NCBI GenBank assembly: GCA_903893925.1
Contig: CAITOC010000047.1
Coordinates: 1 to 48,492, forward strand
Length of the DNA stretch: 48,492 bases
Source of the DNA: Candidatus Moraniibacteriota bacterium
Lineage (GTDB): Bacteria; Patescibacteriota; Minisyncoccia; Moranbacterales; UBA1568
Direction: 5' to 3'
Part shown: piece by piece, positions 1 through 48,492 of the stretch
Layout of the letters: every line of letters starts with the position of its first letter
How positions within the stretch are numbered: the first letter of the stretch is position 1
The notes under the pieces: model-generated
Seen by the model: only the letters and a program-made list of their open reading frames with translations
Told to the model about the DNA's origin: nothing
Databases searched by the model: none
Translations under genes and position numbers: made by a program

Positions 1-88
1 ATCGCTACTAGAGGAGTACTAGAGGAGTTCGACTCCCTATAGGGAGTCGAACTCCTGAACGTAACAGTGATGTAGTTCATTTGGTATA
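1..88 (-). repeat. Copy A of ~105-bp MITE/REPIN-like intergenic element (truncated by window edge)
   Basis: Perfect 34-bp palindrome aggagttcgactccctatagggagtcgaactcct at 23-56. The reverse complement of 57-88 (tataccaaatgaactacatcactgttacgttc) nearly matches 25871-25902. An 11-bp tandem duplication actagaggagt occupies 7-28. Confidence 0.85.
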
Positions 89-105
89 AGAAATTACTTC
101 CCTTC

Positions 106-206
106 GCCTTTGCGAGTCCGCAAACTGGCGGAGAAGCGGTCCAGGACTCTGGATTGCCACCCCGGCATACGCGGGGCAGGCTACCCGAGGACAGGCTCGC
201 AAAGAC
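106..206. repeat. Palindromic intergenic repeat (gtcattgcgag...gtggcaatc...ctcgcaatgac-like type) with nested hairpins
   Basis: Inverted ends gcctttgcgag (106) and ctcgcaaagac (196-206), internal gattgccac, and internal hairpins ccccggcatacgcgggg and tccgcaaactggcgga. Confidence 0.55.
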
Positions 207-378
207 AGACTATTTGATATGGTTTCAGTTGCTAACGTGACTGAGTATATATCGTAGTAAGGGAATGTAAACCGAGAAGACATGAATGTGGGGTCCTCAT
301 ATTTTCGCAGGATGAACCTCTTCGCTCCTGGCACGCCGTTCACTACCATGTAATAGTATATGGTAGTGTGGCTGTCCG

Positions 379-405
379 AAAAAAATACTCCCCGAAAGGG
401 GCGTA
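379..405 (-). terminator. Intrinsic terminator downstream of the GT2 gene
   Basis: Minus strand reads tacgcccc-tttc-ggggagta-ttttttt, about 55 bp after the stop at 460. Confidence 0.6.
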
Positions 406-459
406 CGATGGCGCATGTCGGGTTATGTTCCGAGTATTCGGCGGTTATTTCGACGGCGG

Positions 460-1227
460 TTATTTTTTCGTGCGAATGCGTTTCTTGTCGTATCTGCCGG
501 CCAGATTGTTCCAGCGGATGCGGATAAGCGCGAACAGCATATTGATGGAATCGTGTACCACTCGCACGTTCGTATTGCGCGTGTCCTTGCGGATGAGTAC
601 CGGCAAGATGGCGACCCGATATTGACGTTTGCGGGCGATGAAGAGGAGTTCGGCGTCGAAGGCGAATCGACGGATCGTGATCTTTCCGAAGAGGTCCTTG
701 GCGACGGTGCGGTTGAAGAGTTTGAACCCGCATTGCGTATCCGAGAACTCGAATCCGCCGAGGATGAGGATTTGCAGGAGGTGAAATCCTCGGGCCGTGA
801 GGACTCGGTACCATGGTGACGGTTCCTCGAGTCGGGCGCCCGGAGCCAGGCGTGATGCGATGACGATATCGGATTCGGATTGGTTGAGGACGGACATGAA
901 CTCGTCGAGCTCGTCGATCGGGATGGTGAGGTCCGCGTCGATGAAGAGGATCGGATTGTCTTTGGCTGCCAAGACACCCGCTTTGACCGCGGCGCCTTTG
1001 CCGCGGTTCACCGCGAAACGAATGTGGGTGAGTGACACTTCCGGATGGTCCTTGATGAATTGTTCGACGATGTCCGGCGTGCCGTCCGGACTGCCATCGG
1101 TCACGACGATAATCTCGTACCGTTCGAAGCGCTCGAGCAAATAGCGATGAACCGTCATGATGTTCGCCGCGATAACCTCAGACTCCTTGTAGCAGGGGAT
1201 GACGACGGATATTTCCTGATATTTCAT
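460..1227 (-). CDS. GT2 polyprenyl/dolichyl-phosphate beta-glucosyltransferase (Alg5/DPG-synthase-like)
   Basis: Motifs SVVIPCYKE, DGSPDGT, NRGKGAAVKAG, FIDAD (DxD), DTQCGFKLF and FAFDAELL. Confidence 0.88.
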   Translation of the reverse strand: MKYQEISVVIPCYKESEVIAANIMTVHRYLLERFERYEIIVVTDGSPDGTPDIVEQFIKDHPEVSLTHIRFAVNRGKGAAVKAGVLAAKDNPILFIDADLTIPIDELDEFMSVLNQSESDIVIASRLAPGARLEEPSPWYRVLTARGFHLLQILILGGFEFSDTQCGFKLFNRTVAKDLFGKITIRRFAFDAELLFIARKRQYRVAILPVLIRKDTRNTNVRVVHDSINMLFALIRIRWNNLAGRYDKKRIRTKK

Positions 1228-1301
1228 ATCACAAGTCTTCCGGCCGGACCGGGTGATTTATTGATGATAGTATAGCAAAAAAACGGGATTCGCGAAACGG
1301 C

Positions 1302-1396
1302 ATAAAATGAGCTTATGTATTCAGGGGTTCGGCCCCGTGAATGCCGGGCGAGCTCCTCTGGTAGTGATATACAACACATCAAGTTATTTCAATATA
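1302..1396 (+). repeat. Copy B (degenerate left arm) of the ~105-bp element
   Basis: ttcaggggttcggccccgtgaatgccgggcgagctcctctggtagtgatatacaacacatcaagttatttcaatata aligns with 32953-33032. Confidence 0.75.
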
Positions 1397-1446
1397 AGCA
1401 TCTATTCTAGGTGAAAAAAAGCCATTTCAAGGCGGAAAAACGTATA

Positions 1447-1746
1447 AAAAGAGCCGCCAGTGAGTGGAGAAGAAAGAGATGTTCATGATTGTCATGAAGG
1501 TTCGGAAGTGTACCGAACATCTTTTTCTACACTGTATGGCGGCTAGTTTTGGGAGGGAGGCGGTACCGGATTTCGGATAAGACGATTTCGAGGCGATGAA
1601 GCTGTCAATATCATCAACGGCATTCATACGGCAGATTATTCTCGCGGTAGGAAGCCGGGTCTTGTGACCTTCCAAAATCCAGAGAGTCTATTCTCAAGTT
1701 ATCAAATAACGGTCGGGATAGTACACATGCGATCATCCTCCCTCAT
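1447..1746 (-). ncRNA. Candidate structured ncRNA: ~190-nt closed domain followed by ~100-nt stem-loop and U-tract; family not identified
   Basis: Starts just downstream of a near-consensus promoter. 1737-1744 is complementary to 1553-1560 and 1452-1459 to 1537-1544, with nested helices. No convincing ORF. Confidence 0.4.
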
Positions 1747-1752
1747 GCCTCA

Positions 1753-1781
1753 AACATAGCTTAAAACAATGAGGCTGTCAA
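1753..1781 (-). promoter_or_regulatory. Sigma70-type promoter
   Basis: Minus strand TTGACA-17 bp-TATGTT. Confidence 0.6.
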
Positions 1782-1865
1782 GCATGACTACTCCTGGCCC
1801 GTGGATGGTGAAGATAGGGCTCGAATCTCCTGTTCGGACCCGACTGAGAACGGTCTGTTTCTGGT

Positions 1866-1894
1866 TTGCCGGAACGGGAAAAACGTTCTAAAAT
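1866..1894 (+). promoter_or_regulatory. Probable sigma70-type promoter of the GT2-ugd-GT4 operon
   Basis: TTGCCG-17 bp-TAAAAT, ~70 bp upstream of the ATG at 1966. Confidence 0.45.
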
Positions 1895-1965
1895 AGGAAA
1901 AGAAAGACCTGTCGGTCCGAGAGGACCGTAACGGGTCGCATAGCTTATTCGTGAGTATTTCGAAT

Positions 1966-2904
1966 ATGGAAGACCAGAAGATCTCCTTGTCGGTCGTGGT
2001 GCCTCTCTATAACGAGGAAGGGAACGTGAAGGAACTGCATGAACGGATCGTGAAGGCGTGCCGTGAGCTTGGAAAGCCGTTCGAGATCATTTTCGTGGAC
2101 GACGGATCCAAGGACGATACCGTCAAGAATTGCGAGAGCCTTTCGCCGCTGACACTGATCAAATTCCGTAAAAATTTCGGCCAGACGGCTTCCTTCGATG
2201 CCGGGATCAAACAATCGAAAGGAGATGTCATCGTCATGATGGATGGCGATCTGCAGAATGATCCGGCGGACATAGGACTTTTGCTGGAAAAAATGGAAGA
2301 GGGTTTCGACGTGGTCACCGGATGGCGATTCAAGCGCAAGGACAGTCTCGGGAAAAAGATTTTCTCGCGCACGGCCAATCTGTTGCGCAAGGTATTGATC
2401 CAAGACAAGATCCATGACAGCGGTTGTTCGCTCAAGGCTTACAAGCGAAGCTGTTTCGAGGATTTGGATCTTTTCGGCGAGATGCACCGGTTCATCCCGG
2501 CGATACTCGAAATGCAGGGATACAGCGTCGGTGAGGTCAAGGTGAGTCATCATCCTCGCGTGTCGGGCGTGACGAAATACAATTGGAAGCGGGGGATGAA
2601 GGGGTTTGTCGACATGATCTCGATCTGGTTCTGGCGCAAGTATTCCAACCGACCATTGCATCTCTTCGGCGGTACGGGTATCGTTTTCTCCGCCTCCGGT
2701 TTCGTGATCCTCGTCTGGATGGGGATCGAGAAAATCCAAGGCCAGGCGATCGCTGCGAGAAATTGGCCGCTCGTCGGAGTGTTCTTCGTGCTCGTCGGCA
2801 TACAGCTGTTCGTGTTCGGGCTCCTGGCCGATATCATGCTGAAGAACTATTACAAGGTTCAGGGGAAGATGAATTACAGCATCAAGGAAATCATCAATTC
2901 ATAG
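1966..2904 (+). CDS. GT2 undecaprenyl-phosphate glycosyltransferase (ArnC/GtrB/DPM1-like)
   Basis: SVVVPLYNEE, VDDGSKD, NFGQTA, MDGDLQNDP, HDSGCSLKAY, GEMHRFIP and two C-terminal TM helices. Confidence 0.92.
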   Translation: MEDQKISLSVVVPLYNEEGNVKELHERIVKACRELGKPFEIIFVDDGSKDDTVKNCESLSPLTLIKFRKNFGQTASFDAGIKQSKGDVIVMMDGDLQNDPADIGLLLEKMEEGFDVVTGWRFKRKDSLGKKIFSRTANLLRKVLIQDKIHDSGCSLKAYKRSCFEDLDLFGEMHRFIPAILEMQGYSVGEVKVSHHPRVSGVTKYNWKRGMKGFVDMISIWFWRKYSNRPLHLFGGTGIVFSASGFVILVWMGIEKIQGQAIAARNWPLVGVFFVLVGIQLFVFGLLADIMLKNYYKVQGKMNYSIKEIINS

Positions 2905-2915
2905 ACTACGGGCAT

Positions 2916-4241
2916 ATGAGAATAGCGGTAATCGGGACGGGATATGTGGGTTCGGTCACGGGCGCATGCTTCGCGGAAATGGGCAATACGGTCGTCTGTG
3001 TCGACAAGGACCGGAATAAGATCGCGCAGTTCGAGTCCGGAAAAGCGCCTTTGCATGAAAAAGGTCTGGACGAACTCGTACTTCGGAACCTGAAGAATGA
3101 GACGCTTTCGTTCACGACGGATTTCGAGGATGCCGTCAAAAAAAGCGACATCATCTTCATCGCGGTGGGAACCCCGCCCAACGAGGACGGGAGTGCCGAT
3201 CTCTCCCATGTGCTGGGAGTGGCGATCGACCTCGGGCGATGTATGGATCACGAGATTATCGTCGTCGACAAATCGACGGTACCGGTCGGCACCGCTCAGT
3301 CGGTGTCGGAGAAAATTGCCGAACAGTTGCAGACGCGCGGTGTCGAGATCCCATTCCAGGTGGTGAGCAATCCGGAATTTTTGGCACAGGGGACGGCCGT
3401 GAAGGATTTCCTCGAGCCGAGCCGGATAGTCGTCGGTTCCGACGATCCAAAGGCAATCGAGACGATGCGGGAACTCTATGCGCCGTTCACGCGTCGGGAG
3501 GGCCGATTCTTCGCGATGGACGCCAAGACCGCTGAGATCGTGAAATATGCCTCGAATTGTTTTCTCGCAGTCAAGATCTCGGCATCGAACGAGTTGGCTA
3601 ATATCTGTTCGAAGGCGGGTGCGGATTATGAGAATGTCCGGAAGGCAATGGGAGCGGATCCGCGCATCGGTGAAGCGTTCTTGTATGCGAGCGCCGGCTT
3701 CGGCGGTTCGTGTTTTCCGAAGGATGTGAAAGCGCTCGTGAAGACGGCCGGCGATTTCGGATACGATGCCAGAATGCTCAGGCAGACGCTCGATACCAAT
3801 GAGAAGCAGAAGCTCGTCTTGGCACAGATGGTGACGGACCGATTCGGAGAGGATTTGAAGGGTAAGACATTCGGTGTGTGGGGGCTGGCATTCAAGGCCG
3901 GTACGGACGATATGCGTGAATCGCCTGCGATTACGCTCGTCAATACGCTTGTCGGGTTGGGAGCGACTATCCGGGCACATGATCCGGAGGCTATGAAGAT
4001 GGCACGGACGCCGGAATATTTCGGGGAAAATCCGTCCATCTCGTACTTCGAGGACAAGTACGAGGCGCTTGACGGGGCGGATGCGATGCTCGTTATCACC
4101 GAATGGAAGGAATTCCGTACGCCGGACTTCGATCGTATCAGGAAGTCATTGAGGGAACCCATCATATTCGATGGTCGTCTGCTCTATGAGCCAAAAAAAT
4201 TGAAGGAACTCGGTTTCGAGTACCATTCCATTGGAAGATAG
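2916..4241 (+). CDS. ugd: UDP-glucose 6-dehydrogenase
   Basis: GTGYVG Rossmann motif, IAVGTP, KSTVPVGT, SNPEFL, GFGGSCFPKD (catalytic Cys) and GLAFK..TDDMRESP. Start set at MRIAVIG. Confidence 0.95.
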   Translation: MRIAVIGTGYVGSVTGACFAEMGNTVVCVDKDRNKIAQFESGKAPLHEKGLDELVLRNLKNETLSFTTDFEDAVKKSDIIFIAVGTPPNEDGSADLSHVLGVAIDLGRCMDHEIIVVDKSTVPVGTAQSVSEKIAEQLQTRGVEIPFQVVSNPEFLAQGTAVKDFLEPSRIVVGSDDPKAIETMRELYAPFTRREGRFFAMDAKTAEIVKYASNCFLAVKISASNELANICSKAGADYENVRKAMGADPRIGEAFLYASAGFGGSCFPKDVKALVKTAGDFGYDARMLRQTLDTNEKQKLVLAQMVTDRFGEDLKGKTFGVWGLAFKAGTDDMRESPAITLVNTLVGLGATIRAHDPEAMKMARTPEYFGENPSISYFEDKYEALDGADAMLVITEWKEFRTPDFDRIRKSLREPIIFDGRLLYEPKKLKELGFEYHSIGR

Positions 4242-4242
4242 T

Positions 4243-5388
4243 ATGAAAATACTGTTTCTCAACTATGAGTATCCTCCGCTCGGAGGCGGGGCGGGGAATG
4301 CGACCGCGTATCTTTTGCGTGAATATGCGAAGGTGCCCGGTCTTGAAGTGCATCTCGTCACGTCGGCCGTCGGCACCGAATATGTCCGAGAGACGGTCGG
4401 CGATCGGATCGTCATTCATCGTTTGCCAATCGGCAAGGATCCCAATCGCCTGTCCTATCAGTCTAGGAACAATCTCTTGGCATATTCGTGGAAGGCGTAT
4501 TTTTTCTCGGAGAACCTGATCGGGAAGGAAGGGGGATTTGACCTTATTCATGCGTTCTTTACCGTTCCATGTGGATTTCTGGCATTGATACTTGGCTTAC
4601 AATACCGTCTGCCGTATATCATCTCCCTGCGCGGGGCGGACGTCCCTGGATACAGCGAACGCTTCAGGGCGCTCTATGGGTTCCTTCGCCCGCTCGTCCG
4701 GGTCATCTGGCGTCATGCGGTCCGGGTCATCTCGAACAGTGCGGGACTGCGAGACTTGGCAAGGAAAACCGATTCCGGTCTGGAAATACCGATCATCCCA
4801 AATGGCGTCTCCATGGACGAATTCTCGCTCACGAACCGACAGACGTCTGACGGCGTGGTCCGTGTCCTTACCGTATCGCGACTCACCCCTCGCAAAGGGA
4901 TACGTTTCTTGATCCGTGCGATGGTAGGGCTTCCGAAGCATATCAGGCTCATAATCGTCGGAGAAGGGGATGAACGCCACACGCTCGAATCAATTGCTGA
5001 TTCGGCTGGCGTCTCGGACCGTGTCGAATTTCGAGGGCTCATTCCGCATGAGGAACTGCCGGCCATTTATCGCGAGGCTGACATCTTCTGCCTGCCATCA
5101 CTCAACGAAGGGATGAGCAATACCATGCTCGAAGCGATCGCTTCGGGACTCCCTATCGTCGCGACGATCACCGGTGGTACGGAGGAGCTCGTGACGAACG
5201 GACGGAACGGATACTTCGTACAGACATCGTCCTCTGACGACCTGGCGGACAAACTCGGGATACTTGCGGCCGACCCGGTTCTTCGCGCCCGTATGGGTGA
5301 AGTAAGTCGTGCCAAGGCCGAATCGATGAGCTGGCACGCCGTCGCCTCGGACTATGTGGACGAGTATCACCGATCCATCTCGCGCTGA
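4243..5388 (+). CDS. GT4 family glycosyltransferase
   Basis: EYPPLGGG, IPNGV, RKGI and PSLNEGMSNTMLEA (EX7E). Confidence 0.93.
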   Translation: MKILFLNYEYPPLGGGAGNATAYLLREYAKVPGLEVHLVTSAVGTEYVRETVGDRIVIHRLPIGKDPNRLSYQSRNNLLAYSWKAYFFSENLIGKEGGFDLIHAFFTVPCGFLALILGLQYRLPYIISLRGADVPGYSERFRALYGFLRPLVRVIWRHAVRVISNSAGLRDLARKTDSGLEIPIIPNGVSMDEFSLTNRQTSDGVVRVLTVSRLTPRKGIRFLIRAMVGLPKHIRLIIVGEGDERHTLESIADSAGVSDRVEFRGLIPHEELPAIYREADIFCLPSLNEGMSNTMLEAIASGLPIVATITGGTEELVTNGRNGYFVQTSSSDDLADKLGILAADPVLRARMGEVSRAKAESMSWHAVASDYVDEYHRSISR

Positions 5389-5420
5389 GAGTTTGTTTAT
5401 TTACACGGAGAAATCATGTT

Positions 5421-6374
5421 ATGACAGAGAAACGCCTCAAGAGGCAAATACTATTCGCTTTCAAGGCGATTATGGCGGTCGTGCTGATCGTTTTGTTGAT
5501 CCGCGAAGTGGACTGGCTGAAGATCTGGAGCGAGGTATCGCAGGCGTCGATCCCCCTGCTTTTTGTAGCACTCCTGCTCTATATCATCGGGATTTTCATG
5601 TGTATCGAGCGGTGGTGGCGGGCTGCTCAGTTCAAGAAGTTCGCCATGACGTTCCGGAATGCGATGGAGTTCTATTTCGCAGGGCTCTTTCTGAACAATT
5701 TCCTCCCGTCGTTTCTCGGTGGGGATGCGTACCAGAGTTATATCCTCGGGAAGTCTGAGAAGCGCTATCCGGCAGCGATCTCGACGGTCATGTTCACGCG
5801 ATTCATCGGGTTGTGGACGACGATCGTCTTGTTCCTCATTTTCGGTCTCCTTGGCTATTCCGAGGTCTTCGCCCAACCGCTCTTCGCCTGGTTCGGCATC
5901 CTGTCGATTCTTTTCATGGTCGCAAACGTCGCGATCACGCTCGTCTACTCACATCCGAAGTGTCAGAGTCTCTTCGACCGGTTCCCTGGCAAGATACGAA
6001 AATTTTTTAAGGAGATCGACCGGTATGCGAAATGGCATTTCCTGCGGGATAACTTCGTATTGTCGGCGGCATTCGCGATTGTCGGAGTAGGACTGTTCAA
6101 CCTCGTGCTTTTCTACGCGCTCGGCGAGCATGTGCCGATCTTCCCGTACCTCGCGACCGTGTTCTTGATCAGTCTCGTGTCGAGCCTGCCGGTATCGATC
6201 AACAATATCGGATTCAAGGAATGGGCGTACTATGCCTTCTTCCCGCTTATCGGGATCCGGCCGGAGGCGGCGCTCGCCGTAGCACTGCTGGTACGGTTCA
6301 TCCAGGTATTGGTCAGTATCGCAGGTGCGCCGTTCTTCTTCAAGGAGAAGAAGACGTATGGGACGGAAGGATGA
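5421..6374 (+). CDS. UPF0104 / lysylphosphatidylglycerol-synthase-TM family flippase-like membrane protein
   Basis: About 8 TM segments with RW, FLNNFLPSFLGGD and PVSINNIGFKE motifs. Confidence 0.85.
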   Translation: MTEKRLKRQILFAFKAIMAVVLIVLLIREVDWLKIWSEVSQASIPLLFVALLLYIIGIFMCIERWWRAAQFKKFAMTFRNAMEFYFAGLFLNNFLPSFLGGDAYQSYILGKSEKRYPAAISTVMFTRFIGLWTTIVLFLIFGLLGYSEVFAQPLFAWFGILSILFMVANVAITLVYSHPKCQSLFDRFPGKIRKFFKEIDRYAKWHFLRDNFVLSAAFAIVGVGLFNLVLFYALGEHVPIFPYLATVFLISLVSSLPVSINNIGFKEWAYYAFFPLIGIRPEAALAVALLVRFIQVLVSIAGAPFFFKEKKTYGTEG

Positions 6375-6423
6375 TGAGCTCTTGACTTCTCTGCTCCCCG
6401 TTATCTGTTAATTGTTATCTGCT

Positions 6424-8325
6424 ATGTGCGGAATTACCGGAAAACTCTCTTTCATCGACAAACCGGTCTCCCGAAGCGAGATCGAGGCTATGAACGGCGC
6501 CATCGTTCATCGCGGACCCGATGATGGCGGGACCTACGTGTCTCCCGACGGCAAAGTCGGACTCGGACACCGACGACTTTCGATCATCGATCTGTCGCCA
6601 CTCGGTCATCAGCCGATGCGGTATCTGGACCGCTATGAGATCGTTTTCAATGGCGAGATCTACAATTTTCAGGAAAAGCGGGAGATGCTCGAGAAGGATG
6701 GCTATACCTTCGCTTCACATTCCGATACCGAGGTGATACTGGCTCTCTACGACAAGTACGGCAAGGACTGCCTGCAACACCTGCGTGGTATGTTCGCGTT
6801 CGCGATTTATGACAAACGGGAACAGACGCTTTTCTGTGCACGTGATCGGGTGGGCAAGAAACCGTTCAAGTACTATGTCGATGACAACGTGTTCCTGTTC
6901 GCGTCGGAGCTCAAGGCGATTTTGACACAGTCGGAGTATCATCGTGAGCCGGACTCTCTGGCGCTTCATCACTATTTGACGCTGCGATACGTCCCGGCGC
7001 CTCTGACCGGTTTTGTCGGGATAAAAAAGCTCGAACCCGCACACTTCCTCCTCGTCGATTTGAAAACCGGGAAGATCGAGAAAGAACGATATTGGAAACT
7101 CGATTATTCTGAAAAACTTGATTTGTCGGAAGGGGAGTGGAAGCAAAAAATCATGGAGAAGCTCGAGGAAGCGGTAAAAATCCGCATGGTGTCGGACGTG
7201 CCGATCGGCGCGTTTCTTTCGGGCGGTATCGATTCGAGTGCGGTGGTCGGACTGATGAGCCGGCACAGCACGGCTCCGGTCAAGACTTTTTCCATCGGAT
7301 TCAACGAAGAGAAATACAATGAGCTTCCGTATGCCAAGACCGTATCAGAACTCTTCAAGACGGAACATACGGAATTCATTGTCGAGCCCAAAGCGATGGA
7401 AGTCATGCCTCTTTTGGTCAGGCATTTCGAGGAACCGTTCGCGGACAAGAGCATGATCCCGACCTATTATGTGAGTAAGCTGACGCGTGAACGCGTGACG
7501 GTGGCGCTCTCGGGCGACGGTGGGGACGAAAACTTCGCGGGATACGCCCAACATGGCATATTCCGCTTCTCGCTCATATATGATCGGGTTCGTTTTCTGC
7601 ACACGTTGATCGTCCTGCCGGTCGTCAGGTTTTTGGCGGAGCATATCGAGACGACATTTTTCCTGCGCGCGTACCAGTTCGCCAAGACGATGGCGGAACC
7701 GCCGGCACATCGGTATGCGAACTATATGTGCTACTTCACCGACGAGGAGAAGCGCGATGTCTATACCGACGATTTCCGACGACGATTTGCCGACGTCGAT
7801 TCGCTCGGTATTATCGCCGAGACATTTTCCGACAGTGGTTCGGAGGACCGGTTGGACCAAGCGCTTTTCGCCGACTTCACGACCTATCTGCCGGATGATC
7901 TTATGGTCAAGGCGGATATCACCACGATGGCTGCCTCACTCGAATCGCGAAGTCCGTTCCTCGATCATGAGTTTCTCGAACTGACGGCCAAGATCCCGAG
8001 CCGACTCAAGATTCGAGGCATCAATAATCGGAAGTACATCCTCAAGAAGGCGCTCGAGGGATTTTTGCCCGATGGTATACTCTATCGCAAGAAGATGGGA
8101 TTTGCCTCGCCGATCGATGTCTGGTTCAAGACGGATTTGCGAGACTATGCCCGGGAACTTCTCCTGTCGGAAAAAGCCCTCGCACGGGGGATATTTCGCA
8201 AGGAGGCGATCGAAAAAATGCTCGACGATCATGTCACGACCGATATCAATTACGCTCGCCATATCCTGGCGCTTGTGGTGCTTGAATCGTGGTTCCTTGA
8301 GTTTTTCGATGAGAAAACGGTATGA
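6424..8325 (+). CDS. asnB: Asparagine synthase (glutamine-hydrolysing) family amidotransferase, probably glycan-amidating
   Basis: N-terminal MCGI, HRGPD, GHRRLSIIDL, FNGEIYN, LSGGIDSS and SGDGGDE. Lies within a glycan operon. Confidence 0.95.
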   Translation: MCGITGKLSFIDKPVSRSEIEAMNGAIVHRGPDDGGTYVSPDGKVGLGHRRLSIIDLSPLGHQPMRYLDRYEIVFNGEIYNFQEKREMLEKDGYTFASHSDTEVILALYDKYGKDCLQHLRGMFAFAIYDKREQTLFCARDRVGKKPFKYYVDDNVFLFASELKAILTQSEYHREPDSLALHHYLTLRYVPAPLTGFVGIKKLEPAHFLLVDLKTGKIEKERYWKLDYSEKLDLSEGEWKQKIMEKLEEAVKIRMVSDVPIGAFLSGGIDSSAVVGLMSRHSTAPVKTFSIGFNEEKYNELPYAKTVSELFKTEHTEFIVEPKAMEVMPLLVRHFEEPFADKSMIPTYYVSKLTRERVTVALSGDGGDENFAGYAQHGIFRFSLIYDRVRFLHTLIVLPVVRFLAEHIETTFFLRAYQFAKTMAEPPAHRYANYMCYFTDEEKRDVYTDDFRRRFADVDSLGIIAETFSDSGSEDRLDQALFADFTTYLPDDLMVKADITTMAASLESRSPFLDHEFLELTAKIPSRLKIRGINNRKYILKKALEGFLPDGILYRKKMGFASPIDVWFKTDLRDYARELLLSEKALARGIFRKEAIEKMLDDHVTTDINYARHILALVVLESWFLEFFDEKTV

Positions 8326-9257
8326 TTATCGACCGAAAAAAAATCGTCCTGTTCGTGCTGAAGCTCCTTGTGAGCGGAGGGTTGTTGGCGTGGCTTATCG
8401 TGAAGGTGAACTGGGCCGACGTGTGGTCGCAGTTGGAACGACTTTCGCTCCGGCAGATCTTTCTCTATATCGCGGTGCTGCTTGTCGGCATGACGGTCTC
8501 GTCGTACAAGTGGAGGGCCCTTGCCGGATTCAAGGGATTGCAGGTAACCGTAGCGGACTGTTTCCGACTCTACCTGACCGGTTCATTCCTGAACAACTTC
8601 TTCCCGTCATTTATCGGCGGAGATACCTATCGGGCGTATCAGCTCGGCAAACGGGACGGGCGATATTCGGATGCGGCCGCGAGCGTGGTGATGGACCGGT
8701 TGACCGGACTCATCGGGGCTATGATATTGTCGGTGTTGTTTGCCATGTTGAATTGGCGTGTCATCGTTTCTCATCAGGTGTTGCTTGGTATCGTCTCAAT
8801 GGTCGCGCTGGCACTCGTCGGGATCGCGGCGCTTGGGCCGATCATGACGCTTCCACTGTGGGAGAGACTGACGCGCTTCATTCCGAAAAAAGCGTTGGAA
8901 TTTCTCCTGGCTTTGCATGAGTATTATGCCCACAAGGGGATGTTTTTCCGTGCGCTCGGATTAGCGGTCTTGTTCAGTCTGATCGGACTCGGATTGCAGA
9001 ATGCGGTCATTTTTTGGGCACTCGGCATCCATGTCGGGGTGCTTGATTACCTGTCGGTGATTTTCCTTATCAGTATCGTGTCTTCCGCTCCGGTGAGTAT
9101 CAATAATATCGGCGTGCAGGAATGGGCCTATGTCACGTTCTTCGGCTTTTTCGGTATCGCATCGTCTTCGGTCATCGCGGTCTCGATCGTTATCCGAGTC
9201 TTACAGATGCTGGTAAGTTTCACGGCGCTCCCGATGTATCTGAAGGGGAAGAAGTAG
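8322..9257 (+). CDS. Second UPF0104 flippase-like membrane protein (paralog of 5421-6374)
   Basis: FLNNFFPSFIGGD, DRLTGL and PVSINNIGVQE. ATGA overlap with asnB. Confidence 0.85.
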   Translation: MIIDRKKIVLFVLKLLVSGGLLAWLIVKVNWADVWSQLERLSLRQIFLYIAVLLVGMTVSSYKWRALAGFKGLQVTVADCFRLYLTGSFLNNFFPSFIGGDTYRAYQLGKRDGRYSDAAASVVMDRLTGLIGAMILSVLFAMLNWRVIVSHQVLLGIVSMVALALVGIAALGPIMTLPLWERLTRFIPKKALEFLLALHEYYAHKGMFFRALGLAVLFSLIGLGLQNAVIFWALGIHVGVLDYLSVIFLISIVSSAPVSINNIGVQEWAYVTFFGFFGIASSSVIAVSIVIRVLQMLVSFTALPMYLKGKK

Positions 9258-9300
9258 ACGGAACGAGGAAATCAAGAACGTAGAGGAAAAGAGCTGAAAA

Positions 9301-9359
9301 AACTGAATCGTTGCCGAAGGCTAAACCTTCGGAGATATCGAGTATCGATTGTATTCGGT
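9301..9359. repeat. Hairpin between convergent genes, possibly a degenerate relative of the ~105-bp element
   Basis: aactgaatc (shared with the element's left arm), hairpin ccgaagg-ctaaa-ccttcgg at 9314-9332, then gatat...attcggt. Confidence 0.4.
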
Positions 9360-10582
9360 CAGAAAAACAAGTCTAGCCGGAGGAGCATGAAGGTCAGTCC
9401 GAGTGACATCGCGAGCCAGTAGAGGACGAGAAACCGTTCCGCGCGATCGGAGCCCTCTTCTCGGAAGAGGAGGAGGAAAATCAACGGTACGATCGCATAG
9501 CGCTGTTCGATGAGAAGCGACGGAAGCAAACTCAAAATCGCGAACGGGACGATCAAGAGACGGTCACCTTTCAGTCGCATCGACCACAGTGTGACACCGC
9601 CGAGCGCAATCAGGAGGATATAGAGCCAGCCAAAATCGCCATACGCGACTCCAAGCGCGCGATTGCGGAGGAAATGCATATCCAAGTTGTAGACGTGCAG
9701 TGCCGGATGCAACAAGAAAAATGAAAGGCCGACCAGGAGGCTAATCGATAGTACGGACAGGAGAATCCGATTTTTTGTTACTGAAAGGATGTTCTTGAGA
9801 GTAGTTACGGTGACCGGCAGGAAGAGCAGTCCGGTCATGGCGAGGAAGAAATAGATATTTCCCGGATAGAGCCCGAAGACATGGTGTTCCTGATCGCCGA
9901 GTGCGATGCCACCGTTTTGCCAGACAAAGACGAGGAAGACTGTTGCGATCATCACATAGCCGAAAGTCTTTTTTAGGTGGGCCAAAACGGATGCGACGGA
10001 GAAGTCGGATCCGTATTCGGTGATGAACGTGTATAACCAGAGGAACGCAACCCAGACGATCGCATCTTGGCGGACGAGGATGGAAAGGAACGATACGAAG
10101 GCTGAAATCCGATATCGTTTGGACAGTGCGAACAAGAATGCCGTAAGAAGCAGGAGAAGCGAGAAGATATCGGTATAGACGAGCGGGAAATAGAGGAAGG
10201 TGATGGGAAAAACCGCGTACTGCAGGGTACGCCGGTACGGATCGCCAAGGTGCAGACGCGAAGAGATAAGGAAAAAGACTATAAGCGATAGTGACGCGAA
10301 TGCCAGACTGGTCAGGCGAACTTCTCGAAGAGAGGGCTGTTTTTCCCATGGGAAAGTGATTGAAGACACGAAGGCGACCGTTATGTGGTAACCGGGGATA
10401 TTGGTCAGATCGCCCAAGATGGCATAATTGTCCTTGGTATAGCGCTGCACCTGTCTCACATGAGTGCCTTCGTCGATGAAGGTCTTGTCACCGAGGGAAA
10501 TGATACTCATCCATATCGAAAACACTGCAATCAAAAGCGCTATGAAAACCGTTCGTTTGTGGTTTGTGATGAGGTCGTTCAT
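9359..10582 (-). CDS. ALG10/DIE2-like alpha-1,2-glucosyltransferase (GT-C, GT59-like)
   Basis: Motifs occur in the Alg10 order: FIDEGTHVRQVQRY, TNIPGY, FP..LYFPLVYTD, RQDAIVW, NGGIALGDQEHH and LIEQRYAIVP. Multi-pass hydrophobic. Start set at MNDLIT. Confidence 0.8.
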   Translation of the reverse strand: MNDLITNHKRTVFIALLIAVFSIWMSIISLGDKTFIDEGTHVRQVQRYTKDNYAILGDLTNIPGYHITVAFVSSITFPWEKQPSLREVRLTSLAFASLSLIVFFLISSRLHLGDPYRRTLQYAVFPITFLYFPLVYTDIFSLLLLLTAFLFALSKRYRISAFVSFLSILVRQDAIVWVAFLWLYTFITEYGSDFSVASVLAHLKKTFGYVMIATVFLVFVWQNGGIALGDQEHHVFGLYPGNIYFFLAMTGLLFLPVTVTTLKNILSVTKNRILLSVLSISLLVGLSFFLLHPALHVYNLDMHFLRNRALGVAYGDFGWLYILLIALGGVTLWSMRLKGDRLLIVPFAILSLLPSLLIEQRYAIVPLIFLLLFREEGSDRAERFLVLYWLAMSLGLTFMLLRLDLFF

Positions 10583-10611
10583 GGGGTTGTCGTATGTGGA
10601 TCGTTTACATT

Positions 10612-12228
10612 TCAATAAGATACCTGTTCGGTGGGTACGTCACTTCCTATCAGGACCCGGTTCTTGTTTAACGCGGTTCCTTGTGCTGGTATGAGAGAAA
10701 TATTGTGTGTCGTGCTACCGTCGATCGATGCACATACCTTGTTTGATGCGACACAACCGAGGTCGTTGATAGCGACGTTTTGGCCGTTCGTGATGCTGAA
10801 GAGCGGATCGTATTTTGATTGGACGGCGATCGATTGTAGCGTGATGCCGTCAACATTTTTCATGACGACGCCGGTGCCTGATCCGATGACCGTATGCTCC
10901 ATTGTTACGTTTTTGATCGGACTGCTTTCGATCGCGTCAAACTCGATCGCTCTGCGGGTGCGTGGGGACGATATGTCCGAAAAATGGATACCGTCGAAGG
11001 TCGGCACGCCGGTCGGTTCACCCTCTGCTTGATCAGAGCCATAGTGCATGGTCATCTGAACCGCATCGAAGAGCATCTTGTCCACTGCGATGTTTTGGAA
11101 CCAAAGATCGCTCGCCCATACCCGTTCGGTCTCGAGTGCCTTCAGTCGGATGCCATATTGCCCGCCATGCATTTTGAGACCGTATGCGAACACGTTTCGA
11201 ACACCGCCAGCGATCTCACTGCCGATGGCGATGCCGGCATGTCCGTTTTCGACGGTATTATTTCGTATGATGACATTCTCGGTGGGGATATTTTCGGTCA
11301 GACCGTCACGTGCCTTCCCGGATTTGAGAGCGATAGCGTCGTCATTGGTGTCGAAATATGAGTTCTCGACAAGCACATTTTGTGAAGAGTCGATGTCCAG
11401 TCCGTCGTTGTTCTGGCCATTCGTCCGTACGGAGACGTTTCTCACGATGATATCATGGCTATAGGTCGGGTGTAGGGTCCACATCGGACCGCTTTCGATC
11501 GAGAAGTCCTGCAAGAGAATGGCGTCACAATGGACGAATTCGACGAAGGCAGGCCGGAGCATTTTCTCTTGGGAACCGAAGACACGGTCCGGAATCGGGA
11601 CACCGCGATCTCCCATGGCGTAAAGCTCGTGGGTGACGGTGACATCGCCGAGGTCCAGCCATCGTTTGCCGTTGCCGATGAGGGTTCCGGTTCCGGTGAT
11701 TGCGATATTGTGCTTGCCGTAGGCGTAGATGAGAGGAGAATAATTGTAGACATCGGTACCTTCGTAGCGCGACAAGACGACGGGGAGATAGTCATTCGAA
11801 TCCGCGCTGAAGGAGAGGATGGCTCCCGGGTCCAAGTGAAGATCAATGGCGTTTTCAAGATGGATGGCTCCGGTGAGCCAGGAACCTTTCGGAACAATGA
11901 CGTGCCCACCGCCTTGTCGTGAACAGTCGGCAATAGCGTCGGCAATAGCCACCATATTATTATTGGTCGGTCCGGGTACCGCTCCATAGTCGGTGATGGC
12001 ACAGATGCGATCGGGGAAAATGGGCTGTGCGATTGCGGGCATCGGAAACGGAGGTGTCACGCCGTCGGCGTTTGCAAACGGATCGACGAGGGTTGTTTCA
12101 TAGACGGGCGATGGTGGATCGGAGAGCATCTTGATACCGAGTCCGAAGACGGCACAAAAGAAGAGACCTAGACAAAGGCTCTTGGTGAGGGCATGGAAAC
12201 CGATTGTTCGCGGGATCAGTGTGTGCAT
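10612..12228 (-). CDS. Glycoside hydrolase family 28 (polygalacturonase-like) with N-terminal anchor/signal
   Basis: ITDYGA, AIADAIADC..GGG.V.VP.G.WLTG, and catalytic motifs NNDG, DDAIALKSG, GHAGIAIGS and RLK. Confidence 0.9.
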   Translation of the reverse strand: MHTLIPRTIGFHALTKSLCLGLFFCAVFGLGIKMLSDPPSPVYETTLVDPFANADGVTPPFPMPAIAQPIFPDRICAITDYGAVPGPTNNNMVAIADAIADCSRQGGGHVIVPKGSWLTGAIHLENAIDLHLDPGAILSFSADSNDYLPVVLSRYEGTDVYNYSPLIYAYGKHNIAITGTGTLIGNGKRWLDLGDVTVTHELYAMGDRGVPIPDRVFGSQEKMLRPAFVEFVHCDAILLQDFSIESGPMWTLHPTYSHDIIVRNVSVRTNGQNNDGLDIDSSQNVLVENSYFDTNDDAIALKSGKARDGLTENIPTENVIIRNNTVENGHAGIAIGSEIAGGVRNVFAYGLKMHGGQYGIRLKALETERVWASDLWFQNIAVDKMLFDAVQMTMHYGSDQAEGEPTGVPTFDGIHFSDISSPRTRRAIEFDAIESSPIKNVTMEHTVIGSGTGVVMKNVDGITLQSIAVQSKYDPLFSITNGQNVAINDLGCVASNKVCASIDGSTTHNISLIPAQGTALNKNRVLIGSDVPTEQVSY

Positions 12229-12238
12229 ACCACGGATA

Positions 12239-13975
12239 TCATCTGAACAATGAGCGCCAGGTGCGCAGTTTCGAGATGTCGGACATCACTACGGACCGCT
12301 TCTGGTCCGCATCGGACTGGCGTGTCCCGACGATCACTTTTTCGAGCGGTTTGAAAAAAGTCACGGTCAGTGCGCCGAAAGGTCTCTGTTCGAGAATCGT
12401 GAACTTCGAATCCGTGCCGAAGGAATCGTCGGCATAGCGGATATCGAAATAGTTTCCTTCGACGTAGAGCGACGAATCGCGTATCTCGTCGTGGTACCGG
12501 ATGCCACGGCGTTCCAGGAGAGCCCAGAATACGGGTTCGTATTCTGGCTTCGCGTTTATATAGACCGGATAGCCGTTCGCATCGTGTTTCGACGCGATGT
12601 AATCGACAATGAGTCGTTGCTCCCCAAACGTGATGCGGTTCGTGTTCGGGAAGATATCGCCCATCTCGATCTCGCCACGCGTCGTCGGGGCGGTGTCGTC
12701 TTGGAGTCGGGAAAACACTGGGAAAATGGCCTGCATATTAAGACCGACCAGAGTCAGTATGACGATACTGAACGCTACGAGGCGTACGCGACTCTTTTCG
12801 GGACCGACAAGCGTCAGGACAAATCCGTACAGCAGGATCGAAAGCGGGGCGATCAGGAGGAAGAATCTCGGATACATCCGGTAGCCGTCCGCGATGGTGT
12901 AGATGAGATAAAAGGAAACCGCAAGCCACAACAGAATTAAAATGAGAAAATTCTTTCGGTCGGCATCATGCTCTCTGAAAATCCGTACGATCAAGATAAC
13001 TGATCCGGAAAGAACCAGCGCGAGTGCGAGGATTTTCAGACCGAAGCTGTCGCCGTACGCTCCGGGTTCGAACCCATAATCTTTCAGTTTTATCCCGTTG
13101 ATGAGGTCTCTTCCGGTATTGATGAAAAAGGATTCGTAAGCGCCGTACTCGACGGTCTGGACCAGGGTGTCCGGCATGATGAAACTTCCCGGACTCGTCT
13201 TGGCGAACTTCTCTTTCAGGTAGTGGAGATTCTCGCGGTTCGTAACGATATCGTTCGCGATGACGGGGGAATAGATGATGAGGACGATTGCCAGGGCTGC
13301 GACCCAGACCTTCCAATGGAATCGTGGCCGACTGATTGCCGTGAATATGACCGCGACGAGTGGCACCACGAGAAACGAATTGAAATGAATCTGTGACGTG
13401 AGAGTGACTGCACCGACGGAAAAGAGAAACCATCTTGCGGAATATCGCTCTTTTCGGGAAACGCCCCGGAGGAGTGTATAGAAGGAGAGGAGGATCAAAA
13501 ACGGGAGTACGTTCGGACTCCAAGAGAACCGTGAGTACATGACGAGGTAGAGCGAGGAGGAGAAGACAGCCAGAAGGCCGACTGATTCGGTCCGGGAGAA
13601 ATACCGTCTGCAAAAAAGATAGAAGAGTGGCATCGACAGGATCGACAGGATAAGGACATTCATCGCATGTCCGGTCGGCGTATTGCCGAAGACGGTTGCG
13701 GCGACATACTCCATATAATAGAACGCCGGACCAAGCCGCAGGAGGCCACCACCGACATTCGGGCCGAGAAGCGGTAGATCGAGTGGGGAATGGCCGACCG
13801 CGGGAGAGACGAGATCGTAGTCAAATGCCTGGTCCAGTTCGAAATGGAGCCAGTCGGAAAAGTGATAGGTACGTAAAAACACTCCCGCACACACGACGAG
13901 TGAGATGACGAGTACATCTCGCCAGTTTGCGTTTATGTTTCGGAACAGTCTTTCTCGGACCGATGAGAGAGGCAT
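12239..13975 (-). CDS. ArnT/PMT-like GT-C membrane glycosyltransferase, paralog 1
   Basis: LRTYHFSDWLHFELDQAFD, LLGP...LGP.FYY, YSRFSWSPN, QIH and YPRFF. About 11 TMs plus a C-terminal soluble domain. Confidence 0.8.
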   Translation of the reverse strand: MPLSSVRERLFRNINANWRDVLVISLVVCAGVFLRTYHFSDWLHFELDQAFDYDLVSPAVGHSPLDLPLLGPNVGGGLLRLGPAFYYMEYVAATVFGNTPTGHAMNVLILSILSMPLFYLFCRRYFSRTESVGLLAVFSSSLYLVMYSRFSWSPNVLPFLILLSFYTLLRGVSRKERYSARWFLFSVGAVTLTSQIHFNSFLVVPLVAVIFTAISRPRFHWKVWVAALAIVLIIYSPVIANDIVTNRENLHYLKEKFAKTSPGSFIMPDTLVQTVEYGAYESFFINTGRDLINGIKLKDYGFEPGAYGDSFGLKILALALVLSGSVILIVRIFREHDADRKNFLILILLWLAVSFYLIYTIADGYRMYPRFFLLIAPLSILLYGFVLTLVGPEKSRVRLVAFSIVILTLVGLNMQAIFPVFSRLQDDTAPTTRGEIEMGDIFPNTNRITFGEQRLIVDYIASKHDANGYPVYINAKPEYEPVFWALLERRGIRYHDEIRDSSLYVEGNYFDIRYADDSFGTDSKFTILEQRPFGALTVTFFKPLEKVIVGTRQSDADQKRSVVMSDISKLRTWRSLFR

Positions 13976-13979
13976 ACGT

Positions 13980-15824
13980 TTACTCGTTGGCGATGGCGGA
14001 TGCCCGGATGATCTTCACGAAATTATTCGGTCGCCCACCAATGACGACCTCATGTTCGTAAGCAATCGTGTCACTGTACACTTTCTTGAAGTTGATGATA
14101 CTGCTTACCGAGCCGGAGAGTTTCAGCGAGCGACCTTGTCGGCCGATCGAGACGACGAAATAATCGTACGTTTTTCCTTCGAGGTCCTTTTTGCTGAATC
14201 CGATATTACAGGTCCCGACGAATTCGGTGCAGACCGCTCCCTTGTCCGACCAGACGACCAGATTACGGGCATTCGGAAGCGAATTGAGATACGCTGCGGC
14301 CTCGAAGCTCCCGTCGCCCATATCCTTGGTATTGAGGAGGTATTGTGTGGGAAGGAATGCCGAGGCGTATGCGAAATAGAACGGTCGGAGGTAGAGCAGT
14401 GATGCAGCGAGGATAATGATACACGCGAGTGTCGCCGGCAGAGGCTTGACGAAGCGCTTGACCCGATCAATGGACAATACCTCGGCGGCTCCTATCGCTG
14501 CGATGATGAACGCCAGCGGATAGAGGATAATTTGGTAGCGGACGGTCGCGACCACGTCGTTGACGGTAGACGCCAGGTAGTAGAGGAGTATGAAGAGTGA
14601 GAAGGAGATGACCGTTCTCGTTTTCAATGTCATGGGGGTACCGCGGCGGACAGCGGTGAGGAGTCCGACGATGAAGAGAATGAGGAGTATCGGGTGTAGG
14701 CCGAATATCAGGCTGTATGCATTCGCTGTCAGCGCACCGAGAAAGGCAAGCAGGACACCGTGATCATTTATGCCGATGCCTTTCGGGGACGAGAGGATGC
14801 CTTCGAGGTCGAACGGCTTCATACCGAGATAGGTGTCGGCCATGGCAAATAAGATGAGCCCGATAAGGACGGATATCAGTGTTGTTGCCAGCACCCGTTT
14901 GTACTTCGAGAAGAACCGGAGTATCGGACCGATGATTTGGGCGCCGAGGGCGGTGACATCGAGGGCGATGAAGGCGACTAAGCCGGCAAAAATCGGCCAC
15001 GTCTTTTGGAAGGCCTTGCTTCCGAAGGTACCGTCGAGCAAAACATTTGGGTGCGCCCAGGTGGCCGGATAGAGCGCATAGAAGGTCACCATGGAAATCG
15101 CGATGATGGCGAGGTAATTCACGAATGATTTTTTCAGGTACGCTTTCAATTCCGGTTTTTCATCAGCGAGGATATAGTCGAGGAACGGAAGGATGAGGAA
15201 GAAGACATAGAGGATGTTTGCGACATACTTCGTCAGAAGCGAGAGACCGAGGAATACGCCGGTCGTGACGAGAAAAATATTTTCACCCTTCTTCTGGAAG
15301 GTGAGATAACTGAGGAGGGACAAGGGGAGAAATATCCAGAGGAGTGAATCGGGATTGATAATGAGCGAGATTCCGAGCAGGATCGGCGACAGGCCGATGA
15401 ACACGAACCCGAGGAGTGCCGTCTTTTTTCCGAAGAGTTTGTTGAGGAAAAAGGAGAAGGCGGGGAGCATGAACGTGCAGAAGAGGAAAATCGGGAGACG
15501 GAAAGAATAATTGATTCCGTCGATATCGGCGAGTTGGGCGTCCGTCTTGATGCCACCGCGTATATCCTTGGAAAGCATCGGATCGTACTTCAGCAGGCCG
15601 AACCCGGACAAGAGCGCGACGGTGATACCAGGCTTGTCATTGATATTGGTCGATCGCCATTTCTGTTCGGCGACGGCGGTCCAGAATTTCGAGGTCCGCC
15701 CGTAGGTCCAATAGGGCTCGTCGACCGCCGAATAGGTGCTGAGTCGGGGAATGCCGAGGAACAGGTTCAATCCGATGACGAAGAAAATGACGGTTGGTGC
15801 GAAATACTTTCTGAACGTTTTCAT
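13980..15824 (-). CDS. PMT/ArnT-like GT-C membrane glycosyltransferase (different subfamily)
   Basis: DE motif after TM1 (AVDEPYW), KPG, RLP, NPDS, GLSLLTK and RY. Multi-pass. Confidence 0.75.
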   Translation of the reverse strand: MKTFRKYFAPTVIFFVIGLNLFLGIPRLSTYSAVDEPYWTYGRTSKFWTAVAEQKWRSTNINDKPGITVALLSGFGLLKYDPMLSKDIRGGIKTDAQLADIDGINYSFRLPIFLFCTFMLPAFSFFLNKLFGKKTALLGFVFIGLSPILLGISLIINPDSLLWIFLPLSLLSYLTFQKKGENIFLVTTGVFLGLSLLTKYVANILYVFFLILPFLDYILADEKPELKAYLKKSFVNYLAIIAISMVTFYALYPATWAHPNVLLDGTFGSKAFQKTWPIFAGLVAFIALDVTALGAQIIGPILRFFSKYKRVLATTLISVLIGLILFAMADTYLGMKPFDLEGILSSPKGIGINDHGVLLAFLGALTANAYSLIFGLHPILLILFIVGLLTAVRRGTPMTLKTRTVISFSLFILLYYLASTVNDVVATVRYQIILYPLAFIIAAIGAAEVLSIDRVKRFVKPLPATLACIIILAASLLYLRPFYFAYASAFLPTQYLLNTKDMGDGSFEAAAYLNSLPNARNLVVWSDKGAVCTEFVGTCNIGFSKKDLEGKTYDYFVVSIGRQGRSLKLSGSVSSIINFKKVYSDTIAYEHEVVIGGRPNNFVKIIRASAIANE

Positions 15825-15985
15825 GATGAAGCGTTAAGGATAAATTCACATGAGACCGATATCATATATAATATACCGAAATTGGACCCTATTGCAAACA
15901 AAATATCTGTAAAGAAGCCAAAAAATGACTTTACGGTACGATAATAATAAGGTACTATTCCAGTGTGGAAAAGAATACCCTAAAA

Positions 15986-16918
15986 ATGTGGGAAACGGTC
16001 AAACGATCGTGTATCGTTGGCTTTCAAAAATATCGGGCCACACTCTTCGTCGTGGTGTTTTTGTTTTGCACATTCTTCGTTCGGATATATCACATTGCCG
16101 GTCAGTGGTCTGTTGAGATGGGCAACCCGAAGGATTCTTTGGTCGTTCTTGATTCGACAGATTTCCTGAAACGGTATGTCCCCGGTTTCAGGGTCGAAGG
16201 ATATGCGCGGGAGGGAGAGAAAATCGGTTGGATCACGGATATCCATGCGGATCGATTCAAACGACGGACCGTCGAAAGCGGAACGATATATCCCAGGCAG
16301 TATGAAGAGTATGTGCCGAAGGTTTTTGATGCCCTGCGTTCGCAGGGGATAGATACGGTTGTCACGACGGGTGACAATGTCAATTCCGGCGATTCCAATT
16401 ACAGCCGTGCCTTGGAGAAGATTGCTGAGGAAAAACACATGCGGGTGATCTGGACGATCGGAAACCATGACCGCGAGTCGACGATGGCTGATTTTGGCGT
16501 AACCGGGAAGATGTATTATTATACCGACTATGGGAACACGAGGATTATTTCGATTGATGACGTTGACTTTAATAGGGAATCATGGGATTACGTGGGCGGG
16601 ATAGACAGTGAACAGTTGTCGTGGCTTCAGGAGGCGCTTCAGACTGACAAGCGCGTCATTATCGCCATGCATATCCCGATATTTCCGTCATCGCTCGAAT
16701 CTGTGGTGGTAGATCGCTATGCCGCATTCGAGAATCTTGTCCGTGAAAGCGGTGCCGTGAAATTGGTGCTCTCCGGACATTTCCATATTCCATGGCAGAA
16801 GGAGTTTGACGGGATTCCGTATTATGGTGAGGCAGCGCTGTCACGTGACGAGTATAAGGGAGCATACGGAGTGATCGATCTTGGAAAGGATACGGTTCAG
16901 TACCTTTTTGCGAAATAG
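15986..16918 (+). CDS. Calcineurin-like metallophosphoesterase with N-terminal TM anchor
   Basis: TDIH, TGDNVN, GNHD, MH and SGHFH motifs. Alternative GTG start at 15965. Confidence 0.88.
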   Translation: MWETVKRSCIVGFQKYRATLFVVVFLFCTFFVRIYHIAGQWSVEMGNPKDSLVVLDSTDFLKRYVPGFRVEGYAREGEKIGWITDIHADRFKRRTVESGTIYPRQYEEYVPKVFDALRSQGIDTVVTTGDNVNSGDSNYSRALEKIAEEKHMRVIWTIGNHDRESTMADFGVTGKMYYYTDYGNTRIISIDDVDFNRESWDYVGGIDSEQLSWLQEALQTDKRVIIAMHIPIFPSSLESVVVDRYAAFENLVRESGAVKLVLSGHFHIPWQKEFDGIPYYGEAALSRDEYKGAYGVIDLGKDTVQYLFAK

Positions 16919-17016
16919 AACGAGCACTTGGGGAACATCACTTCGATTTTTTGTTTGCGATCTGGAAAAATGGTTCAGGGCGTTTATCGTATAAAGAAGA
17001 TGTAAAGCCGACTGCT

Positions 17017-18768
17017 ATGCGAAAAGTACTCAAATGGTTTGCTAACAACTACGCATTGCTCGTACTCACCGTCATTGTCGGCGTTTCGATATTCGTGCGC
17101 ACGTATCATTTCGACGACTGGCTGTATTTCAAGATGGATCAGTCTCGCGATGCGATTCTGATGAGCAATGCGGTGGAAAACGGTCCGCAGTACCTCCCAC
17201 TTCTCGGTGCACGCGCCGGTGCGGTCAAGCTCAAACACGGATTTCTCCGCCTCGGCCCGATTTTTTATTATTTCCAGTATCTGTCCGGCGTCATCTTCCA
17301 TTCGACACAGCCGTACGTGTACGCATATCCGGATCTACTGTTCTCCATCCTCGCGATACCGCTCCTCTATCTTCTCGTGCGGTTGTATTTCAGTAAGAGA
17401 AACGCTCTTTTGGTGACGGCGATGTATGCGTTCTCGTTCATCATCATCCAGTATTCGCGGTTCGCGTGGAATCCGAACTCGTTGCAATTTTTCCAGTTGG
17501 TGAGTTTCTATGGGCTACTCCGATTTCTGAACGAACCAATCGAGAAACGGAAAAAATGGTGGATGGCGATGTGGGCGACCGGCATGACGATCGGTTCGCA
17601 GCTACACTTCTTTGGCTTCTTCAGTCTCGTCGGGATTTCGGGGCTTCTCTTTATCTTTCATTTCGAGTTGTGGAAGAAGGAGCATATTCAGGCCTGTTTG
17701 CATAAGGACGCACTGAAAAAGATTGCGATCTATGCCGGCATCGCCGTATTGGTCTTCTCATTCTTCTATGCCCCTGTTTTCATCAGTGAGTCCATGCGCG
17801 GTGGGCAAAACTCAAAAAATTTTATTGAGGCACTCGGTTCGAAGCCTGCAGCCAAACCGCTTTCCGACAAGCTCGTGAAGACGGTGACGGAAAACATCAA
17901 ATACTACTGCCTGGTTACGACCTCACAGTGCTATGGGAGTAGCATGAAAAACGAGCTTCCCGCCCTGTCCGTGACGGCGCTCATACTCCTTGCCGGCGCG
18001 TTCCTGGCCATCCGGTCGCTCCGTGACAAGACGAGGTCCGTCGTCGCGCGGGACTTCCTTTTTCTACTCATTGCCTGGGTGGCGGTGTTCACCATATTGA
18101 CCGTGCCGGTCTCTTTTCAACTCCGTCCACGGTTTTTTATCGTCGTGTTTGCGATTCCATTCATTTTCGTCGGCCTGATAGCGGAGTATCTCGATTCTCG
18201 ACTCAAGCGTGGTTCGGCACTCGCGATCGCCTTGTTGCTCGCCGGTGGCATCGTCGGGTGGAATACGCACGGGACCTCCGCGTGGTTCAAGGAGCAGGAA
18301 AAATCGCAGAAGAGCGCGTTAATCGTGAAGCGGACGCTCATCCTCAAGGCCAAGGACGGGGTGACTTTGGGGGAACTGCAGGGCGTGACCGATTGGATGT
18401 ATGCGAGGCATGAATCAGGGAAGACACTTTACTACTATGTGAAGCCGGAACACGTGCGACCGATCGACTATCTGCTTTCTTCCAAACATGATGCCGGACT
18501 CTCTTTCGCTACCATGACGAACAAGACCGACTCGGAGGCTCAGTTTTTCGCGGTGACGCCGACCAAAAGCGGACTCGCTCCCGTGACGAAGAAATTTGGT
18601 GTCAACATAACCGCTCTCAGCTCGCAGCAGTTCGGTCAATTGACAGTATATGAGCTCAGTTTTCCGGATCGTATCATCGAATCGAGTTCTAAGGTCAAAA
18701 AGACGAATGCAGAGCCGGACAGGGTTTTTTGGAAGGATGTGTTCACTTTCAAATCTGCCAAGAAATGA
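17017..18768 (+). CDS. ArnT/PMT-like GT-C, paralog 2
   Basis: VRTYHFDDWLYFKMDQSRD, LGPIFYYFQ, AYPDLLFSIL, YSRFAWNPN and QLH. Confidence 0.8.
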   Translation: MRKVLKWFANNYALLVLTVIVGVSIFVRTYHFDDWLYFKMDQSRDAILMSNAVENGPQYLPLLGARAGAVKLKHGFLRLGPIFYYFQYLSGVIFHSTQPYVYAYPDLLFSILAIPLLYLLVRLYFSKRNALLVTAMYAFSFIIIQYSRFAWNPNSLQFFQLVSFYGLLRFLNEPIEKRKKWWMAMWATGMTIGSQLHFFGFFSLVGISGLLFIFHFELWKKEHIQACLHKDALKKIAIYAGIAVLVFSFFYAPVFISESMRGGQNSKNFIEALGSKPAAKPLSDKLVKTVTENIKYYCLVTTSQCYGSSMKNELPALSVTALILLAGAFLAIRSLRDKTRSVVARDFLFLLIAWVAVFTILTVPVSFQLRPRFFIVVFAIPFIFVGLIAEYLDSRLKRGSALAIALLLAGGIVGWNTHGTSAWFKEQEKSQKSALIVKRTLILKAKDGVTLGELQGVTDWMYARHESGKTLYYYVKPEHVRPIDYLLSSKHDAGLSFATMTNKTDSEAQFFAVTPTKSGLAPVTKKFGVNITALSSQQFGQLTVYELSFPDRIIESSSKVKKTNAEPDRVFWKDVFTFKSAKK

Positions 18769-20933
18769 TGAACCTGAATATGGTATCAAAGCGATTCAAG
18801 AGTCTCCCTCTTCATCACCCGACGAGTATCTCGGTGTTTTTGTATCTGATAATTACGCTCGTATTCACGTATCCGTTGATTGGGAACATCGGCAGTGAAA
18901 TCCCGCAAGGAAGAGGCGACGTTTATCAGGCCATGGCGAATATAGAGAGTCGTGTGGTAAGCGTGACGACGCTCAGCACGCCCGACAAGCTCGTTTTTTT
19001 CGCAAAAAATATCGGCGTTCATCTACCGTACGTGATTCTGAACCTGTTTTTCAACAAATACGTTTCCTATAATCTCCTGTTTCTCTCGAGTTTTGTCTTG
19101 AGTGCGTTGGGAGCGTATCTTCTCGCTTTTTATTTCACGAAAAACAGGTATGCCGCCTTTCTTGCGGGACTGATATACGCATTCTCGCCGTTTCACTTCT
19201 ATCAATCGACGGTGGTCAATCTCGGTACGATGCACCAGGAATGGATTCCCTTTCTCGTCTTGGTGTTTTTCAGGTTTTTCGAGAAGTTGGAAATCAGGTA
19301 TTTCGTGGCGGTTTCGATTTTCGCGTTCCTGATCGCTCTGAATGAACATCAGATGCTCGCTTTCTCCGTGTTGTTCATGGTTATGATAGCGGCATATAAG
19401 ATCTGGATCGATCGGAGCATCCTGAAAAACCGTAGATTTTGGGCATACGTGACTTGCTCCATCGTGCTCCTCGCCACCGTCGCTATTGGAATGTTCGGTG
19501 GGATGCTGAAAGTGGCTACTTCCGACAATAACTATCTGGATGCCGGAGAAAATGCCGCGAACAAATATTCCATCAAAGTGCTCGATCCGATCATGCCACC
19601 GGTCTTCCATTCGATCTGGGGCACTCTGAGCGTGAACATTCAGGAGGCTGTCCTCGGTGATTCCAACAGGGGGTCATACTTCATTGGACTATCGGTATTG
19701 GTGACGATCGTTTACTTCGCTTTCCGGGCACGGAAGAAACTCGTACCGGAAGCAGACGAGGTCACCTATCGCCATGATGTCGCGTTTTGGAGCATATCGT
19801 CACTCCTTTTTTATCTTTTTTCGCTCGGGAACTCGATTTCGATAGGGACATTCGTCATATATCTTCCTTACTATCTGATCTATCGGTTCCTTCCATTCTA
19901 TGAGAACATCCGTACGACCGGACGAATGTTCGTGTTCGTGATGTTGGGAATCTCGGTCCTGTTTTCCTACGGATTCATACAGTTGTTGAAAGAATTTCCG
20001 AAGAAAAAACTAGTGCTGACGGGAATTTTCTCTTTCGTCATACTTCTTGAATTTTGGGCCGCTCCCATAGCCATCATGTCCGTGTCGTATTCGCCCTTTT
20101 ACGATACGATCGCCAAGGATGCCGAACCGTACTCCCTGATCGAGATACCCGGCTCCACCAGCTATGAGTTCGCAAGCTATGCGATGATGACCGACGTCGT
20201 TCACAAGAAGGCGGTCCTCAACGGCATGCCGCTCGCCCGCAAGATCAGCGGTCAGTTCGATATGCAACAGGAGACCCCGATCATTAAACAGCTCCTGTAT
20301 ACGATTCCGAAAGGGAACGATCCGGATACGAAAGACATGACCGATATCCTGAAAGGATTCGACTGGTCACAGGCAAACGATATCCTGAATTATCACCATG
20401 TGCGCTATATCACGGTGAGCAAGCTCTACGCCACCGCGAAGGTACGCTCGCTTGCCGAAACATTCATCACGAATCATATCGCCGTCATGAGCCGGTATGA
20501 GGACCGGTACCTGATCGCCTACGAGGTCGTGAACACGGATCCGAAGGGATACTTCTTCTCGCTCGGAGTGAAGAATGATCAGATTTCGACCATGTTTTTG
20601 GGCGATGATTTGCAAAACTATCGCGAGATCGGGAACGGTGCCGGACTCAAGATCGTCGATATGGGATCCACACCCGAGACGCTGACGATACGGGTTCGCC
20701 TCAAGGGGGCCGTACCGGGACTGACGTTTGGGTCGGTGGGCGATACCGGTCAGACGGTTCTTCCGCTTGACTCGGACCTGAAGGAATATTCCTTCGTGAA
20801 AACGGTGCAACCAGGGGAGAATATCATTCCGTTTTCGGTCCACGATGCGTCTGGAACGCCGGTTTCGATCTCCACTACCAAAAAGAAACATCAGGCTGCG
20901 CTGGTCACCAATATCACCATTGAATCGAAATGA
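18765..20933 (+). CDS. YfhO-like multi-pass membrane protein (putative GT-C) with large C-terminal extracytoplasmic domain
   Basis: FTYPL, YN...L..F.LSALGAYLL, AGLIYAFSPFH, YFIG and LPFYENIRTTGR. ATGA overlap with the upstream gene. Confidence 0.65.
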   Translation: MMNLNMVSKRFKSLPLHHPTSISVFLYLIITLVFTYPLIGNIGSEIPQGRGDVYQAMANIESRVVSVTTLSTPDKLVFFAKNIGVHLPYVILNLFFNKYVSYNLLFLSSFVLSALGAYLLAFYFTKNRYAAFLAGLIYAFSPFHFYQSTVVNLGTMHQEWIPFLVLVFFRFFEKLEIRYFVAVSIFAFLIALNEHQMLAFSVLFMVMIAAYKIWIDRSILKNRRFWAYVTCSIVLLATVAIGMFGGMLKVATSDNNYLDAGENAANKYSIKVLDPIMPPVFHSIWGTLSVNIQEAVLGDSNRGSYFIGLSVLVTIVYFAFRARKKLVPEADEVTYRHDVAFWSISSLLFYLFSLGNSISIGTFVIYLPYYLIYRFLPFYENIRTTGRMFVFVMLGISVLFSYGFIQLLKEFPKKKLVLTGIFSFVILLEFWAAPIAIMSVSYSPFYDTIAKDAEPYSLIEIPGSTSYEFASYAMMTDVVHKKAVLNGMPLARKISGQFDMQQETPIIKQLLYTIPKGNDPDTKDMTDILKGFDWSQANDILNYHHVRYITVSKLYATAKVRSLAETFITNHIAVMSRYEDRYLIAYEVVNTDPKGYFFSLGVKNDQISTMFLGDDLQNYREIGNGAGLKIVDMGSTPETLTIRVRLKGAVPGLTFGSVGDTGQTVLPLDSDLKEYSFVKTVQPGENIIPFSVHDASGTPVSISTTKKKHQAALVTNITIESK

Positions 20934-22585
20934 TCGGATCATCAAACCGTATGCCAGAACCGAAACCGTCTTCCGTCCGTCCGACCACAAAAACCCTCCT
21001 GATCCTGCTCGTCATCGTGGCGGTGGGCGTGTTCTTCCGGACCTATCATTTCCATGATTGGTTGCAGTTCAGTCCGGATGAGGCTCGCGATGCCACGTAT
21101 ATCAGTGATGCACTCACCGGGAAGGCTCCGCTTCCGAAGCTCGGTCCGCAGGCCGGAAACACGCAGTTCTATCTCGGTCCGCTCTACTATCAGGCCGAAT
21201 ACGTCGCGGGTCGCGTGTTTGGGAACGCTCCGGACAAGATAGCCTACTTCGATTTGCTCTTCTCGATCCTCGCGATTCCGATGTTGTTTTTCTTCCTGCG
21301 GAAATGCTTCTCTGACCGGATTTCGCTCTTTTTGACCGGGGTCATGAGCGTCTCGTTTTTTGCCATCCAGATTTCACGCTTCGCTTCCAATCCGAACACT
21401 ATTCCATTCTTCGTCCCGCTTTTCCTGTATGGATTGCTCGGGTTGATGGGGGAGGAGAGAACGAAAAAATGGGCATACGCTGTCGCGGTCGGTATCGGGA
21501 TGGGTGTCGGCATCCAGCTTCATACTCTGTTATTTCTGATCATGCCCTGTGTCGGGGTCTGCGTCGCCGTGTTCCTTTTCGTGAAGCGAAGCCTGTCCAT
21601 GAGAGATCTTCTCATCGCGCTCTTCTTTTTCCTTCTCATGAATTTTGGACAGATCGGTTTCGAGATACAAAGCAACGGGGCGAACATCAGTCAGCTCTTC
21701 AAGGGAGCCGGGAGCGAATCGAGTGTCGGGGCCAGCACGCTCGTGCGCAATATTTCACTCATCGCATCATGCCAGGCGCAGGCGAATGTGAACATCGTCT
21801 TCTCGGTCATCGATGTACAGAAGTGTGGTGGGATATTCAATATCGCGAAATCGTTTCGGGCGAATAAGTATCTACCAGGAACCGCTATCTTGAACGGTAT
21901 CGTGTTCATCGTGGAAGGGATCGTGACGCTTCTCTTCTCGATGGTCGGATATATGTTCGTTCTCCGCTCATTCCGAAACGAACCCGATCGGTCGAAGCGG
22001 GATTTCTTGGGACTCGTATTTTTCTTCAACGCCGTCTCATTCATTGCGCTTGTGCCGGTCGCTTCACAGATAGAAGTGCGTTATTTCAGTATTCTTTCCG
22101 TCGTCCCATTCGTCTTGCTCGGAATCATCCTCTCGGCGCTTCCTAAAGGTCGCTCCGGTATTTCTTTTGGTACCGGCTTCATGCTGGCGCTGCTTGTGGC
22201 AAATGTCTTGACGCTTGTAGTATTGGCCCAACCGTATTTGAATGGGAACGCAAGCAATGTCGACAATAGCATTCTCGGTGAGACGGAATCGATGGCCACC
22301 TATCTCGAAACGCATACCGAAACTCGCGGCGCAGTCTTTCTCGACGGACAGACATTTTATCTGAAGCGCTTTCTTAAACCATTCGAGTATCTCGCTTTAC
22401 AACAAGGCATCTCCATCACTCGTCCAGGAAGCAATGAGCCGTTTCCTTCCGGCACGGCATACTTCTTTATAGACGGAGTCCGCTCGAAACCGTATGCACT
22501 CGGCGATAAACTCTCCGGAGACGTCATTCTCGGGTACGAGCGGTTCGGGAACATCATGATCTATTCCTTAGTAAAAACACGATGA
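20930..22585 (+). CDS. ArnT/PMT-like GT-C, paralog 3
   Basis: FRTYHFHDWLQFSPDEARD, LGPLYY, SRFASNPN, GIQLH and RYF. Confidence 0.8.
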   Translation: MIGSSNRMPEPKPSSVRPTTKTLLILLVIVAVGVFFRTYHFHDWLQFSPDEARDATYISDALTGKAPLPKLGPQAGNTQFYLGPLYYQAEYVAGRVFGNAPDKIAYFDLLFSILAIPMLFFFLRKCFSDRISLFLTGVMSVSFFAIQISRFASNPNTIPFFVPLFLYGLLGLMGEERTKKWAYAVAVGIGMGVGIQLHTLLFLIMPCVGVCVAVFLFVKRSLSMRDLLIALFFFLLMNFGQIGFEIQSNGANISQLFKGAGSESSVGASTLVRNISLIASCQAQANVNIVFSVIDVQKCGGIFNIAKSFRANKYLPGTAILNGIVFIVEGIVTLLFSMVGYMFVLRSFRNEPDRSKRDFLGLVFFFNAVSFIALVPVASQIEVRYFSILSVVPFVLLGIILSALPKGRSGISFGTGFMLALLVANVLTLVVLAQPYLNGNASNVDNSILGETESMATYLETHTETRGAVFLDGQTFYLKRFLKPFEYLALQQGISITRPGSNEPFPSGTAYFFIDGVRSKPYALGDKLSGDVILGYERFGNIMIYSLVKTR

Positions 22586-24201
22586 ACGAACGAATACAAC
22601 GGATACTTCGATCGAAGCAGGCTCTGTGGTGTGTCGTCATCGTCGTGTTCGCGCTGGCAGTCTTCCTTCGTACGTACCGGTTCCATGACTGGCTCCATTT
22701 CGGTAACGATCAGGCTCGTGACGCCGCCTTGGTCGAGAACGTAGTAAAGAATAATGCTTCCTGGCCTCAGCTTGGGTCTTCGATGGGGAACACCGGCTTT
22801 CTCCTCGGTCCGTTCTACTATTATTTCCAGATCATCTCCGTGAAGCTCTTCGGGATCGGTCCCGATAAGTTAGCGTATCCCGACCTCCTCTTCAATTTGC
22901 TCTCCATCCCACTCCTCTATTTCTTCCTGAAACGGTATTTCAACAAAGGAATCGCCTTGTCTTTGACGGGGCTCTACGGCGTCTCGTATTATGCGATCGA
23001 ATATTCCCGGTTCGCCTGGAATCCGAATCCGATCCCATTCTTCGTCATCTTGTTCTTGTGGGCGCTCTGGGAATTCCTTCTCGACTTGGAGAAAACACGA
23101 TGGGTTTGGGTGATTGCGCTCGGTATCGCTCTTGGTATCGGTTCCCAGCTCCACGCCATATTGCTTCTGACGATGTTTGGCACGCTCGGGCCAGCCTTCT
23201 TGTTTTCTTTGAGGAAAAGCCGGAAGACAGCGAGTCGGTGGGCGGTAGTGTTTCTCATAGTTTTGGTAGCGAATACCGGGCAAATCATTCATGAGTATCA
23301 GCACGACTACGAGAACACGAAAATCTTCCTGAATTCGTTTTCCGACAAGTCTGATAATGGCGGAAACAAGCGATTTATTCGGAATTTTGAACTCGATACC
23401 GCTTGCACTGCTCAGGCCAATACGTTGATTCTTTCCTCGATGGGAAACAAGGAAAACTGCGACTTCCTTTATTCCAAGGCGCGTAATACTCGACCGGGAG
23501 CGAAATTACAGTTGCCAAGCAATACGCTTTCGCTTCTCGGCATCACTGGAAGTGCGTTGTTCTCCGTCTTCGGATATGGGATGCTCGCGTTTTTGACCTG
23601 GACGGAGACCGACCGGAAGCGAAGATTTTTCACCGGCATCATCCTTCTGTATTCGGTCGTATCCTTTTCAGTGATGCTGCCGATCATCGATCAGGCGCCG
23701 ATGCGCTATTTCATCCACGTGACATTCCTGCCGTTCGTTTTCCTCGGAGTGCTCTTCGAGAGTATGAGACGGAAGCATCCCAAGCGATTTATGGTGCCGG
23801 CGCTTCTTCTTTTGGCCGTACTTGCTGTTACGAACCTTTTTTCGATCCGCGACGAGGCGATAGCTCTCGCAAATAAGAACCGTGCCGACTCCGGATACCT
23901 CGTGCTCGATGAGGCACAGACTCTTGTCGACTTTATCGTCTCTCGTGCCGGAGGATCAAAGGAAGCGTACTTGTTCGGTGGGACGCGGTATTATTCGCCG
24001 TACAACAAAACGCTCGTCTATCTGGCCGCGAAGCAGGGATTGACGCTGAAACGGGGGATCGATATCGGTGCGGTCCCGGCTGACGTACATGCATTCTATG
24101 TGGGATCGAGCCTTGGGAAGAGCGCAGCGACAGAGATCGGTGGGATGGGATTTTCCGATCATCTCGATGTCGGACAAGTGGGGATGTATCAGGTCCGGTA
24201 A
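22582..24201 (+). CDS. ArnT/PMT-like GT-C, paralog 4
   Basis: LRTYRFHDWLHFGNDQARD, LGPFYYYFQ, AYPD, YSRFAWNPN, QLH and RYF. Confidence 0.8.
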   Translation: MNERIQRILRSKQALWCVVIVVFALAVFLRTYRFHDWLHFGNDQARDAALVENVVKNNASWPQLGSSMGNTGFLLGPFYYYFQIISVKLFGIGPDKLAYPDLLFNLLSIPLLYFFLKRYFNKGIALSLTGLYGVSYYAIEYSRFAWNPNPIPFFVILFLWALWEFLLDLEKTRWVWVIALGIALGIGSQLHAILLLTMFGTLGPAFLFSLRKSRKTASRWAVVFLIVLVANTGQIIHEYQHDYENTKIFLNSFSDKSDNGGNKRFIRNFELDTACTAQANTLILSSMGNKENCDFLYSKARNTRPGAKLQLPSNTLSLLGITGSALFSVFGYGMLAFLTWTETDRKRRFFTGIILLYSVVSFSVMLPIIDQAPMRYFIHVTFLPFVFLGVLFESMRRKHPKRFMVPALLLLAVLAVTNLFSIRDEAIALANKNRADSGYLVLDEAQTLVDFIVSRAGGSKEAYLFGGTRYYSPYNKTLVYLAAKQGLTLKRGIDIGAVPADVHAFYVGSSLGKSAATEIGGMGFSDHLDVGQVGMYQVR

Positions 24202-24212
24202 ACGATACAGTT

Positions 24213-25844
24213 ATGAAGCCGTTATCGAAAAATACAACGTGGCCGTATCGTCACGTACTCATTCTGTTAGTCATCATCTTAGGAGGCGCTTTTCTTCGTA
24301 CCTACCGTCTCCACGACTGGCTGGAATTTCGGGGTGATCAGACGAGGGATGCGACCATCGTTGATACGGTGGTGAACGAAGGTTCGAAGTGGCCTCTCCT
24401 TGGTCCGAACATGAATCATACCGGGGATACCGAAGAAACCCGTTTCCATCTCGGTCCGATCTATTATGATTTTCAAATCATGTCGGCCAAGATTTTCGGA
24501 AGCAACCCGGATGTGTTAGCCTATCCCGATGTCATGTTCTGCATCCTGTCTATCCCGCTCCTGTACGCCGTCCTCAGGATATTGTTCGGGGCCAATCTCT
24601 CTCTCGGTCTCACGGGATTATATATGATTTCCCCATATATCGTCCATTATTCCCGTTATGCATGGAGTTCAAACTCGGTCCCGTTTCTCGTACTGCTCTT
24701 CCTTTATTCACTTTACAAATTTCAAAACGACGATGAAAAAACGGATTGGGTCTGGATCATCGGGCTTGGCTTCGCGTGGGGGGTCGGTTTTCAGATCCAT
24801 GCCATACTGATGGTTCTCTTTTCAACGGTTTCTCTCTTCGCATTTATCAGTTCGATGCAAAAGAATCCTGCAGTGTGGAGGCGATGGGCCGTAATAGGAA
24901 CTCTTTTCCTCATCTTGAACATGGGCCAGATCGCCTATGAGATGAAAACGAACTTTGGAAACACGAGGATATTTATCAATTATTTTTATCGTGACAAGAG
25001 TACTGAGATCCCGGTGAGCAAGTTGACGTTGTTGGAGAACGACCTCTCCTGCCATTTTGCGGCGAATTTCTTTTTTCTGACCTCGGCCGGTGAGGGCAAA
25101 TGCTTGTATGATTATTCGGAAATATTTTCGAGGGACCAAAAAATCGGTTTTGGACGGATGTTCAAAGCGGAATCCGGCAGGTTCGTCCTGATCATAAGCC
25201 TCCTGTTTTCCGTTATCGGGTATTCCTTGTTGATATGCCGTGCCAAAAATGAGGCTGTTGATGAAAAGAGGCGGTTTCTACGGCTTATGGTCTTGTACGC
25301 CGGTCTCGGATTTGTCATCATGGCGCCCCTTAGCAACGATGTTTTCAGCGATCTTCGATACTTCACCTTCGTCATATTCATGCCGTACCTTTTTCTCGGA
25401 TTCATCGTGAACGGTCTGTCTGAATGGTCTGCGAAATGGTATTCTGTCGTTGTCGTCGGCATAGTCTTCATCCTAATCGCATGGTTCGATATTTTTGGAA
25501 TTATAGAAGAAGCATCTGTGCTGAATGATGGGAATGGAATTTGTTCCCGTACGGCTATACTCGGTGAGTTGGAGCCGATAGCAGACTACGTCTCTTCGCA
25601 TGCGAATGGACGGACCTCTGTCTATTTGGATGGAGACTATATGATGATCAATTATATCATTTTTCCAATGAAGTTCCTGTTAGCGGAGCGGCACATCGAT
25701 GCGATCAAGTCCGGCGAAGAAAGCGGTGTCACAGCTTCTTCGGATACGCCGACGTTCTATGTGAGTTGCAAAGTATCGCCACAGCATATAAATGAGACCC
25801 AGAAGATCGGGCGCGCGTACGTGTATCCAATAGAGAATCGATGA
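24213..25844 (+). CDS. ArnT/PMT-like GT-C, paralog 5
   Basis: LRTYRLHDWLEFRGDQTRD, LGPIYY, AYPD, YSRYAWSSN, QIH and RYF. Confidence 0.8.
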   Translation: MKPLSKNTTWPYRHVLILLVIILGGAFLRTYRLHDWLEFRGDQTRDATIVDTVVNEGSKWPLLGPNMNHTGDTEETRFHLGPIYYDFQIMSAKIFGSNPDVLAYPDVMFCILSIPLLYAVLRILFGANLSLGLTGLYMISPYIVHYSRYAWSSNSVPFLVLLFLYSLYKFQNDDEKTDWVWIIGLGFAWGVGFQIHAILMVLFSTVSLFAFISSMQKNPAVWRRWAVIGTLFLILNMGQIAYEMKTNFGNTRIFINYFYRDKSTEIPVSKLTLLENDLSCHFAANFFFLTSAGEGKCLYDYSEIFSRDQKIGFGRMFKAESGRFVLIISLLFSVIGYSLLICRAKNEAVDEKRRFLRLMVLYAGLGFVIMAPLSNDVFSDLRYFTFVIFMPYLFLGFIVNGLSEWSAKWYSVVVVGIVFILIAWFDIFGIIEEASVLNDGNGICSRTAILGELEPIADYVSSHANGRTSVYLDGDYMMINYIIFPMKFLLAERHIDAIKSGEESGVTASSDTPTFYVSCKVSPQHINETQKIGRAYVYPIENR

Positions 25845-25870
25845 TGACGATTGTTCGCGAGTGAGCTTCT

Positions 25871-25974
25871 TATACCAAATTAACTGAATCACTGTTACGT
25901 TCAGGAGTTCGACTCCCTCTAGGGAGTCGAACTCCTCTAGTAGCGATATACAAAAAATTACGTTATTTCGGTAT
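25871..25974 (+). repeat. Copy C of the ~105-bp element (full length)
   Basis: tataccaaattaactgaatcactgttacgttc, then aggagttcgactccctctagggagtcgaactcct, then ctagtagcgatatac...gttatttcggtat. Imperfect terminal inverted repeats ataccaaattaac / gttatttcggtat. Confidence 0.88.
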
Positions 25975-26080
25975 TATGTCGAAAATAACTTGATCGTTGA
26001 ACATCGCTGCCGGAGAAGTTCGCCCCGAAAATGCTGGAGTAAACTCCCGATGTGACAGTGTTTTCGTCAACGTGGTATTA
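25974..26080 (-). repeat. Copy D (diverged, inverted, abutting copy C)
   Basis: Reverse complement taataccacgttgacgaaaacactgtcacatcgggagtttactcc...ggggcgaacttctccggcagcgatgttcaacgatcaagttattttcgacataa aligns end to end with copy F. Confidence 0.7.
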
Positions 26081-26099
26081 TACTGGTCCCAAGGTATGA

Positions 26100-27755
26100 A
26101 TGTCTATGAATACGAATGACTGTTCGAAGTTGAATATCCGGCGGATTCCGAAGCATATCTGGTTGCTCCTGTTGATTGTCTGCATCGGCGTGTTCTTGCG
26201 TACGTATCACTTCCACGACTGGCTGGAATTCAAGGGGGACCAGGCGCGCGACGCGAGCCTGGTCCAAGACGTGGTTGCGGGGAATGCCGAATGGCCCCTC
26301 ACGGGTCCCTTCATGTCCAATTCCGCCGCCAACAAGGACGAAACGTTCCATATCGGGCCTCTGTACTATTATTTTCAGATCGTTTCCGCACAAGTATTCG
26401 GCAATATCCCGGAATCATTGGCTTATCCCGATGTATTGTTCTCAATCCTTTCCTTACCGCTGTTCTACCTTTTCTTCAGGAAATACCTCGATCAGAAACT
26501 GTCTTTAGGCGTCACCTTCCTCTATGTGGTCTCCTTTTTTTTCGTGATGCATTCCCGGTTCGCGTGGAATTCCAATCTCATCCCGTGTTTCACCTTGCTC
26601 TTCCTCTTGTCCTTGTTCGAATTCGAATCGGGAGGAATCGCGGTCGGTTGGTTGTGGGCGGTCTTACTCGGTATCGCTCTTGGGGTCGGGGTGCAACTCC
26701 ATGCCATAACCATGATTATTTTTTCGGCCGTTACCGTCTTGTCAATCGGTCGTTCCATCTTCCGGAAACAATCGATCCCGTGGAAAAAATGGGCTGTGGT
26801 CTTCGCGGTGGCGCTCCTTTTGAATACGGGTCAGATTATCGGCGAAACGCAGACCGGCTTTTCCAATGCAAAGATATTCCTCGGTTACTTCACGAATACT
26901 CATCACGATACGTCCGCAAGCAATCAACCATGGAGCGACGCTCATGCGAGCCTCGTGAACGATATCGATTGCCATCTTGAGGCAAATCTCTATTTGTTTA
27001 CTTCCCTGGGTCAAGATCATTGTGTCTATTCCTTTGATGCCCTTTTGAGTGGGACGCGGAGAAATGCAATGAAAATTTTGTTTGAGACACCGCTGTTTTT
27101 CGGTGCCCTTTTCTCGATATTCGGTTTCGCCATGCTCGTGATCCGATGCGCTTCGGAAAAAGACGAGCGGAAGAGAATATGGCTTCGTATGATCGCCTGG
27201 TATATCGCTGTTTCGTTTTTGATCATGTTCCCCGTCGTCAAGGGGAGTCTGGAACTTCGGTATTTCAACTTTGCATTTTTTCTCCCATTCCTGTTCCTTG
27301 GGCTCCTTGCGGAACATGTGATGAGTCAAAAGAATACATGGCTTCTGTATACGGTTCTTTTGGCATTCCCGGCCATAGCCATGATCAATATCCTGTCATT
27401 GTCATCGGTGTATGACGAGCTCGTCCAAAAGGGCCGGATCTATTCACGCTCGGTCGTCCTCGATGAGATAGAACCGATAGCGACATACGTGGTCGCTCAT
27501 GCGGATGGACATACTACGATCTCTCTGTCAGGGAACTCCAAAATTTTGGATTATGCCTTTCATCCCCTAGTATATCTTGTCGCGCAATCCGGGAAGGAAC
27601 TCATCCGTGTCGGAGCCTCGAAAGTGGATGATGTGGCCCGTTCCGGACAGAAGGTATTCTTTGTGAGCACTACTCCTCCCGATCCGGCGGATGCTCCCGA
27701 GTATGGGGCGGTCGGAGAGAAGATATATGTATACGAGGTGAGAACGAACCAATGA
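26100..27755 (+). CDS. ArnT/PMT-like GT-C, paralog 6
   Basis: LRTYHFHDWLEFKGDQARD, IGPLYYYFQ, AYPD, HSRFAWNSN, QLH and ELRYF. Confidence 0.8.
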   Translation: MSMNTNDCSKLNIRRIPKHIWLLLLIVCIGVFLRTYHFHDWLEFKGDQARDASLVQDVVAGNAEWPLTGPFMSNSAANKDETFHIGPLYYYFQIVSAQVFGNIPESLAYPDVLFSILSLPLFYLFFRKYLDQKLSLGVTFLYVVSFFFVMHSRFAWNSNLIPCFTLLFLLSLFEFESGGIAVGWLWAVLLGIALGVGVQLHAITMIIFSAVTVLSIGRSIFRKQSIPWKKWAVVFAVALLLNTGQIIGETQTGFSNAKIFLGYFTNTHHDTSASNQPWSDAHASLVNDIDCHLEANLYLFTSLGQDHCVYSFDALLSGTRRNAMKILFETPLFFGALFSIFGFAMLVIRCASEKDERKRIWLRMIAWYIAVSFLIMFPVVKGSLELRYFNFAFFLPFLFLGLLAEHVMSQKNTWLLYTVLLAFPAIAMINILSLSSVYDELVQKGRIYSRSVVLDEIEPIATYVVAHADGHTTISLSGNSKILDYAFHPLVYLVAQSGKELIRVGASKVDDVARSGQKVFFVSTTPPDPADAPEYGAVGEKIYVYEVRTNQ

Positions 27756-29386
27756 ACGATCACAACACGAATACCGGCATACGATCTTGGGTGAGAAATA
27801 TCCCGAAAAGTGTCCTGATCCTGATCGGGATCATACTGGTCGGTATATTCCTGCGCACATACCGGTTCCACGACTGGCTGGAATTCAAGACCGACCAATC
27901 CCGGGATGCGAGCCTCGTCCAAGACGTGGTACGCCATGATGCGCCGTGGCCACTTTTGGGTCCGGCTATGGGGAATTATGCAACCGATGACGGTGCTCAT
28001 TTCCGGATCGGTCCGATATACTATTCTTTTCAGATCCTCTCCGCAAAGGTATTCGGCCCCACTCCCGACGCGTTGGCCTATCCCGATCTGTTCTTCTCGA
28101 TCCTGACGATCCCGCTCCTCTATTTTTTTCTCAGGAAAGCCTTTGCAGAGAAACTTTCTTTGTGGCTGACCGCTCTGTATACGGTTTCCTTTTTTGCCAT
28201 ACGGTATTCGCGGTTTGCCTGGAATTCCAACCTGATCCCGTTCTTCGTATTGCTCTTCCTTTTGTCCTTGTACGAATTTTGGATACGCCGGGAGCGGGTT
28301 TCGTGGTGGTGGGTCGGCGCACTCGGAGTAGCATTGGGTGTCGGAATCCAATTACATGTCATCACGCTCATACTCTTCTCGGGATTTTTTCTGTTCCTTG
28401 CCATCATCATGTCGATACGGTGGAAGGGGATTCGGTACAAGTTGCTTGCGGTTTGTACCCTGGCACTACTCCTCAACGCCGGTCAGATACGAAGCGAAGT
28501 AGAGACGAATTTCGCCAATGCGAGGATATTCCTTGGCTATTTTATGAAGAGCGACCAAATCGTCTCCCAAGACGAGACCGATGGTGGGCCGAGTATACTC
28601 AACGACGTCGACTGTCATATCCAGGGCAATTCCTATATGTTGACTTCGCTCGGAGAGGACAGTTGTTCGTATACGTTTGGGAGTCTACTCTCGGGAGAAA
28701 TGAACAAGAATGTTCGAAACTGGTTCTTTTGGGTGACGCTGGCGACGAGTCTCGCCTTCTCGGTTTTGGGATATGTCGTGCTTTTCAACCGAGCCCGCAA
28801 AGAGACGGATGCAGATAAGAGGGTCTGGTTCCTCCTTCTTGCCTCGTACCTGGCAGTCTCGTTTTTGGTCATGCTTCCCGTCATCAAGGGAAAAATCGAG
28901 CTTCGCTACTTCAGTTTTGCATTCTTTGCCCCCTTCCTTTTCCTCGGATTTTTGGTAGACTATCTGAAGTCGGCATTTCCGGGATCTTTCAAAGTCGTAG
29001 CGACTCTGCTCTTTTTGGTCATACTTTCGGCCAATACGGTTTCTCTGGTCGCGATGACTCAGGAACTTCTGGACAAGAACAGGCTGTTTTCGAACTCGGT
29101 CGTGCTCGATGAGATGGATCCGATTGTCAGTTACATGACGGAATATGCGTACGGAAATCATACCGTTTCCCTTGGTGGAGACTCCAGAATCGTGGATTTC
29201 GCATTCGCCCCGTTGCAGTACCTTTCGGAATCTCGGGGTATGACACTCGTGCGATCAGCAGATGAAGGCGTTGCATTTGCGTCTCGTAACGAGCGACCGT
29301 CGTTTTTCATCAATAACAAACAGAATTCGGCTACCGCTGTCGGATATCTGAAAATAGGCCAGAAACTCTATGTCCACCGATACTGA
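27752..29386 (+). CDS. ArnT/PMT-like GT-C, paralog 7
   Basis: LRTYRFHDWLEFKTDQSRD, IGPIYY, AYPD, YSRFAWNSN, QLH and ELRYF. Confidence 0.8.
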   Translation: MNDHNTNTGIRSWVRNIPKSVLILIGIILVGIFLRTYRFHDWLEFKTDQSRDASLVQDVVRHDAPWPLLGPAMGNYATDDGAHFRIGPIYYSFQILSAKVFGPTPDALAYPDLFFSILTIPLLYFFLRKAFAEKLSLWLTALYTVSFFAIRYSRFAWNSNLIPFFVLLFLLSLYEFWIRRERVSWWWVGALGVALGVGIQLHVITLILFSGFFLFLAIIMSIRWKGIRYKLLAVCTLALLLNAGQIRSEVETNFANARIFLGYFMKSDQIVSQDETDGGPSILNDVDCHIQGNSYMLTSLGEDSCSYTFGSLLSGEMNKNVRNWFFWVTLATSLAFSVLGYVVLFNRARKETDADKRVWFLLLASYLAVSFLVMLPVIKGKIELRYFSFAFFAPFLFLGFLVDYLKSAFPGSFKVVATLLFLVILSANTVSLVAMTQELLDKNRLFSNSVVLDEMDPIVSYMTEYAYGNHTVSLGGDSRIVDFAFAPLQYLSESRGMTLVRSADEGVAFASRNERPSFFINNKQNSATAVGYLKIGQKLYVHRY

Positions 29387-31037
29387 ACATTCTCCGTCGG
29401 GACGCCTTGGCAGTCTCTGTGATTGGGTCCGGACGGTTCCGAAATTCATATGTATCCTCATCGGTATCGTGGCGGTCGGGATATTCCTCCGTGCCTACCA
29501 TTTCCACGACTGGCTACGATTCAATGCGGATCAGTCGCGTGATGCCGGAGTGGCGAGCGACTCTGTCCAGGGGACCGGCGCCTATCCCTTGCTTGGTCCG
29601 AAAGCCGGCGGAACCGAATTTAAGCTCGGCGGAGCGTTCTATTCGTTGCAGATCCTTTCCGCGCAGGTATTCGGAAACAGCCCCGACAAGATGGCCTATC
29701 CGGATCTGTTCGCGTCCATCGCGACGATCCCGCTCCTCTTCCTCCTCCTTCGTCGGGTATTCCGACAGCCGGTAGCGCTTCTTTTGACGGCCATTTTGTC
29801 CGTGAGCGTCTTCGCGATCAAATACGCCCGGTTTGCCTGGAATCCGAATTCCGGGCCATTTTATTCCATACTGTTCCTATATGCACTTCTCCTATTGGCC
29901 GAGGAACAGACAAAGCGGAGATGGCTCTGGGCGATAGTCGCCGGTGTCGGTCTTGGTATCGGTGTACAGTTACACACCCTGCTTCTGATCATCATGCCGG
30001 TCACCGTTTTTGGTTTTTTCATATTTATCGGGCGAAAGCGACCAACACTCTGGCGACAGGCCGGCATCGTCTTGCTCGTCGCGCTTGCGTTGAATACGGG
30101 ACAGATCGTGGAGATGAGACAGACGAACGGTTCGAATATCAAGGCGTTTTTCGGTGGAACCGCGAGTAAGACGGCCAAGGGACACTCTATTCTTGGGAAC
30201 GTTCTTGACGATGCGACTTGTCAGATACAAGGAGACACATTCATCGTGAGCGGACTCGGCAATGACGACCAGTGCGGTTCAGTCAGCATCTCCGACACGT
30301 ATCAGAAGACCAAAGGTATCGCGGGGAAACTCGCCTTCATGGCCGGGTTATTTTTGTCGGCGGTTTTCACCGTTGGTGGGGTGTGGCTATGGATAGTGGC
30401 TCTCAAGAACACGACCGAACCGAGGAGGAAACTCGCACTGCAACTCACCTTGTGGTACGCTCTGGTCGGATTCGTCCTACTCATCCCGCTTGCAAAAGAG
30501 ATCTCGCTTCGATTCTATCTGGCGATGCTCTTCGTCCCGTTTGTCTTGCTCGGACTCTGGGCGGAGGCCGTCATTTCGTGGGCGAAAGATCACCATACCT
30601 ATGCGTATATCGCTCTCGGTATCGTTACGCTCGTTTTTGTAGGGACGAACCTTTCTGCCGTCTCGATCGCGTTTTCCGATCATTCCGGCAGGAAACAGAT
30701 CGTCGGTTCGACCGATGCGGAGATCACCCTTGGGGAAGTCGAGGGGATGGCGAAGTATATAACAGAGCATTTCCAATCGGGTCAGACGATTTATGTCCGG
30801 GGAAAGCAGACCTATCTCTTCAAGTACCTGAAATCGATCGAATACGTCACTCTGAAGAGCGGTGTCGTCTTGAAGCCGTATTCCAAGAACATGATACCGT
30901 CAAAGGATGACCAGACCGTCCTCATCGCGAATGCCATAAACAAAGGCAAGCTTACGAAGTCGATGGCGGAGGCGTATGATCCCATCGATATCCGGATCTT
31001 CGGACGGTTCTCAATCGAACAAATCGTGCTTAAATAA
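29370..31037 (+). CDS. ArnT/PMT-like GT-C, paralog 8
   Basis: LRAYHFHDWLRFNADQSRD, AYPD, YARFAWNPN, QLH and LRFY. Confidence 0.8.
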   Translation: MSTDTEHSPSGRLGSLCDWVRTVPKFICILIGIVAVGIFLRAYHFHDWLRFNADQSRDAGVASDSVQGTGAYPLLGPKAGGTEFKLGGAFYSLQILSAQVFGNSPDKMAYPDLFASIATIPLLFLLLRRVFRQPVALLLTAILSVSVFAIKYARFAWNPNSGPFYSILFLYALLLLAEEQTKRRWLWAIVAGVGLGIGVQLHTLLLIIMPVTVFGFFIFIGRKRPTLWRQAGIVLLVALALNTGQIVEMRQTNGSNIKAFFGGTASKTAKGHSILGNVLDDATCQIQGDTFIVSGLGNDDQCGSVSISDTYQKTKGIAGKLAFMAGLFLSAVFTVGGVWLWIVALKNTTEPRRKLALQLTLWYALVGFVLLIPLAKEISLRFYLAMLFVPFVLLGLWAEAVISWAKDHHTYAYIALGIVTLVFVGTNLSAVSIAFSDHSGRKQIVGSTDAEITLGEVEGMAKYITEHFQSGQTIYVRGKQTYLFKYLKSIEYVTLKSGVVLKPYSKNMIPSKDDQTVLIANAINKGKLTKSMAEAYDPIDIRIFGRFSIEQIVLK

Positions 31038-31072
31038 AGCACTTTTCGTCTGATTTTGGCTTCATTCGTCAG

Positions 31073-31169
31073 TTTGAAATGATGTGTTGTGTATATTGCA
31101 ACAGAAGGAGCTAGGCTCCGAATCGGATTTTAGCTCCTGAATGTAGGAGTGATTCAGTCAATTTGGTAT
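31073..31169 (-). repeat. Copy E of the ~105-bp element (different central hairpin)
   Basis: Reverse complement is ataccaaattgactgaatcactcctacattc-aggagctaaaatccgattcggagcctagctcct-tctgttgcaatatacacaac. Confidence 0.78.
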
Positions 31170-31265
31170 CAGTTGCCATGATTGGCGGATTTCGTATATA
31201 CTATCGGTGAAAGAGACGGCTTTGCCCACCGCGGCGATTGCGGGAACACAACCGGAACCTTCACA

Positions 31266-31859
31266 ATGGCCAAGAAAAAGTTTTTTATCGGGGACATCCT
31301 GAACCTGCTGTTCTACGATGTCAATGACGAATGCGAATTATTTCTGGACGACGACCGCTCTGAGGGAATCGACGATCTCCTCGCATTCATGCTCGGCCTC
31401 AGTACTGATCCGCAGAAATCGCCAGAAAAGCTCAAGAAGATCGGTGTTTCGGAGGCAGCGGATTATTTCGAGGACAATCATCGTTTTTCACTCGCGATGC
31501 AAGTGTGTATTGAGAGTCTTCTTTGTCAGTTCGAATGCTTTACGGAACGGAGATTCAGGGATGAATTGAAGTCCATGAAGAAACGGGCGAATAAATCGAG
31601 CTTTGGCGAAGAGATAGAAACAAACTGGCTGACGCAACAAGCACGACTTTATGCGGAGGATCAGGCTACGTCAGGCACCTCGAGTCGTAGGGTAAGACGT
31701 GGCAGGAAAAATAAATCCGAATGCGTTGATGATGAGTATGATGTGACGATGCTTGAAGTCGAATCCATCGGATACCTTCATATCCCAGCTGGTCAGGAGC
31801 GATTCGAGCGGGTGTCGAGCTTTGAACTTTTCAATGATCGTCCCATGAACACGAACTAA
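31266..31859 (+). CDS. Hypothetical protein (acidic, no recognised domain)
   Basis: ORF with a protein-like start MAKKK, upstream TTGCCA-18-TATACT (31173-31202) and a downstream terminator. Confidence 0.65.
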   Translation: MAKKKFFIGDILNLLFYDVNDECELFLDDDRSEGIDDLLAFMLGLSTDPQKSPEKLKKIGVSEAADYFEDNHRFSLAMQVCIESLLCQFECFTERRFRDELKSMKKRANKSSFGEEIETNWLTQQARLYAEDQATSGTSSRRVRRGRKNKSECVDDEYDVTMLEVESIGYLHIPAGQERFERVSSFELFNDRPMNTN

Positions 31860-31868
31860 TCGTGGTAG

Positions 31869-31902
31869 AACCCCTCCGGACAAATGTTGCGGAGGGTTTT
31901 TT
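31869..31902 (+). terminator. Intrinsic terminator
   Basis: aacccctccg...cggagggtttttt immediately after the stop. Confidence 0.7.
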
Positions 31903-31943
31903 AGTGCTTCTTCGGCAAGTGCTTGAGAAAAGGTGGTGCCGTG

Positions 31944-31973
31944 TTGACAAAAACGCTATCGACGGGGTATGCT
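31944..31973 (+). promoter_or_regulatory. Sigma70-type promoter
   Basis: TTGACA-18 bp-TATGCT, upstream of an AAGGAG RBS and the ATG at 32039. Confidence 0.6.
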
Positions 31974-32038
31974 CCCGGCAAGGATGTTCTGTAGTCTTAC
32001 CAACATAACCGCCGTAAAAAGTGGAAAAGGAGAGAAAA

Positions 32039-32830
32039 ATGGAAATTAGAAATACGACAGATTCGACACTGGAGCAATTCCGTGCGAATCGCTACTGGGA
32101 AAACCTGCTTGCCGTTACGCCGGGTCTTCCGAAAGAAAAAGATTATGAATTCGCGAAAAATTTCGCGAAGCAGATGAAAGCCGGTAACTCATACGGGATC
32201 ATGTTGTATACCCATACAGCGGTTCCTTTCCAGGTCTTTATTGCACGGGTGGCACGAGTCGATGGAAGCAGAATACCGACATTCGGATACCGCGGGGAGG
32301 ATGAAATCTGCGTCAGGCTTGATGCACCAAACGGAGCTGAATGGCGATTTCTCGACACTCGGAAGAGATTGGCAATGCTGAAAAATCAATCCAAAACACT
32401 CCACTCATATCATTTCCCCGGAGATCGCGCACTTCTGGATATGCTCGGAGTCACGTCTGATTTCCTCACAGGTATTTTCGAAATGGATGAATGGTGGAGA
32501 TGGAAAGAAGAGCTGGTTCGTACGGATTCCGGCGTCCTTGAACGGGCACGGAAATTCCTCATCGAACGCGAATTGGAACAACAACTCTTTTCCGCGGATT
32601 CGTGGAGTGTCTTTGTGCCGATTGGACAAAAGACGATACTCGTCCACTATGACGGACTTGGGAGTATGCCTCTGGACAAGGCGATGGCGTTCATGAATGT
32701 CCGGACACATAAAATCGTCGAAATCGAAAATATGCTCGAATCAAAATGGTTGATGAAGGACATCTGCAACGCTATAGGAGCATTGATTCATAAGGATGTT
32801 CGGTGTATGCACGCGACGTTCTGTTATTGA
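32039..32830 (+). CDS. Hypothetical protein
   Basis: 263-codon ORF with its own promoter, AAGGAG Shine-Dalgarno and terminator. No motif recognised. Confidence 0.75.
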   Translation: MEIRNTTDSTLEQFRANRYWENLLAVTPGLPKEKDYEFAKNFAKQMKAGNSYGIMLYTHTAVPFQVFIARVARVDGSRIPTFGYRGEDEICVRLDAPNGAEWRFLDTRKRLAMLKNQSKTLHSYHFPGDRALLDMLGVTSDFLTGIFEMDEWWRWKEELVRTDSGVLERARKFLIERELEQQLFSADSWSVFVPIGQKTILVHYDGLGSMPLDKAMAFMNVRTHKIVEIENMLESKWLMKDICNAIGALIHKDVRCMHATFCY

Positions 32831-32850
32831 TCGCCAACGATCATATGTAT

Positions 32851-32884
32851 AAGACCTATCCGCACAAAACGGGTAGGTCTGTTT
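32851..32884 (+). terminator. Probable terminator hairpin
   Basis: agacctatccg-cacaaaa-cgggtaggtct-gttt. Confidence 0.55.
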
Positions 32885-32924
32885 ATTATGTGCTGTCTCA
32901 AAAAGGTCCCGATACTGCGATATA

Positions 32925-33032
32925 ATACCAAATGAACTGAATCACTGTGACGTTCAGGAGTTCGCCCCTTCGAATGACGGGGCGAACTCCTCTGGCAGCG
33001 CGATATACAAGAAATCAAGATATTTCGGTATA
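32925..33032 (+). repeat. Copy F of the ~105-bp element (full length, variant hairpin)
   Basis: ataccaaatgaactgaatcactgtgacgttc-aggagttcgcccc...ggggcgaactcct-ctggcagcgcgatatac...atttcggtata. Confidence 0.85.
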
Positions 33033-33088
33033 ATTTGGTAAGATTGCGGGGCATGTTTATCGGGCGTATCGTGTCTATCTTTTCCGGT

Positions 33089-34561
33089 TTATTTCGTTGG
33101 TTTTGTCGGGAGTAGCTTCAAGAGGGGATCGATGTCCGCGTTTTCCAATGCGCCGAAGAGCTTGAGAATACCGAAGTGAAGGAGAAAGAGAACGGCACCG
33201 GAAACGATGAAGGAGAATGATCCTTCTGGGAGCAATCGGGCGAGCAAGACGAGGACTGCCGAGGAGATGAAGGAAACGACCCAGAGCTTGAGCGGGATGT
33301 GGACCTTGAAATGCCGGTCGGTGAAGATGAGGATACCGGTCATCAGGATGAACGTGACGATGGTCGTGGCGATGGCCGAGCCGACAATGCCGAAGGGCGG
33401 GATGAGGGCATAGTTAAGTGCTGCGGAAGCGACGAGACCGACGCCGGAGACGTACATTGGGATCATGACCAGTCCCGCGCCGGAAACGGCAAAAGCGAGG
33501 ACATAGAATACCGTCAAAAACCCGTTACCGATGGCGAAAACGCTCATTGAGGCGGTCGCACCAGCATAGGCGTGTCCGTAGAAGAGCGAGATGATCGGGC
33601 CGGAATAGGCTGACAGGAGTGTAACGGTGGGAAAGAGGACAAGCGCAAGCAGGCGAAGGGATTTGTTCACGAGCGAGCGGGTTTCGGCTTCGTCGCGATT
33701 CGACGATGTATTGGATATCGCGGGGAGCAAGATAATTGTCAGGGCATAGAAGAGATAATAGGGGATGTTCCCGACGGTGATTACCGCATTGTAGAGTCCG
33801 GTCCAGTAATCATTTCGTAGAAGCGCTTTGACGAGGAAAAGGTCGAGCGAGGTGATGAGTTGATAGAAGAGCATGAAGAGCGTGAGTGGCCAGGCATAGT
33901 CGAGCAGTTTTTTCGTCGGGAAATCCTGCGATTCTCTTTTTTTGGTCGCCGGGAAATACTTTCCGGTCCAGATGAGGTCGAGAATGACGGCGACTCCGAA
34001 GACGACGAGCGGAGAGACGATGTAGCCGGCGACCGCTCCCTTGACCCCGAAATACCAGGCCAGGAGTATGATGAAGACCATCCGGGTGACCGAGCGGGTC
34101 GTTTTGAGAGCGGCCTGCAAACGGAAGAAATGCAGTCCGGTAAAGTAGGAAAAATAAAACGAGGCGGCGGCGAACGAAGGGATGATGAGCGAGGAAAGTC
34201 GGAAGAGCGGAGTGAGTGTCGGGTCGCCTAGGAGTGAGGCGATGAATGGGGAAGCCAGGAAAAAAAGCACCGTGACCACTGCCATGATACCCGTTTGGAG
34301 AATGACCGATGTGCGCTTGATGCCCCTGATCCGGTCGGGATGTGTCTCGAAAATCTCACTCAGATATTTCGACATGGCGGTCGGGATGCCATTACCGATG
34401 AGGATGATGACAGTCGTCGTCAGGTTCACGATGAGGCCGTATCTCCCGTAGTCGGCGGGTCCGAGTAATCGGCCCACGACGGAGTGGATGAAATATCCCG
34501 AAGCGTTGAAAATAATCTCGGAAACGGTGAGCCAGATAAGGGCGCGTGAGAAATTTTTCAT
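33089..34561 (-). CDS. wzx: Oligosaccharide flippase (Wzx/MOP superfamily)
   Basis: RLLGPADYGRY, GIPTAMSKYLSE, D..LVK, GLYNA, LN.ALIPPFGIVGSAIAT. About 14 TMs. Confidence 0.88.
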   Translation of the reverse strand: MKNFSRALIWLTVSEIIFNASGYFIHSVVGRLLGPADYGRYGLIVNLTTTVIILIGNGIPTAMSKYLSEIFETHPDRIRGIKRTSVILQTGIMAVVTVLFFLASPFIASLLGDPTLTPLFRLSSLIIPSFAAASFYFSYFTGLHFFRLQAALKTTRSVTRMVFIILLAWYFGVKGAVAGYIVSPLVVFGVAVILDLIWTGKYFPATKKRESQDFPTKKLLDYAWPLTLFMLFYQLITSLDLFLVKALLRNDYWTGLYNAVITVGNIPYYLFYALTIILLPAISNTSSNRDEAETRSLVNKSLRLLALVLFPTVTLLSAYSGPIISLFYGHAYAGATASMSVFAIGNGFLTVFYVLAFAVSGAGLVMIPMYVSGVGLVASAALNYALIPPFGIVGSAIATTIVTFILMTGILIFTDRHFKVHIPLKLWVVSFISSAVLVLLARLLPEGSFSFIVSGAVLFLLHFGILKLFGALENADIDPLLKLLPTKPTK

Positions 34562-34576
34562 GACGGTGAAAAAAAG

Positions 34577-35173
34577 TTACGTATCTATGACCTTTCGAAT
34601 GAGCGATACGACCTCGTTTTTTGATCCGTCCGCATCGATCCGTATGAGATTGAATCGCTCAGTGTCCGTAAGGAAGAGGGACCGTTTCTTCTTTGTATAT
34701 TCCAAACCTTGTTCCGGTATACGTTCCCGTTTCGTGATTTCTTCGGGAGAGACATCGAGAAAGAACGCGAAATCGGGTCGAACGATGGTCCTGTCGAGAC
34801 TACGGAAAGCCTTTGAACCGGAAAGATACTCGATATTCACGACCGAATCGAAAAAATATCGATCCGAGAGGAGGATATCGATCCCGTATCCTTTCAGGAT
34901 ATGTTTATACATCCTGAATGCGATAACGTCGACAGCGAGCGTGAGTTTGCGCAGACGGATCGAAAACGACGAGGCTGAAGTGACCGCCTTTTCTTTGCCG
35001 GGCTTGAAGTCACGGCGTCCGCGAAGAACTCGCCATGTCTTGTGAATGAGGGAGTGTTCGAGTGCGTGAAAGTAAGCGACCTTCTTGCCACTTTTTACGA
35101 AGGAGTCACGGAGGAGGGCAGTCTGTGTGGATTTCCCGGACCCGTCGGTGCCGGAAAGAGTTATGAAAATCAT
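34577..35173 (-). CDS. Thymidylate-kinase-fold P-loop kinase (atypical)
   Basis: ITLSGTDGSGKSTQ, SDRYFFDS and PDFAFFLDVSPE. Lacks the REPG motif of housekeeping Tmk. Confidence 0.8.
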   Translation of the reverse strand: MIFITLSGTDGSGKSTQTALLRDSFVKSGKKVAYFHALEHSLIHKTWRVLRGRRDFKPGKEKAVTSASSFSIRLRKLTLAVDVIAFRMYKHILKGYGIDILLSDRYFFDSVVNIEYLSGSKAFRSLDRTIVRPDFAFFLDVSPEEITKRERIPEQGLEYTKKKRSLFLTDTERFNLIRIDADGSKNEVVSLIRKVIDT

Positions 35174-35326
35174 GCGAAAGGAATCAAGAATAGGGAATCA
35201 AGCCTCTATGATCGACGATTTGAAATGAAAAAACGCTTGAAATAGGCAAAACCTGTTCATAGAGTATCAGAAAATGGTACAATAGGCAATAATGTTGACG
35301 TAAATGAAATCGGGGTTCGTTTTAAA

Positions 35327-35360
35327 AGAGGCTAAGCCTCCAATTGGAGGCTTAGCCTCT
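35327..35360. repeat. Perfect 34-bp palindrome of doubled REP-like hairpins
   Basis: agaggctaagcctccaattggaggcttagcctct has the same length and architecture as the element core at 23-56. Confidence 0.75.
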
Positions 35361-35408
35361 AGCACCTTGCTAAAAGACTTGTTTCGTAAAAATGGCTAGT
35401 TACTCTTT

Positions 35409-36983
35409 ATGAATCGTTTGACGAGATATACCGACAACCTCTTTTTCGTATTTCTTTTCATCCTGCCGTTTCAAACGGTGTATTTGTGGCGTGAGCCGAT
35501 CATGAATGGTGCGAAGTGGCAGTATGGCACAATCGGTATATATCTGTCTTCCTTGATTGTAGCCGTTGCGATCATGCTCGGTGCCATTGTGAAAGCGAAC
35601 GCTTCAAAAAAGAAAACCATCATCGATATGATGACGACTCTGTGGCATGAACGGAAATCGGACATGTTCCTTCTCCTCTTCGTTCTCTGGTCGGGCTTGT
35701 CGATACTGTGGGCGCAGGACACGGCTTTAGCCCTATATACCTTCGTAAAGATCCTTCTTGCAGCGGATGTGTTCGTCATGACGCGAGACCTGGTTCGAAG
35801 AGGGAAGATGAAACGGATCGTCGTCGTACTTTTCGTTGCGGCCGCGATCCAGTCCGTCATCGGTATCGGACAGTTCCTGACGCAGGATAGCTTCTCCTCG
35901 AAGGTTCTCGGCATGAGCGCGTACGAATCGTGGCAGGCCGGAACATCAGTCTTGAAAAATGAAAGCGGGCGGTTCCTGCGTGCGTATGGTTCCTTTTCGC
36001 ATCCGAACGTATACGGATTATTCCTTGCAGTCGTTCTTATTCTTGTGGTATCGACAATTGGCGAAAAATCCCTCTTGTTCCCCCTTTTTCAAAGAGGGAA
36101 ACTGCTCAATGTCGTTCCATCTTCAAAGGCACGATTCCTTTTTATTAAAAATTGGAAGACGTCCTGTCTCCCATTTAAAAATGGGGTACCGAGTCTTCGA
36201 GGGGACTGCGTGTCGCCAATAGCTTTAGCGGTGGTGCAGGGATTTTGTAGTAGGACTGTTACATTTTTTGGTATCCTTATCATTCTTCTAGGTCTCATCA
36301 TGTCCTTTTCCCGTCTGGCATGGGGAGGGTTCGCACTCGGATTCATCTTTCTTGCGTGGCGATCAATTTCGGATATATATTTTTGTCATCCCGGGCTTGA
36401 CCCGGGATCCACGAAAAAAAATATTCTGGATTCCGGCTCAAAGGCCGGAATGACAGGGAGATATCCGCTTGCCATCTTCGCGACCATCGTCATTTCGACG
36501 GTGATTTTTACCGGCATATTGCACGAGACGGTTTTCCCGCGGTTCGACGGGGGTGTCGTCGATCGGGACGGTTCGGTCGTCGATCGGATGTCGACCTACC
36601 GTGACGCTTTCCAAATCGTCCGTGCTCATCCGCTCCTCGGAGTCGGTGCGGGAAACGAGACCGCAGAACTGATCCGTATCTCTCCTCATCGTCCAATATG
36701 GGACATTCAGCCGTCTCATGATGTTCCGCTCCTCATCCTTACCGAACTCGGTATACCTGGCCTCGTCCTCGCTTTGTGTTTTTTCTGGTTTTCTCTATTT
36801 CCGATAGTGAAAACAAAAACTCCCTTAGGCGATGGGAGGGCACCAGTCATCGTGATACTTCTCGTCCTCATTCCAAGCCTGCTCCTCGATCATTTCCTCT
36901 GGGACTCGAATTTCGGACTTATGTTCGTATTCATTCTCCTCGGACTGACATTCGATACAAATTATCGCTTAAAAAGGCCATAA
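35409..36983 (+). CDS. O-antigen ligase / Wzy_C (WaaL-like) membrane protein carrying in-frame repeat insertions
   Basis: GIGQF, RAYGSFSHPN, SFSR.AW, R...Y..A..I...HPLLGVG.GN, H.VPLLILTELGIPG and DH. Confidence 0.85.
   Translation: MNRLTRYTDNLFFVFLFILPFQTVYLWREPIMNGAKWQYGTIGIYLSSLIVAVAIMLGAIVKANASKKKTIIDMMTTLWHERKSDMFLLLFVLWSGLSILWAQDTALALYTFVKILLAADVFVMTRDLVRRGKMKRIVVVLFVAAAIQSVIGIGQFLTQDSFSSKVLGMSAYESWQAGTSVLKNESGRFLRAYGSFSHPNVYGLFLAVVLILVVSTIGEKSLLFPLFQRGKLLNVVPSSKARFLFIKNWKTSCLPFKNGVPSLRGDCVSPIALAVVQGFCSRTVTFFGILIILLGLIMSFSRLAWGGFALGFIFLAWRSISDIYFCHPGLDPGSTKKNILDSGSKAGMTGRYPLAIFATIVISTVIFTGILHETVFPRFDGGVVDRDGSVVDRMSTYRDAFQIVRAHPLLGVGAGNETAELIRISPHRPIWDIQPSHDVPLLILTELGIPGLVLALCFFWFSLFPIVKTKTPLGDGRAPVIVILLVLIPSLLLDHFLWDSNFGLMFVFILLGLTFDTNYRLKRP
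36384..36455. repeat. 72-bp palindromic element inserted in frame in the WaaL-like gene
   Basis: tgtcatcccgggcttgacccgggatcc...ggattccggctcaaaggccggaatgaca, with inverted ends and two hairpins. Exactly 24 codons. Confidence 0.8.
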
Positions 36984-36997
36984 TTCATATCATTATA

Positions 36998-37025
36998 TTG
37001 ACAAAGTCGAGAAGGAACGTATGAT
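36998..37025 (+). promoter_or_regulatory. Sigma70-type promoter
   Basis: TTGACA-16 bp-TATGAT, upstream of AGGAG and the ATG at 37105. Confidence 0.5.
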
Positions 37026-37104
37026 AGAATATCGGACGTGCAAACGTTTGAGAGCCTCAATTCCTGGCATGAAAGGGAAATCGTTCACTTAACAGGAGAA
37101 AAAG

Positions 37105-37650
37105 ATGGAAACTGACAGAGTCGCAGCTTCGCTTCTTGATTATAAGGAAACGAGCTATATTGCACCGGTTGCATTGACATTCATTCCAGAGAGAGTCACG
37201 TCACATATTCCAATTGATTTTTATCAAACCCTTCATGATAATCATCTCTGCTTTCCTTTCCAGGATCGGTTTGATCTTGATGCATTGAGGATTCCGATAC
37301 TATCGACTACGGAACGTCCCTACGTTTGGTTTTTTCTCAAGAAGGTCCCGATGGTCAATGATATTCGTTTTATATTGCCAAAAGTTTTACGACAGAAATG
37401 CGTTTCACCTCTTGGAGATATAGAAGACCTTCTCAATTTGTATCCATATGGAGAGCCGGGATTTTTTACGCTGGATTATGGTAAAATAAAAATCTGGTTT
37501 TTTTACGAAGGAGTTGGCGGTGAGATCTTTGAAGCGTATTTCAGTTGGGATTATATTCTTCATCGTTGGCGAATTGATGATAGTCGGCAAAATCACAGCC
37601 CATTTCGGTTCAACGTAGGGAATTATATTCTTTCACCATGTTATGTGTGA
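37105..37650 (+). CDS. Hypothetical protein (AT-rich gene)
   Basis: 181-aa ORF with AGGAG RBS, promoter and terminator. No motif recognised. Confidence 0.7.
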   Translation: METDRVAASLLDYKETSYIAPVALTFIPERVTSHIPIDFYQTLHDNHLCFPFQDRFDLDALRIPILSTTERPYVWFFLKKVPMVNDIRFILPKVLRQKCVSPLGDIEDLLNLYPYGEPGFFTLDYGKIKIWFFYEGVGGEIFEAYFSWDYILHRWRIDDSRQNHSPFRFNVGNYILSPCYV

Positions 37651-37664
37651 ATCGACGCATACCG

Positions 37665-37708
37665 AAAAAAAGCCCTTTGACTGCGAGTCAGAGGGCCTTT
37701 TTCTTTTT
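37665..37708. terminator. Bidirectional intrinsic terminator
   Basis: aaaaaaa-gccctttgact-gcg-agtcagagggc-ctttttcttttt between convergent genes. Confidence 0.8.
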
Positions 37709-37791
37709 CTGCATGATCCTATCCTGTTTCCGTGCCTTGTTTTACCAAATTTTCATTAGCTTTTGTATTCGTAATTCATTATTCCGAAAAT

Positions 37792-39297
37792 CTAGTACAT
37801 GATCACCGCCACCGGCTGCAGCTTGGCGACGGGATGGACGATATCATTACGTACGACGCTTTCGATGACGGCGTCGGCGTTCTTGTAGTGGGCGCTGTCC
37901 TGTTCGATGACCTTGGATGACCGGCCGTTGTAGAGGTGCACGCCACGGGTCGAAAGTTTGGCATCGAGCTCCTCACGGCTTGTGGGCACGACGGATTCGG
38001 CTGCCACCTTCGGCTTGCCAGCCCCATGGTTGCATGAGAAGAACGAGGATTCATTGCCGTCGGTACCCACGCAGAGGTACCCATCGGTCGACATGGAGGT
38101 CGGGATGAAAGCCGGCTCGCCGGTCTCACGGAAGGTTGGATGATCGGCCATTCGGGTCGGTCCGTACGCGCGGCTCGTGCCATTGCGATGGATCCAGGCG
38201 CTCTTGCCGTAGTGCTCCTCCTCGGAGACGAGGATATGCGGCATGTCATAGACAAGTTCGAAACCGGGATCACGGCCGAGGACCTCTTTGATCGTTTCGG
38301 ACACATTGTGTGCGATGATGGCACGGTTGGCGTGGGCGAAGTTCGAGCAGGCATTTCGAGCTTCCATATACATCTTCCCATCCTCTCCGTCGCCATCGAA
38401 GGTGAAGAGTTCTTCCTTGGCACCGAAATCGAAGTCTTTGATCTTTTGGGCGATGCCGTCGATGACATGCTGGCGCTTGGTGAAGAATGTCATCCGGCCG
38501 AGCCAGGCCATGAAGGCCTGTGAAAGGTGCTCACGTTTCTTGGCGGTATACATATACATCGTATACTGGCCGAGAATGCCGGAGCCGCAATGGACCATAA
38601 ACACATATTGGCCCTTCCGTATGCCAAGTTTCTCGGCAAGTACCGGATCCGGCAGATCGGACACTTTCATGAGGTCGAGGAAATGGTTGCCGGCGGCACC
38701 GAGGATACCGGAACGGAACTTTGCGAAGAACAGGAAGAGTCGCGGGATAACCTCGTAGATTTTTTGTTTGGAAACCTCTTCGCCGAAAAAGTTTCCGCGA
38801 TCAAGGGAGTTCTCTTTCTCGTACTTCGTCTCGATGCCGAGGTACTCGACAGCCGCGCCGATGCCTTTGCGACAAATATCGACGATGACATGATAGGGGA
38901 GTATCGTGCCGAGGAGTGCCTTGGTAGGGACTTTATTGACGAGCGCCTTGAAGAGTTTGTCGATATCTTCTGGTGAAAGATCGTCCTCGGTCATATTTGT
39001 CCGGACGAGACGCATGCCACAGGCGGGATCGGTATCATTCACTTGCGGGAGGATGTGCTTTTCGGTAGCGACCGTGGTCCCGGTCGCGTTTTTACGGCCA
39101 GGTTTGGAATGGACATCGGCCATCGCGGCGATATGACGGAACAGACCGCTGTTGCTTGCGACGCTTTCCAGTTGTGAAAGCGTGCTGTCTGCTGGTAAGA
39201 GCTCGTCTTGGACATGAAAGACGACCGGCACCTTCATGCGGTCGGTCTTCATCTCGCTTTTGAAATCGGTGAGTTTCGTGAATTTTTCCTTAGACAT
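37792..39297 (-). CDS. rtcB: RtcB-family protein, divergent
   Basis: MADVH, DPACG, GNHF, VHCGS, PH, HRNG, FSCNHGAG and HYK. Start set at MSKEKF. Confidence 0.85.
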   Translation of the reverse strand: MSKEKFTKLTDFKSEMKTDRMKVPVVFHVQDELLPADSTLSQLESVASNSGLFRHIAAMADVHSKPGRKNATGTTVATEKHILPQVNDTDPACGMRLVRTNMTEDDLSPEDIDKLFKALVNKVPTKALLGTILPYHVIVDICRKGIGAAVEYLGIETKYEKENSLDRGNFFGEEVSKQKIYEVIPRLFLFFAKFRSGILGAAGNHFLDLMKVSDLPDPVLAEKLGIRKGQYVFMVHCGSGILGQYTMYMYTAKKREHLSQAFMAWLGRMTFFTKRQHVIDGIAQKIKDFDFGAKEELFTFDGDGEDGKMYMEARNACSNFAHANRAIIAHNVSETIKEVLGRDPGFELVYDMPHILVSEEEHYGKSAWIHRNGTSRAYGPTRMADHPTFRETGEPAFIPTSMSTDGYLCVGTDGNESSFFSCNHGAGKPKVAAESVVPTSREELDAKLSTRGVHLYNGRSSKVIEQDSAHYKNADAVIESVVRNDIVHPVAKLQPVAVIMY

Positions 39298-39419
39298 AGG
39301 CAATATCTGCAATAACAACGGAAAGATTAACACGTTTCCGTATCAAGAATACCGTAAAAATGGCATTTTGTCATGCCTTGTCATTCGTTTCGCCATGGTA
39401 CGAGCTGACGGCCGTCATT

Positions 39420-40160
39420 TCACGTCCCTTTGGTTGAAAAGTATTTTCGGTATTCTTTCAGGAATGATTCCAAAGTGACTTTGAAATCCATTCGTTGTTG
39501 TCGATCAAGATGAAGTATATTTTTAGATGACCTCAAAGCAAGTGCCTCTTCAAGAGAAGATATGCCTTTGAAATCCGGATGGTACGACTGTAACAGCTCC
39601 GGAAACAAATTTTTATTTCCGGTGACGCCTCCGCTTAGCAGAATGGCACCACTCATATTGATAATATAGTTGCACCAGTCCTGCGGTTCACGGACGAAGA
39701 TATTTTTTACCGGGTCCGGATCGGTGGCATGAGCATACTCCGCCCGCAATTCGGATCGAAGGTCTCTCTTGAGCAGCTCATGGACCTCAGGTATATCGTC
39801 GGCGATATTTTTTCCGTAGAGCAGACGGGCACGAAGCTTCAAATCAAGGAGATCAAGATTGCCGATAAATCGAGTCGCTCGGTCATTGCCAAGAATCCTG
39901 TTTTGCAGATCCGCGATCGGTCGGACTGTGCATTTGAGAGCGACGGAGTACTTTGCAGAAAGCTTTTCGAAGTTTATATTTTTCGGCGTTCGTGTCGGAT
40001 CCGCAACAAATGCGAGCAGATCGTAGTCGCTGTATCCGTCTACGATGTCATAGGTCGCATAGCTACCGACGACAAAGAGCGATACGAGAGCGTCACTGAA
40101 AGCAGACCGTACAGATCCGATAATCTCATCTTCCATCTGGCCAATCAATTCTTTGTCCAC
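39420..40160 (-). CDS. Pol-beta-superfamily nucleotidyltransferase-domain protein
   Basis: LVSLFVVGSYA...SDYDLL (GS..DxD), LLYG and a helical C-terminal domain. GTG start. Confidence 0.72.
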   Translation of the reverse strand: MDKELIGQMEDEIIGSVRSAFSDALVSLFVVGSYATYDIVDGYSDYDLLAFVADPTRTPKNINFEKLSAKYSVALKCTVRPIADLQNRILGNDRATRFIGNLDLLDLKLRARLLYGKNIADDIPEVHELLKRDLRSELRAEYAHATDPDPVKNIFVREPQDWCNYIINMSGAILLSGGVTGNKNLFPELLQSYHPDFKGISSLEEALALRSSKNILHLDRQQRMDFKVTLESFLKEYRKYFSTKGT

Positions 40161-40202
40161 AGTGAAAAAGAAAATTCGCGAAACGATTTTTGCTGACCCA
40201 GG

Positions 40203-40472
40203 CTAGTCCAAAATGCTCGTCTTGGCGACAATGCCGTAGAGGGTGTCGAGCTCGTCGGTAAGCGTATTGATGTCCGCAGCAGTACCTTCAACTATGACGG
40301 TAATGAGTCCGCCGTAGGGCGTGATACCGGCGCGTTCCAGGTGTACACCGAGCCGAGCGATGATGCGGTCGCCGTGGCGAGTCAGGATGTCATTAACTTC
40401 CTTGGCATGAGTTCCTCGTTCCTTCACGAGGATCGATACCGTCGCGATGTGGACCTTTTGTTCTTCTATCAT
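40203..40472 (-). CDS. TM1266-family (putative iron-only hydrogenase regulator, ACT-like) small protein
   Basis: IATVSILV.ER...KEVNDIL..HG..IIARLG...GLITVIVEG....INTL...L pattern. Confidence 0.72.
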   Translation of the reverse strand: MIEEQKVHIATVSILVKERGTHAKEVNDILTRHGDRIIARLGVHLERAGITPYGGLITVIVEGTAADINTLTDELDTLYGIVAKTSILD

Positions 40473-40474
40473 AC

Positions 40475-41065
40475 TTATTTTGTTATGTATTTACCTAAAA
40501 ATGAGTCGTCTGTATTTGACTGGAGTCGTTTCCGAATTTCTGAAAATGCGCGTTCCCAGTACCCCTCGCCCTCAAAGGAAAATAACTCTGGTCGTTCCCG
40601 ATACGATGCTTCCAACTGATCGATGGTGACATATTTTGCTTCGCTGACCTCGGACTCCTGAAGCACGACATTTTCAATGTTCATGCGATGTTTGATGAAA
40701 TAGATATATTTGAATTCAGCATTTCTGATTCCATTCGGATACCGTATGAGAGCGCTCGATAACAGGGGTTCCCCAAGTTGAGTTTCATGAAGGTGTATCC
40801 CGATTTCCTCATCTGTTTCCCGGATGACAGTCGATGAGATCGATTCTCCGGCAGTAACGTGGCCCGCAGCCGCAGGACTCCATCGATTCGGGTTTACGTC
40901 CTTGTCCGCGTTTCGAAGTTGTAACAGTACGAGTCCTTCATTGTCAAAGAGGAAAATATGTACGGTTCGGTGCCAGAGTCCGTCACGATGTGCCTCACTC
41001 TTCATTCTCGTGATGCCGAGTGCCGTATTGTTCTCGTCGTAGATGTCGATCAGTTCGTCGGCCAT
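40475..41065 (-). CDS. NUDIX hydrolase (IDI/YfcD-like)
   Basis: ELIDIYDEN, AH..GLWHRTVH, LLQLR...K...P..W, AAGHV.AGE......RETDEEIG and LQESEV. Confidence 0.88.
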   Translation of the reverse strand: MADELIDIYDENNTALGITRMKSEAHRDGLWHRTVHIFLFDNEGLVLLQLRNADKDVNPNRWSPAAAGHVTAGESISSTVIRETDEEIGIHLHETQLGEPLLSSALIRYPNGIRNAEFKYIYFIKHRMNIENVVLQESEVSEAKYVTIDQLEASYRERPELFSFEGEGYWERAFSEIRKRLQSNTDDSFLGKYITK

Positions 41066-41073
41066 ACATTTCG

Positions 41074-42195
41074 TTATATGATTTCATATACTTCCGCATA
41101 GCGTTGCGCCGTGATGCGCAGGTCGAAGTTTCGTTCGACGTATGTTCGCGCGGAACGACCCATCTCGGCGAGCTTCTCGCGATCTTTTTCAAGACCGTCG
41201 ACCGCGGCGAGGAACGAGTCACCGTCTCCTCGGGGGACCGTGACGGAAATCGAATCATTCGAGAACTCGCTGAAGAGAGGGATGTCCGAGAGAATGACCG
41301 GCTTGCCGCAGGCGTAGGCCTCGATGATGATGAGTGGCACGTCGAACTTGCCCTTCATGTCGACGACCGGGAACGCGATGACATCGGAGAGGTTGTACAC
41401 GCCGGGCATGTCCGCGAACGTGTCGGAGCAGTAGAATCGGTCCTCAAGTCCGGCTTCCGCGAACTTTCGCATGACGTCTCGTTTTTTCTCCTTGTCGGAC
41501 TCGTTCTTGAGACGGACGGCCCAAAAAAACCTGACGGGCGAATCGGGATAATCGCGATGATAGCGGATAATCGCGTCGGCTAGCATATCGGTCGCACCGA
41601 GTCGGGCATATTCGCCGATATAGGATACGATGAAATCACCCTCCTTGAAATCGAACCGTTTCAGCAAGGCGGGATCTTTCGGTTGCGGACTGAAATGGGT
41701 CAGATCGATACCGGGATAGATGCGTTCCACACCGGAAAAGCCCATCGTCTCGAGTCGGGCCTTCGATCGGTCGGTATAGGTGACGATCCGGTCTGCGAAC
41801 AACATCTTTTTCAGATCCGTCTCGGAATAGAGATCCTCACGCAAGGTAGCGACGGTCTGTATGGTTTTGCCACGCGTCGGCTTGAGAAATGATTTTATCG
41901 CGAAGGCATTGAGTTTCGCCGGGGTGAAGAGATAGTGCGTGATATCGAAGCGACCGCGGAATCGGAACAGGGCGAAGAAGAGCTGTATTTTGGACAGCCA
42001 ATTGAAATCTCCGGAACTGAAAACCGGTTCCTGTACGATCGATTCCGAGAGGTCGTCCAGATGGCCATGAGTCAAGATGGAGATCGGGAGCGTGGGAAGT
42101 GACTTGGCCAGGAAATAGGCGAAAATTTTGGATGCTTCGTCCCATGGGGGACAGAGCGGTCTGGTCACGAGAAGGATTCTTTTCTTGTTGATCAT
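41074..42195 (-). CDS. GT4 family glycosyltransferase
   Basis: ILLVTRP..PPWDEAS, IYPGID and FDVPLIIIEAYACGKPVILSD. Confidence 0.88.
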   Translation of the reverse strand: MINKKRILLVTRPLCPPWDEASKIFAYFLAKSLPTLPISILTHGHLDDLSESIVQEPVFSSGDFNWLSKIQLFFALFRFRGRFDITHYLFTPAKLNAFAIKSFLKPTRGKTIQTVATLREDLYSETDLKKMLFADRIVTYTDRSKARLETMGFSGVERIYPGIDLTHFSPQPKDPALLKRFDFKEGDFIVSYIGEYARLGATDMLADAIIRYHRDYPDSPVRFFWAVRLKNESDKEKKRDVMRKFAEAGLEDRFYCSDTFADMPGVYNLSDVIAFPVVDMKGKFDVPLIIIEAYACGKPVILSDIPLFSEFSNDSISVTVPRGDGDSFLAAVDGLEKDREKLAEMGRSARTYVERNFDLRITAQRYAEVYEII

Positions 42196-42275
42196 AGGAA
42201 ATTCATTCAAATCGGTTTTTCAGCTCTTTCATGTTCCGTATTTCGTCTTTTGCAATTCTCAATTCTTATTTCCAT

Positions 42276-42701
42276 CTATCGCTCCCGATAAATCTCTTTT
42301 TTCGTGCCGTCATCGGCGGAGACGGAAATGGTCGTGCGGCCTGGATCGGCCGGAATGGCCAATCGTACCGTTTCGCTTTGTCCTTTGCTAAGCGAGATGG
42401 GTGCAGTATTGAGCTCGGTGTCGTCGTGGGAAACGGTATAGGTGAATCGCGTAATGGAGGAGTGGTTGTCAATCGTGAAATCGGATGATGATGGATCTCG
42501 GGTCTCGAAGGAAAGCGTCCACCAGTTCTTCCCGAGATTCGGATCGAGGTCACGGTCTATCCGGACAAAAAGCACTCCGGAAGCGATAGCGAAGAAAAAG
42601 AGTACTATCAAAACCGTCGGGATATCTCCCGTAGCGCGTCTTTGTATGCCGGCAAGCGGTCGCTCGGATTTTTTTTCGACGGTCTTAGCGGTTTCGTTCA
42701 T
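42276..42701 (-). CDS. Single-TM protein with beta-rich (Ig-like, DUF1616-like) outer domain
   Basis: Start MNETAK overlaps the upstream stop. TM segment followed by WTLSF...FTIDNH....FTYTV. The DUF1616 resemblance is judged by eye. Confidence 0.6.
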   Translation of the reverse strand: MNETAKTVEKKSERPLAGIQRRATGDIPTVLIVLFFFAIASGVLFVRIDRDLDPNLGKNWWTLSFETRDPSSSDFTIDNHSSITRFTYTVSHDDTELNTAPISLSKGQSETVRLAIPADPGRTTISVSADDGTKKEIYRER

Positions 42702-44664
42702 AGATTTGGATGGTCGTTCCGGAATAAATGCGCGAGAAGTCGTGGGAACTCTCGAATTGTGCGGCGTCGAAGGCCGGGTTGACCGCCAGGAGATTGACAC
42801 CGACTTCGTCGAAACACGCGCGTCCTCCGTCAAGGTTTGGCATGGAAATCATCCGAAGCGTGCACTGTTCACGAGGATTCGTCTCGTCCACGTAGCGCTT
42901 GAACAGTCCGCGGGAAAGCGGATAGGCATATCCGCGCATGAAAGAGAGCTTCATCCAGGAATCCGCAGCGAGGTAGTTATGGTCTTTCAAGAAGAGATCG
43001 CCTGGTTCGGTCCGGTCGGCGAGGTATCGCGAGGCGGTGAAGACCTCGACAGCATCCTGTGCTTTCCCGGTGGAATTCGGAAGGGATGACTGGTTGTCCT
43101 GCGAACCGTTCCATGTCGCGAAAGAGAAAAGGATAAGTGCGGCGAAGAGGAAGATATTTCCTGGGAGGAACACGCTGCCAGGCTTTCCATCGGTCTTGCG
43201 GAATATGAGTGGGAACGTGGCGAGGAAGAGGCCTGCAAGGACAGAAAACGGAAAGGAAAGATAAGTCCCGATGCGGTCCGACGGAATATTGAGAAAGAGC
43301 CAGGTCGGACGGAGCGCCATGACGAGCAGAATGCCACCCCATCCGAGAACGAACGGGAAAGCAGGGGAACGACGTATCGGACGGATCGAAACGGCAATCA
43401 ACAGTGCAGCGAGGCCGAGTGCCATACGGGCGGGGCCTGTCGAGGAGGATGTTTGCAGGAAGGAGAGTCCGGTCCGGGTCGCTTTGACTGCGGTACCGAC
43501 GGCGGTCGTCACGGCGTTCGTCTCGATATAGGTCGGTTTGGCGACAAGAAAGAAAAACGCCGCGGCGAATCCGAGCGCGAGGAGCGGATATGGGGAAAGG
43601 ACGAGCCTTCCGATCTTTTGGGCCAGGCCCGGAAGCTGTCGGAAAGAAATCGCGATGAGTGAAAGGAATATGCCGGCGATGATGAAGACGAGAACAAATG
43701 TCGAGAGGTGATGCGTATAGGCGAGCGTGAGTGAGATGAGGATACCGAGTCCGAGGAAACGCGAGTCTTCTTCTATGAATGCGCGGAGGAGGGAAAGGAG
43801 AACGAGCGGAATCATCAGGTTTCCGAAGAGATTTCCGACAACGCCACCCGAGACGAATTTCGCTTCGGGAGAAGAAAGCGCAAACAGCGGTCCGGCAAAG
43901 AACAGCACGGCGAGGCCTACGGACACCGGAGAAATCGGTTCTTTGGGAAACAGGAACGAGCCAAGTCGGACGGCGAGGATGAAGGTCGAGATGACGGAGA
44001 GGATATTTATCAGGAGGAGGAAGGAGATCGGGAACCCCGAAATAAACGACACGCCGGAAAGGGTAGCGATCGCGGCGAAGGGAAGATGCTCGCCGATGAT
44101 GAAGTCGGAAATGGGCTCGGGACCCGAAAGGGCGGACTGTCCGTTTCCGACATCGATGATTTCGCGCTTGGAATAATCAGGAAGACGGCCCGTATCGGTG
44201 ATGACCTTGGACCAGTACATGTGATGTCCGAGATCGGTGGCCGTCGGGAGACCGATGTCCGCAAGGTAGAGGGTCTTGAGAAAAATCGTCAAGCCGATCA
44301 GTAGGAGAAACAACGCCCGCTCAGTCGGTGAGAATCGGATCTCTCTGTGACCGACAGCAACGGATGCCTTTTCTCTCGGGCGTCTCCATGTCTCTGGTGC
44401 GTAGCGTCCGTATGCCTGTCGAAGCAGTACGGATGTGATTGGAATGGCGAAGAATGATACGAAAAGGAACGGCGCGGAGAGTATCACGCCGGCCTTTCCG
44501 AGCGCGATCATCGAGAAGTCGAGCGATCCGATGCCGAGTACGAACGAGAACACGAACCGTTCGAGCGATAAAACCTCGAATGATCGACCGAATAATCCCC
44601 GAAACAGGATGTATCCGGAGAGAGGAATGCAACTTGCGATGAGAAGAAAGAGGAGAAACATCAT
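42685..44664 (-). CDS. Large multi-pass membrane protein, putative GT-C (DUF6541-like)
   Basis: ERF..S..LG, PTATDLGHHMYWSKVI..TG, YTHHLS and DR. About 14 TMs plus a C-terminal soluble domain. Confidence 0.6.
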   Translation of the reverse strand: MMFLLFLLIASCIPLSGYILFRGLFGRSFEVLSLERFVFSFVLGIGSLDFSMIALGKAGVILSAPFLFVSFFAIPITSVLLRQAYGRYAPETWRRPREKASVAVGHREIRFSPTERALFLLLIGLTIFLKTLYLADIGLPTATDLGHHMYWSKVITDTGRLPDYSKREIIDVGNGQSALSGPEPISDFIIGEHLPFAAIATLSGVSFISGFPISFLLLINILSVISTFILAVRLGSFLFPKEPISPVSVGLAVLFFAGPLFALSSPEAKFVSGGVVGNLFGNLMIPLVLLSLLRAFIEEDSRFLGLGILISLTLAYTHHLSTFVLVFIIAGIFLSLIAISFRQLPGLAQKIGRLVLSPYPLLALGFAAAFFFLVAKPTYIETNAVTTAVGTAVKATRTGLSFLQTSSSTGPARMALGLAALLIAVSIRPIRRSPAFPFVLGWGGILLVMALRPTWLFLNIPSDRIGTYLSFPFSVLAGLFLATFPLIFRKTDGKPGSVFLPGNIFLFAALILFSFATWNGSQDNQSSLPNSTGKAQDAVEVFTASRYLADRTEPGDLFLKDHNYLAADSWMKLSFMRGYAYPLSRGLFKRYVDETNPREQCTLRMISMPNLDGGRACFDEVGVNLLAVNPAFDAAQFESSHDFSRIYSGTTIQIYERNR

Positions 44665-44704
44665 ACGGACAGTATACGGGAAAGCATGCGGAATTCCAAC
44701 CAGG

Positions 44705-45832
44705 TCAGCGGGAGAGGTCGGCTTCGAGGGTTTCGACGTAGCGGTCCGAGAGAGTGCTCCACAGATAGTGTTTTTGGGCGAAATCCTTCGCTTTGACGCC
44801 TTCAGTCGTACGAAGAGACGGATTTCCGATCATCCGGACAATCTCGTCGACAAAGGCATCTGCATTTCCGGGATCAAGAAGGAAACCGTTTTCTCCCGGC
44901 TGTATCGCCTCGGTCAGTCCCTCGAGGTCGGAAGCGATGACAGAAAGTCCGCAGGCGTTCGCTTCGATCACATTGATACCGAATCCTTCCATCGTGCCGG
45001 GGACCTTGATGTTCGGCGACACGGCCAGGTCTGCATTGTTGAGGAGCGTGAGGATGTCTGGTCGGGAAAGATTTTTCAGGAGCCTCACATTTCCTTCGAG
45101 ACCGAGTTCCGAGACGGCTCGTTCGCAGAGCGGGAAGTAATCTTCATCGCCAGCGGTGTTGGCGGAGACGACCGCTCCGGCTGCGACGAAAAAAACTTCG
45201 TCCGGCAGACGTGGCACGACGTTTCGGATGAACCATTCGACGCCCTTATGCTTCACATATCGGCCTATCCGAACGATGACGAAGTGCTTTGACGATTCGA
45301 TGCCGAGGAGCGCGTCGAGCGCGACACGGTCGTGCGGGACGACAAGTGCGTCCGGATCGATACCGTTTTGGATGACCGTTATGCGTTCCGGGTCGATGCC
45401 GGCGAAAACGGCTTCTTGTTTCGTGAATGAACTGACGGCGAAAATCCGATCCATCGATTTCAGGGAAGGTAGGTTCAGTCCGGCATAGAGACGAGAAAGG
45501 AAGCTATGCTTCGATCCGTATGTGAGGTCGAGACCGTGGACGACGCAGGCGGTCAGTATTTTGGGACGGAACCATGAGAGGACGAATGCGATCGGCGCCA
45601 GCACTCCGTCTCCGATGAGTATGACGTCGTTCCGATACAGTCCAAAGAGTGCTTTGATGAATGCATACGGGAGGAAAAGTGGAAGAAATCCCTTGCCACG
45701 ACGGTTCGCGATGAGTGTCAGGTCGGTCTTCTTGCCGAGCCAGAACGCGAGGTCGCGATTGTGATTCTCGATGCCACCTATGATCGGCGGGTAGGCGCGC
45801 GAGATGAAGAGTATTCTCATAATTTCGCTCAC
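44705..45832 (-). CDS. GT4 family glycosyltransferase (PimB-like)
   Basis: RAYPPIIGGIE, VHGLD, AVSSFT, NGID, KHKG and EGFGINVIEA. Confidence 0.92.
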   Translation of the reverse strand: MSEIMRILFISRAYPPIIGGIENHNRDLAFWLGKKTDLTLIANRRGKGFLPLFLPYAFIKALFGLYRNDVILIGDGVLAPIAFVLSWFRPKILTACVVHGLDLTYGSKHSFLSRLYAGLNLPSLKSMDRIFAVSSFTKQEAVFAGIDPERITVIQNGIDPDALVVPHDRVALDALLGIESSKHFVIVRIGRYVKHKGVEWFIRNVVPRLPDEVFFVAAGAVVSANTAGDEDYFPLCERAVSELGLEGNVRLLKNLSRPDILTLLNNADLAVSPNIKVPGTMEGFGINVIEANACGLSVIASDLEGLTEAIQPGENGFLLDPGNADAFVDEIVRMIGNPSLRTTEGVKAKDFAQKHYLWSTLSDRYVETLEADLSR

Positions 45833-46815
45833 TTTCCTTTGTAGAGTCGCTTTTTGGTGAGGTACAGCTGTTCCTCAACCAGAAGTCTGCTGGATCTCAC
45901 CATATCGGCGAGCAACGCGAAGACGACGAACTGTAAGCCGACGACAAAAAAAATCGCGGAAAAGGAGAGGTAATTCCGATACGGAGATATTTTGAAATCC
46001 CGAAAATAAAAGAAAAGGAAGATGACAAAAAGGATGATTGAAAGACCGATCATGAACAGTCCTGGAATGCCGAAAAATTTCATGGGTCGGACATCGCGAA
46101 CCGCCTTCAGTATTATCTTGAAACCGTTCGATACGAATTTCGAAACCGACTTCGTGATTTTCGGTTTCCGGTCCGAATGATAGGTGACATTGATCGGAAT
46201 CCAGTGGAGCTTGAGATTCTTCCCTATCGCGTCGATGATCGTTTCCTGCGTATACGTGAAATTCACATTGACGAGATTGAGCCGTAAGAGCGTCTCGCGA
46301 CTATGCGCACGAAATCCGCAAGTGAGATCGTTGGTTTTCGTATTCAGAAAGAAACCGACCATCGAAGCGGCAAACCGATTCAGGAAACTGCGAATCCACG
46401 GAATGTCTTTCGCGGTGATGTTTCCGAAGCGATTTGCTATGGTCATATCACATGTTCCTTCGACCACCGGCTGAAGAAGTTCCGGAATATCCTTCGGGTC
46501 GAACTGCCCGTCGGCATCGATGTTAACCATGAAATCCGCGCCGTTCTCCAAGGAACTTTCGACGGCACGTTTGAATGCGTATGCGAGCTTCCTATTTTGC
46601 TTGTAAGAAATGATGATATCGGCACCAGCTTCCTTGGCACGGATTGCAGTCGAATCGGTAGAGCCGTCATCAACGACCTGTATCAGCTTTTCAGTAAGAA
46701 TATTTCCCGATCCGTTCCGATAAAAATCGGCCTCGAAACTTTTTCTTATCCGACCGATGGTTTCTGCAATCTTTTCTTCCTCGTTGTAGGCGGGGATATT
46801 TACGATGAGTTTCAT
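45829..46815 (-). CDS. GT2 polyprenol-phosphate glycosyltransferase (DPM1-like) with two C-terminal TMs
   Basis: IPAYNEE, VDDGSTD, IDADGQF, DLTCGFRA, FTYTQETII and RPMKFFG. Confidence 0.9.
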   Translation of the reverse strand: MKLIVNIPAYNEEEKIAETIGRIRKSFEADFYRNGSGNILTEKLIQVVDDGSTDSTAIRAKEAGADIIISYKQNRKLAYAFKRAVESSLENGADFMVNIDADGQFDPKDIPELLQPVVEGTCDMTIANRFGNITAKDIPWIRSFLNRFAASMVGFFLNTKTNDLTCGFRAHSRETLLRLNLVNVNFTYTQETIIDAIGKNLKLHWIPINVTYHSDRKPKITKSVSKFVSNGFKIILKAVRDVRPMKFFGIPGLFMIGLSIILFVIFLFFYFRDFKISPYRNYLSFSAIFFVVGLQFVVFALLADMVRSSRLLVEEQLYLTKKRLYKGK

Positions 46816-46838
46816 ATCGTGCGGATGTTAGCGGCGAG

Positions 46839-47075
46839 TTATCGTTTTTTGATCAGGAGTCCGAAATCGACGCAATTCCACTGGCATTGTGAGGCCGCCC
46901 CGTCCGTTCCCGTGCGAACAAGGGTGTCGCGACACTGCATAGCCATGCTGGAGCAGTGCTCTTTCTGTGAATTCCAATAATTCCAATTCGGTTCATACCC
47001 GAAATAGCCGAGTACGAATATGACTACGGTGAACGCCCCTACGATCCAGATGACGGTACGAAACAACGAAAACAT
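46839..47075 (-). CDS. Small membrane-anchored four-cysteine protein
   Basis: 78 aa with an N-terminal TM and C-x6-C...C-x3-C. Fits tightly in the operon (10-bp and 23-bp gaps). Confidence 0.7.
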   Translation of the reverse strand: MFSLFRTVIWIVGAFTVVIFVLGYFGYEPNWNYWNSQKEHCSSMAMQCRDTLVRTGTDGAASQCQWNCVDFGLLIKKR

Positions 47076-47085
47076 ACTCTATGCG

Positions 47086-48390
47086 TTATCGTCCGATTCC
47101 CTTGTATGCGATGCCGGCCTCTGTTATGGCTTGGCGGTCGAAAGTGTTCTGTCCGTCGATAAATACCCTGACTCCATGCTTTGCGAGCAGCTCTGGCGTA
47201 ATCGAATCCAGGAACTCGCGATGTGCGGTGACAAGGATGACCGCGTCGGAACGATCGAGTATCGCCTCGAGCGTCTTTTCCGAAGAGAGGCGTAAGATAT
47301 GCGGGTCGAAGGTCGCGATATCGGCGCCGTATCGTTCCAGTTCCGCAATGACATCTTCTGCGGGGGATTCCCGAAGATCGTCCACGTTCGGCTTGTAGGC
47401 GAGTCCGAGTACACCGACCTTGGTCCCGTTGAGCGGTAGACGGATCGAGTTCAGCTCGTCTTGCAACAGTTCGACCGCATAGGCCGGCATGGAGTTATTG
47501 ATTTCGCGAGCGATTTTGAGGAACCGGTGGTCGAAACCGGACTGTTTGGCCCGCTCGATGAGATAGTACGGGTCGACCGGGATGCAGTGTCCGCCTACGC
47601 CACACGACGGATAGTGCGCCATAAACGCGAACGGCTTGGTAGCCGCACCGCGAATCACGTCTTTCACGTCGATACCGAGCTTGTCGAACGAACGTGCGAG
47701 TTCATTGACGAATGCGATGTTGATGTCACGAAAAGAGTTCTCGACAATCTTGACTGCCTCGGCTTCCCGTATGGACTTCATCGGACGAATCTCTCCATCG
47801 ACGATACTTCCGTAGAAGGCGAGTGCCCGCTCCAGCCCCTCGGGACTCGTCGAACCGACGACGCGCGGGATGTTCTTGACCGACCACTTCGTGTCCCCGG
47901 GATTGATCCGTTCGGGACAATGTGCCAGATGGATATCCTGGCCTACGACGAAGCCGGCTTTTTCAAGTATCGGCTTGACCACTTCCTCGGACACTCCCGG
48001 ATTTACGGTCGATTCCAAAACAACGAGAGCACCCTTTTTCGCATACTTGGCGACAAGGTCGGTCGCTCCTTTGACCGGAGCGAGGTCGGGGAAATGCACG
48101 TCGTCGACGGGTGTCGGTACACAGATAAGGATGATATCGGCATCGGACAGTATTGACGGGTTGGTCGAGGCCGTGAACGGATACTTCGGCAGTTCTTCCG
48201 ACAAACCCGCATCCTCGATCGGGGACTTCCCATCGTTGATGAGAGTCACTTTGCGCTCATCGAGATCGAGTCCTGTGACGGAATATCCTCGCTCCACGGC
48301 TCGCACTGCGATCGGGAGGCCGACATAACCGAGACCGATAACGCACACGGATCGATCTTTCCCGGAAACCTTATTCATTGTTTCGGCCAT
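47086..48390 (-). CDS. UDP-N-acetylhexosamine 6-dehydrogenase (WecC/WbpA/TviB family)
   Basis: GLGYVGLP, ICVPTP, ESTVNPG, PERINPG, ENSFRDINIAFVNE, GVGGHCIPVDP and GLAYK..VDDLRESP. Confidence 0.92.
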   Translation of the reverse strand: MAETMNKVSGKDRSVCVIGLGYVGLPIAVRAVERGYSVTGLDLDERKVTLINDGKSPIEDAGLSEELPKYPFTASTNPSILSDADIILICVPTPVDDVHFPDLAPVKGATDLVAKYAKKGALVVLESTVNPGVSEEVVKPILEKAGFVVGQDIHLAHCPERINPGDTKWSVKNIPRVVGSTSPEGLERALAFYGSIVDGEIRPMKSIREAEAVKIVENSFRDINIAFVNELARSFDKLGIDVKDVIRGAATKPFAFMAHYPSCGVGGHCIPVDPYYLIERAKQSGFDHRFLKIAREINNSMPAYAVELLQDELNSIRLPLNGTKVGVLGLAYKPNVDDLRESPAEDVIAELERYGADIATFDPHILRLSSEKTLEAILDRSDAVILVTAHREFLDSITPELLAKHGVRVFIDGQNTFDRQAITEAGIAYKGIGR

Positions 48391-48492
48391 AATTCATCAT
48401 TACATGTTTCAGTGACAGTATACGGAAAAGAAGCGAATAAATCAATCAATGATGATAGATTGCCATTATATTATTGTTTCTTTCCCATTTCG

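Follow-up and report, generated by a model that had tools for sequence, protein, structure and literature searches.

Genes and features of the locus

The window analysed in this study is a 48,492-nt stretch of DNA from a freshwater Moranbacteria (Patescibacteria) genome of 1.18 Mb that is 98% complete, and a conserved envelope-glycan gene cluster takes up this entire 48-kb contig (Table 1). Sited within the large cell-surface sugar cluster are eight paralogous glycosyltransferase genes, P1 to P8, encoding proteins of 539-605 aa; P2 has 605 aa when read from TTG 16951 and 583 aa from ATG 17017. As a preliminary description of this DNA had held, the eight ORFs are full length without internal stops, and several starts and stops overlap in an operon-like packing, with four ATGA overlaps (18765-18768, 20930-20933, 22582-22585 and 27752-27755) and a 17-nt overlap of P7 and P8 (29370-29386). 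A terminator-like hairpin (31026-31042) lies at the end of P8, the final gene of the array.

Table 1. Features of the window, with the identity of array proteins to their orthologs in two genomes of the same genus, G005 and G004.
Feature	Coordinates	Strand	Main match	Identity to G005	Identity to G004
ArnC/GtrB-type membrane-linked GT2, candidate polyprenyl-phosphate sugar synthase (donor maker)	1951-2904	+			
Flippase-like membrane protein (MprF TM-region family), copy 1	5421-6374	+	LPG_synthase_TM, E 1e-30		
Flippase-like membrane protein, copy 2	8322-9257	+	LPG_synthase_TM, E 2.5e-36		
ALG10/DIE2-like GT-C, 418 aa	9359-10615	-	Pfam DIE2_ALG10, E 1.5e-34		
GH28 galacturonidase-like beta-helix protein	10612-12228	-	Pfam Glyco_hydro_28, E 3.2e-28		
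P1, GT-C paralog, 578 aa	12239-13975	-	Pfam PMT_2, E 4.4e-7	73.5%	
Distant PMT/PMT_2-type GT-C, 614 aa	13980-15824	-	PMT, E 1.9e-9; PMT_2, E 4.4e-9	80%	
Calcineurin-like metallophosphoesterase	15965-16918	+	Pfam Metallophos, E 1.5e-16		
P2, GT-C paralog	16951-18768	+	Pfam PMT, E 4.9e-11; PMT_2, E 4e-7	80%	
Conserved multi-pass membrane protein, 722 aa, beta-rich C-terminal domain	18765-20933	+			
P3, GT-C paralog, 551 aa	20930-22585	+	PMT, E 8.9e-7; PMT_2, E 6.9e-6	68%	63%
P4, GT-C paralog, 539 aa	22582-24201	+	Pfam PMT_2, E 8.5e-12	75%	70.5%
P5, GT-C paralog, 543 aa	24213-25844	+	Pfam PMT_2, E 8e-11	60.6%	
Genome-wide intergenic repeat copy, perfect 16-bp hairpin	25869-25936	+			
P6, GT-C paralog, 551 aa	26100-27755	+	Pfam PMT_2, E 1.1e-7		
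P7, GT-C paralog, 544 aa	27752-29386	+	Pfam PMT_2, E 6.3e-7	55%	
P8, GT-C paralog, 555 aa	29370-31037	+	Pfam PMT_2, E 3.5e-10	70%	64%
Wzx/MurJ-superfamily polysaccharide flippase	33089-34561	-	Pfam Polysacc_synt, E 8.2e-26		
Wzy_C/O-antigen-ligase-like polymerase or ligase	35409-36983	+	Pfam Wzy_C, E 1.4e-16		
Second membrane-linked GT2, DPMS/AglJ/ArnC type	45829-46815	-	DPMS 5mlz, E 8.9e-10		

Six tandem genes are split three and three by a 255-bp gap that contains a copy of a genome-wide intergenic repeat; the G005 array has no gap at this place, and metagenome contigs break at the repeat. A second copy stands in inverted orientation at 31125-31172, and the window holds four copies in all against an expectation of 0, out of 47 in the genome. 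The first of the plus-strand genes encodes a metallophosphoesterase with an N-terminal hydrophobic segment (residues 27-45); the arrays of G005 and G004 showed no homolog at this place, and homologs are located within the array of G012.

Besides the eight paralogs there are a distant ninth PMT-type GT-C, an ALG10-like GT-C and a 722-aa membrane protein that is translationally coupled to P2 and P3 through ATGA overlaps. The ninth gene, which lies between two of the eight, falls outside their family (15% identity to P1) and is present in three copies in G026. The ALG10-like protein has about 12 hydrophobic segments; its gene follows P1 and the GH28 gene downstream on the minus strand, and homologs are present in the G005, G004 and G026 loci. 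The GH28 protein carries an N-terminal hydrophobic segment and matches the NCBIfam alpha-D-galacturonidase model at E 2.2e-98, below its cut-off. With about nine hydrophobic segments and no match in a Pfam scan, the 722-aa protein may be a remote GT-C: it aligned to the P family across the core PMT_2 region (hhalign probability 42%, E 2.7e-4), its closest Atlas clusters are hypothetical/DUF6311/YfhO, and AF2 modelled it poorly (pLDDT 50.7). Synteny of its gene extends to G004, G005, G006 and G017.

Across the whole genome, 16 PMT_2-type genes were counted, and four further copies of the eight-gene family are located on other contigs; these four copies, the ninth gene, the ALG10-like GT-C and the 722-aa protein have to be added to the gene list of the preliminary description.

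Candidate donor-synthesis, flippase and polysaccharide genes

The ArnC-like GT2 matched ArnC (9bhc) over its full length at E 1.2e-43 (residues 13-315 of 317) and GtrB (5ekp) at E 1.8e-28, and has 2-3 C-terminal hydrophobic segments. The second membrane-linked GT2, which has two such segments, also matched ArnC (9hwj, E 2.4e-9) and the NCBIfam AglJ model (E 1.6e-32, below cut-off). Searching the genome with the ArnC-like gene as the one query revealed five GT2 homologs, of which two are full length, both in the window. UppS is also encoded in the genome. The proposal that the paralogs share a donor and differ in acceptor, made in the preliminary description, is plausible in view of the 16 PMT_2-type genes and only two full-length ArnC/DPMS-type synthases found with this query.

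Both flippase-like proteins scored above the cut-off of the NCBIfam flippase-like domain TIGR00374 (E 1.4e-17 for copy 1 and E 2.8e-16 for copy 2), and the single GtrA-family gene of the genome lies on another contig. A Wzx homolog is found inside or just past six of the seven compared array loci, bounding the GT-C slot in the relatives, and was not seen in 12 kb of the G017 locus. The cluster also encodes two UDP-sugar dehydrogenases, an amidotransferase and several GT4s. A GT-A synthase, flippase candidates and GT-C genes encoded together are what characterizes multi-component transmembrane glycosylation systems, and we infer from their linkage only that the GT-A, flippase and GT-C proteins of this cluster work together.

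Family membership, motifs and fold

The eight paralogs align over their full length with pairwise identities of 23-48%, and a profile built from them scored each at E 1e-181 to 1e-228, which excludes chance relatedness. All eight scored above the gathering score of Pfam PMT_2 (PF13231; 26.1 bits), with values from 26.8 bits, at which P3 barely passes, to 46.0 bits. Pfam PMT (PF02366) was above cut-off for P2 (43.1 bits) and P3 (29.1 bits) and was not reported for the other six.

The motifs listed in the preliminary description are real. The residues R34, Y36, D40, W41, L42, F44, D47 and D51, as well as G86, Y90, R153, N159, Q199, H201, R387 and E456 (P6 numbering), are invariant in all eight paralogs, and when 64 family members from 15 genomes are compared, R34, D47, D51, G69, G86, N159, H201 and R387 are unchanged in every one. 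The acidic motif expected after TM1 was likewise recovered: in the model of P6, TM1 spans residues 18-35, and D47 and D51 lie in the helices of residues 38-59 directly past it. In GT-C_A enzymes an acidic residue in helix 1 of extracytoplasmic loop 1, after TM1, serves as catalytic base (PMC13503287), and the modelled position of D47 and D51 makes them candidates for this role.

Conservation is uneven along the proteins. The N-terminal part from TM1 to loop 1 is the most conserved among the paralogs, with a mean identity of 43.6%. Divergence had been proposed to peak in the C-terminal soluble domain, and this part is indeed low at 20.0%; the large external loop, at 20.9%, is diverged alike. 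GT-C_A enzymes combine a conserved N-terminal module of seven helices with a variable C-terminal module, the latter binding the acceptor (PMC13503287), and the domain divergence of the paralogs matches this rule.

The fold was modelled for one paralog of the eight, P6, with medium quality (AF2; pLDDT 70.1, pTM 0.75). In Foldseek, all 18 matches at E<=0.001 were GT-C enzymes (probability 1.00), comprising ArnT, AglB, Pmt4, Pmt1-Pmt2, STT3/OST complexes, AftA and PglB, with ArnT (5f15) on top at E 8.8e-6; the matches listed just above E 0.001 were GT-C enzymes as well, including ALG12 at 1.0e-3. Query-normalised TM-scores to solved GT-C enzymes were 0.30-0.49. By sequence, the family profile had one weak match in the PDB, yeast Pmt2 at E 0.012, and the NCBIfam scan of the eight gave weak matches to Agl23 (TIGR03663), far under cut-off, and one weak match to the LA_3751/LA_3752 family for P5. 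Public records name such proteins 'glycosyltransferase family 39' in Candidatus Moranbacteria, GT39 being an automatic annotation; homologs of P4 are labelled 'glycosyltransferase family 39 protein [Candidatus Moraniibacteriota]'. These results demonstrate that the eight genes encode membrane glycosyltransferases of the PMT_2 type in class GT-C_A, in agreement with the GT-C identity first proposed.

The PF02366 matches of P2, P3 and the distant ninth gene, the yeast Pmt2 hit as the sole sequence match to a solved structure, the place of Pmt4 and Pmt1-Pmt2 among the best fold matches and the GT39 names would suit PMT-type protein O-glycosyltransferases like actinobacterial Pmt, each acting on different secreted or surface proteins such as S-layer proteins, pilins or adhesins instead of a polysaccharide. 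We regard this as quite improbable. PF02366 was found in only two of the eight, the other six having PMT_2 only, and the fold does not discriminate because ArnT, the top match, and oligosaccharyl- and arabinosyltransferases score equally. Moreover, the neighbouring genes belong to a polysaccharide pathway of the Wzx/Wzy kind; they include several GT4s and, as enzymes of uronic acids, the two UDP-sugar dehydrogenases, the amidotransferase and GH28. No obvious target protein gene was seen in the window.

Distribution, orthology and stability of the array

The family was found in 137 of 151 genomes of the same order and in 16 of 199 outside it, and is thus nearly confined to one order. Within the genus, 12 matches were counted in the genome under study (G000), 9 in G005, 7 each in G004 and G006, and 1-3 in five others; in the order sample, for which up to nine candidates were scored per genome, 13 of 151 genomes had at least five matches, most had 1-3 and 14 had none. 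The slot adjoining Wzx holds arrays of different content in G006, G012, G017, G026 and G007. The preliminary description had interpreted the array as a possible diversity-generating repertoire, in which enzymes with a shared donor and varied acceptors would produce strain-specific glycans under pressure from host attachment or phages. The widely varying copy number among relatives and the differing slot contents would fit this explanation, which predicts such change between genera at longer time scales, as would the strong divergence of the acceptor-side parts and the one copy by which the P6/P7 pair exceeds G005 and G004.

The orthology among close relatives is at odds with it. In the phylogeny, six paralogs (P1-P5 and P8) are each joined to a gene of G005, and five of them (P1-P4 and P8) to one of G004 as well. 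For P6 and P7 together there is a single counterpart in each of the two genomes; P6, the additional copy, is sister to the group formed by P7 and these two counterparts. SH-aLRT values were 95-100 for the small ortholog groups, inside which some pairings with G005 had only 88-93. Gene order in the array is identical in G005 and G004, with identities of 55-80% to the orthologs. P1 belongs to a widely conserved 'core' clade with single-copy orthologs in G002, G003, G007, G008, G009, G013, G021, G023 and G029, and P2 to a clade of its own with orthologs in G004, G005, G006, G012, G017 and G026. One-to-one orthology across distant taxa with no lineage-specific expansion, named beforehand as a pattern that would speak against a repertoire, was found by half: orthologs are fixed among close congeners and not across distant taxa, and lineage-specific expansion is present in a patchy form.

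Short-term stability argues in the same direction. A 22,225-nt contig from a sequencing run of another study covers positions 12000-25896 with 5 differences in 13.9 kb, and runs that differ in study and year, and represent independent lake metagenomes, carry the locus in near-identical form; no supported structural joint was found in these contigs, a kind of assembly that drops rare variants and may miss minor structural ones in populations. By the NG86 method, dN/dS of the eight paralogs ranged over 0.10-0.18 and that of the 722-aa protein was 0.21; it was about 0.1-0.2 by domain and nowhere above 0.29 in any region. These values are rough, since dS is near saturation (1.1-2.8), and blind to site-specific positive selection. 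As judged from these ratios, all eight paralogs are under purifying selection.

Signals of phase variation were looked for in the array and none were found: neither the genes nor the stretches preceding them contain tandem simple-sequence tracts, the tandem-repeat hits within the array being two-copy matches that score 31-40, and no invertible promoter was detected, the sole long inverted repeat being the genome-wide intergenic element. The ATGA-coupled genes are predicted to be expressed together rather than alternatively because they are translationally coupled. The repertoire proposed at first is accordingly unlikely, and, on the best reading, copy number differs solely from one species or genus to another.

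The same data bear on the alternative that a number of the copies are superfluous or catalytically inactive leftovers of duplication, which only drift within a small population would preserve. Outside the window, a 473-aa member of the family (C12:24359-25780) lacks the C-terminal domain, and P6 and P7, at 48% identity to each other, are a lineage-specific pair. The eight copies in the window, on the other hand, are full length without stops, keep every family-invariant residue and have orthologs retained over dS >1 at the dN/dS values given above; 27 kb of dead genes would also be unlikely because the genome, 98% complete, has only 1.18 Mb. We consider such decay very improbable.

Comparison with known systems

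ArnT (GT83; PDB 5EZM/5F15), the undecaprenyl-phosphate-L-Ara4N:lipid A transferase, ranks first among the structural matches of the P6 model and is similar in size (541 aa); an ArnC-like donor synthase occurs in the Moranbacteria cluster, and JGI labels many family homologs 'ArnT-like'. As differences, structurally aligned residues are 12-13% identical, no NCBIfam ArnT equivalog model matched any of the eight at E<=0.01, and the Moranbacteria subfamily has a loop-1 motif of its own, F-x-x-D-Q-x-x-D. In mycobacteria, EmbA/B/C and AftA-D use decaprenyl-phosphate sugars to assemble arabinan on the outer side of the membrane; several GT-Cs of one organism draw on a common lipid-linked donor, and each forms a linkage of its own. 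The fold matches of P6 include AftA, AftB and EmbA/B. These enzymes are larger, possess carbohydrate-binding domains and are related to the Moranbacteria enzymes by fold only.

ALG3, ALG9 and ALG12 of the ER are GT-C_A paralogs that arose by duplication, use the common donor Dol-P-Man and work one after another in a fixed order on different acceptor positions, with acceptor contacts made mostly through the variable module (PMC13503287). All three are among the P6 fold matches; unlike the present genes, they are eukaryotic, belong to other CAZy families (GT22, GT58) and lie unclustered in the genome. In the Gram-positive multi-component transmembrane glycosylation systems, namely CsbB/GtcA/YfhO, GtlA/GtlB and L. 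lactis CsdAB/CD/EF, a membrane-linked GT-A makes a C55-P-sugar, which passes via a flippase to a multi-spanning GT-C that attaches the sugar extracellularly to an envelope polymer; GtlB is listed as a PMT_2-domain protein (PMC8035078). The same three kinds of gene are all present in the Moranbacteria window. The Gram-positive systems are described as GT-A/GT-C pairs, whereas the window encodes at least nine PMT_2-type GT-Cs and the ALG10-like one against two full-length membrane-linked GT-As, and its flippase candidates are MprF-TM-like (TIGR00374) and Wzx rather than GtrA.

Proposed function of the array

Since congeners have its orthologs in unchanged order and all paralogs are under purifying selection, we think it reasonably probable that the array would encode a fixed multi-step pathway of extracytoplasmic transferases drawing on few polyprenyl-phosphate sugar donors. 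The ArnC-like and DPMS/AglJ-like GT2s would charge undecaprenyl phosphate with sugar taken from a nucleotide sugar on the inner membrane face, and a flippase, for which the two TIGR00374 proteins or Wzx are candidates, would turn the lipid-linked sugar outward. The conserved N-terminal module of each GT-C, with D47/D51, R34, N159, H201 and R387, would then transfer the sugar outside the cell, and the diverged external loop and C-terminal domain would determine where on a surface polymer or protein it is attached. The acceptor site probably differs from one paralog to the next. The array is thus best read as neither a switchable nor a fast-evolving repertoire, and the slot is best explained as gaining and losing genes at the pace at which species and genera diverge.

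Membership and layout of the GT-C gene array

The preliminary description had proposed eight diverged paralogous GT-C glycosyltransferase genes in this contig. Open reading frames were found at all eight places (P1 to P8, together the P family; see the table), and they encode proteins of 539-605 aa that align end to end with pairwise identities of 23-48% and score E 1e-181 to 1e-228 against the profile of their own family, which bears out the proposal. The sequence motifs attributed to them were confirmed as well, with 16 residues invariant in all eight proteins (R34, Y36, D40, W41, L42, F44, D47, D51, G86, Y90, R153, N159, Q199, H201, R387 and E456; P6 numbering here and below). ATGA start/stop overlaps join P3 to P4 and P6 to P7, and overlaps of the same kind translationally couple a gene for a 722-aa membrane protein to P2 on one side and P3 on the other, while P7 and P8 share 17 nt.

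The number of eight paralogs proved correct, but the array is larger than that, and a ninth GT-C gene between P1 and P2 had been overlooked. Its product, here called the distant PMT, shares only 15% identity with P1; it matches the Pfam families PMT and PMT_2 at E 1.9e-9 and E 4.4e-9, respectively. When the whole genome (1,184,218 bases in 88 contigs, rated 98% complete) was searched with Pfam PMT_2, 16 PMT_2-type genes emerged, whose ORFs add up to ~27 kb and make up 2.3% of its DNA; nine of the 16 are located in the window cluster. Other contigs carry four P-family genes: a tandem pair on C26 and one each on C10 and C12. A further three PMT_2-type genes do not belong to the P family; two stand in tandem at C22:12520-16073, adjoining a 1653-aa ORF, and the third is at C48:11495-13228.

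Features of the window, with the identity of their products to the orthologs in G005, a congener
Feature	Coordinates	Strand	Identity to G005 ortholog (%)
Intergenic repeat	66-87	-	
ArnC-like GT2	1951-2904		
ALG10/DIE2-like GT-C	9359-10615	-	57
GH28 galacturonidase-like protein	10612-12228	-	69
P1	12239-13975	-	73.5
Distant PMT	13980-15824	-	80
Metallophosphoesterase	15965-16918	+	
P2	16951 or 17017-18768	+	80
722-aa membrane protein	18765-20933	+	61.5
P3	20930-22585	+	68
P4	22582-24201	+	75
P5	24213-25844	+	60.6
Intergenic repeat	25869-25936	+	
P6	26100-27755	+	
P7	27752-29386	+	55
P8	29370-31037	+	70
Intergenic repeat	31125-31172	-	
Intergenic repeat	32925-32946	+	
659-aa protein	42685-44664	-	
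DPMS/ArnC-like GT2	45829-46815		
RtcB (flank)			94
AsnB (flank)			88
Wzx (flank)			88
Wzy_C (flank)			70

GT-C fold and pattern of divergence

All eight proteins passed the gathering score of Pfam PMT_2, P3 barely. An AF2 model of P6 was built from the eight-sequence alignment (pLDDT 70.1, pTM 0.75) and searched with Foldseek. The results showed that all 18 matches at E<=0.001 were GT-C enzymes, the best being ArnT (5f15, E 8.8e-6), followed by AglB, Pmt4, Pmt1-Pmt2, STT3/OST complexes, AftA and PglB, and that matches slightly past this threshold were GT-C enzymes too, such as ALG12 at 1.0e-3. The TM-scores of the model to GT-C structures were modest (0.30-0.49), and the family profile, run against the sequences of solved structures, returned yeast Pmt2 only, at E 0.012. 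The GT-C fold that had been predicted is upheld by the P6 model and the HMM. No ArnT model of NCBIfam matched any of P1 to P8, and among them only P2 and P3 matched Pfam PMT (PF02366); the eight proteins are therefore filed as GT-C enzymes of the PMT_2 type, neither as ArnT nor as proven protein mannosyltransferases.

In the P6 model, TM1 spans residues 18-35 and is followed by short helices (38-59) that bear D47 and D51. These two residues, together with R34, G69, G86, N159, H201 and R387, were invariant in all 64 family members compared, drawn from 15 genomes. A published account (PMC13503287) locates the catalytic base of GT-C_A enzymes in external loop 1, on its first helix, and the modelled position of D47 and D51 would correspond to it.

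The mean pairwise identity of P1 to P8 was 43.6% in TM1 and loop 1, 37.5% in the next TM block, 20.9% in the large external loop (256-325), 25.1% in the later TM helices and 20.0% in the C-terminal soluble part. The last is the lowest of the five regions, in line with the earlier statement that divergence is strongest there. The eight proteins in this respect resemble GT-C_A enzymes with their usual layout of a conserved and a variable module, of which the variable module supplies most acceptor contacts according to the same account (PMC13503287). The further proposal that the enzymes share a donor and differ in acceptor agrees with this divergence pattern, although such a pattern is ordinary for the GT-C fold.

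Orthologs of the array genes in related genomes

In a quickly built maximum-likelihood tree (65 rows, LG+G4, with the distant PMT as root), P1 to P5 and P8 each paired with one gene of G005, and P1 to P4 and P8 also with one gene each of G004, a second congener, while P6 and P7 jointly corresponded to one gene in either genome. The small ortholog groups had SH-aLRT values of 95-100, with some of the pairings between P and G005 genes inside them reaching only 88-93. The gene order in G005 (GH28-P1-distant PMT-P2-722-aa gene-P3-P4-P5-P7-P8) is that of the window, except that the phosphoesterase gene and one member of the P6/P7 pair are absent. G004 shares the order of G005, and in both genomes synteny extends to the flanks of the whole cluster. 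The clade of P1 includes one ortholog from each of nine other genomes, and P2 falls in a clade of its own covering seven genomes. An 'expanded' clade of ~545-aa proteins (35 rows, including the six tandem genes) was confined to the genome of the window, G004, G005 and four further genomes compared at this locus (G006, G012, G017 and G026), and the more distant of these carry other gene combinations in the slot adjoining Wzx. Paralog turnover is a process between species and genera.

Comparison with G005 by the Nei-Gojobori method gave dN/dS values of 0.10-0.18 for P1 to P8 and 0.21 for the 722-aa gene, with a regional maximum of no more than 0.29. Since dS was 1.1-2.8, near saturation, and was saturated in three sub-regions, these values are only a rough sign of purifying selection.

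Stability of the array and search for switching signals

The listed DNA runs are freshwater and lake metagenomes produced in 14 studies; 16 of 20 contained 0.82-0.99 of the sampled words of the window stretch, and the listing included no RNA run. One run unlikely to be the source yielded two matching contigs, of 22,225 nt (covering 12000-25896, 5 differences) and 4,359 nt (covering 25924-30282, 4 differences). The metagenome contigs break at 25870-25925, the site of a multi-copy repeat. No structural variant of the array was supported in the metagenome contigs of four runs, a material that drops rare variants. Joints seen in four runs were rejected as structural variants, as their sides measured 29-79 letters at low depth or they lay at the multi-copy repeat. 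In run X17, one part of the stretch lacked cover.

Scans of the array for tandem repeats, inverted repeats and promoters revealed no switching signals. There were no simple-sequence tracts in or upstream of the array genes, the rows there being two-copy matches scoring 31-40, and promoter-like sites were not above chance (23 vs 19.5 +/- 4.3 in shuffles). A 48-nt inverted repeat around P6-P8 was considered as the border of an invertible segment, and this idea was dropped because its two arms are copies of an intergenic element with 47 copies (<=4 mismatches) across the 1.18-Mb genome, many of them adjoining contig ends. Members of this repeat family consist of the core ATACCAAATKAACTGAATCACT, then GTTACGTTCAGGAGTTCG and a GC-rich perfect hairpin; the window holds 4 copies vs 0 expected from shuffles, and no Rfam family matched within it. 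The element appears to be either a REP/MITE-like or a terminator module.

The preliminary description had raised the possibility that the array produces surface-glycan diversity. A repertoire generating such diversity within the lineage is not favoured, given the orthologs in the same order in congeners, the low dN/dS values, the near-identical metagenome contigs and the lack of switching signals. Our results favour a fixed set of putatively co-expressed extracytoplasmic transferases, which would share a few lipid-linked donors and differ in the acceptor positions they modify.

Distribution of the family

The family profile matched 639 clusters (50% identity) at E<=1e-30 among 1.84 billion proteins, and public homologs carry the names 'glycosyltransferase family 39 protein' (Candidatus Moraniibacteriota or Moranbacteria) or 'ArnT-like'. 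In a sample of the same order, 137 of 151 genomes had a match at E<=1e-30 and 14 had none; most had 1-3 and 13, including the genome of the window, at least 5, these figures being matches among at most 9 scored candidates per genome and not exact copy numbers. Several families of the order contain tandem runs (for example, at G063:C41, G068:C4, G095:C6, G052:C10 and G158:C46). In a sample of the phylum, matches were found in 18 of 201 genomes, two of which were the genome of the window and one genome of the same order; outside the order, the best match had E 3.8e-50 and most covered the N-terminal half only. Among eight genomes that belong to the same class but to other orders, none matched the profile. 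By this distribution, the subfamily is nearly confined to the order, and its expansion has been patchy.

Glycan cluster and candidate donor supply

The entire contig is an envelope-glycan cluster, which encodes three GT2 and three GT4 proteins, two UDP-sugar 6-dehydrogenases, an AsnB-type amidotransferase, a Wzx-type flippase, a Wzy_C protein and two flippase-like proteins above the TIGR00374 cut-off. The many GT-C vs few GT-A genes are an unusual feature of this cluster. Along its entire length, the ArnC-like GT2 matched the solved structure of ArnC (E 1.2e-43), and it also matched GtrB at E 1.8e-28; the DPMS/ArnC-like GT2 matched DPMS and ArnC. Hydrophobic segments are present at the C-terminus of both proteins. 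A genome-wide search with the ArnC-like GT2 detected five GT2 homologs, of which only these two matched over the full length. The genome also encodes UppS and, on another contig, one GtrA-family protein. From their linkage, we infer that the GT-A, flippase-like and GT-C genes of the window work together.

The 722-aa protein is a multi-pass membrane protein whose C-terminal domain is beta-rich, and its gene is conserved in four relatives. It matched no Pfam family up to E 5 and nothing in a PDB profile search, its nearest Atlas clusters are of hypothetical, DUF6311 or YfhO type, and its AF2 model (pLDDT 50.7, pTM 0.36) was too poor for use. In an hhalign profile comparison, it weakly resembled the core of the P family (probability 42%, E 2.7e-4), and it may be a very remote GT-C. 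Downstream of P1, a 418-aa protein with ~12 hydrophobic segments belongs to the ALG10/DIE2 family (Pfam E 1.5e-34), best known from the eukaryotic ER; further homologs are present at the loci of G004 (53%) and G026 (44%). Also downstream of P1 is the GH28 galacturonidase-like beta-helix protein, which has a hydrophobic N-terminus and which, together with the two dehydrogenases and the amidotransferase, hints at a polymer with (amidated) uronic acids that is trimmed by the hydrolase. The calcineurin-like metallophosphoesterase, whose gene stands at the head of the plus-strand genes, has a hydrophobic N-terminal segment; no homolog was found at the corresponding place of G005 and G004, and the G012 array contains two. 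The cluster includes another membrane component without assignment: encoded between two GT4 genes, a 659-aa protein with ~14 hydrophobic segments and 71% identity to its G004 ortholog matched no Pfam or NCBIfam family.

Implications for surface glycans of Moranbacteria

This kind of system is well known, and the genes already bear GT39 or ArnT-like names in public annotation; the find is useful but not surprising. A full-text literature search for GT-C glycosyltransferases of Patescibacteria or GT39 of the candidate phyla radiation found no paper.

The genomes of Patescibacteria are tiny and their cells rely on contact with others, and the bacteria carrying this set are ultra-small and probably host-attached. 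The genome of the window nonetheless devotes ~27 kb to 16 PMT_2-type membrane glycosyltransferases. A bolder reading, which we consider unlikely, is that the whole GT-C set (the 16 PMT_2-type genes, the ALG10-like gene and the gene of the coupled 722-aa protein) goes beyond decorating a polymer and builds, outside the membrane and from two or three lipid-linked sugars, the larger part of a complex and branched glycan of the cell surface, in a manner likened to the building of mycobacterial arabinan, with paralog turnover between species at the Wzx slot setting which host or phage is met. If true, this would represent an extracytoplasmic, donor-sparing synthesis of a large glycan in a cell that affords few cytoplasmic sugar-nucleotide pathways. 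Should each enzyme form a single defined linkage from a common lipid-linked donor, the array would provide a compact natural set for studies of acceptor choice by the GT-C variable module, and the locus would also mark surface-glycan differences between Moranbacteria species.

Follow-up and report, generated by a model that had tools for sequence, protein, structure and literature searches.

The closest described relatives of the RtcB-like enzyme studied here are the canonical RtcB ligases, such as P. horikoshii PH1602, E. coli RtcB and human RTCB. The RtcBs characterised so far all have nucleic-acid substrates (PMC10630183). According to PMC8051266, the 5'-OH strand is bound by Arg238, Arg190, Gln194 and His242, and according to PMC9745838 the guanine is read by Lys480 and Glu206, while Asn330 contacts the gamma-phosphate. 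It was also described that E. coli RtcB can stop at capping to give DNA3'pp5'G (PMC8051266, PMC10630183), and that ligation and capping activity is not the same in all M. xanthus RtcB paralogues (PMC10630183). Such capping reactions halt after transfer of the NMP to a phosphomonoester, as an activation-only role would need, and their substrates are polynucleotide ends, unlike the substrate proposed below. RtcB2-PrfH and RtcB-archease modules resemble the present locus in that an RtcB-family gene has a fixed genomic partner. Their partners are RNA- or ribosome-directed, whereas those of the RtcB-like gene are a GT4 glycosyltransferase, a Tmk-like kinase and a flippase.

M. xanthus RtcB3 reportedly performs 5'-phosphate capping, going by the title of the study. 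In teichoic-acid and phosphoglycan synthesis, a TagD-type cytidylyltransferase and a TagF-type polymerase convert R-O-P and NTP to R-O-PP-N and PPi, after which attack by R'-OH yields R-O-P-O-R' and NMP. This is the net chemistry proposed here for the RtcB-like enzyme; the likeness is a functional analogy only, as the folds are unrelated, two enzymes act instead of one, and no covalent His-NMP intermediate is formed.

The window, which is the whole stretch of 48,492 nucleotides that was analysed, encodes an RtcB-like protein that belongs to the same Pfam family as the canonical ligases and aligns with them over its full length at the level of the fold. The Mn ligands (D, C, H, H, H) and the GMP-carrying His are common to both, and the identity is 28-30%, in an alignment that breaks at a clade-specific insertion at about residues 250-295. 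In contrast to the canonical ligases, the RNA-strand, guanine and basic residues detailed below are replaced, Gly69 is Lys, the usual partners (archease, RtcA and RtcR) were not found in the genome, and the gene stands in a glycan operon.

The RtcB-like gene in its operon and genome

The features of the locus were as follows.

47086..48390, minus strand: NDP-sugar dehydrogenase, 434 aa, head of the co-oriented run
45829..46815, minus strand: GT2 polyprenyl-phosphate glycosyltransferase-like protein, 328 aa, AglJ/PpgS-like, with two C-terminal hydrophobic segments
44705..45832, minus strand: second GT4 glycosyltransferase, 375 aa
42685..44664, minus strand: conserved polytopic membrane protein, 659 aa, with at least 12 hydrophobic segments and a soluble C-terminal part, without family match
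42276..42833, minus strand: small protein with one hydrophobic segment, without family match
41074..42210, minus strand: GT4 glycosyltransferase (GT4n), 378 aa, the conserved upstream partner
40475..41065, minus strand: Nudix hydrolase, 196 aa, in a variable slot
40203..40472, minus strand: TM1266/NikR-C-like small ACT-type protein, 89 aa, in a variable slot
39420..40160, minus strand: pol-beta-type nucleotidyltransferase-like protein, 246 aa, in a variable slot, with a weak Pfam match below the cut-off
37792..39297, minus strand: RtcB-like enzyme, K65-type, 501 aa, with the metal ligands and nucleotidyl-histidine H424 kept and the RNA-strand and guanine contacts replaced
37672..37696, no strand assigned: terminator-like GC-rich hairpin between convergent genes, 11-bp stem and T-run
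37105..37650, plus strand: unknown 181-aa ORF, convergent with the RtcB-like gene
35409..36983, plus strand: Wzy_C/O-antigen-ligase-like membrane protein, inserted so as to separate the RtcB-like gene from the Tmk-like one here and in close relatives
34577..35173, minus strand: Tmk-like P-loop kinase, 198 aa, whose Walker A (GTDGSGKST) and DRY motifs are intact and whose NMP-binding region has been replaced
33089..34561, minus strand: MOP/Wzx-type flippase, 490 aa, a conserved gene immediately downstream of the Tmk-like one

A preliminary description of this DNA had placed the RtcB-like gene at the end of a glycan operon, in a co-oriented run starting at the sugar dehydrogenase. The run from the NDP-sugar dehydrogenase (47086-48390) down to the RtcB-like gene was real, and the end position was found in this and closely related genomes. 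Elsewhere the Tmk-like and flippase genes usually follow, and the usual order is GT4, RtcB-like, Tmk-like kinase, flippase; the end position thus reflects a local rearrangement, with the opposite-strand Wzy-like gene and the unknown ORF interrupting the usual order in the window. The RtcB-like ORF begins with ATG, and a GTG 36 nt further upstream is also open. The 122-nt gap upstream of the gene contains a weak promoter-like site and a weak hairpin, so the gene may be transcribed alone. For the small protein at 42276..42833, the true start is probably inside the ORF. In most relatives an unlabelled ORF of about 120 aa stands in that slot, the slots being matched by position.

The same description had noted no rtcA, rtcR or archease nearby, and none of the three was found anywhere in the 98%-complete genome. 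Archease was absent from four other Moranbacterales genomes as well (five in all). No second, canonical rtcB was present in the genome, and the RtcB-like gene is its sole RtcB. Among the 401 sampled genomes of the phylum, 353 had no RtcB match, which indicated that an RNA ligase is dispensable in this phylum; the canonical RtcBs of two other phylum genomes adjoin archease (loci L061 and L062). The genome carries four conventional sugar-1-phosphate nucleotidyltransferase genes, so there is no pathway gap calling for a new activating enzyme, and the idea that the RtcB-like enzyme substitutes for a missing NDP-sugar pyrophosphorylase was weakened. ARAGORN in intron mode gave two candidate tRNAs with long "introns" elsewhere in the genome.

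Catalytic core, replaced contacts and the K65-type branch

The Pfam RtcB profile (PF01139) matched the protein with 251.9 bits against a cut-off of 27, over profile positions 1-424 of 426. The matches to two NCBIfam equivalog models were partial and fell below the cut-offs, with 115.4 bits against 407 for PRK09588 and 81.5 bits against 271.8 for TIGR03073 (release_rtcB). An ESM Atlas search returned generic RtcB clusters only. Residues were then mapped by alignment to P. horikoshii RtcB (1uc2), given here as query residue = P. horikoshii residue. The Mn1 ligands Cys98, His234 and His329, together with His203, were retained (C93=C98, H236=H234, H354=H329, H205=H203), as were the Mn2 ligand Asp95 of the DxNCG motif (D90=D95, within D90-P-A-C93) and the nucleotidyl-accepting His404 (H424=H404, within NHGAGK in 18/18 orthologues).

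The results were different for the substrate contacts of canonical RtcB. HSGSRG reads HCGSGI (R238 to G240), HN reads HI (N330 to I355), HRKG reads HRNG (K351 to N372), HGAGRxxSR reads HGAGKPKVA (R408 to K428, R412 to A432), and the C-terminal KG is MY (K480 to M500). Further replacements were E206 to D208, R190 to F191, Q194 to R195 and H242 to Q244. Of the residues contacting the 5'-OH strand, Arg238, Arg190, Gln194 and His242 are therefore lost and Asn202 alone is kept (N204=N202); the guanine contacts Lys480 and Glu206 and the gamma-phosphate contact Asn330 are likewise replaced. The basic residues Lys351, Arg408 and Arg412, which we take to be essential in E. coli RtcB, are also changed, and a literature search on these three residues returned nothing concerning RtcB. 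The intact metal and guanylylation core seen in the preliminary description was thus borne out, and the alignment reproduced each of its motif substitutions.

That description had called the basic residues eroded, a view which the orthologues contradicted. The substituted motifs were invariant in 18/18 Moranbacteria orthologues (67-86% identity), and invariant basic residues had been gained in them (K65, R68, K69 and K253-K254-R255). The query and all 18 aligned orthologues kept every metal ligand and the His nucleophile, with a mean column identity of 78%, and the protein was more conserved than any neighbouring gene. Judged from these alignments, the substitutions are a fixed derived state and no erosion, since the new motifs are invariant across the 18 orthologues.

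We further compared 43 canonical RtcB cluster representatives with 57 representatives of what we name the K65-type, in which Lys takes the place of the invariant Gly (Gly69) after the DxH motif. R238, N330, K351, R408 and R412 were each present in 43/43 canonical representatives, E206 in 42/43 and K480 in 41/43, and the same positions varied among the 57 K65-type representatives. The equivalents of H203, H234 and H329 were invariant across all 100 sampled representatives, and C98 was kept in 42/43 canonical and 52/57 K65-type representatives. The Asp three residues before this Cys (the Asp95 ligand) was found in 3 of 58 K65-type sequences versus 42 of 43 canonical ones, and the distant K65-type representative P0132 had neither H203 nor H404 equivalents. 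In the tree, canonical and K65-type proteins fell on opposite sides of one branch with an SH-like support of 100. This phylogenetic placement assigns the RtcB-like protein to a deep branch of the RtcB superfamily that has yet to be characterised. When plasmids were searched with a K65-type representative, 11 records came up, none more than 33% identical; those with an annotation were RtcB-family or intein-containing RtcB proteins, and the search added no new context. The metagenome scan for RtcB-like relatives used a 7-sequence alignment as query. Pipelines annotate K65-type genes as "tRNA-splicing ligase RtcB", and this label deserves caution.

Two amphipathic-looking segments had also been pointed out, together with a possible membrane association. 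The protein does contain the two hydrophobic segments (PRLFLFFAKFR at 185-195 and SQAFMAWLGRMTFF at 259-272), and their helical hydrophobic moments are ordinary, ranking 193 of 491 windows for PRLFLFFAKFR and 285 of 488 for SQAFMAWLGRMTFF. No transmembrane segment was predicted in the protein (maximum 19-residue Kyte-Doolittle mean 1.23). A role of the segments as amphipathic membrane anchors was thus unsupported, and so was membrane association.

Genetic linkage, fusions and the partner kinase

The linkage of the RtcB-like gene was evaluated in 107 loci whose RtcB-like proteins are 42-94% identical to the query. GT4n was co-oriented upstream in 82 of the 84 loci with at least 1.2 kb of upstream sequence, lying within 150 nt of the RtcB-like gene in 59 of these 82, and nine pairs overlap. 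The Tmk-like gene was found downstream in 77 of the 93 loci with at least 800 nt of downstream sequence and was not found there in the other 16, and the flippase was downstream in 57/73 loci. These results revealed a consistent glycan-gene neighbourhood for the subfamily, so that on this point the preliminary description survived the refutation it had itself laid out, and the link between the RtcB-like gene and glycan genes is strong. The 107 loci cannot be counted as independent, because most are related to one another; two lineages and the fusions give the firmly independent support. Exceptions were observed as well. In the P0122-like group (four loci) the downstream gene was CysRS, and in locus L067 the RtcB-like gene lay between a release factor/transglycosylase and CysRS, with GT4n and the Tmk-like gene absent within 6 kb. 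The variable slots beside the pair also hold Nudix, MazG and metallophosphoesterase genes, and unrelated insertions (23S rRNA IVP, GIY-YIG, PD-(D/E)XK and a restriction-type methylase).

In G250, a genome of another family and class, a GT4 - RtcB-like - Tmk-like triad lies in a glycan cluster, with an RtcB-like protein 27% identical to the query, and the genome additionally has a canonical RtcB (597 bits) and archease. This RtcB-like gene type was found in 1/16 genomes of that class. As read from the closest representative (P0153, 54% identical), the G250-type protein keeps R238, R408, E206 and K480, so the glycan link is not bound to the exact substitutions first seen. A natural GT4n::RtcB-like fusion was also found (P0271), in which the RtcB-like domain is 48% identical to the query and the GT4n part is 43% identical to the window GT4 over residues 12-378. 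In P0179, an HprK-related P-loop kinase-like domain is fused to a K65-type RtcB-like domain; a search for relatives of this fusion returned only P0179 itself. Each fusion rests on one contig (five member sequences for P0271, six for P0179). A predicted complex of the RtcB-like protein and GT4n scored 0.00, which we read as no call in either direction. Our literature search found no paper tying RtcB to glycan clusters.

The Tmk-like kinase is a paralogue of the true Tmk of the genome, which is encoded on another contig (C54). It fell below the cut-off of the thymidylate kinase model TIGR00041 (40.6 bits against 83.25), and its Pfam match of 45 bits covered the C-terminal half and the P-loop only, compared with 144 bits for the true Tmk. 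Among the 401 sampled genomes of the phylum, Tmk-like matches (E<=1e-13) occurred in exactly the six that have a K65-type RtcB-like gene.

Proposed function and alternative explanations

Given the replaced RNA-strand and guanine contacts, the RtcB-like enzyme has very probably been repurposed away from RNA, in line with the earlier suggestion. Because the core is kept, the RNA-holding residues are lost and there is a genetic tie to a sugar-transferase and a kinase, the substrate of the enzyme is probably a sugar or lipid phosphate and not RNA. We assign a probability of roughly 55% to the reading that it performs His-NMP chemistry on a non-nucleic-acid phosphomonoester in envelope-glycan synthesis. 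In the proposed mechanism, the protein would be soluble and, as predicted from the kept core, catalytically competent. It would retain the first two steps of RtcB chemistry, namely self-nucleotidylylation of His424 from an NTP and transfer of the NMP to a phosphomonoester, which would yield R-O-PP-N. The substrate would be a phosphorylated envelope-glycan intermediate rather than an RNA 3'-phosphate, with a phospho-sugar on a lipid-linked glycan, a sugar-1-phosphate or polyprenyl phosphate as candidates. The Tmk-like P-loop kinase may make this phosphomonoester, and the upstream GT4 may act directly before or after the RtcB-like enzyme. In one possible route, a sugar or lipid hydroxyl would attack R-O-PP-N to give a phosphodiester and NMP, a net chemistry that matches CDP-glycerol synthesis followed by TagF-type transfer; that such a phosphodiester forms on a sugar or lipid is plausible. 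In the other, the GT4 would receive R-O-PP-N as its NDP-activated donor. Export of the product would fall to the flippase.

The main competing explanation is that the enzyme still joins or caps nucleic-acid ends, in RNA repair or lineage-specific RNA processing, with a remodelled RNA-binding surface and an operon position that is inherited order without functional meaning. A housekeeping RNA role is conceivable because this is the only RtcB of the genome, and the full catalytic core, the RNA and DNA substrates of all characterised family members (PMC10630183), the CysRS and release factor genes beside some relatives, and the possible own promoter in the window are all consistent with it; the new invariant K65, R68, K69 and K253-R255 could rebuild a phosphate-backbone site. 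We nevertheless consider this explanation unlikely. GT4n and the RtcB-like gene stay paired down to 42% identity, a fusion of the two exists, and the triad recurs at 27% identity in G250, which keeps a separate canonical RtcB and archease. The enzyme no longer has R238 and R190, two published contacts to the 5'-OH strand; searches of the genome for archease, RtcA and RtcR found none; and most of the sampled phylum genomes have no RtcB match, which makes an RNA ligase dispensable in this phylum.

It is also conceivable that the Tmk-like and RtcB-like pair supplies nucleotides to the cluster, for example by NMP recycling or as an unusual dinucleoside or NDP compound used by the glycosyltransferases. 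The kinase resembles thymidylate kinase and has both its P-loop and its DRY motif intact, the changed guanine-reading residues hint at another nucleotide, and the variation in ligation and capping among M. xanthus paralogues (PMC10630183) would be compatible with such a role. The Nudix, MazG and metallophosphoesterase genes beside the pair would fit too, but the same slots hold the unrelated insertions. The NMP-binding region of the kinase is replaced, and the genome encodes an ordinary Tmk as well as four ordinary sugar-1-phosphate nucleotidyltransferases, which makes nucleotide supply improbable. Least credible is that the protein lacks catalytic activity and serves the glycosyltransferase as a scaffold or regulator. 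The missing Asp95 ligand in most K65-type proteins and the lost catalytic residues of P0132 point that way, whereas in the query and all 18 orthologues every metal ligand and the His nucleophile persist, the protein exceeds every neighbouring gene in conservation, and we regard inactivity as very improbable.

Envelope-glycan activation by His-NMP chemistry may tentatively be extended to the whole K65-type branch. Its members would then act off nucleic acids, activating and possibly ligating sugar or lipid phosphomonoesters from a dedicated P-loop kinase, possibly with a non-GTP nucleotide in the Moranbacteria subclade; phosphodiester or NDP-activated linkages of bacterial envelope glycans would then arise by a new route that needs only one enzyme. 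The kinase, the RtcB-like enzyme and the GT4 form a directly testable three-protein system. If the proposal is true, the RtcB fold would have a first role outside nucleic acids and there would be a new way to make phosphate linkages in cell-envelope polymers; the result would also give concrete insight into the poorly understood surface building of ultra-small CPR bacteria.

Active-site residues of the RtcB-like protein

The RtcB-like gene and its two usual partners are located in the window as follows:
37792-39297, minus strand: RtcB-like ORF, intact, 501 aa, Pfam RtcB
41074-42210, minus strand: GT4 glycosyltransferase (GT4n), the usual upstream partner
34577-35173, minus strand: Tmk-like P-loop kinase, the usual downstream partner

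The RtcB-like protein matched the entire Pfam RtcB profile with 251.9 bits and scored far under the cut-offs of the NCBIfam RtcB equivalog models. It was aligned to P. horikoshii RtcB (Pho) twice, once alone and once by way of a 25-sequence profile, and the results agreed. The metal ligands D90, C93, H205, H236, and H354 were retained, as were the nucleotidyl-histidine H424 and Asn202 (= N204). All substitutions named in the preliminary description (R238->G, N330->I, K351->N, R408->K, R412->A, and K480->M) proved real, and E206->D, R190->F, Q194->R, and H242->Q were found in addition. In the PhoRtcB-oligonucleotide structure, the 5'-OH strand is held by Arg238, Arg190, Gln194, and His242, and the R189A mutation of E. 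coli RtcB slowed sealing 200-fold (PMC8051266). Guanine has been reported to be read by Lys480 and Glu206, and the gamma-phosphate to be touched by Asn330 (PMC9745838).

The basic residues had been described as eroded. The altered motifs were instead invariant in 18 Moranbacteria orthologues (67-86% identity to the protein; mean column identity of the alignment, 78%), which also shared gained basic residues, namely K65, R68, and K69 within MADVHSKPGRKNATGTT and K253-K254-R255 in YTAKKREH. Among relatives, the RtcB-like gene was more conserved than every neighbour gene; at locus L014, for example, its identity was 67% versus 44-58% for the neighbours. The membrane association suggested from two amphipathic-looking segments was not supported, as no transmembrane segment was predicted and the helical hydrophobic moments of both stretches were ordinary. 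Since the first stretch occupies the place of the basic helix with Pho R186, K188, R190, and Q194, it is more likely to be part of an altered acceptor site than a membrane anchor.

The assembly (1.18 Mb, 88 contigs, 98% complete) contained this single RtcB-family gene, so that a second, canonical rtcB was not found, and the lack of archease, RtcA, and RtcR extended across the entire assembly. Its named homologues assign the organism to Candidatus Moranbacteria/Moraniibacteriota, within CPR/Patescibacteria. Run in intron mode, ARAGORN listed no more than 26 tRNAs for the genome; two tRNAs on contigs outside the window carried long putative introns (tRNA-Ala, 92 nt; tRNA-Asn, 627 nt), which may be group I introns or false calls.

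Position in the RtcB family and distribution in the phylum

Among 1.84 billion cluster representatives searched, full-length relatives of graded identity (56, 46, 43, 38%, and onward) ranked first, followed by canonical RtcBs, to which the protein aligned as two pieces. A family alignment was built from 108 of the best 150 matches (400-560 aa) after exclusion of 42 fragments, intein-bearing forms, or fusions. One branch with SH-like support of 100 (FastTree) separated the 43 rows whose residue in the Pho Gly69 column is Gly from 58 rows with Lys, including the protein itself; 8 rows with neither residue lay outside both groups, and the sample is skewed to kin of the protein and uninformative on relative abundance. 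In the canonical (Gly) rows, R238, N330, K351, R408, and R412 were each present in 43/43, E206 in 42/43, and K480 in 41/43; the same positions were highly variable among the 57 K65-type (Lys) rows. All 57 representatives have Lys at the Gly69 position, the residue by which the group is defined, and it is speculation that this lysine plays the role of the second metal ion. The Asp95 ligand, three residues ahead of Cys, was present in only 3 of 58 K65-type rows. The protein belonged to a subclade of 10 rows (support 100), distinguished by D/S/T/M in place of E206, K in place of R408, and M/T/S in place of K480. The sister group of its clade (P0124, P0127, P0128, P0133, P0135, and P0132) showed NHEIGK for NHGAGK and SHFL for NHFL. 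In one of its members, P0132, the equivalents of H203 and H404 are missing, so parts of this branch may have changed chemistry again or turned inactive.

In a sample of 401 phylum genomes, proteins with an identity of 56% or more to the RtcB-like protein were confined to its own order (5/5 genomes, one RtcB apiece). Another 43 genomes had an RtcB match, 42 of them weak and mostly in two partial alignments. Genomes G188 and G119 and the second copy in G250 were examined individually and were RtcB by Pfam (540-597 bits); archease adjoined the canonical RtcB in G188 and G119. G250, from a different family and class, carried a K65-type gene (only 27% identical to that of the window) in the order GT4, RtcB-like, Tmk-like within a large glycan cluster, and this gene type occurred in 1/16 genomes of its class. 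Canonical RtcB and archease were present in G250 as well, away from the K65-type gene; the canonical RtcB (L154, contig C24) was flanked by a 768-aa no-family protein and a BNR/sortilin-repeat protein (71-2377; 4287-6638), and archease lay on a separate contig, C13.

Gene neighbourhood and partner genes

We compared 27 loci from genomes, with RtcB-like proteins 64-94% identical, and 80 from metagenomes, where identity to the protein was 42-52%. Both sets shared a block with the gene order NDP-sugar dehydrogenase, GT2, GT4, a polytopic membrane protein of 659 aa, a small unlabelled ORF (~120 aa; most loci), GT4n, RtcB-like, Tmk-like kinase, and MOP flippase. The steady glycan-gene neighbourhood sought for this subfamily was observed: GT4n was upstream and co-oriented in 82/84 loci with 1.2 kb or more of upstream sequence (59 of them with a distance of no more than 150 nt, and 9 with an overlap), Tmk-like was downstream in 77/93 loci with 800 nt or more of downstream sequence (40 of them with a distance of no more than 150 nt), and the flippase was downstream in 57/73. 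Related loci are not independent, and clearly separate lineages number two. The gene does end a glycan operon in the window, as previously described, but this is a local state, because the block is split there by inserted genes and related loci continue with Tmk-like and the flippase. Nucleotidyltransferase-like, TM1266-like, and Nudix genes (39420-41065, minus strand) separate GT4n from RtcB-like, and an opposite-strand Wzy-like gene and an unknown ORF separate RtcB-like from Tmk-like. These flanking slots were insertion-prone, with small-gene content differing among relatives; elsewhere (L072, L075, L104-L145) they held 23S-IVP, GIY-YIG, PD-(D/E)XK, MazG, SMR, Eco57I-type methylase, and metallophosphoesterase genes.

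The Tmk-like kinase and the true Tmk of the genome are paralogues (Pfam, 45 versus 144 bits, respectively); in the Tmk-like kinase, the Walker A and DRY motifs are kept and the nucleotide-monophosphate-binding region is replaced. Strong matches to this kinase (E<=1e-13) occurred in exactly the six sampled genomes carrying a K65-type gene, and four weaker ones (E 1e-7 to 1e-8) fell in genomes lacking it. Two fusions were found, each on a single contig. P0271 (886 aa, 5 member sequences) joins a GT4n orthologue (43% identical over residues 12-378) to an RtcB-like domain (48% identical to the protein of the window). In P0179 (885 aa, 6 member sequences), a K65-type domain is fused to a P-loop kinase-like domain related to HprK, whose TIGR04352 score of 40.5 bits is far under the cut-off.

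Other genes in the window were also noted. Ten large membrane-protein genes (539-734 aa) lie at 16951-31037 (eight in a co-oriented run, plus strand) and 12239-15824 (two, minus strand); nine have PMT/PMT_2 (GT-C) matches, 18729-20933 having none, and for glycosyltransferases that depend on lipid-linked sugars such an expansion of paralogues is unusually large. At 5421-9257 (plus strand), a glutamine-dependent asparagine synthase gene lies between two LPG_synthase_TM-type membrane protein genes; an LPG_synthase_TM gene also directly follows Tmk-like in the G250 cluster (L060, 11917-12858). At 9359-12228 (minus strand), an ALG10/DIE2-family (eukaryote-type GT-C) match adjoins a GH28 polygalacturonase-like beta-helix protein.

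A proposed role in glycan-phosphate chemistry

Judged from sequence comparison, the most economical explanation is that His-NMP chemistry is kept and acts on a glycan-pathway phosphomonoester. Several observations count against this reading, including the status of the gene as sole RtcB in its genome, the four ordinary sugar-1-P nucleotidyltransferase genes in that genome, and the several canonical residues kept by the G250-type K65 gene. The same applies to the broken linkage at four loci with CysRS downstream and at L067, where no GT4n or Tmk-like gene was found within 6 kb, and to a promoter of its own that the gene in the window may have. A full-text literature search, with subscription-only papers outside its scope, found no paper joining RtcB to glycosyltransferase/thymidylate kinase or polysaccharide/flippase, and its matches for RtcB in candidate phyla radiation/Patescibacteria were unrelated by title and abstract.

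Under the glycan-phosphate reading, the enzyme would form His-NMP on itself and then pass the NMP to a phosphomonoester, a glycan-pathway intermediate that is probably the product of the Tmk-like kinase. Capping-only reactions are already on record in the RtcB family (PMC10630183, PMC8051266). Because both guanine-reading residues are lost in its subclade, the use of a different nucleotide is weakly suggested. A hydroxyl group on a sugar or lipid could then attack the resulting R-O-PP-N to yield a phosphodiester, or R-O-PP-N could be used by the upstream GT4.
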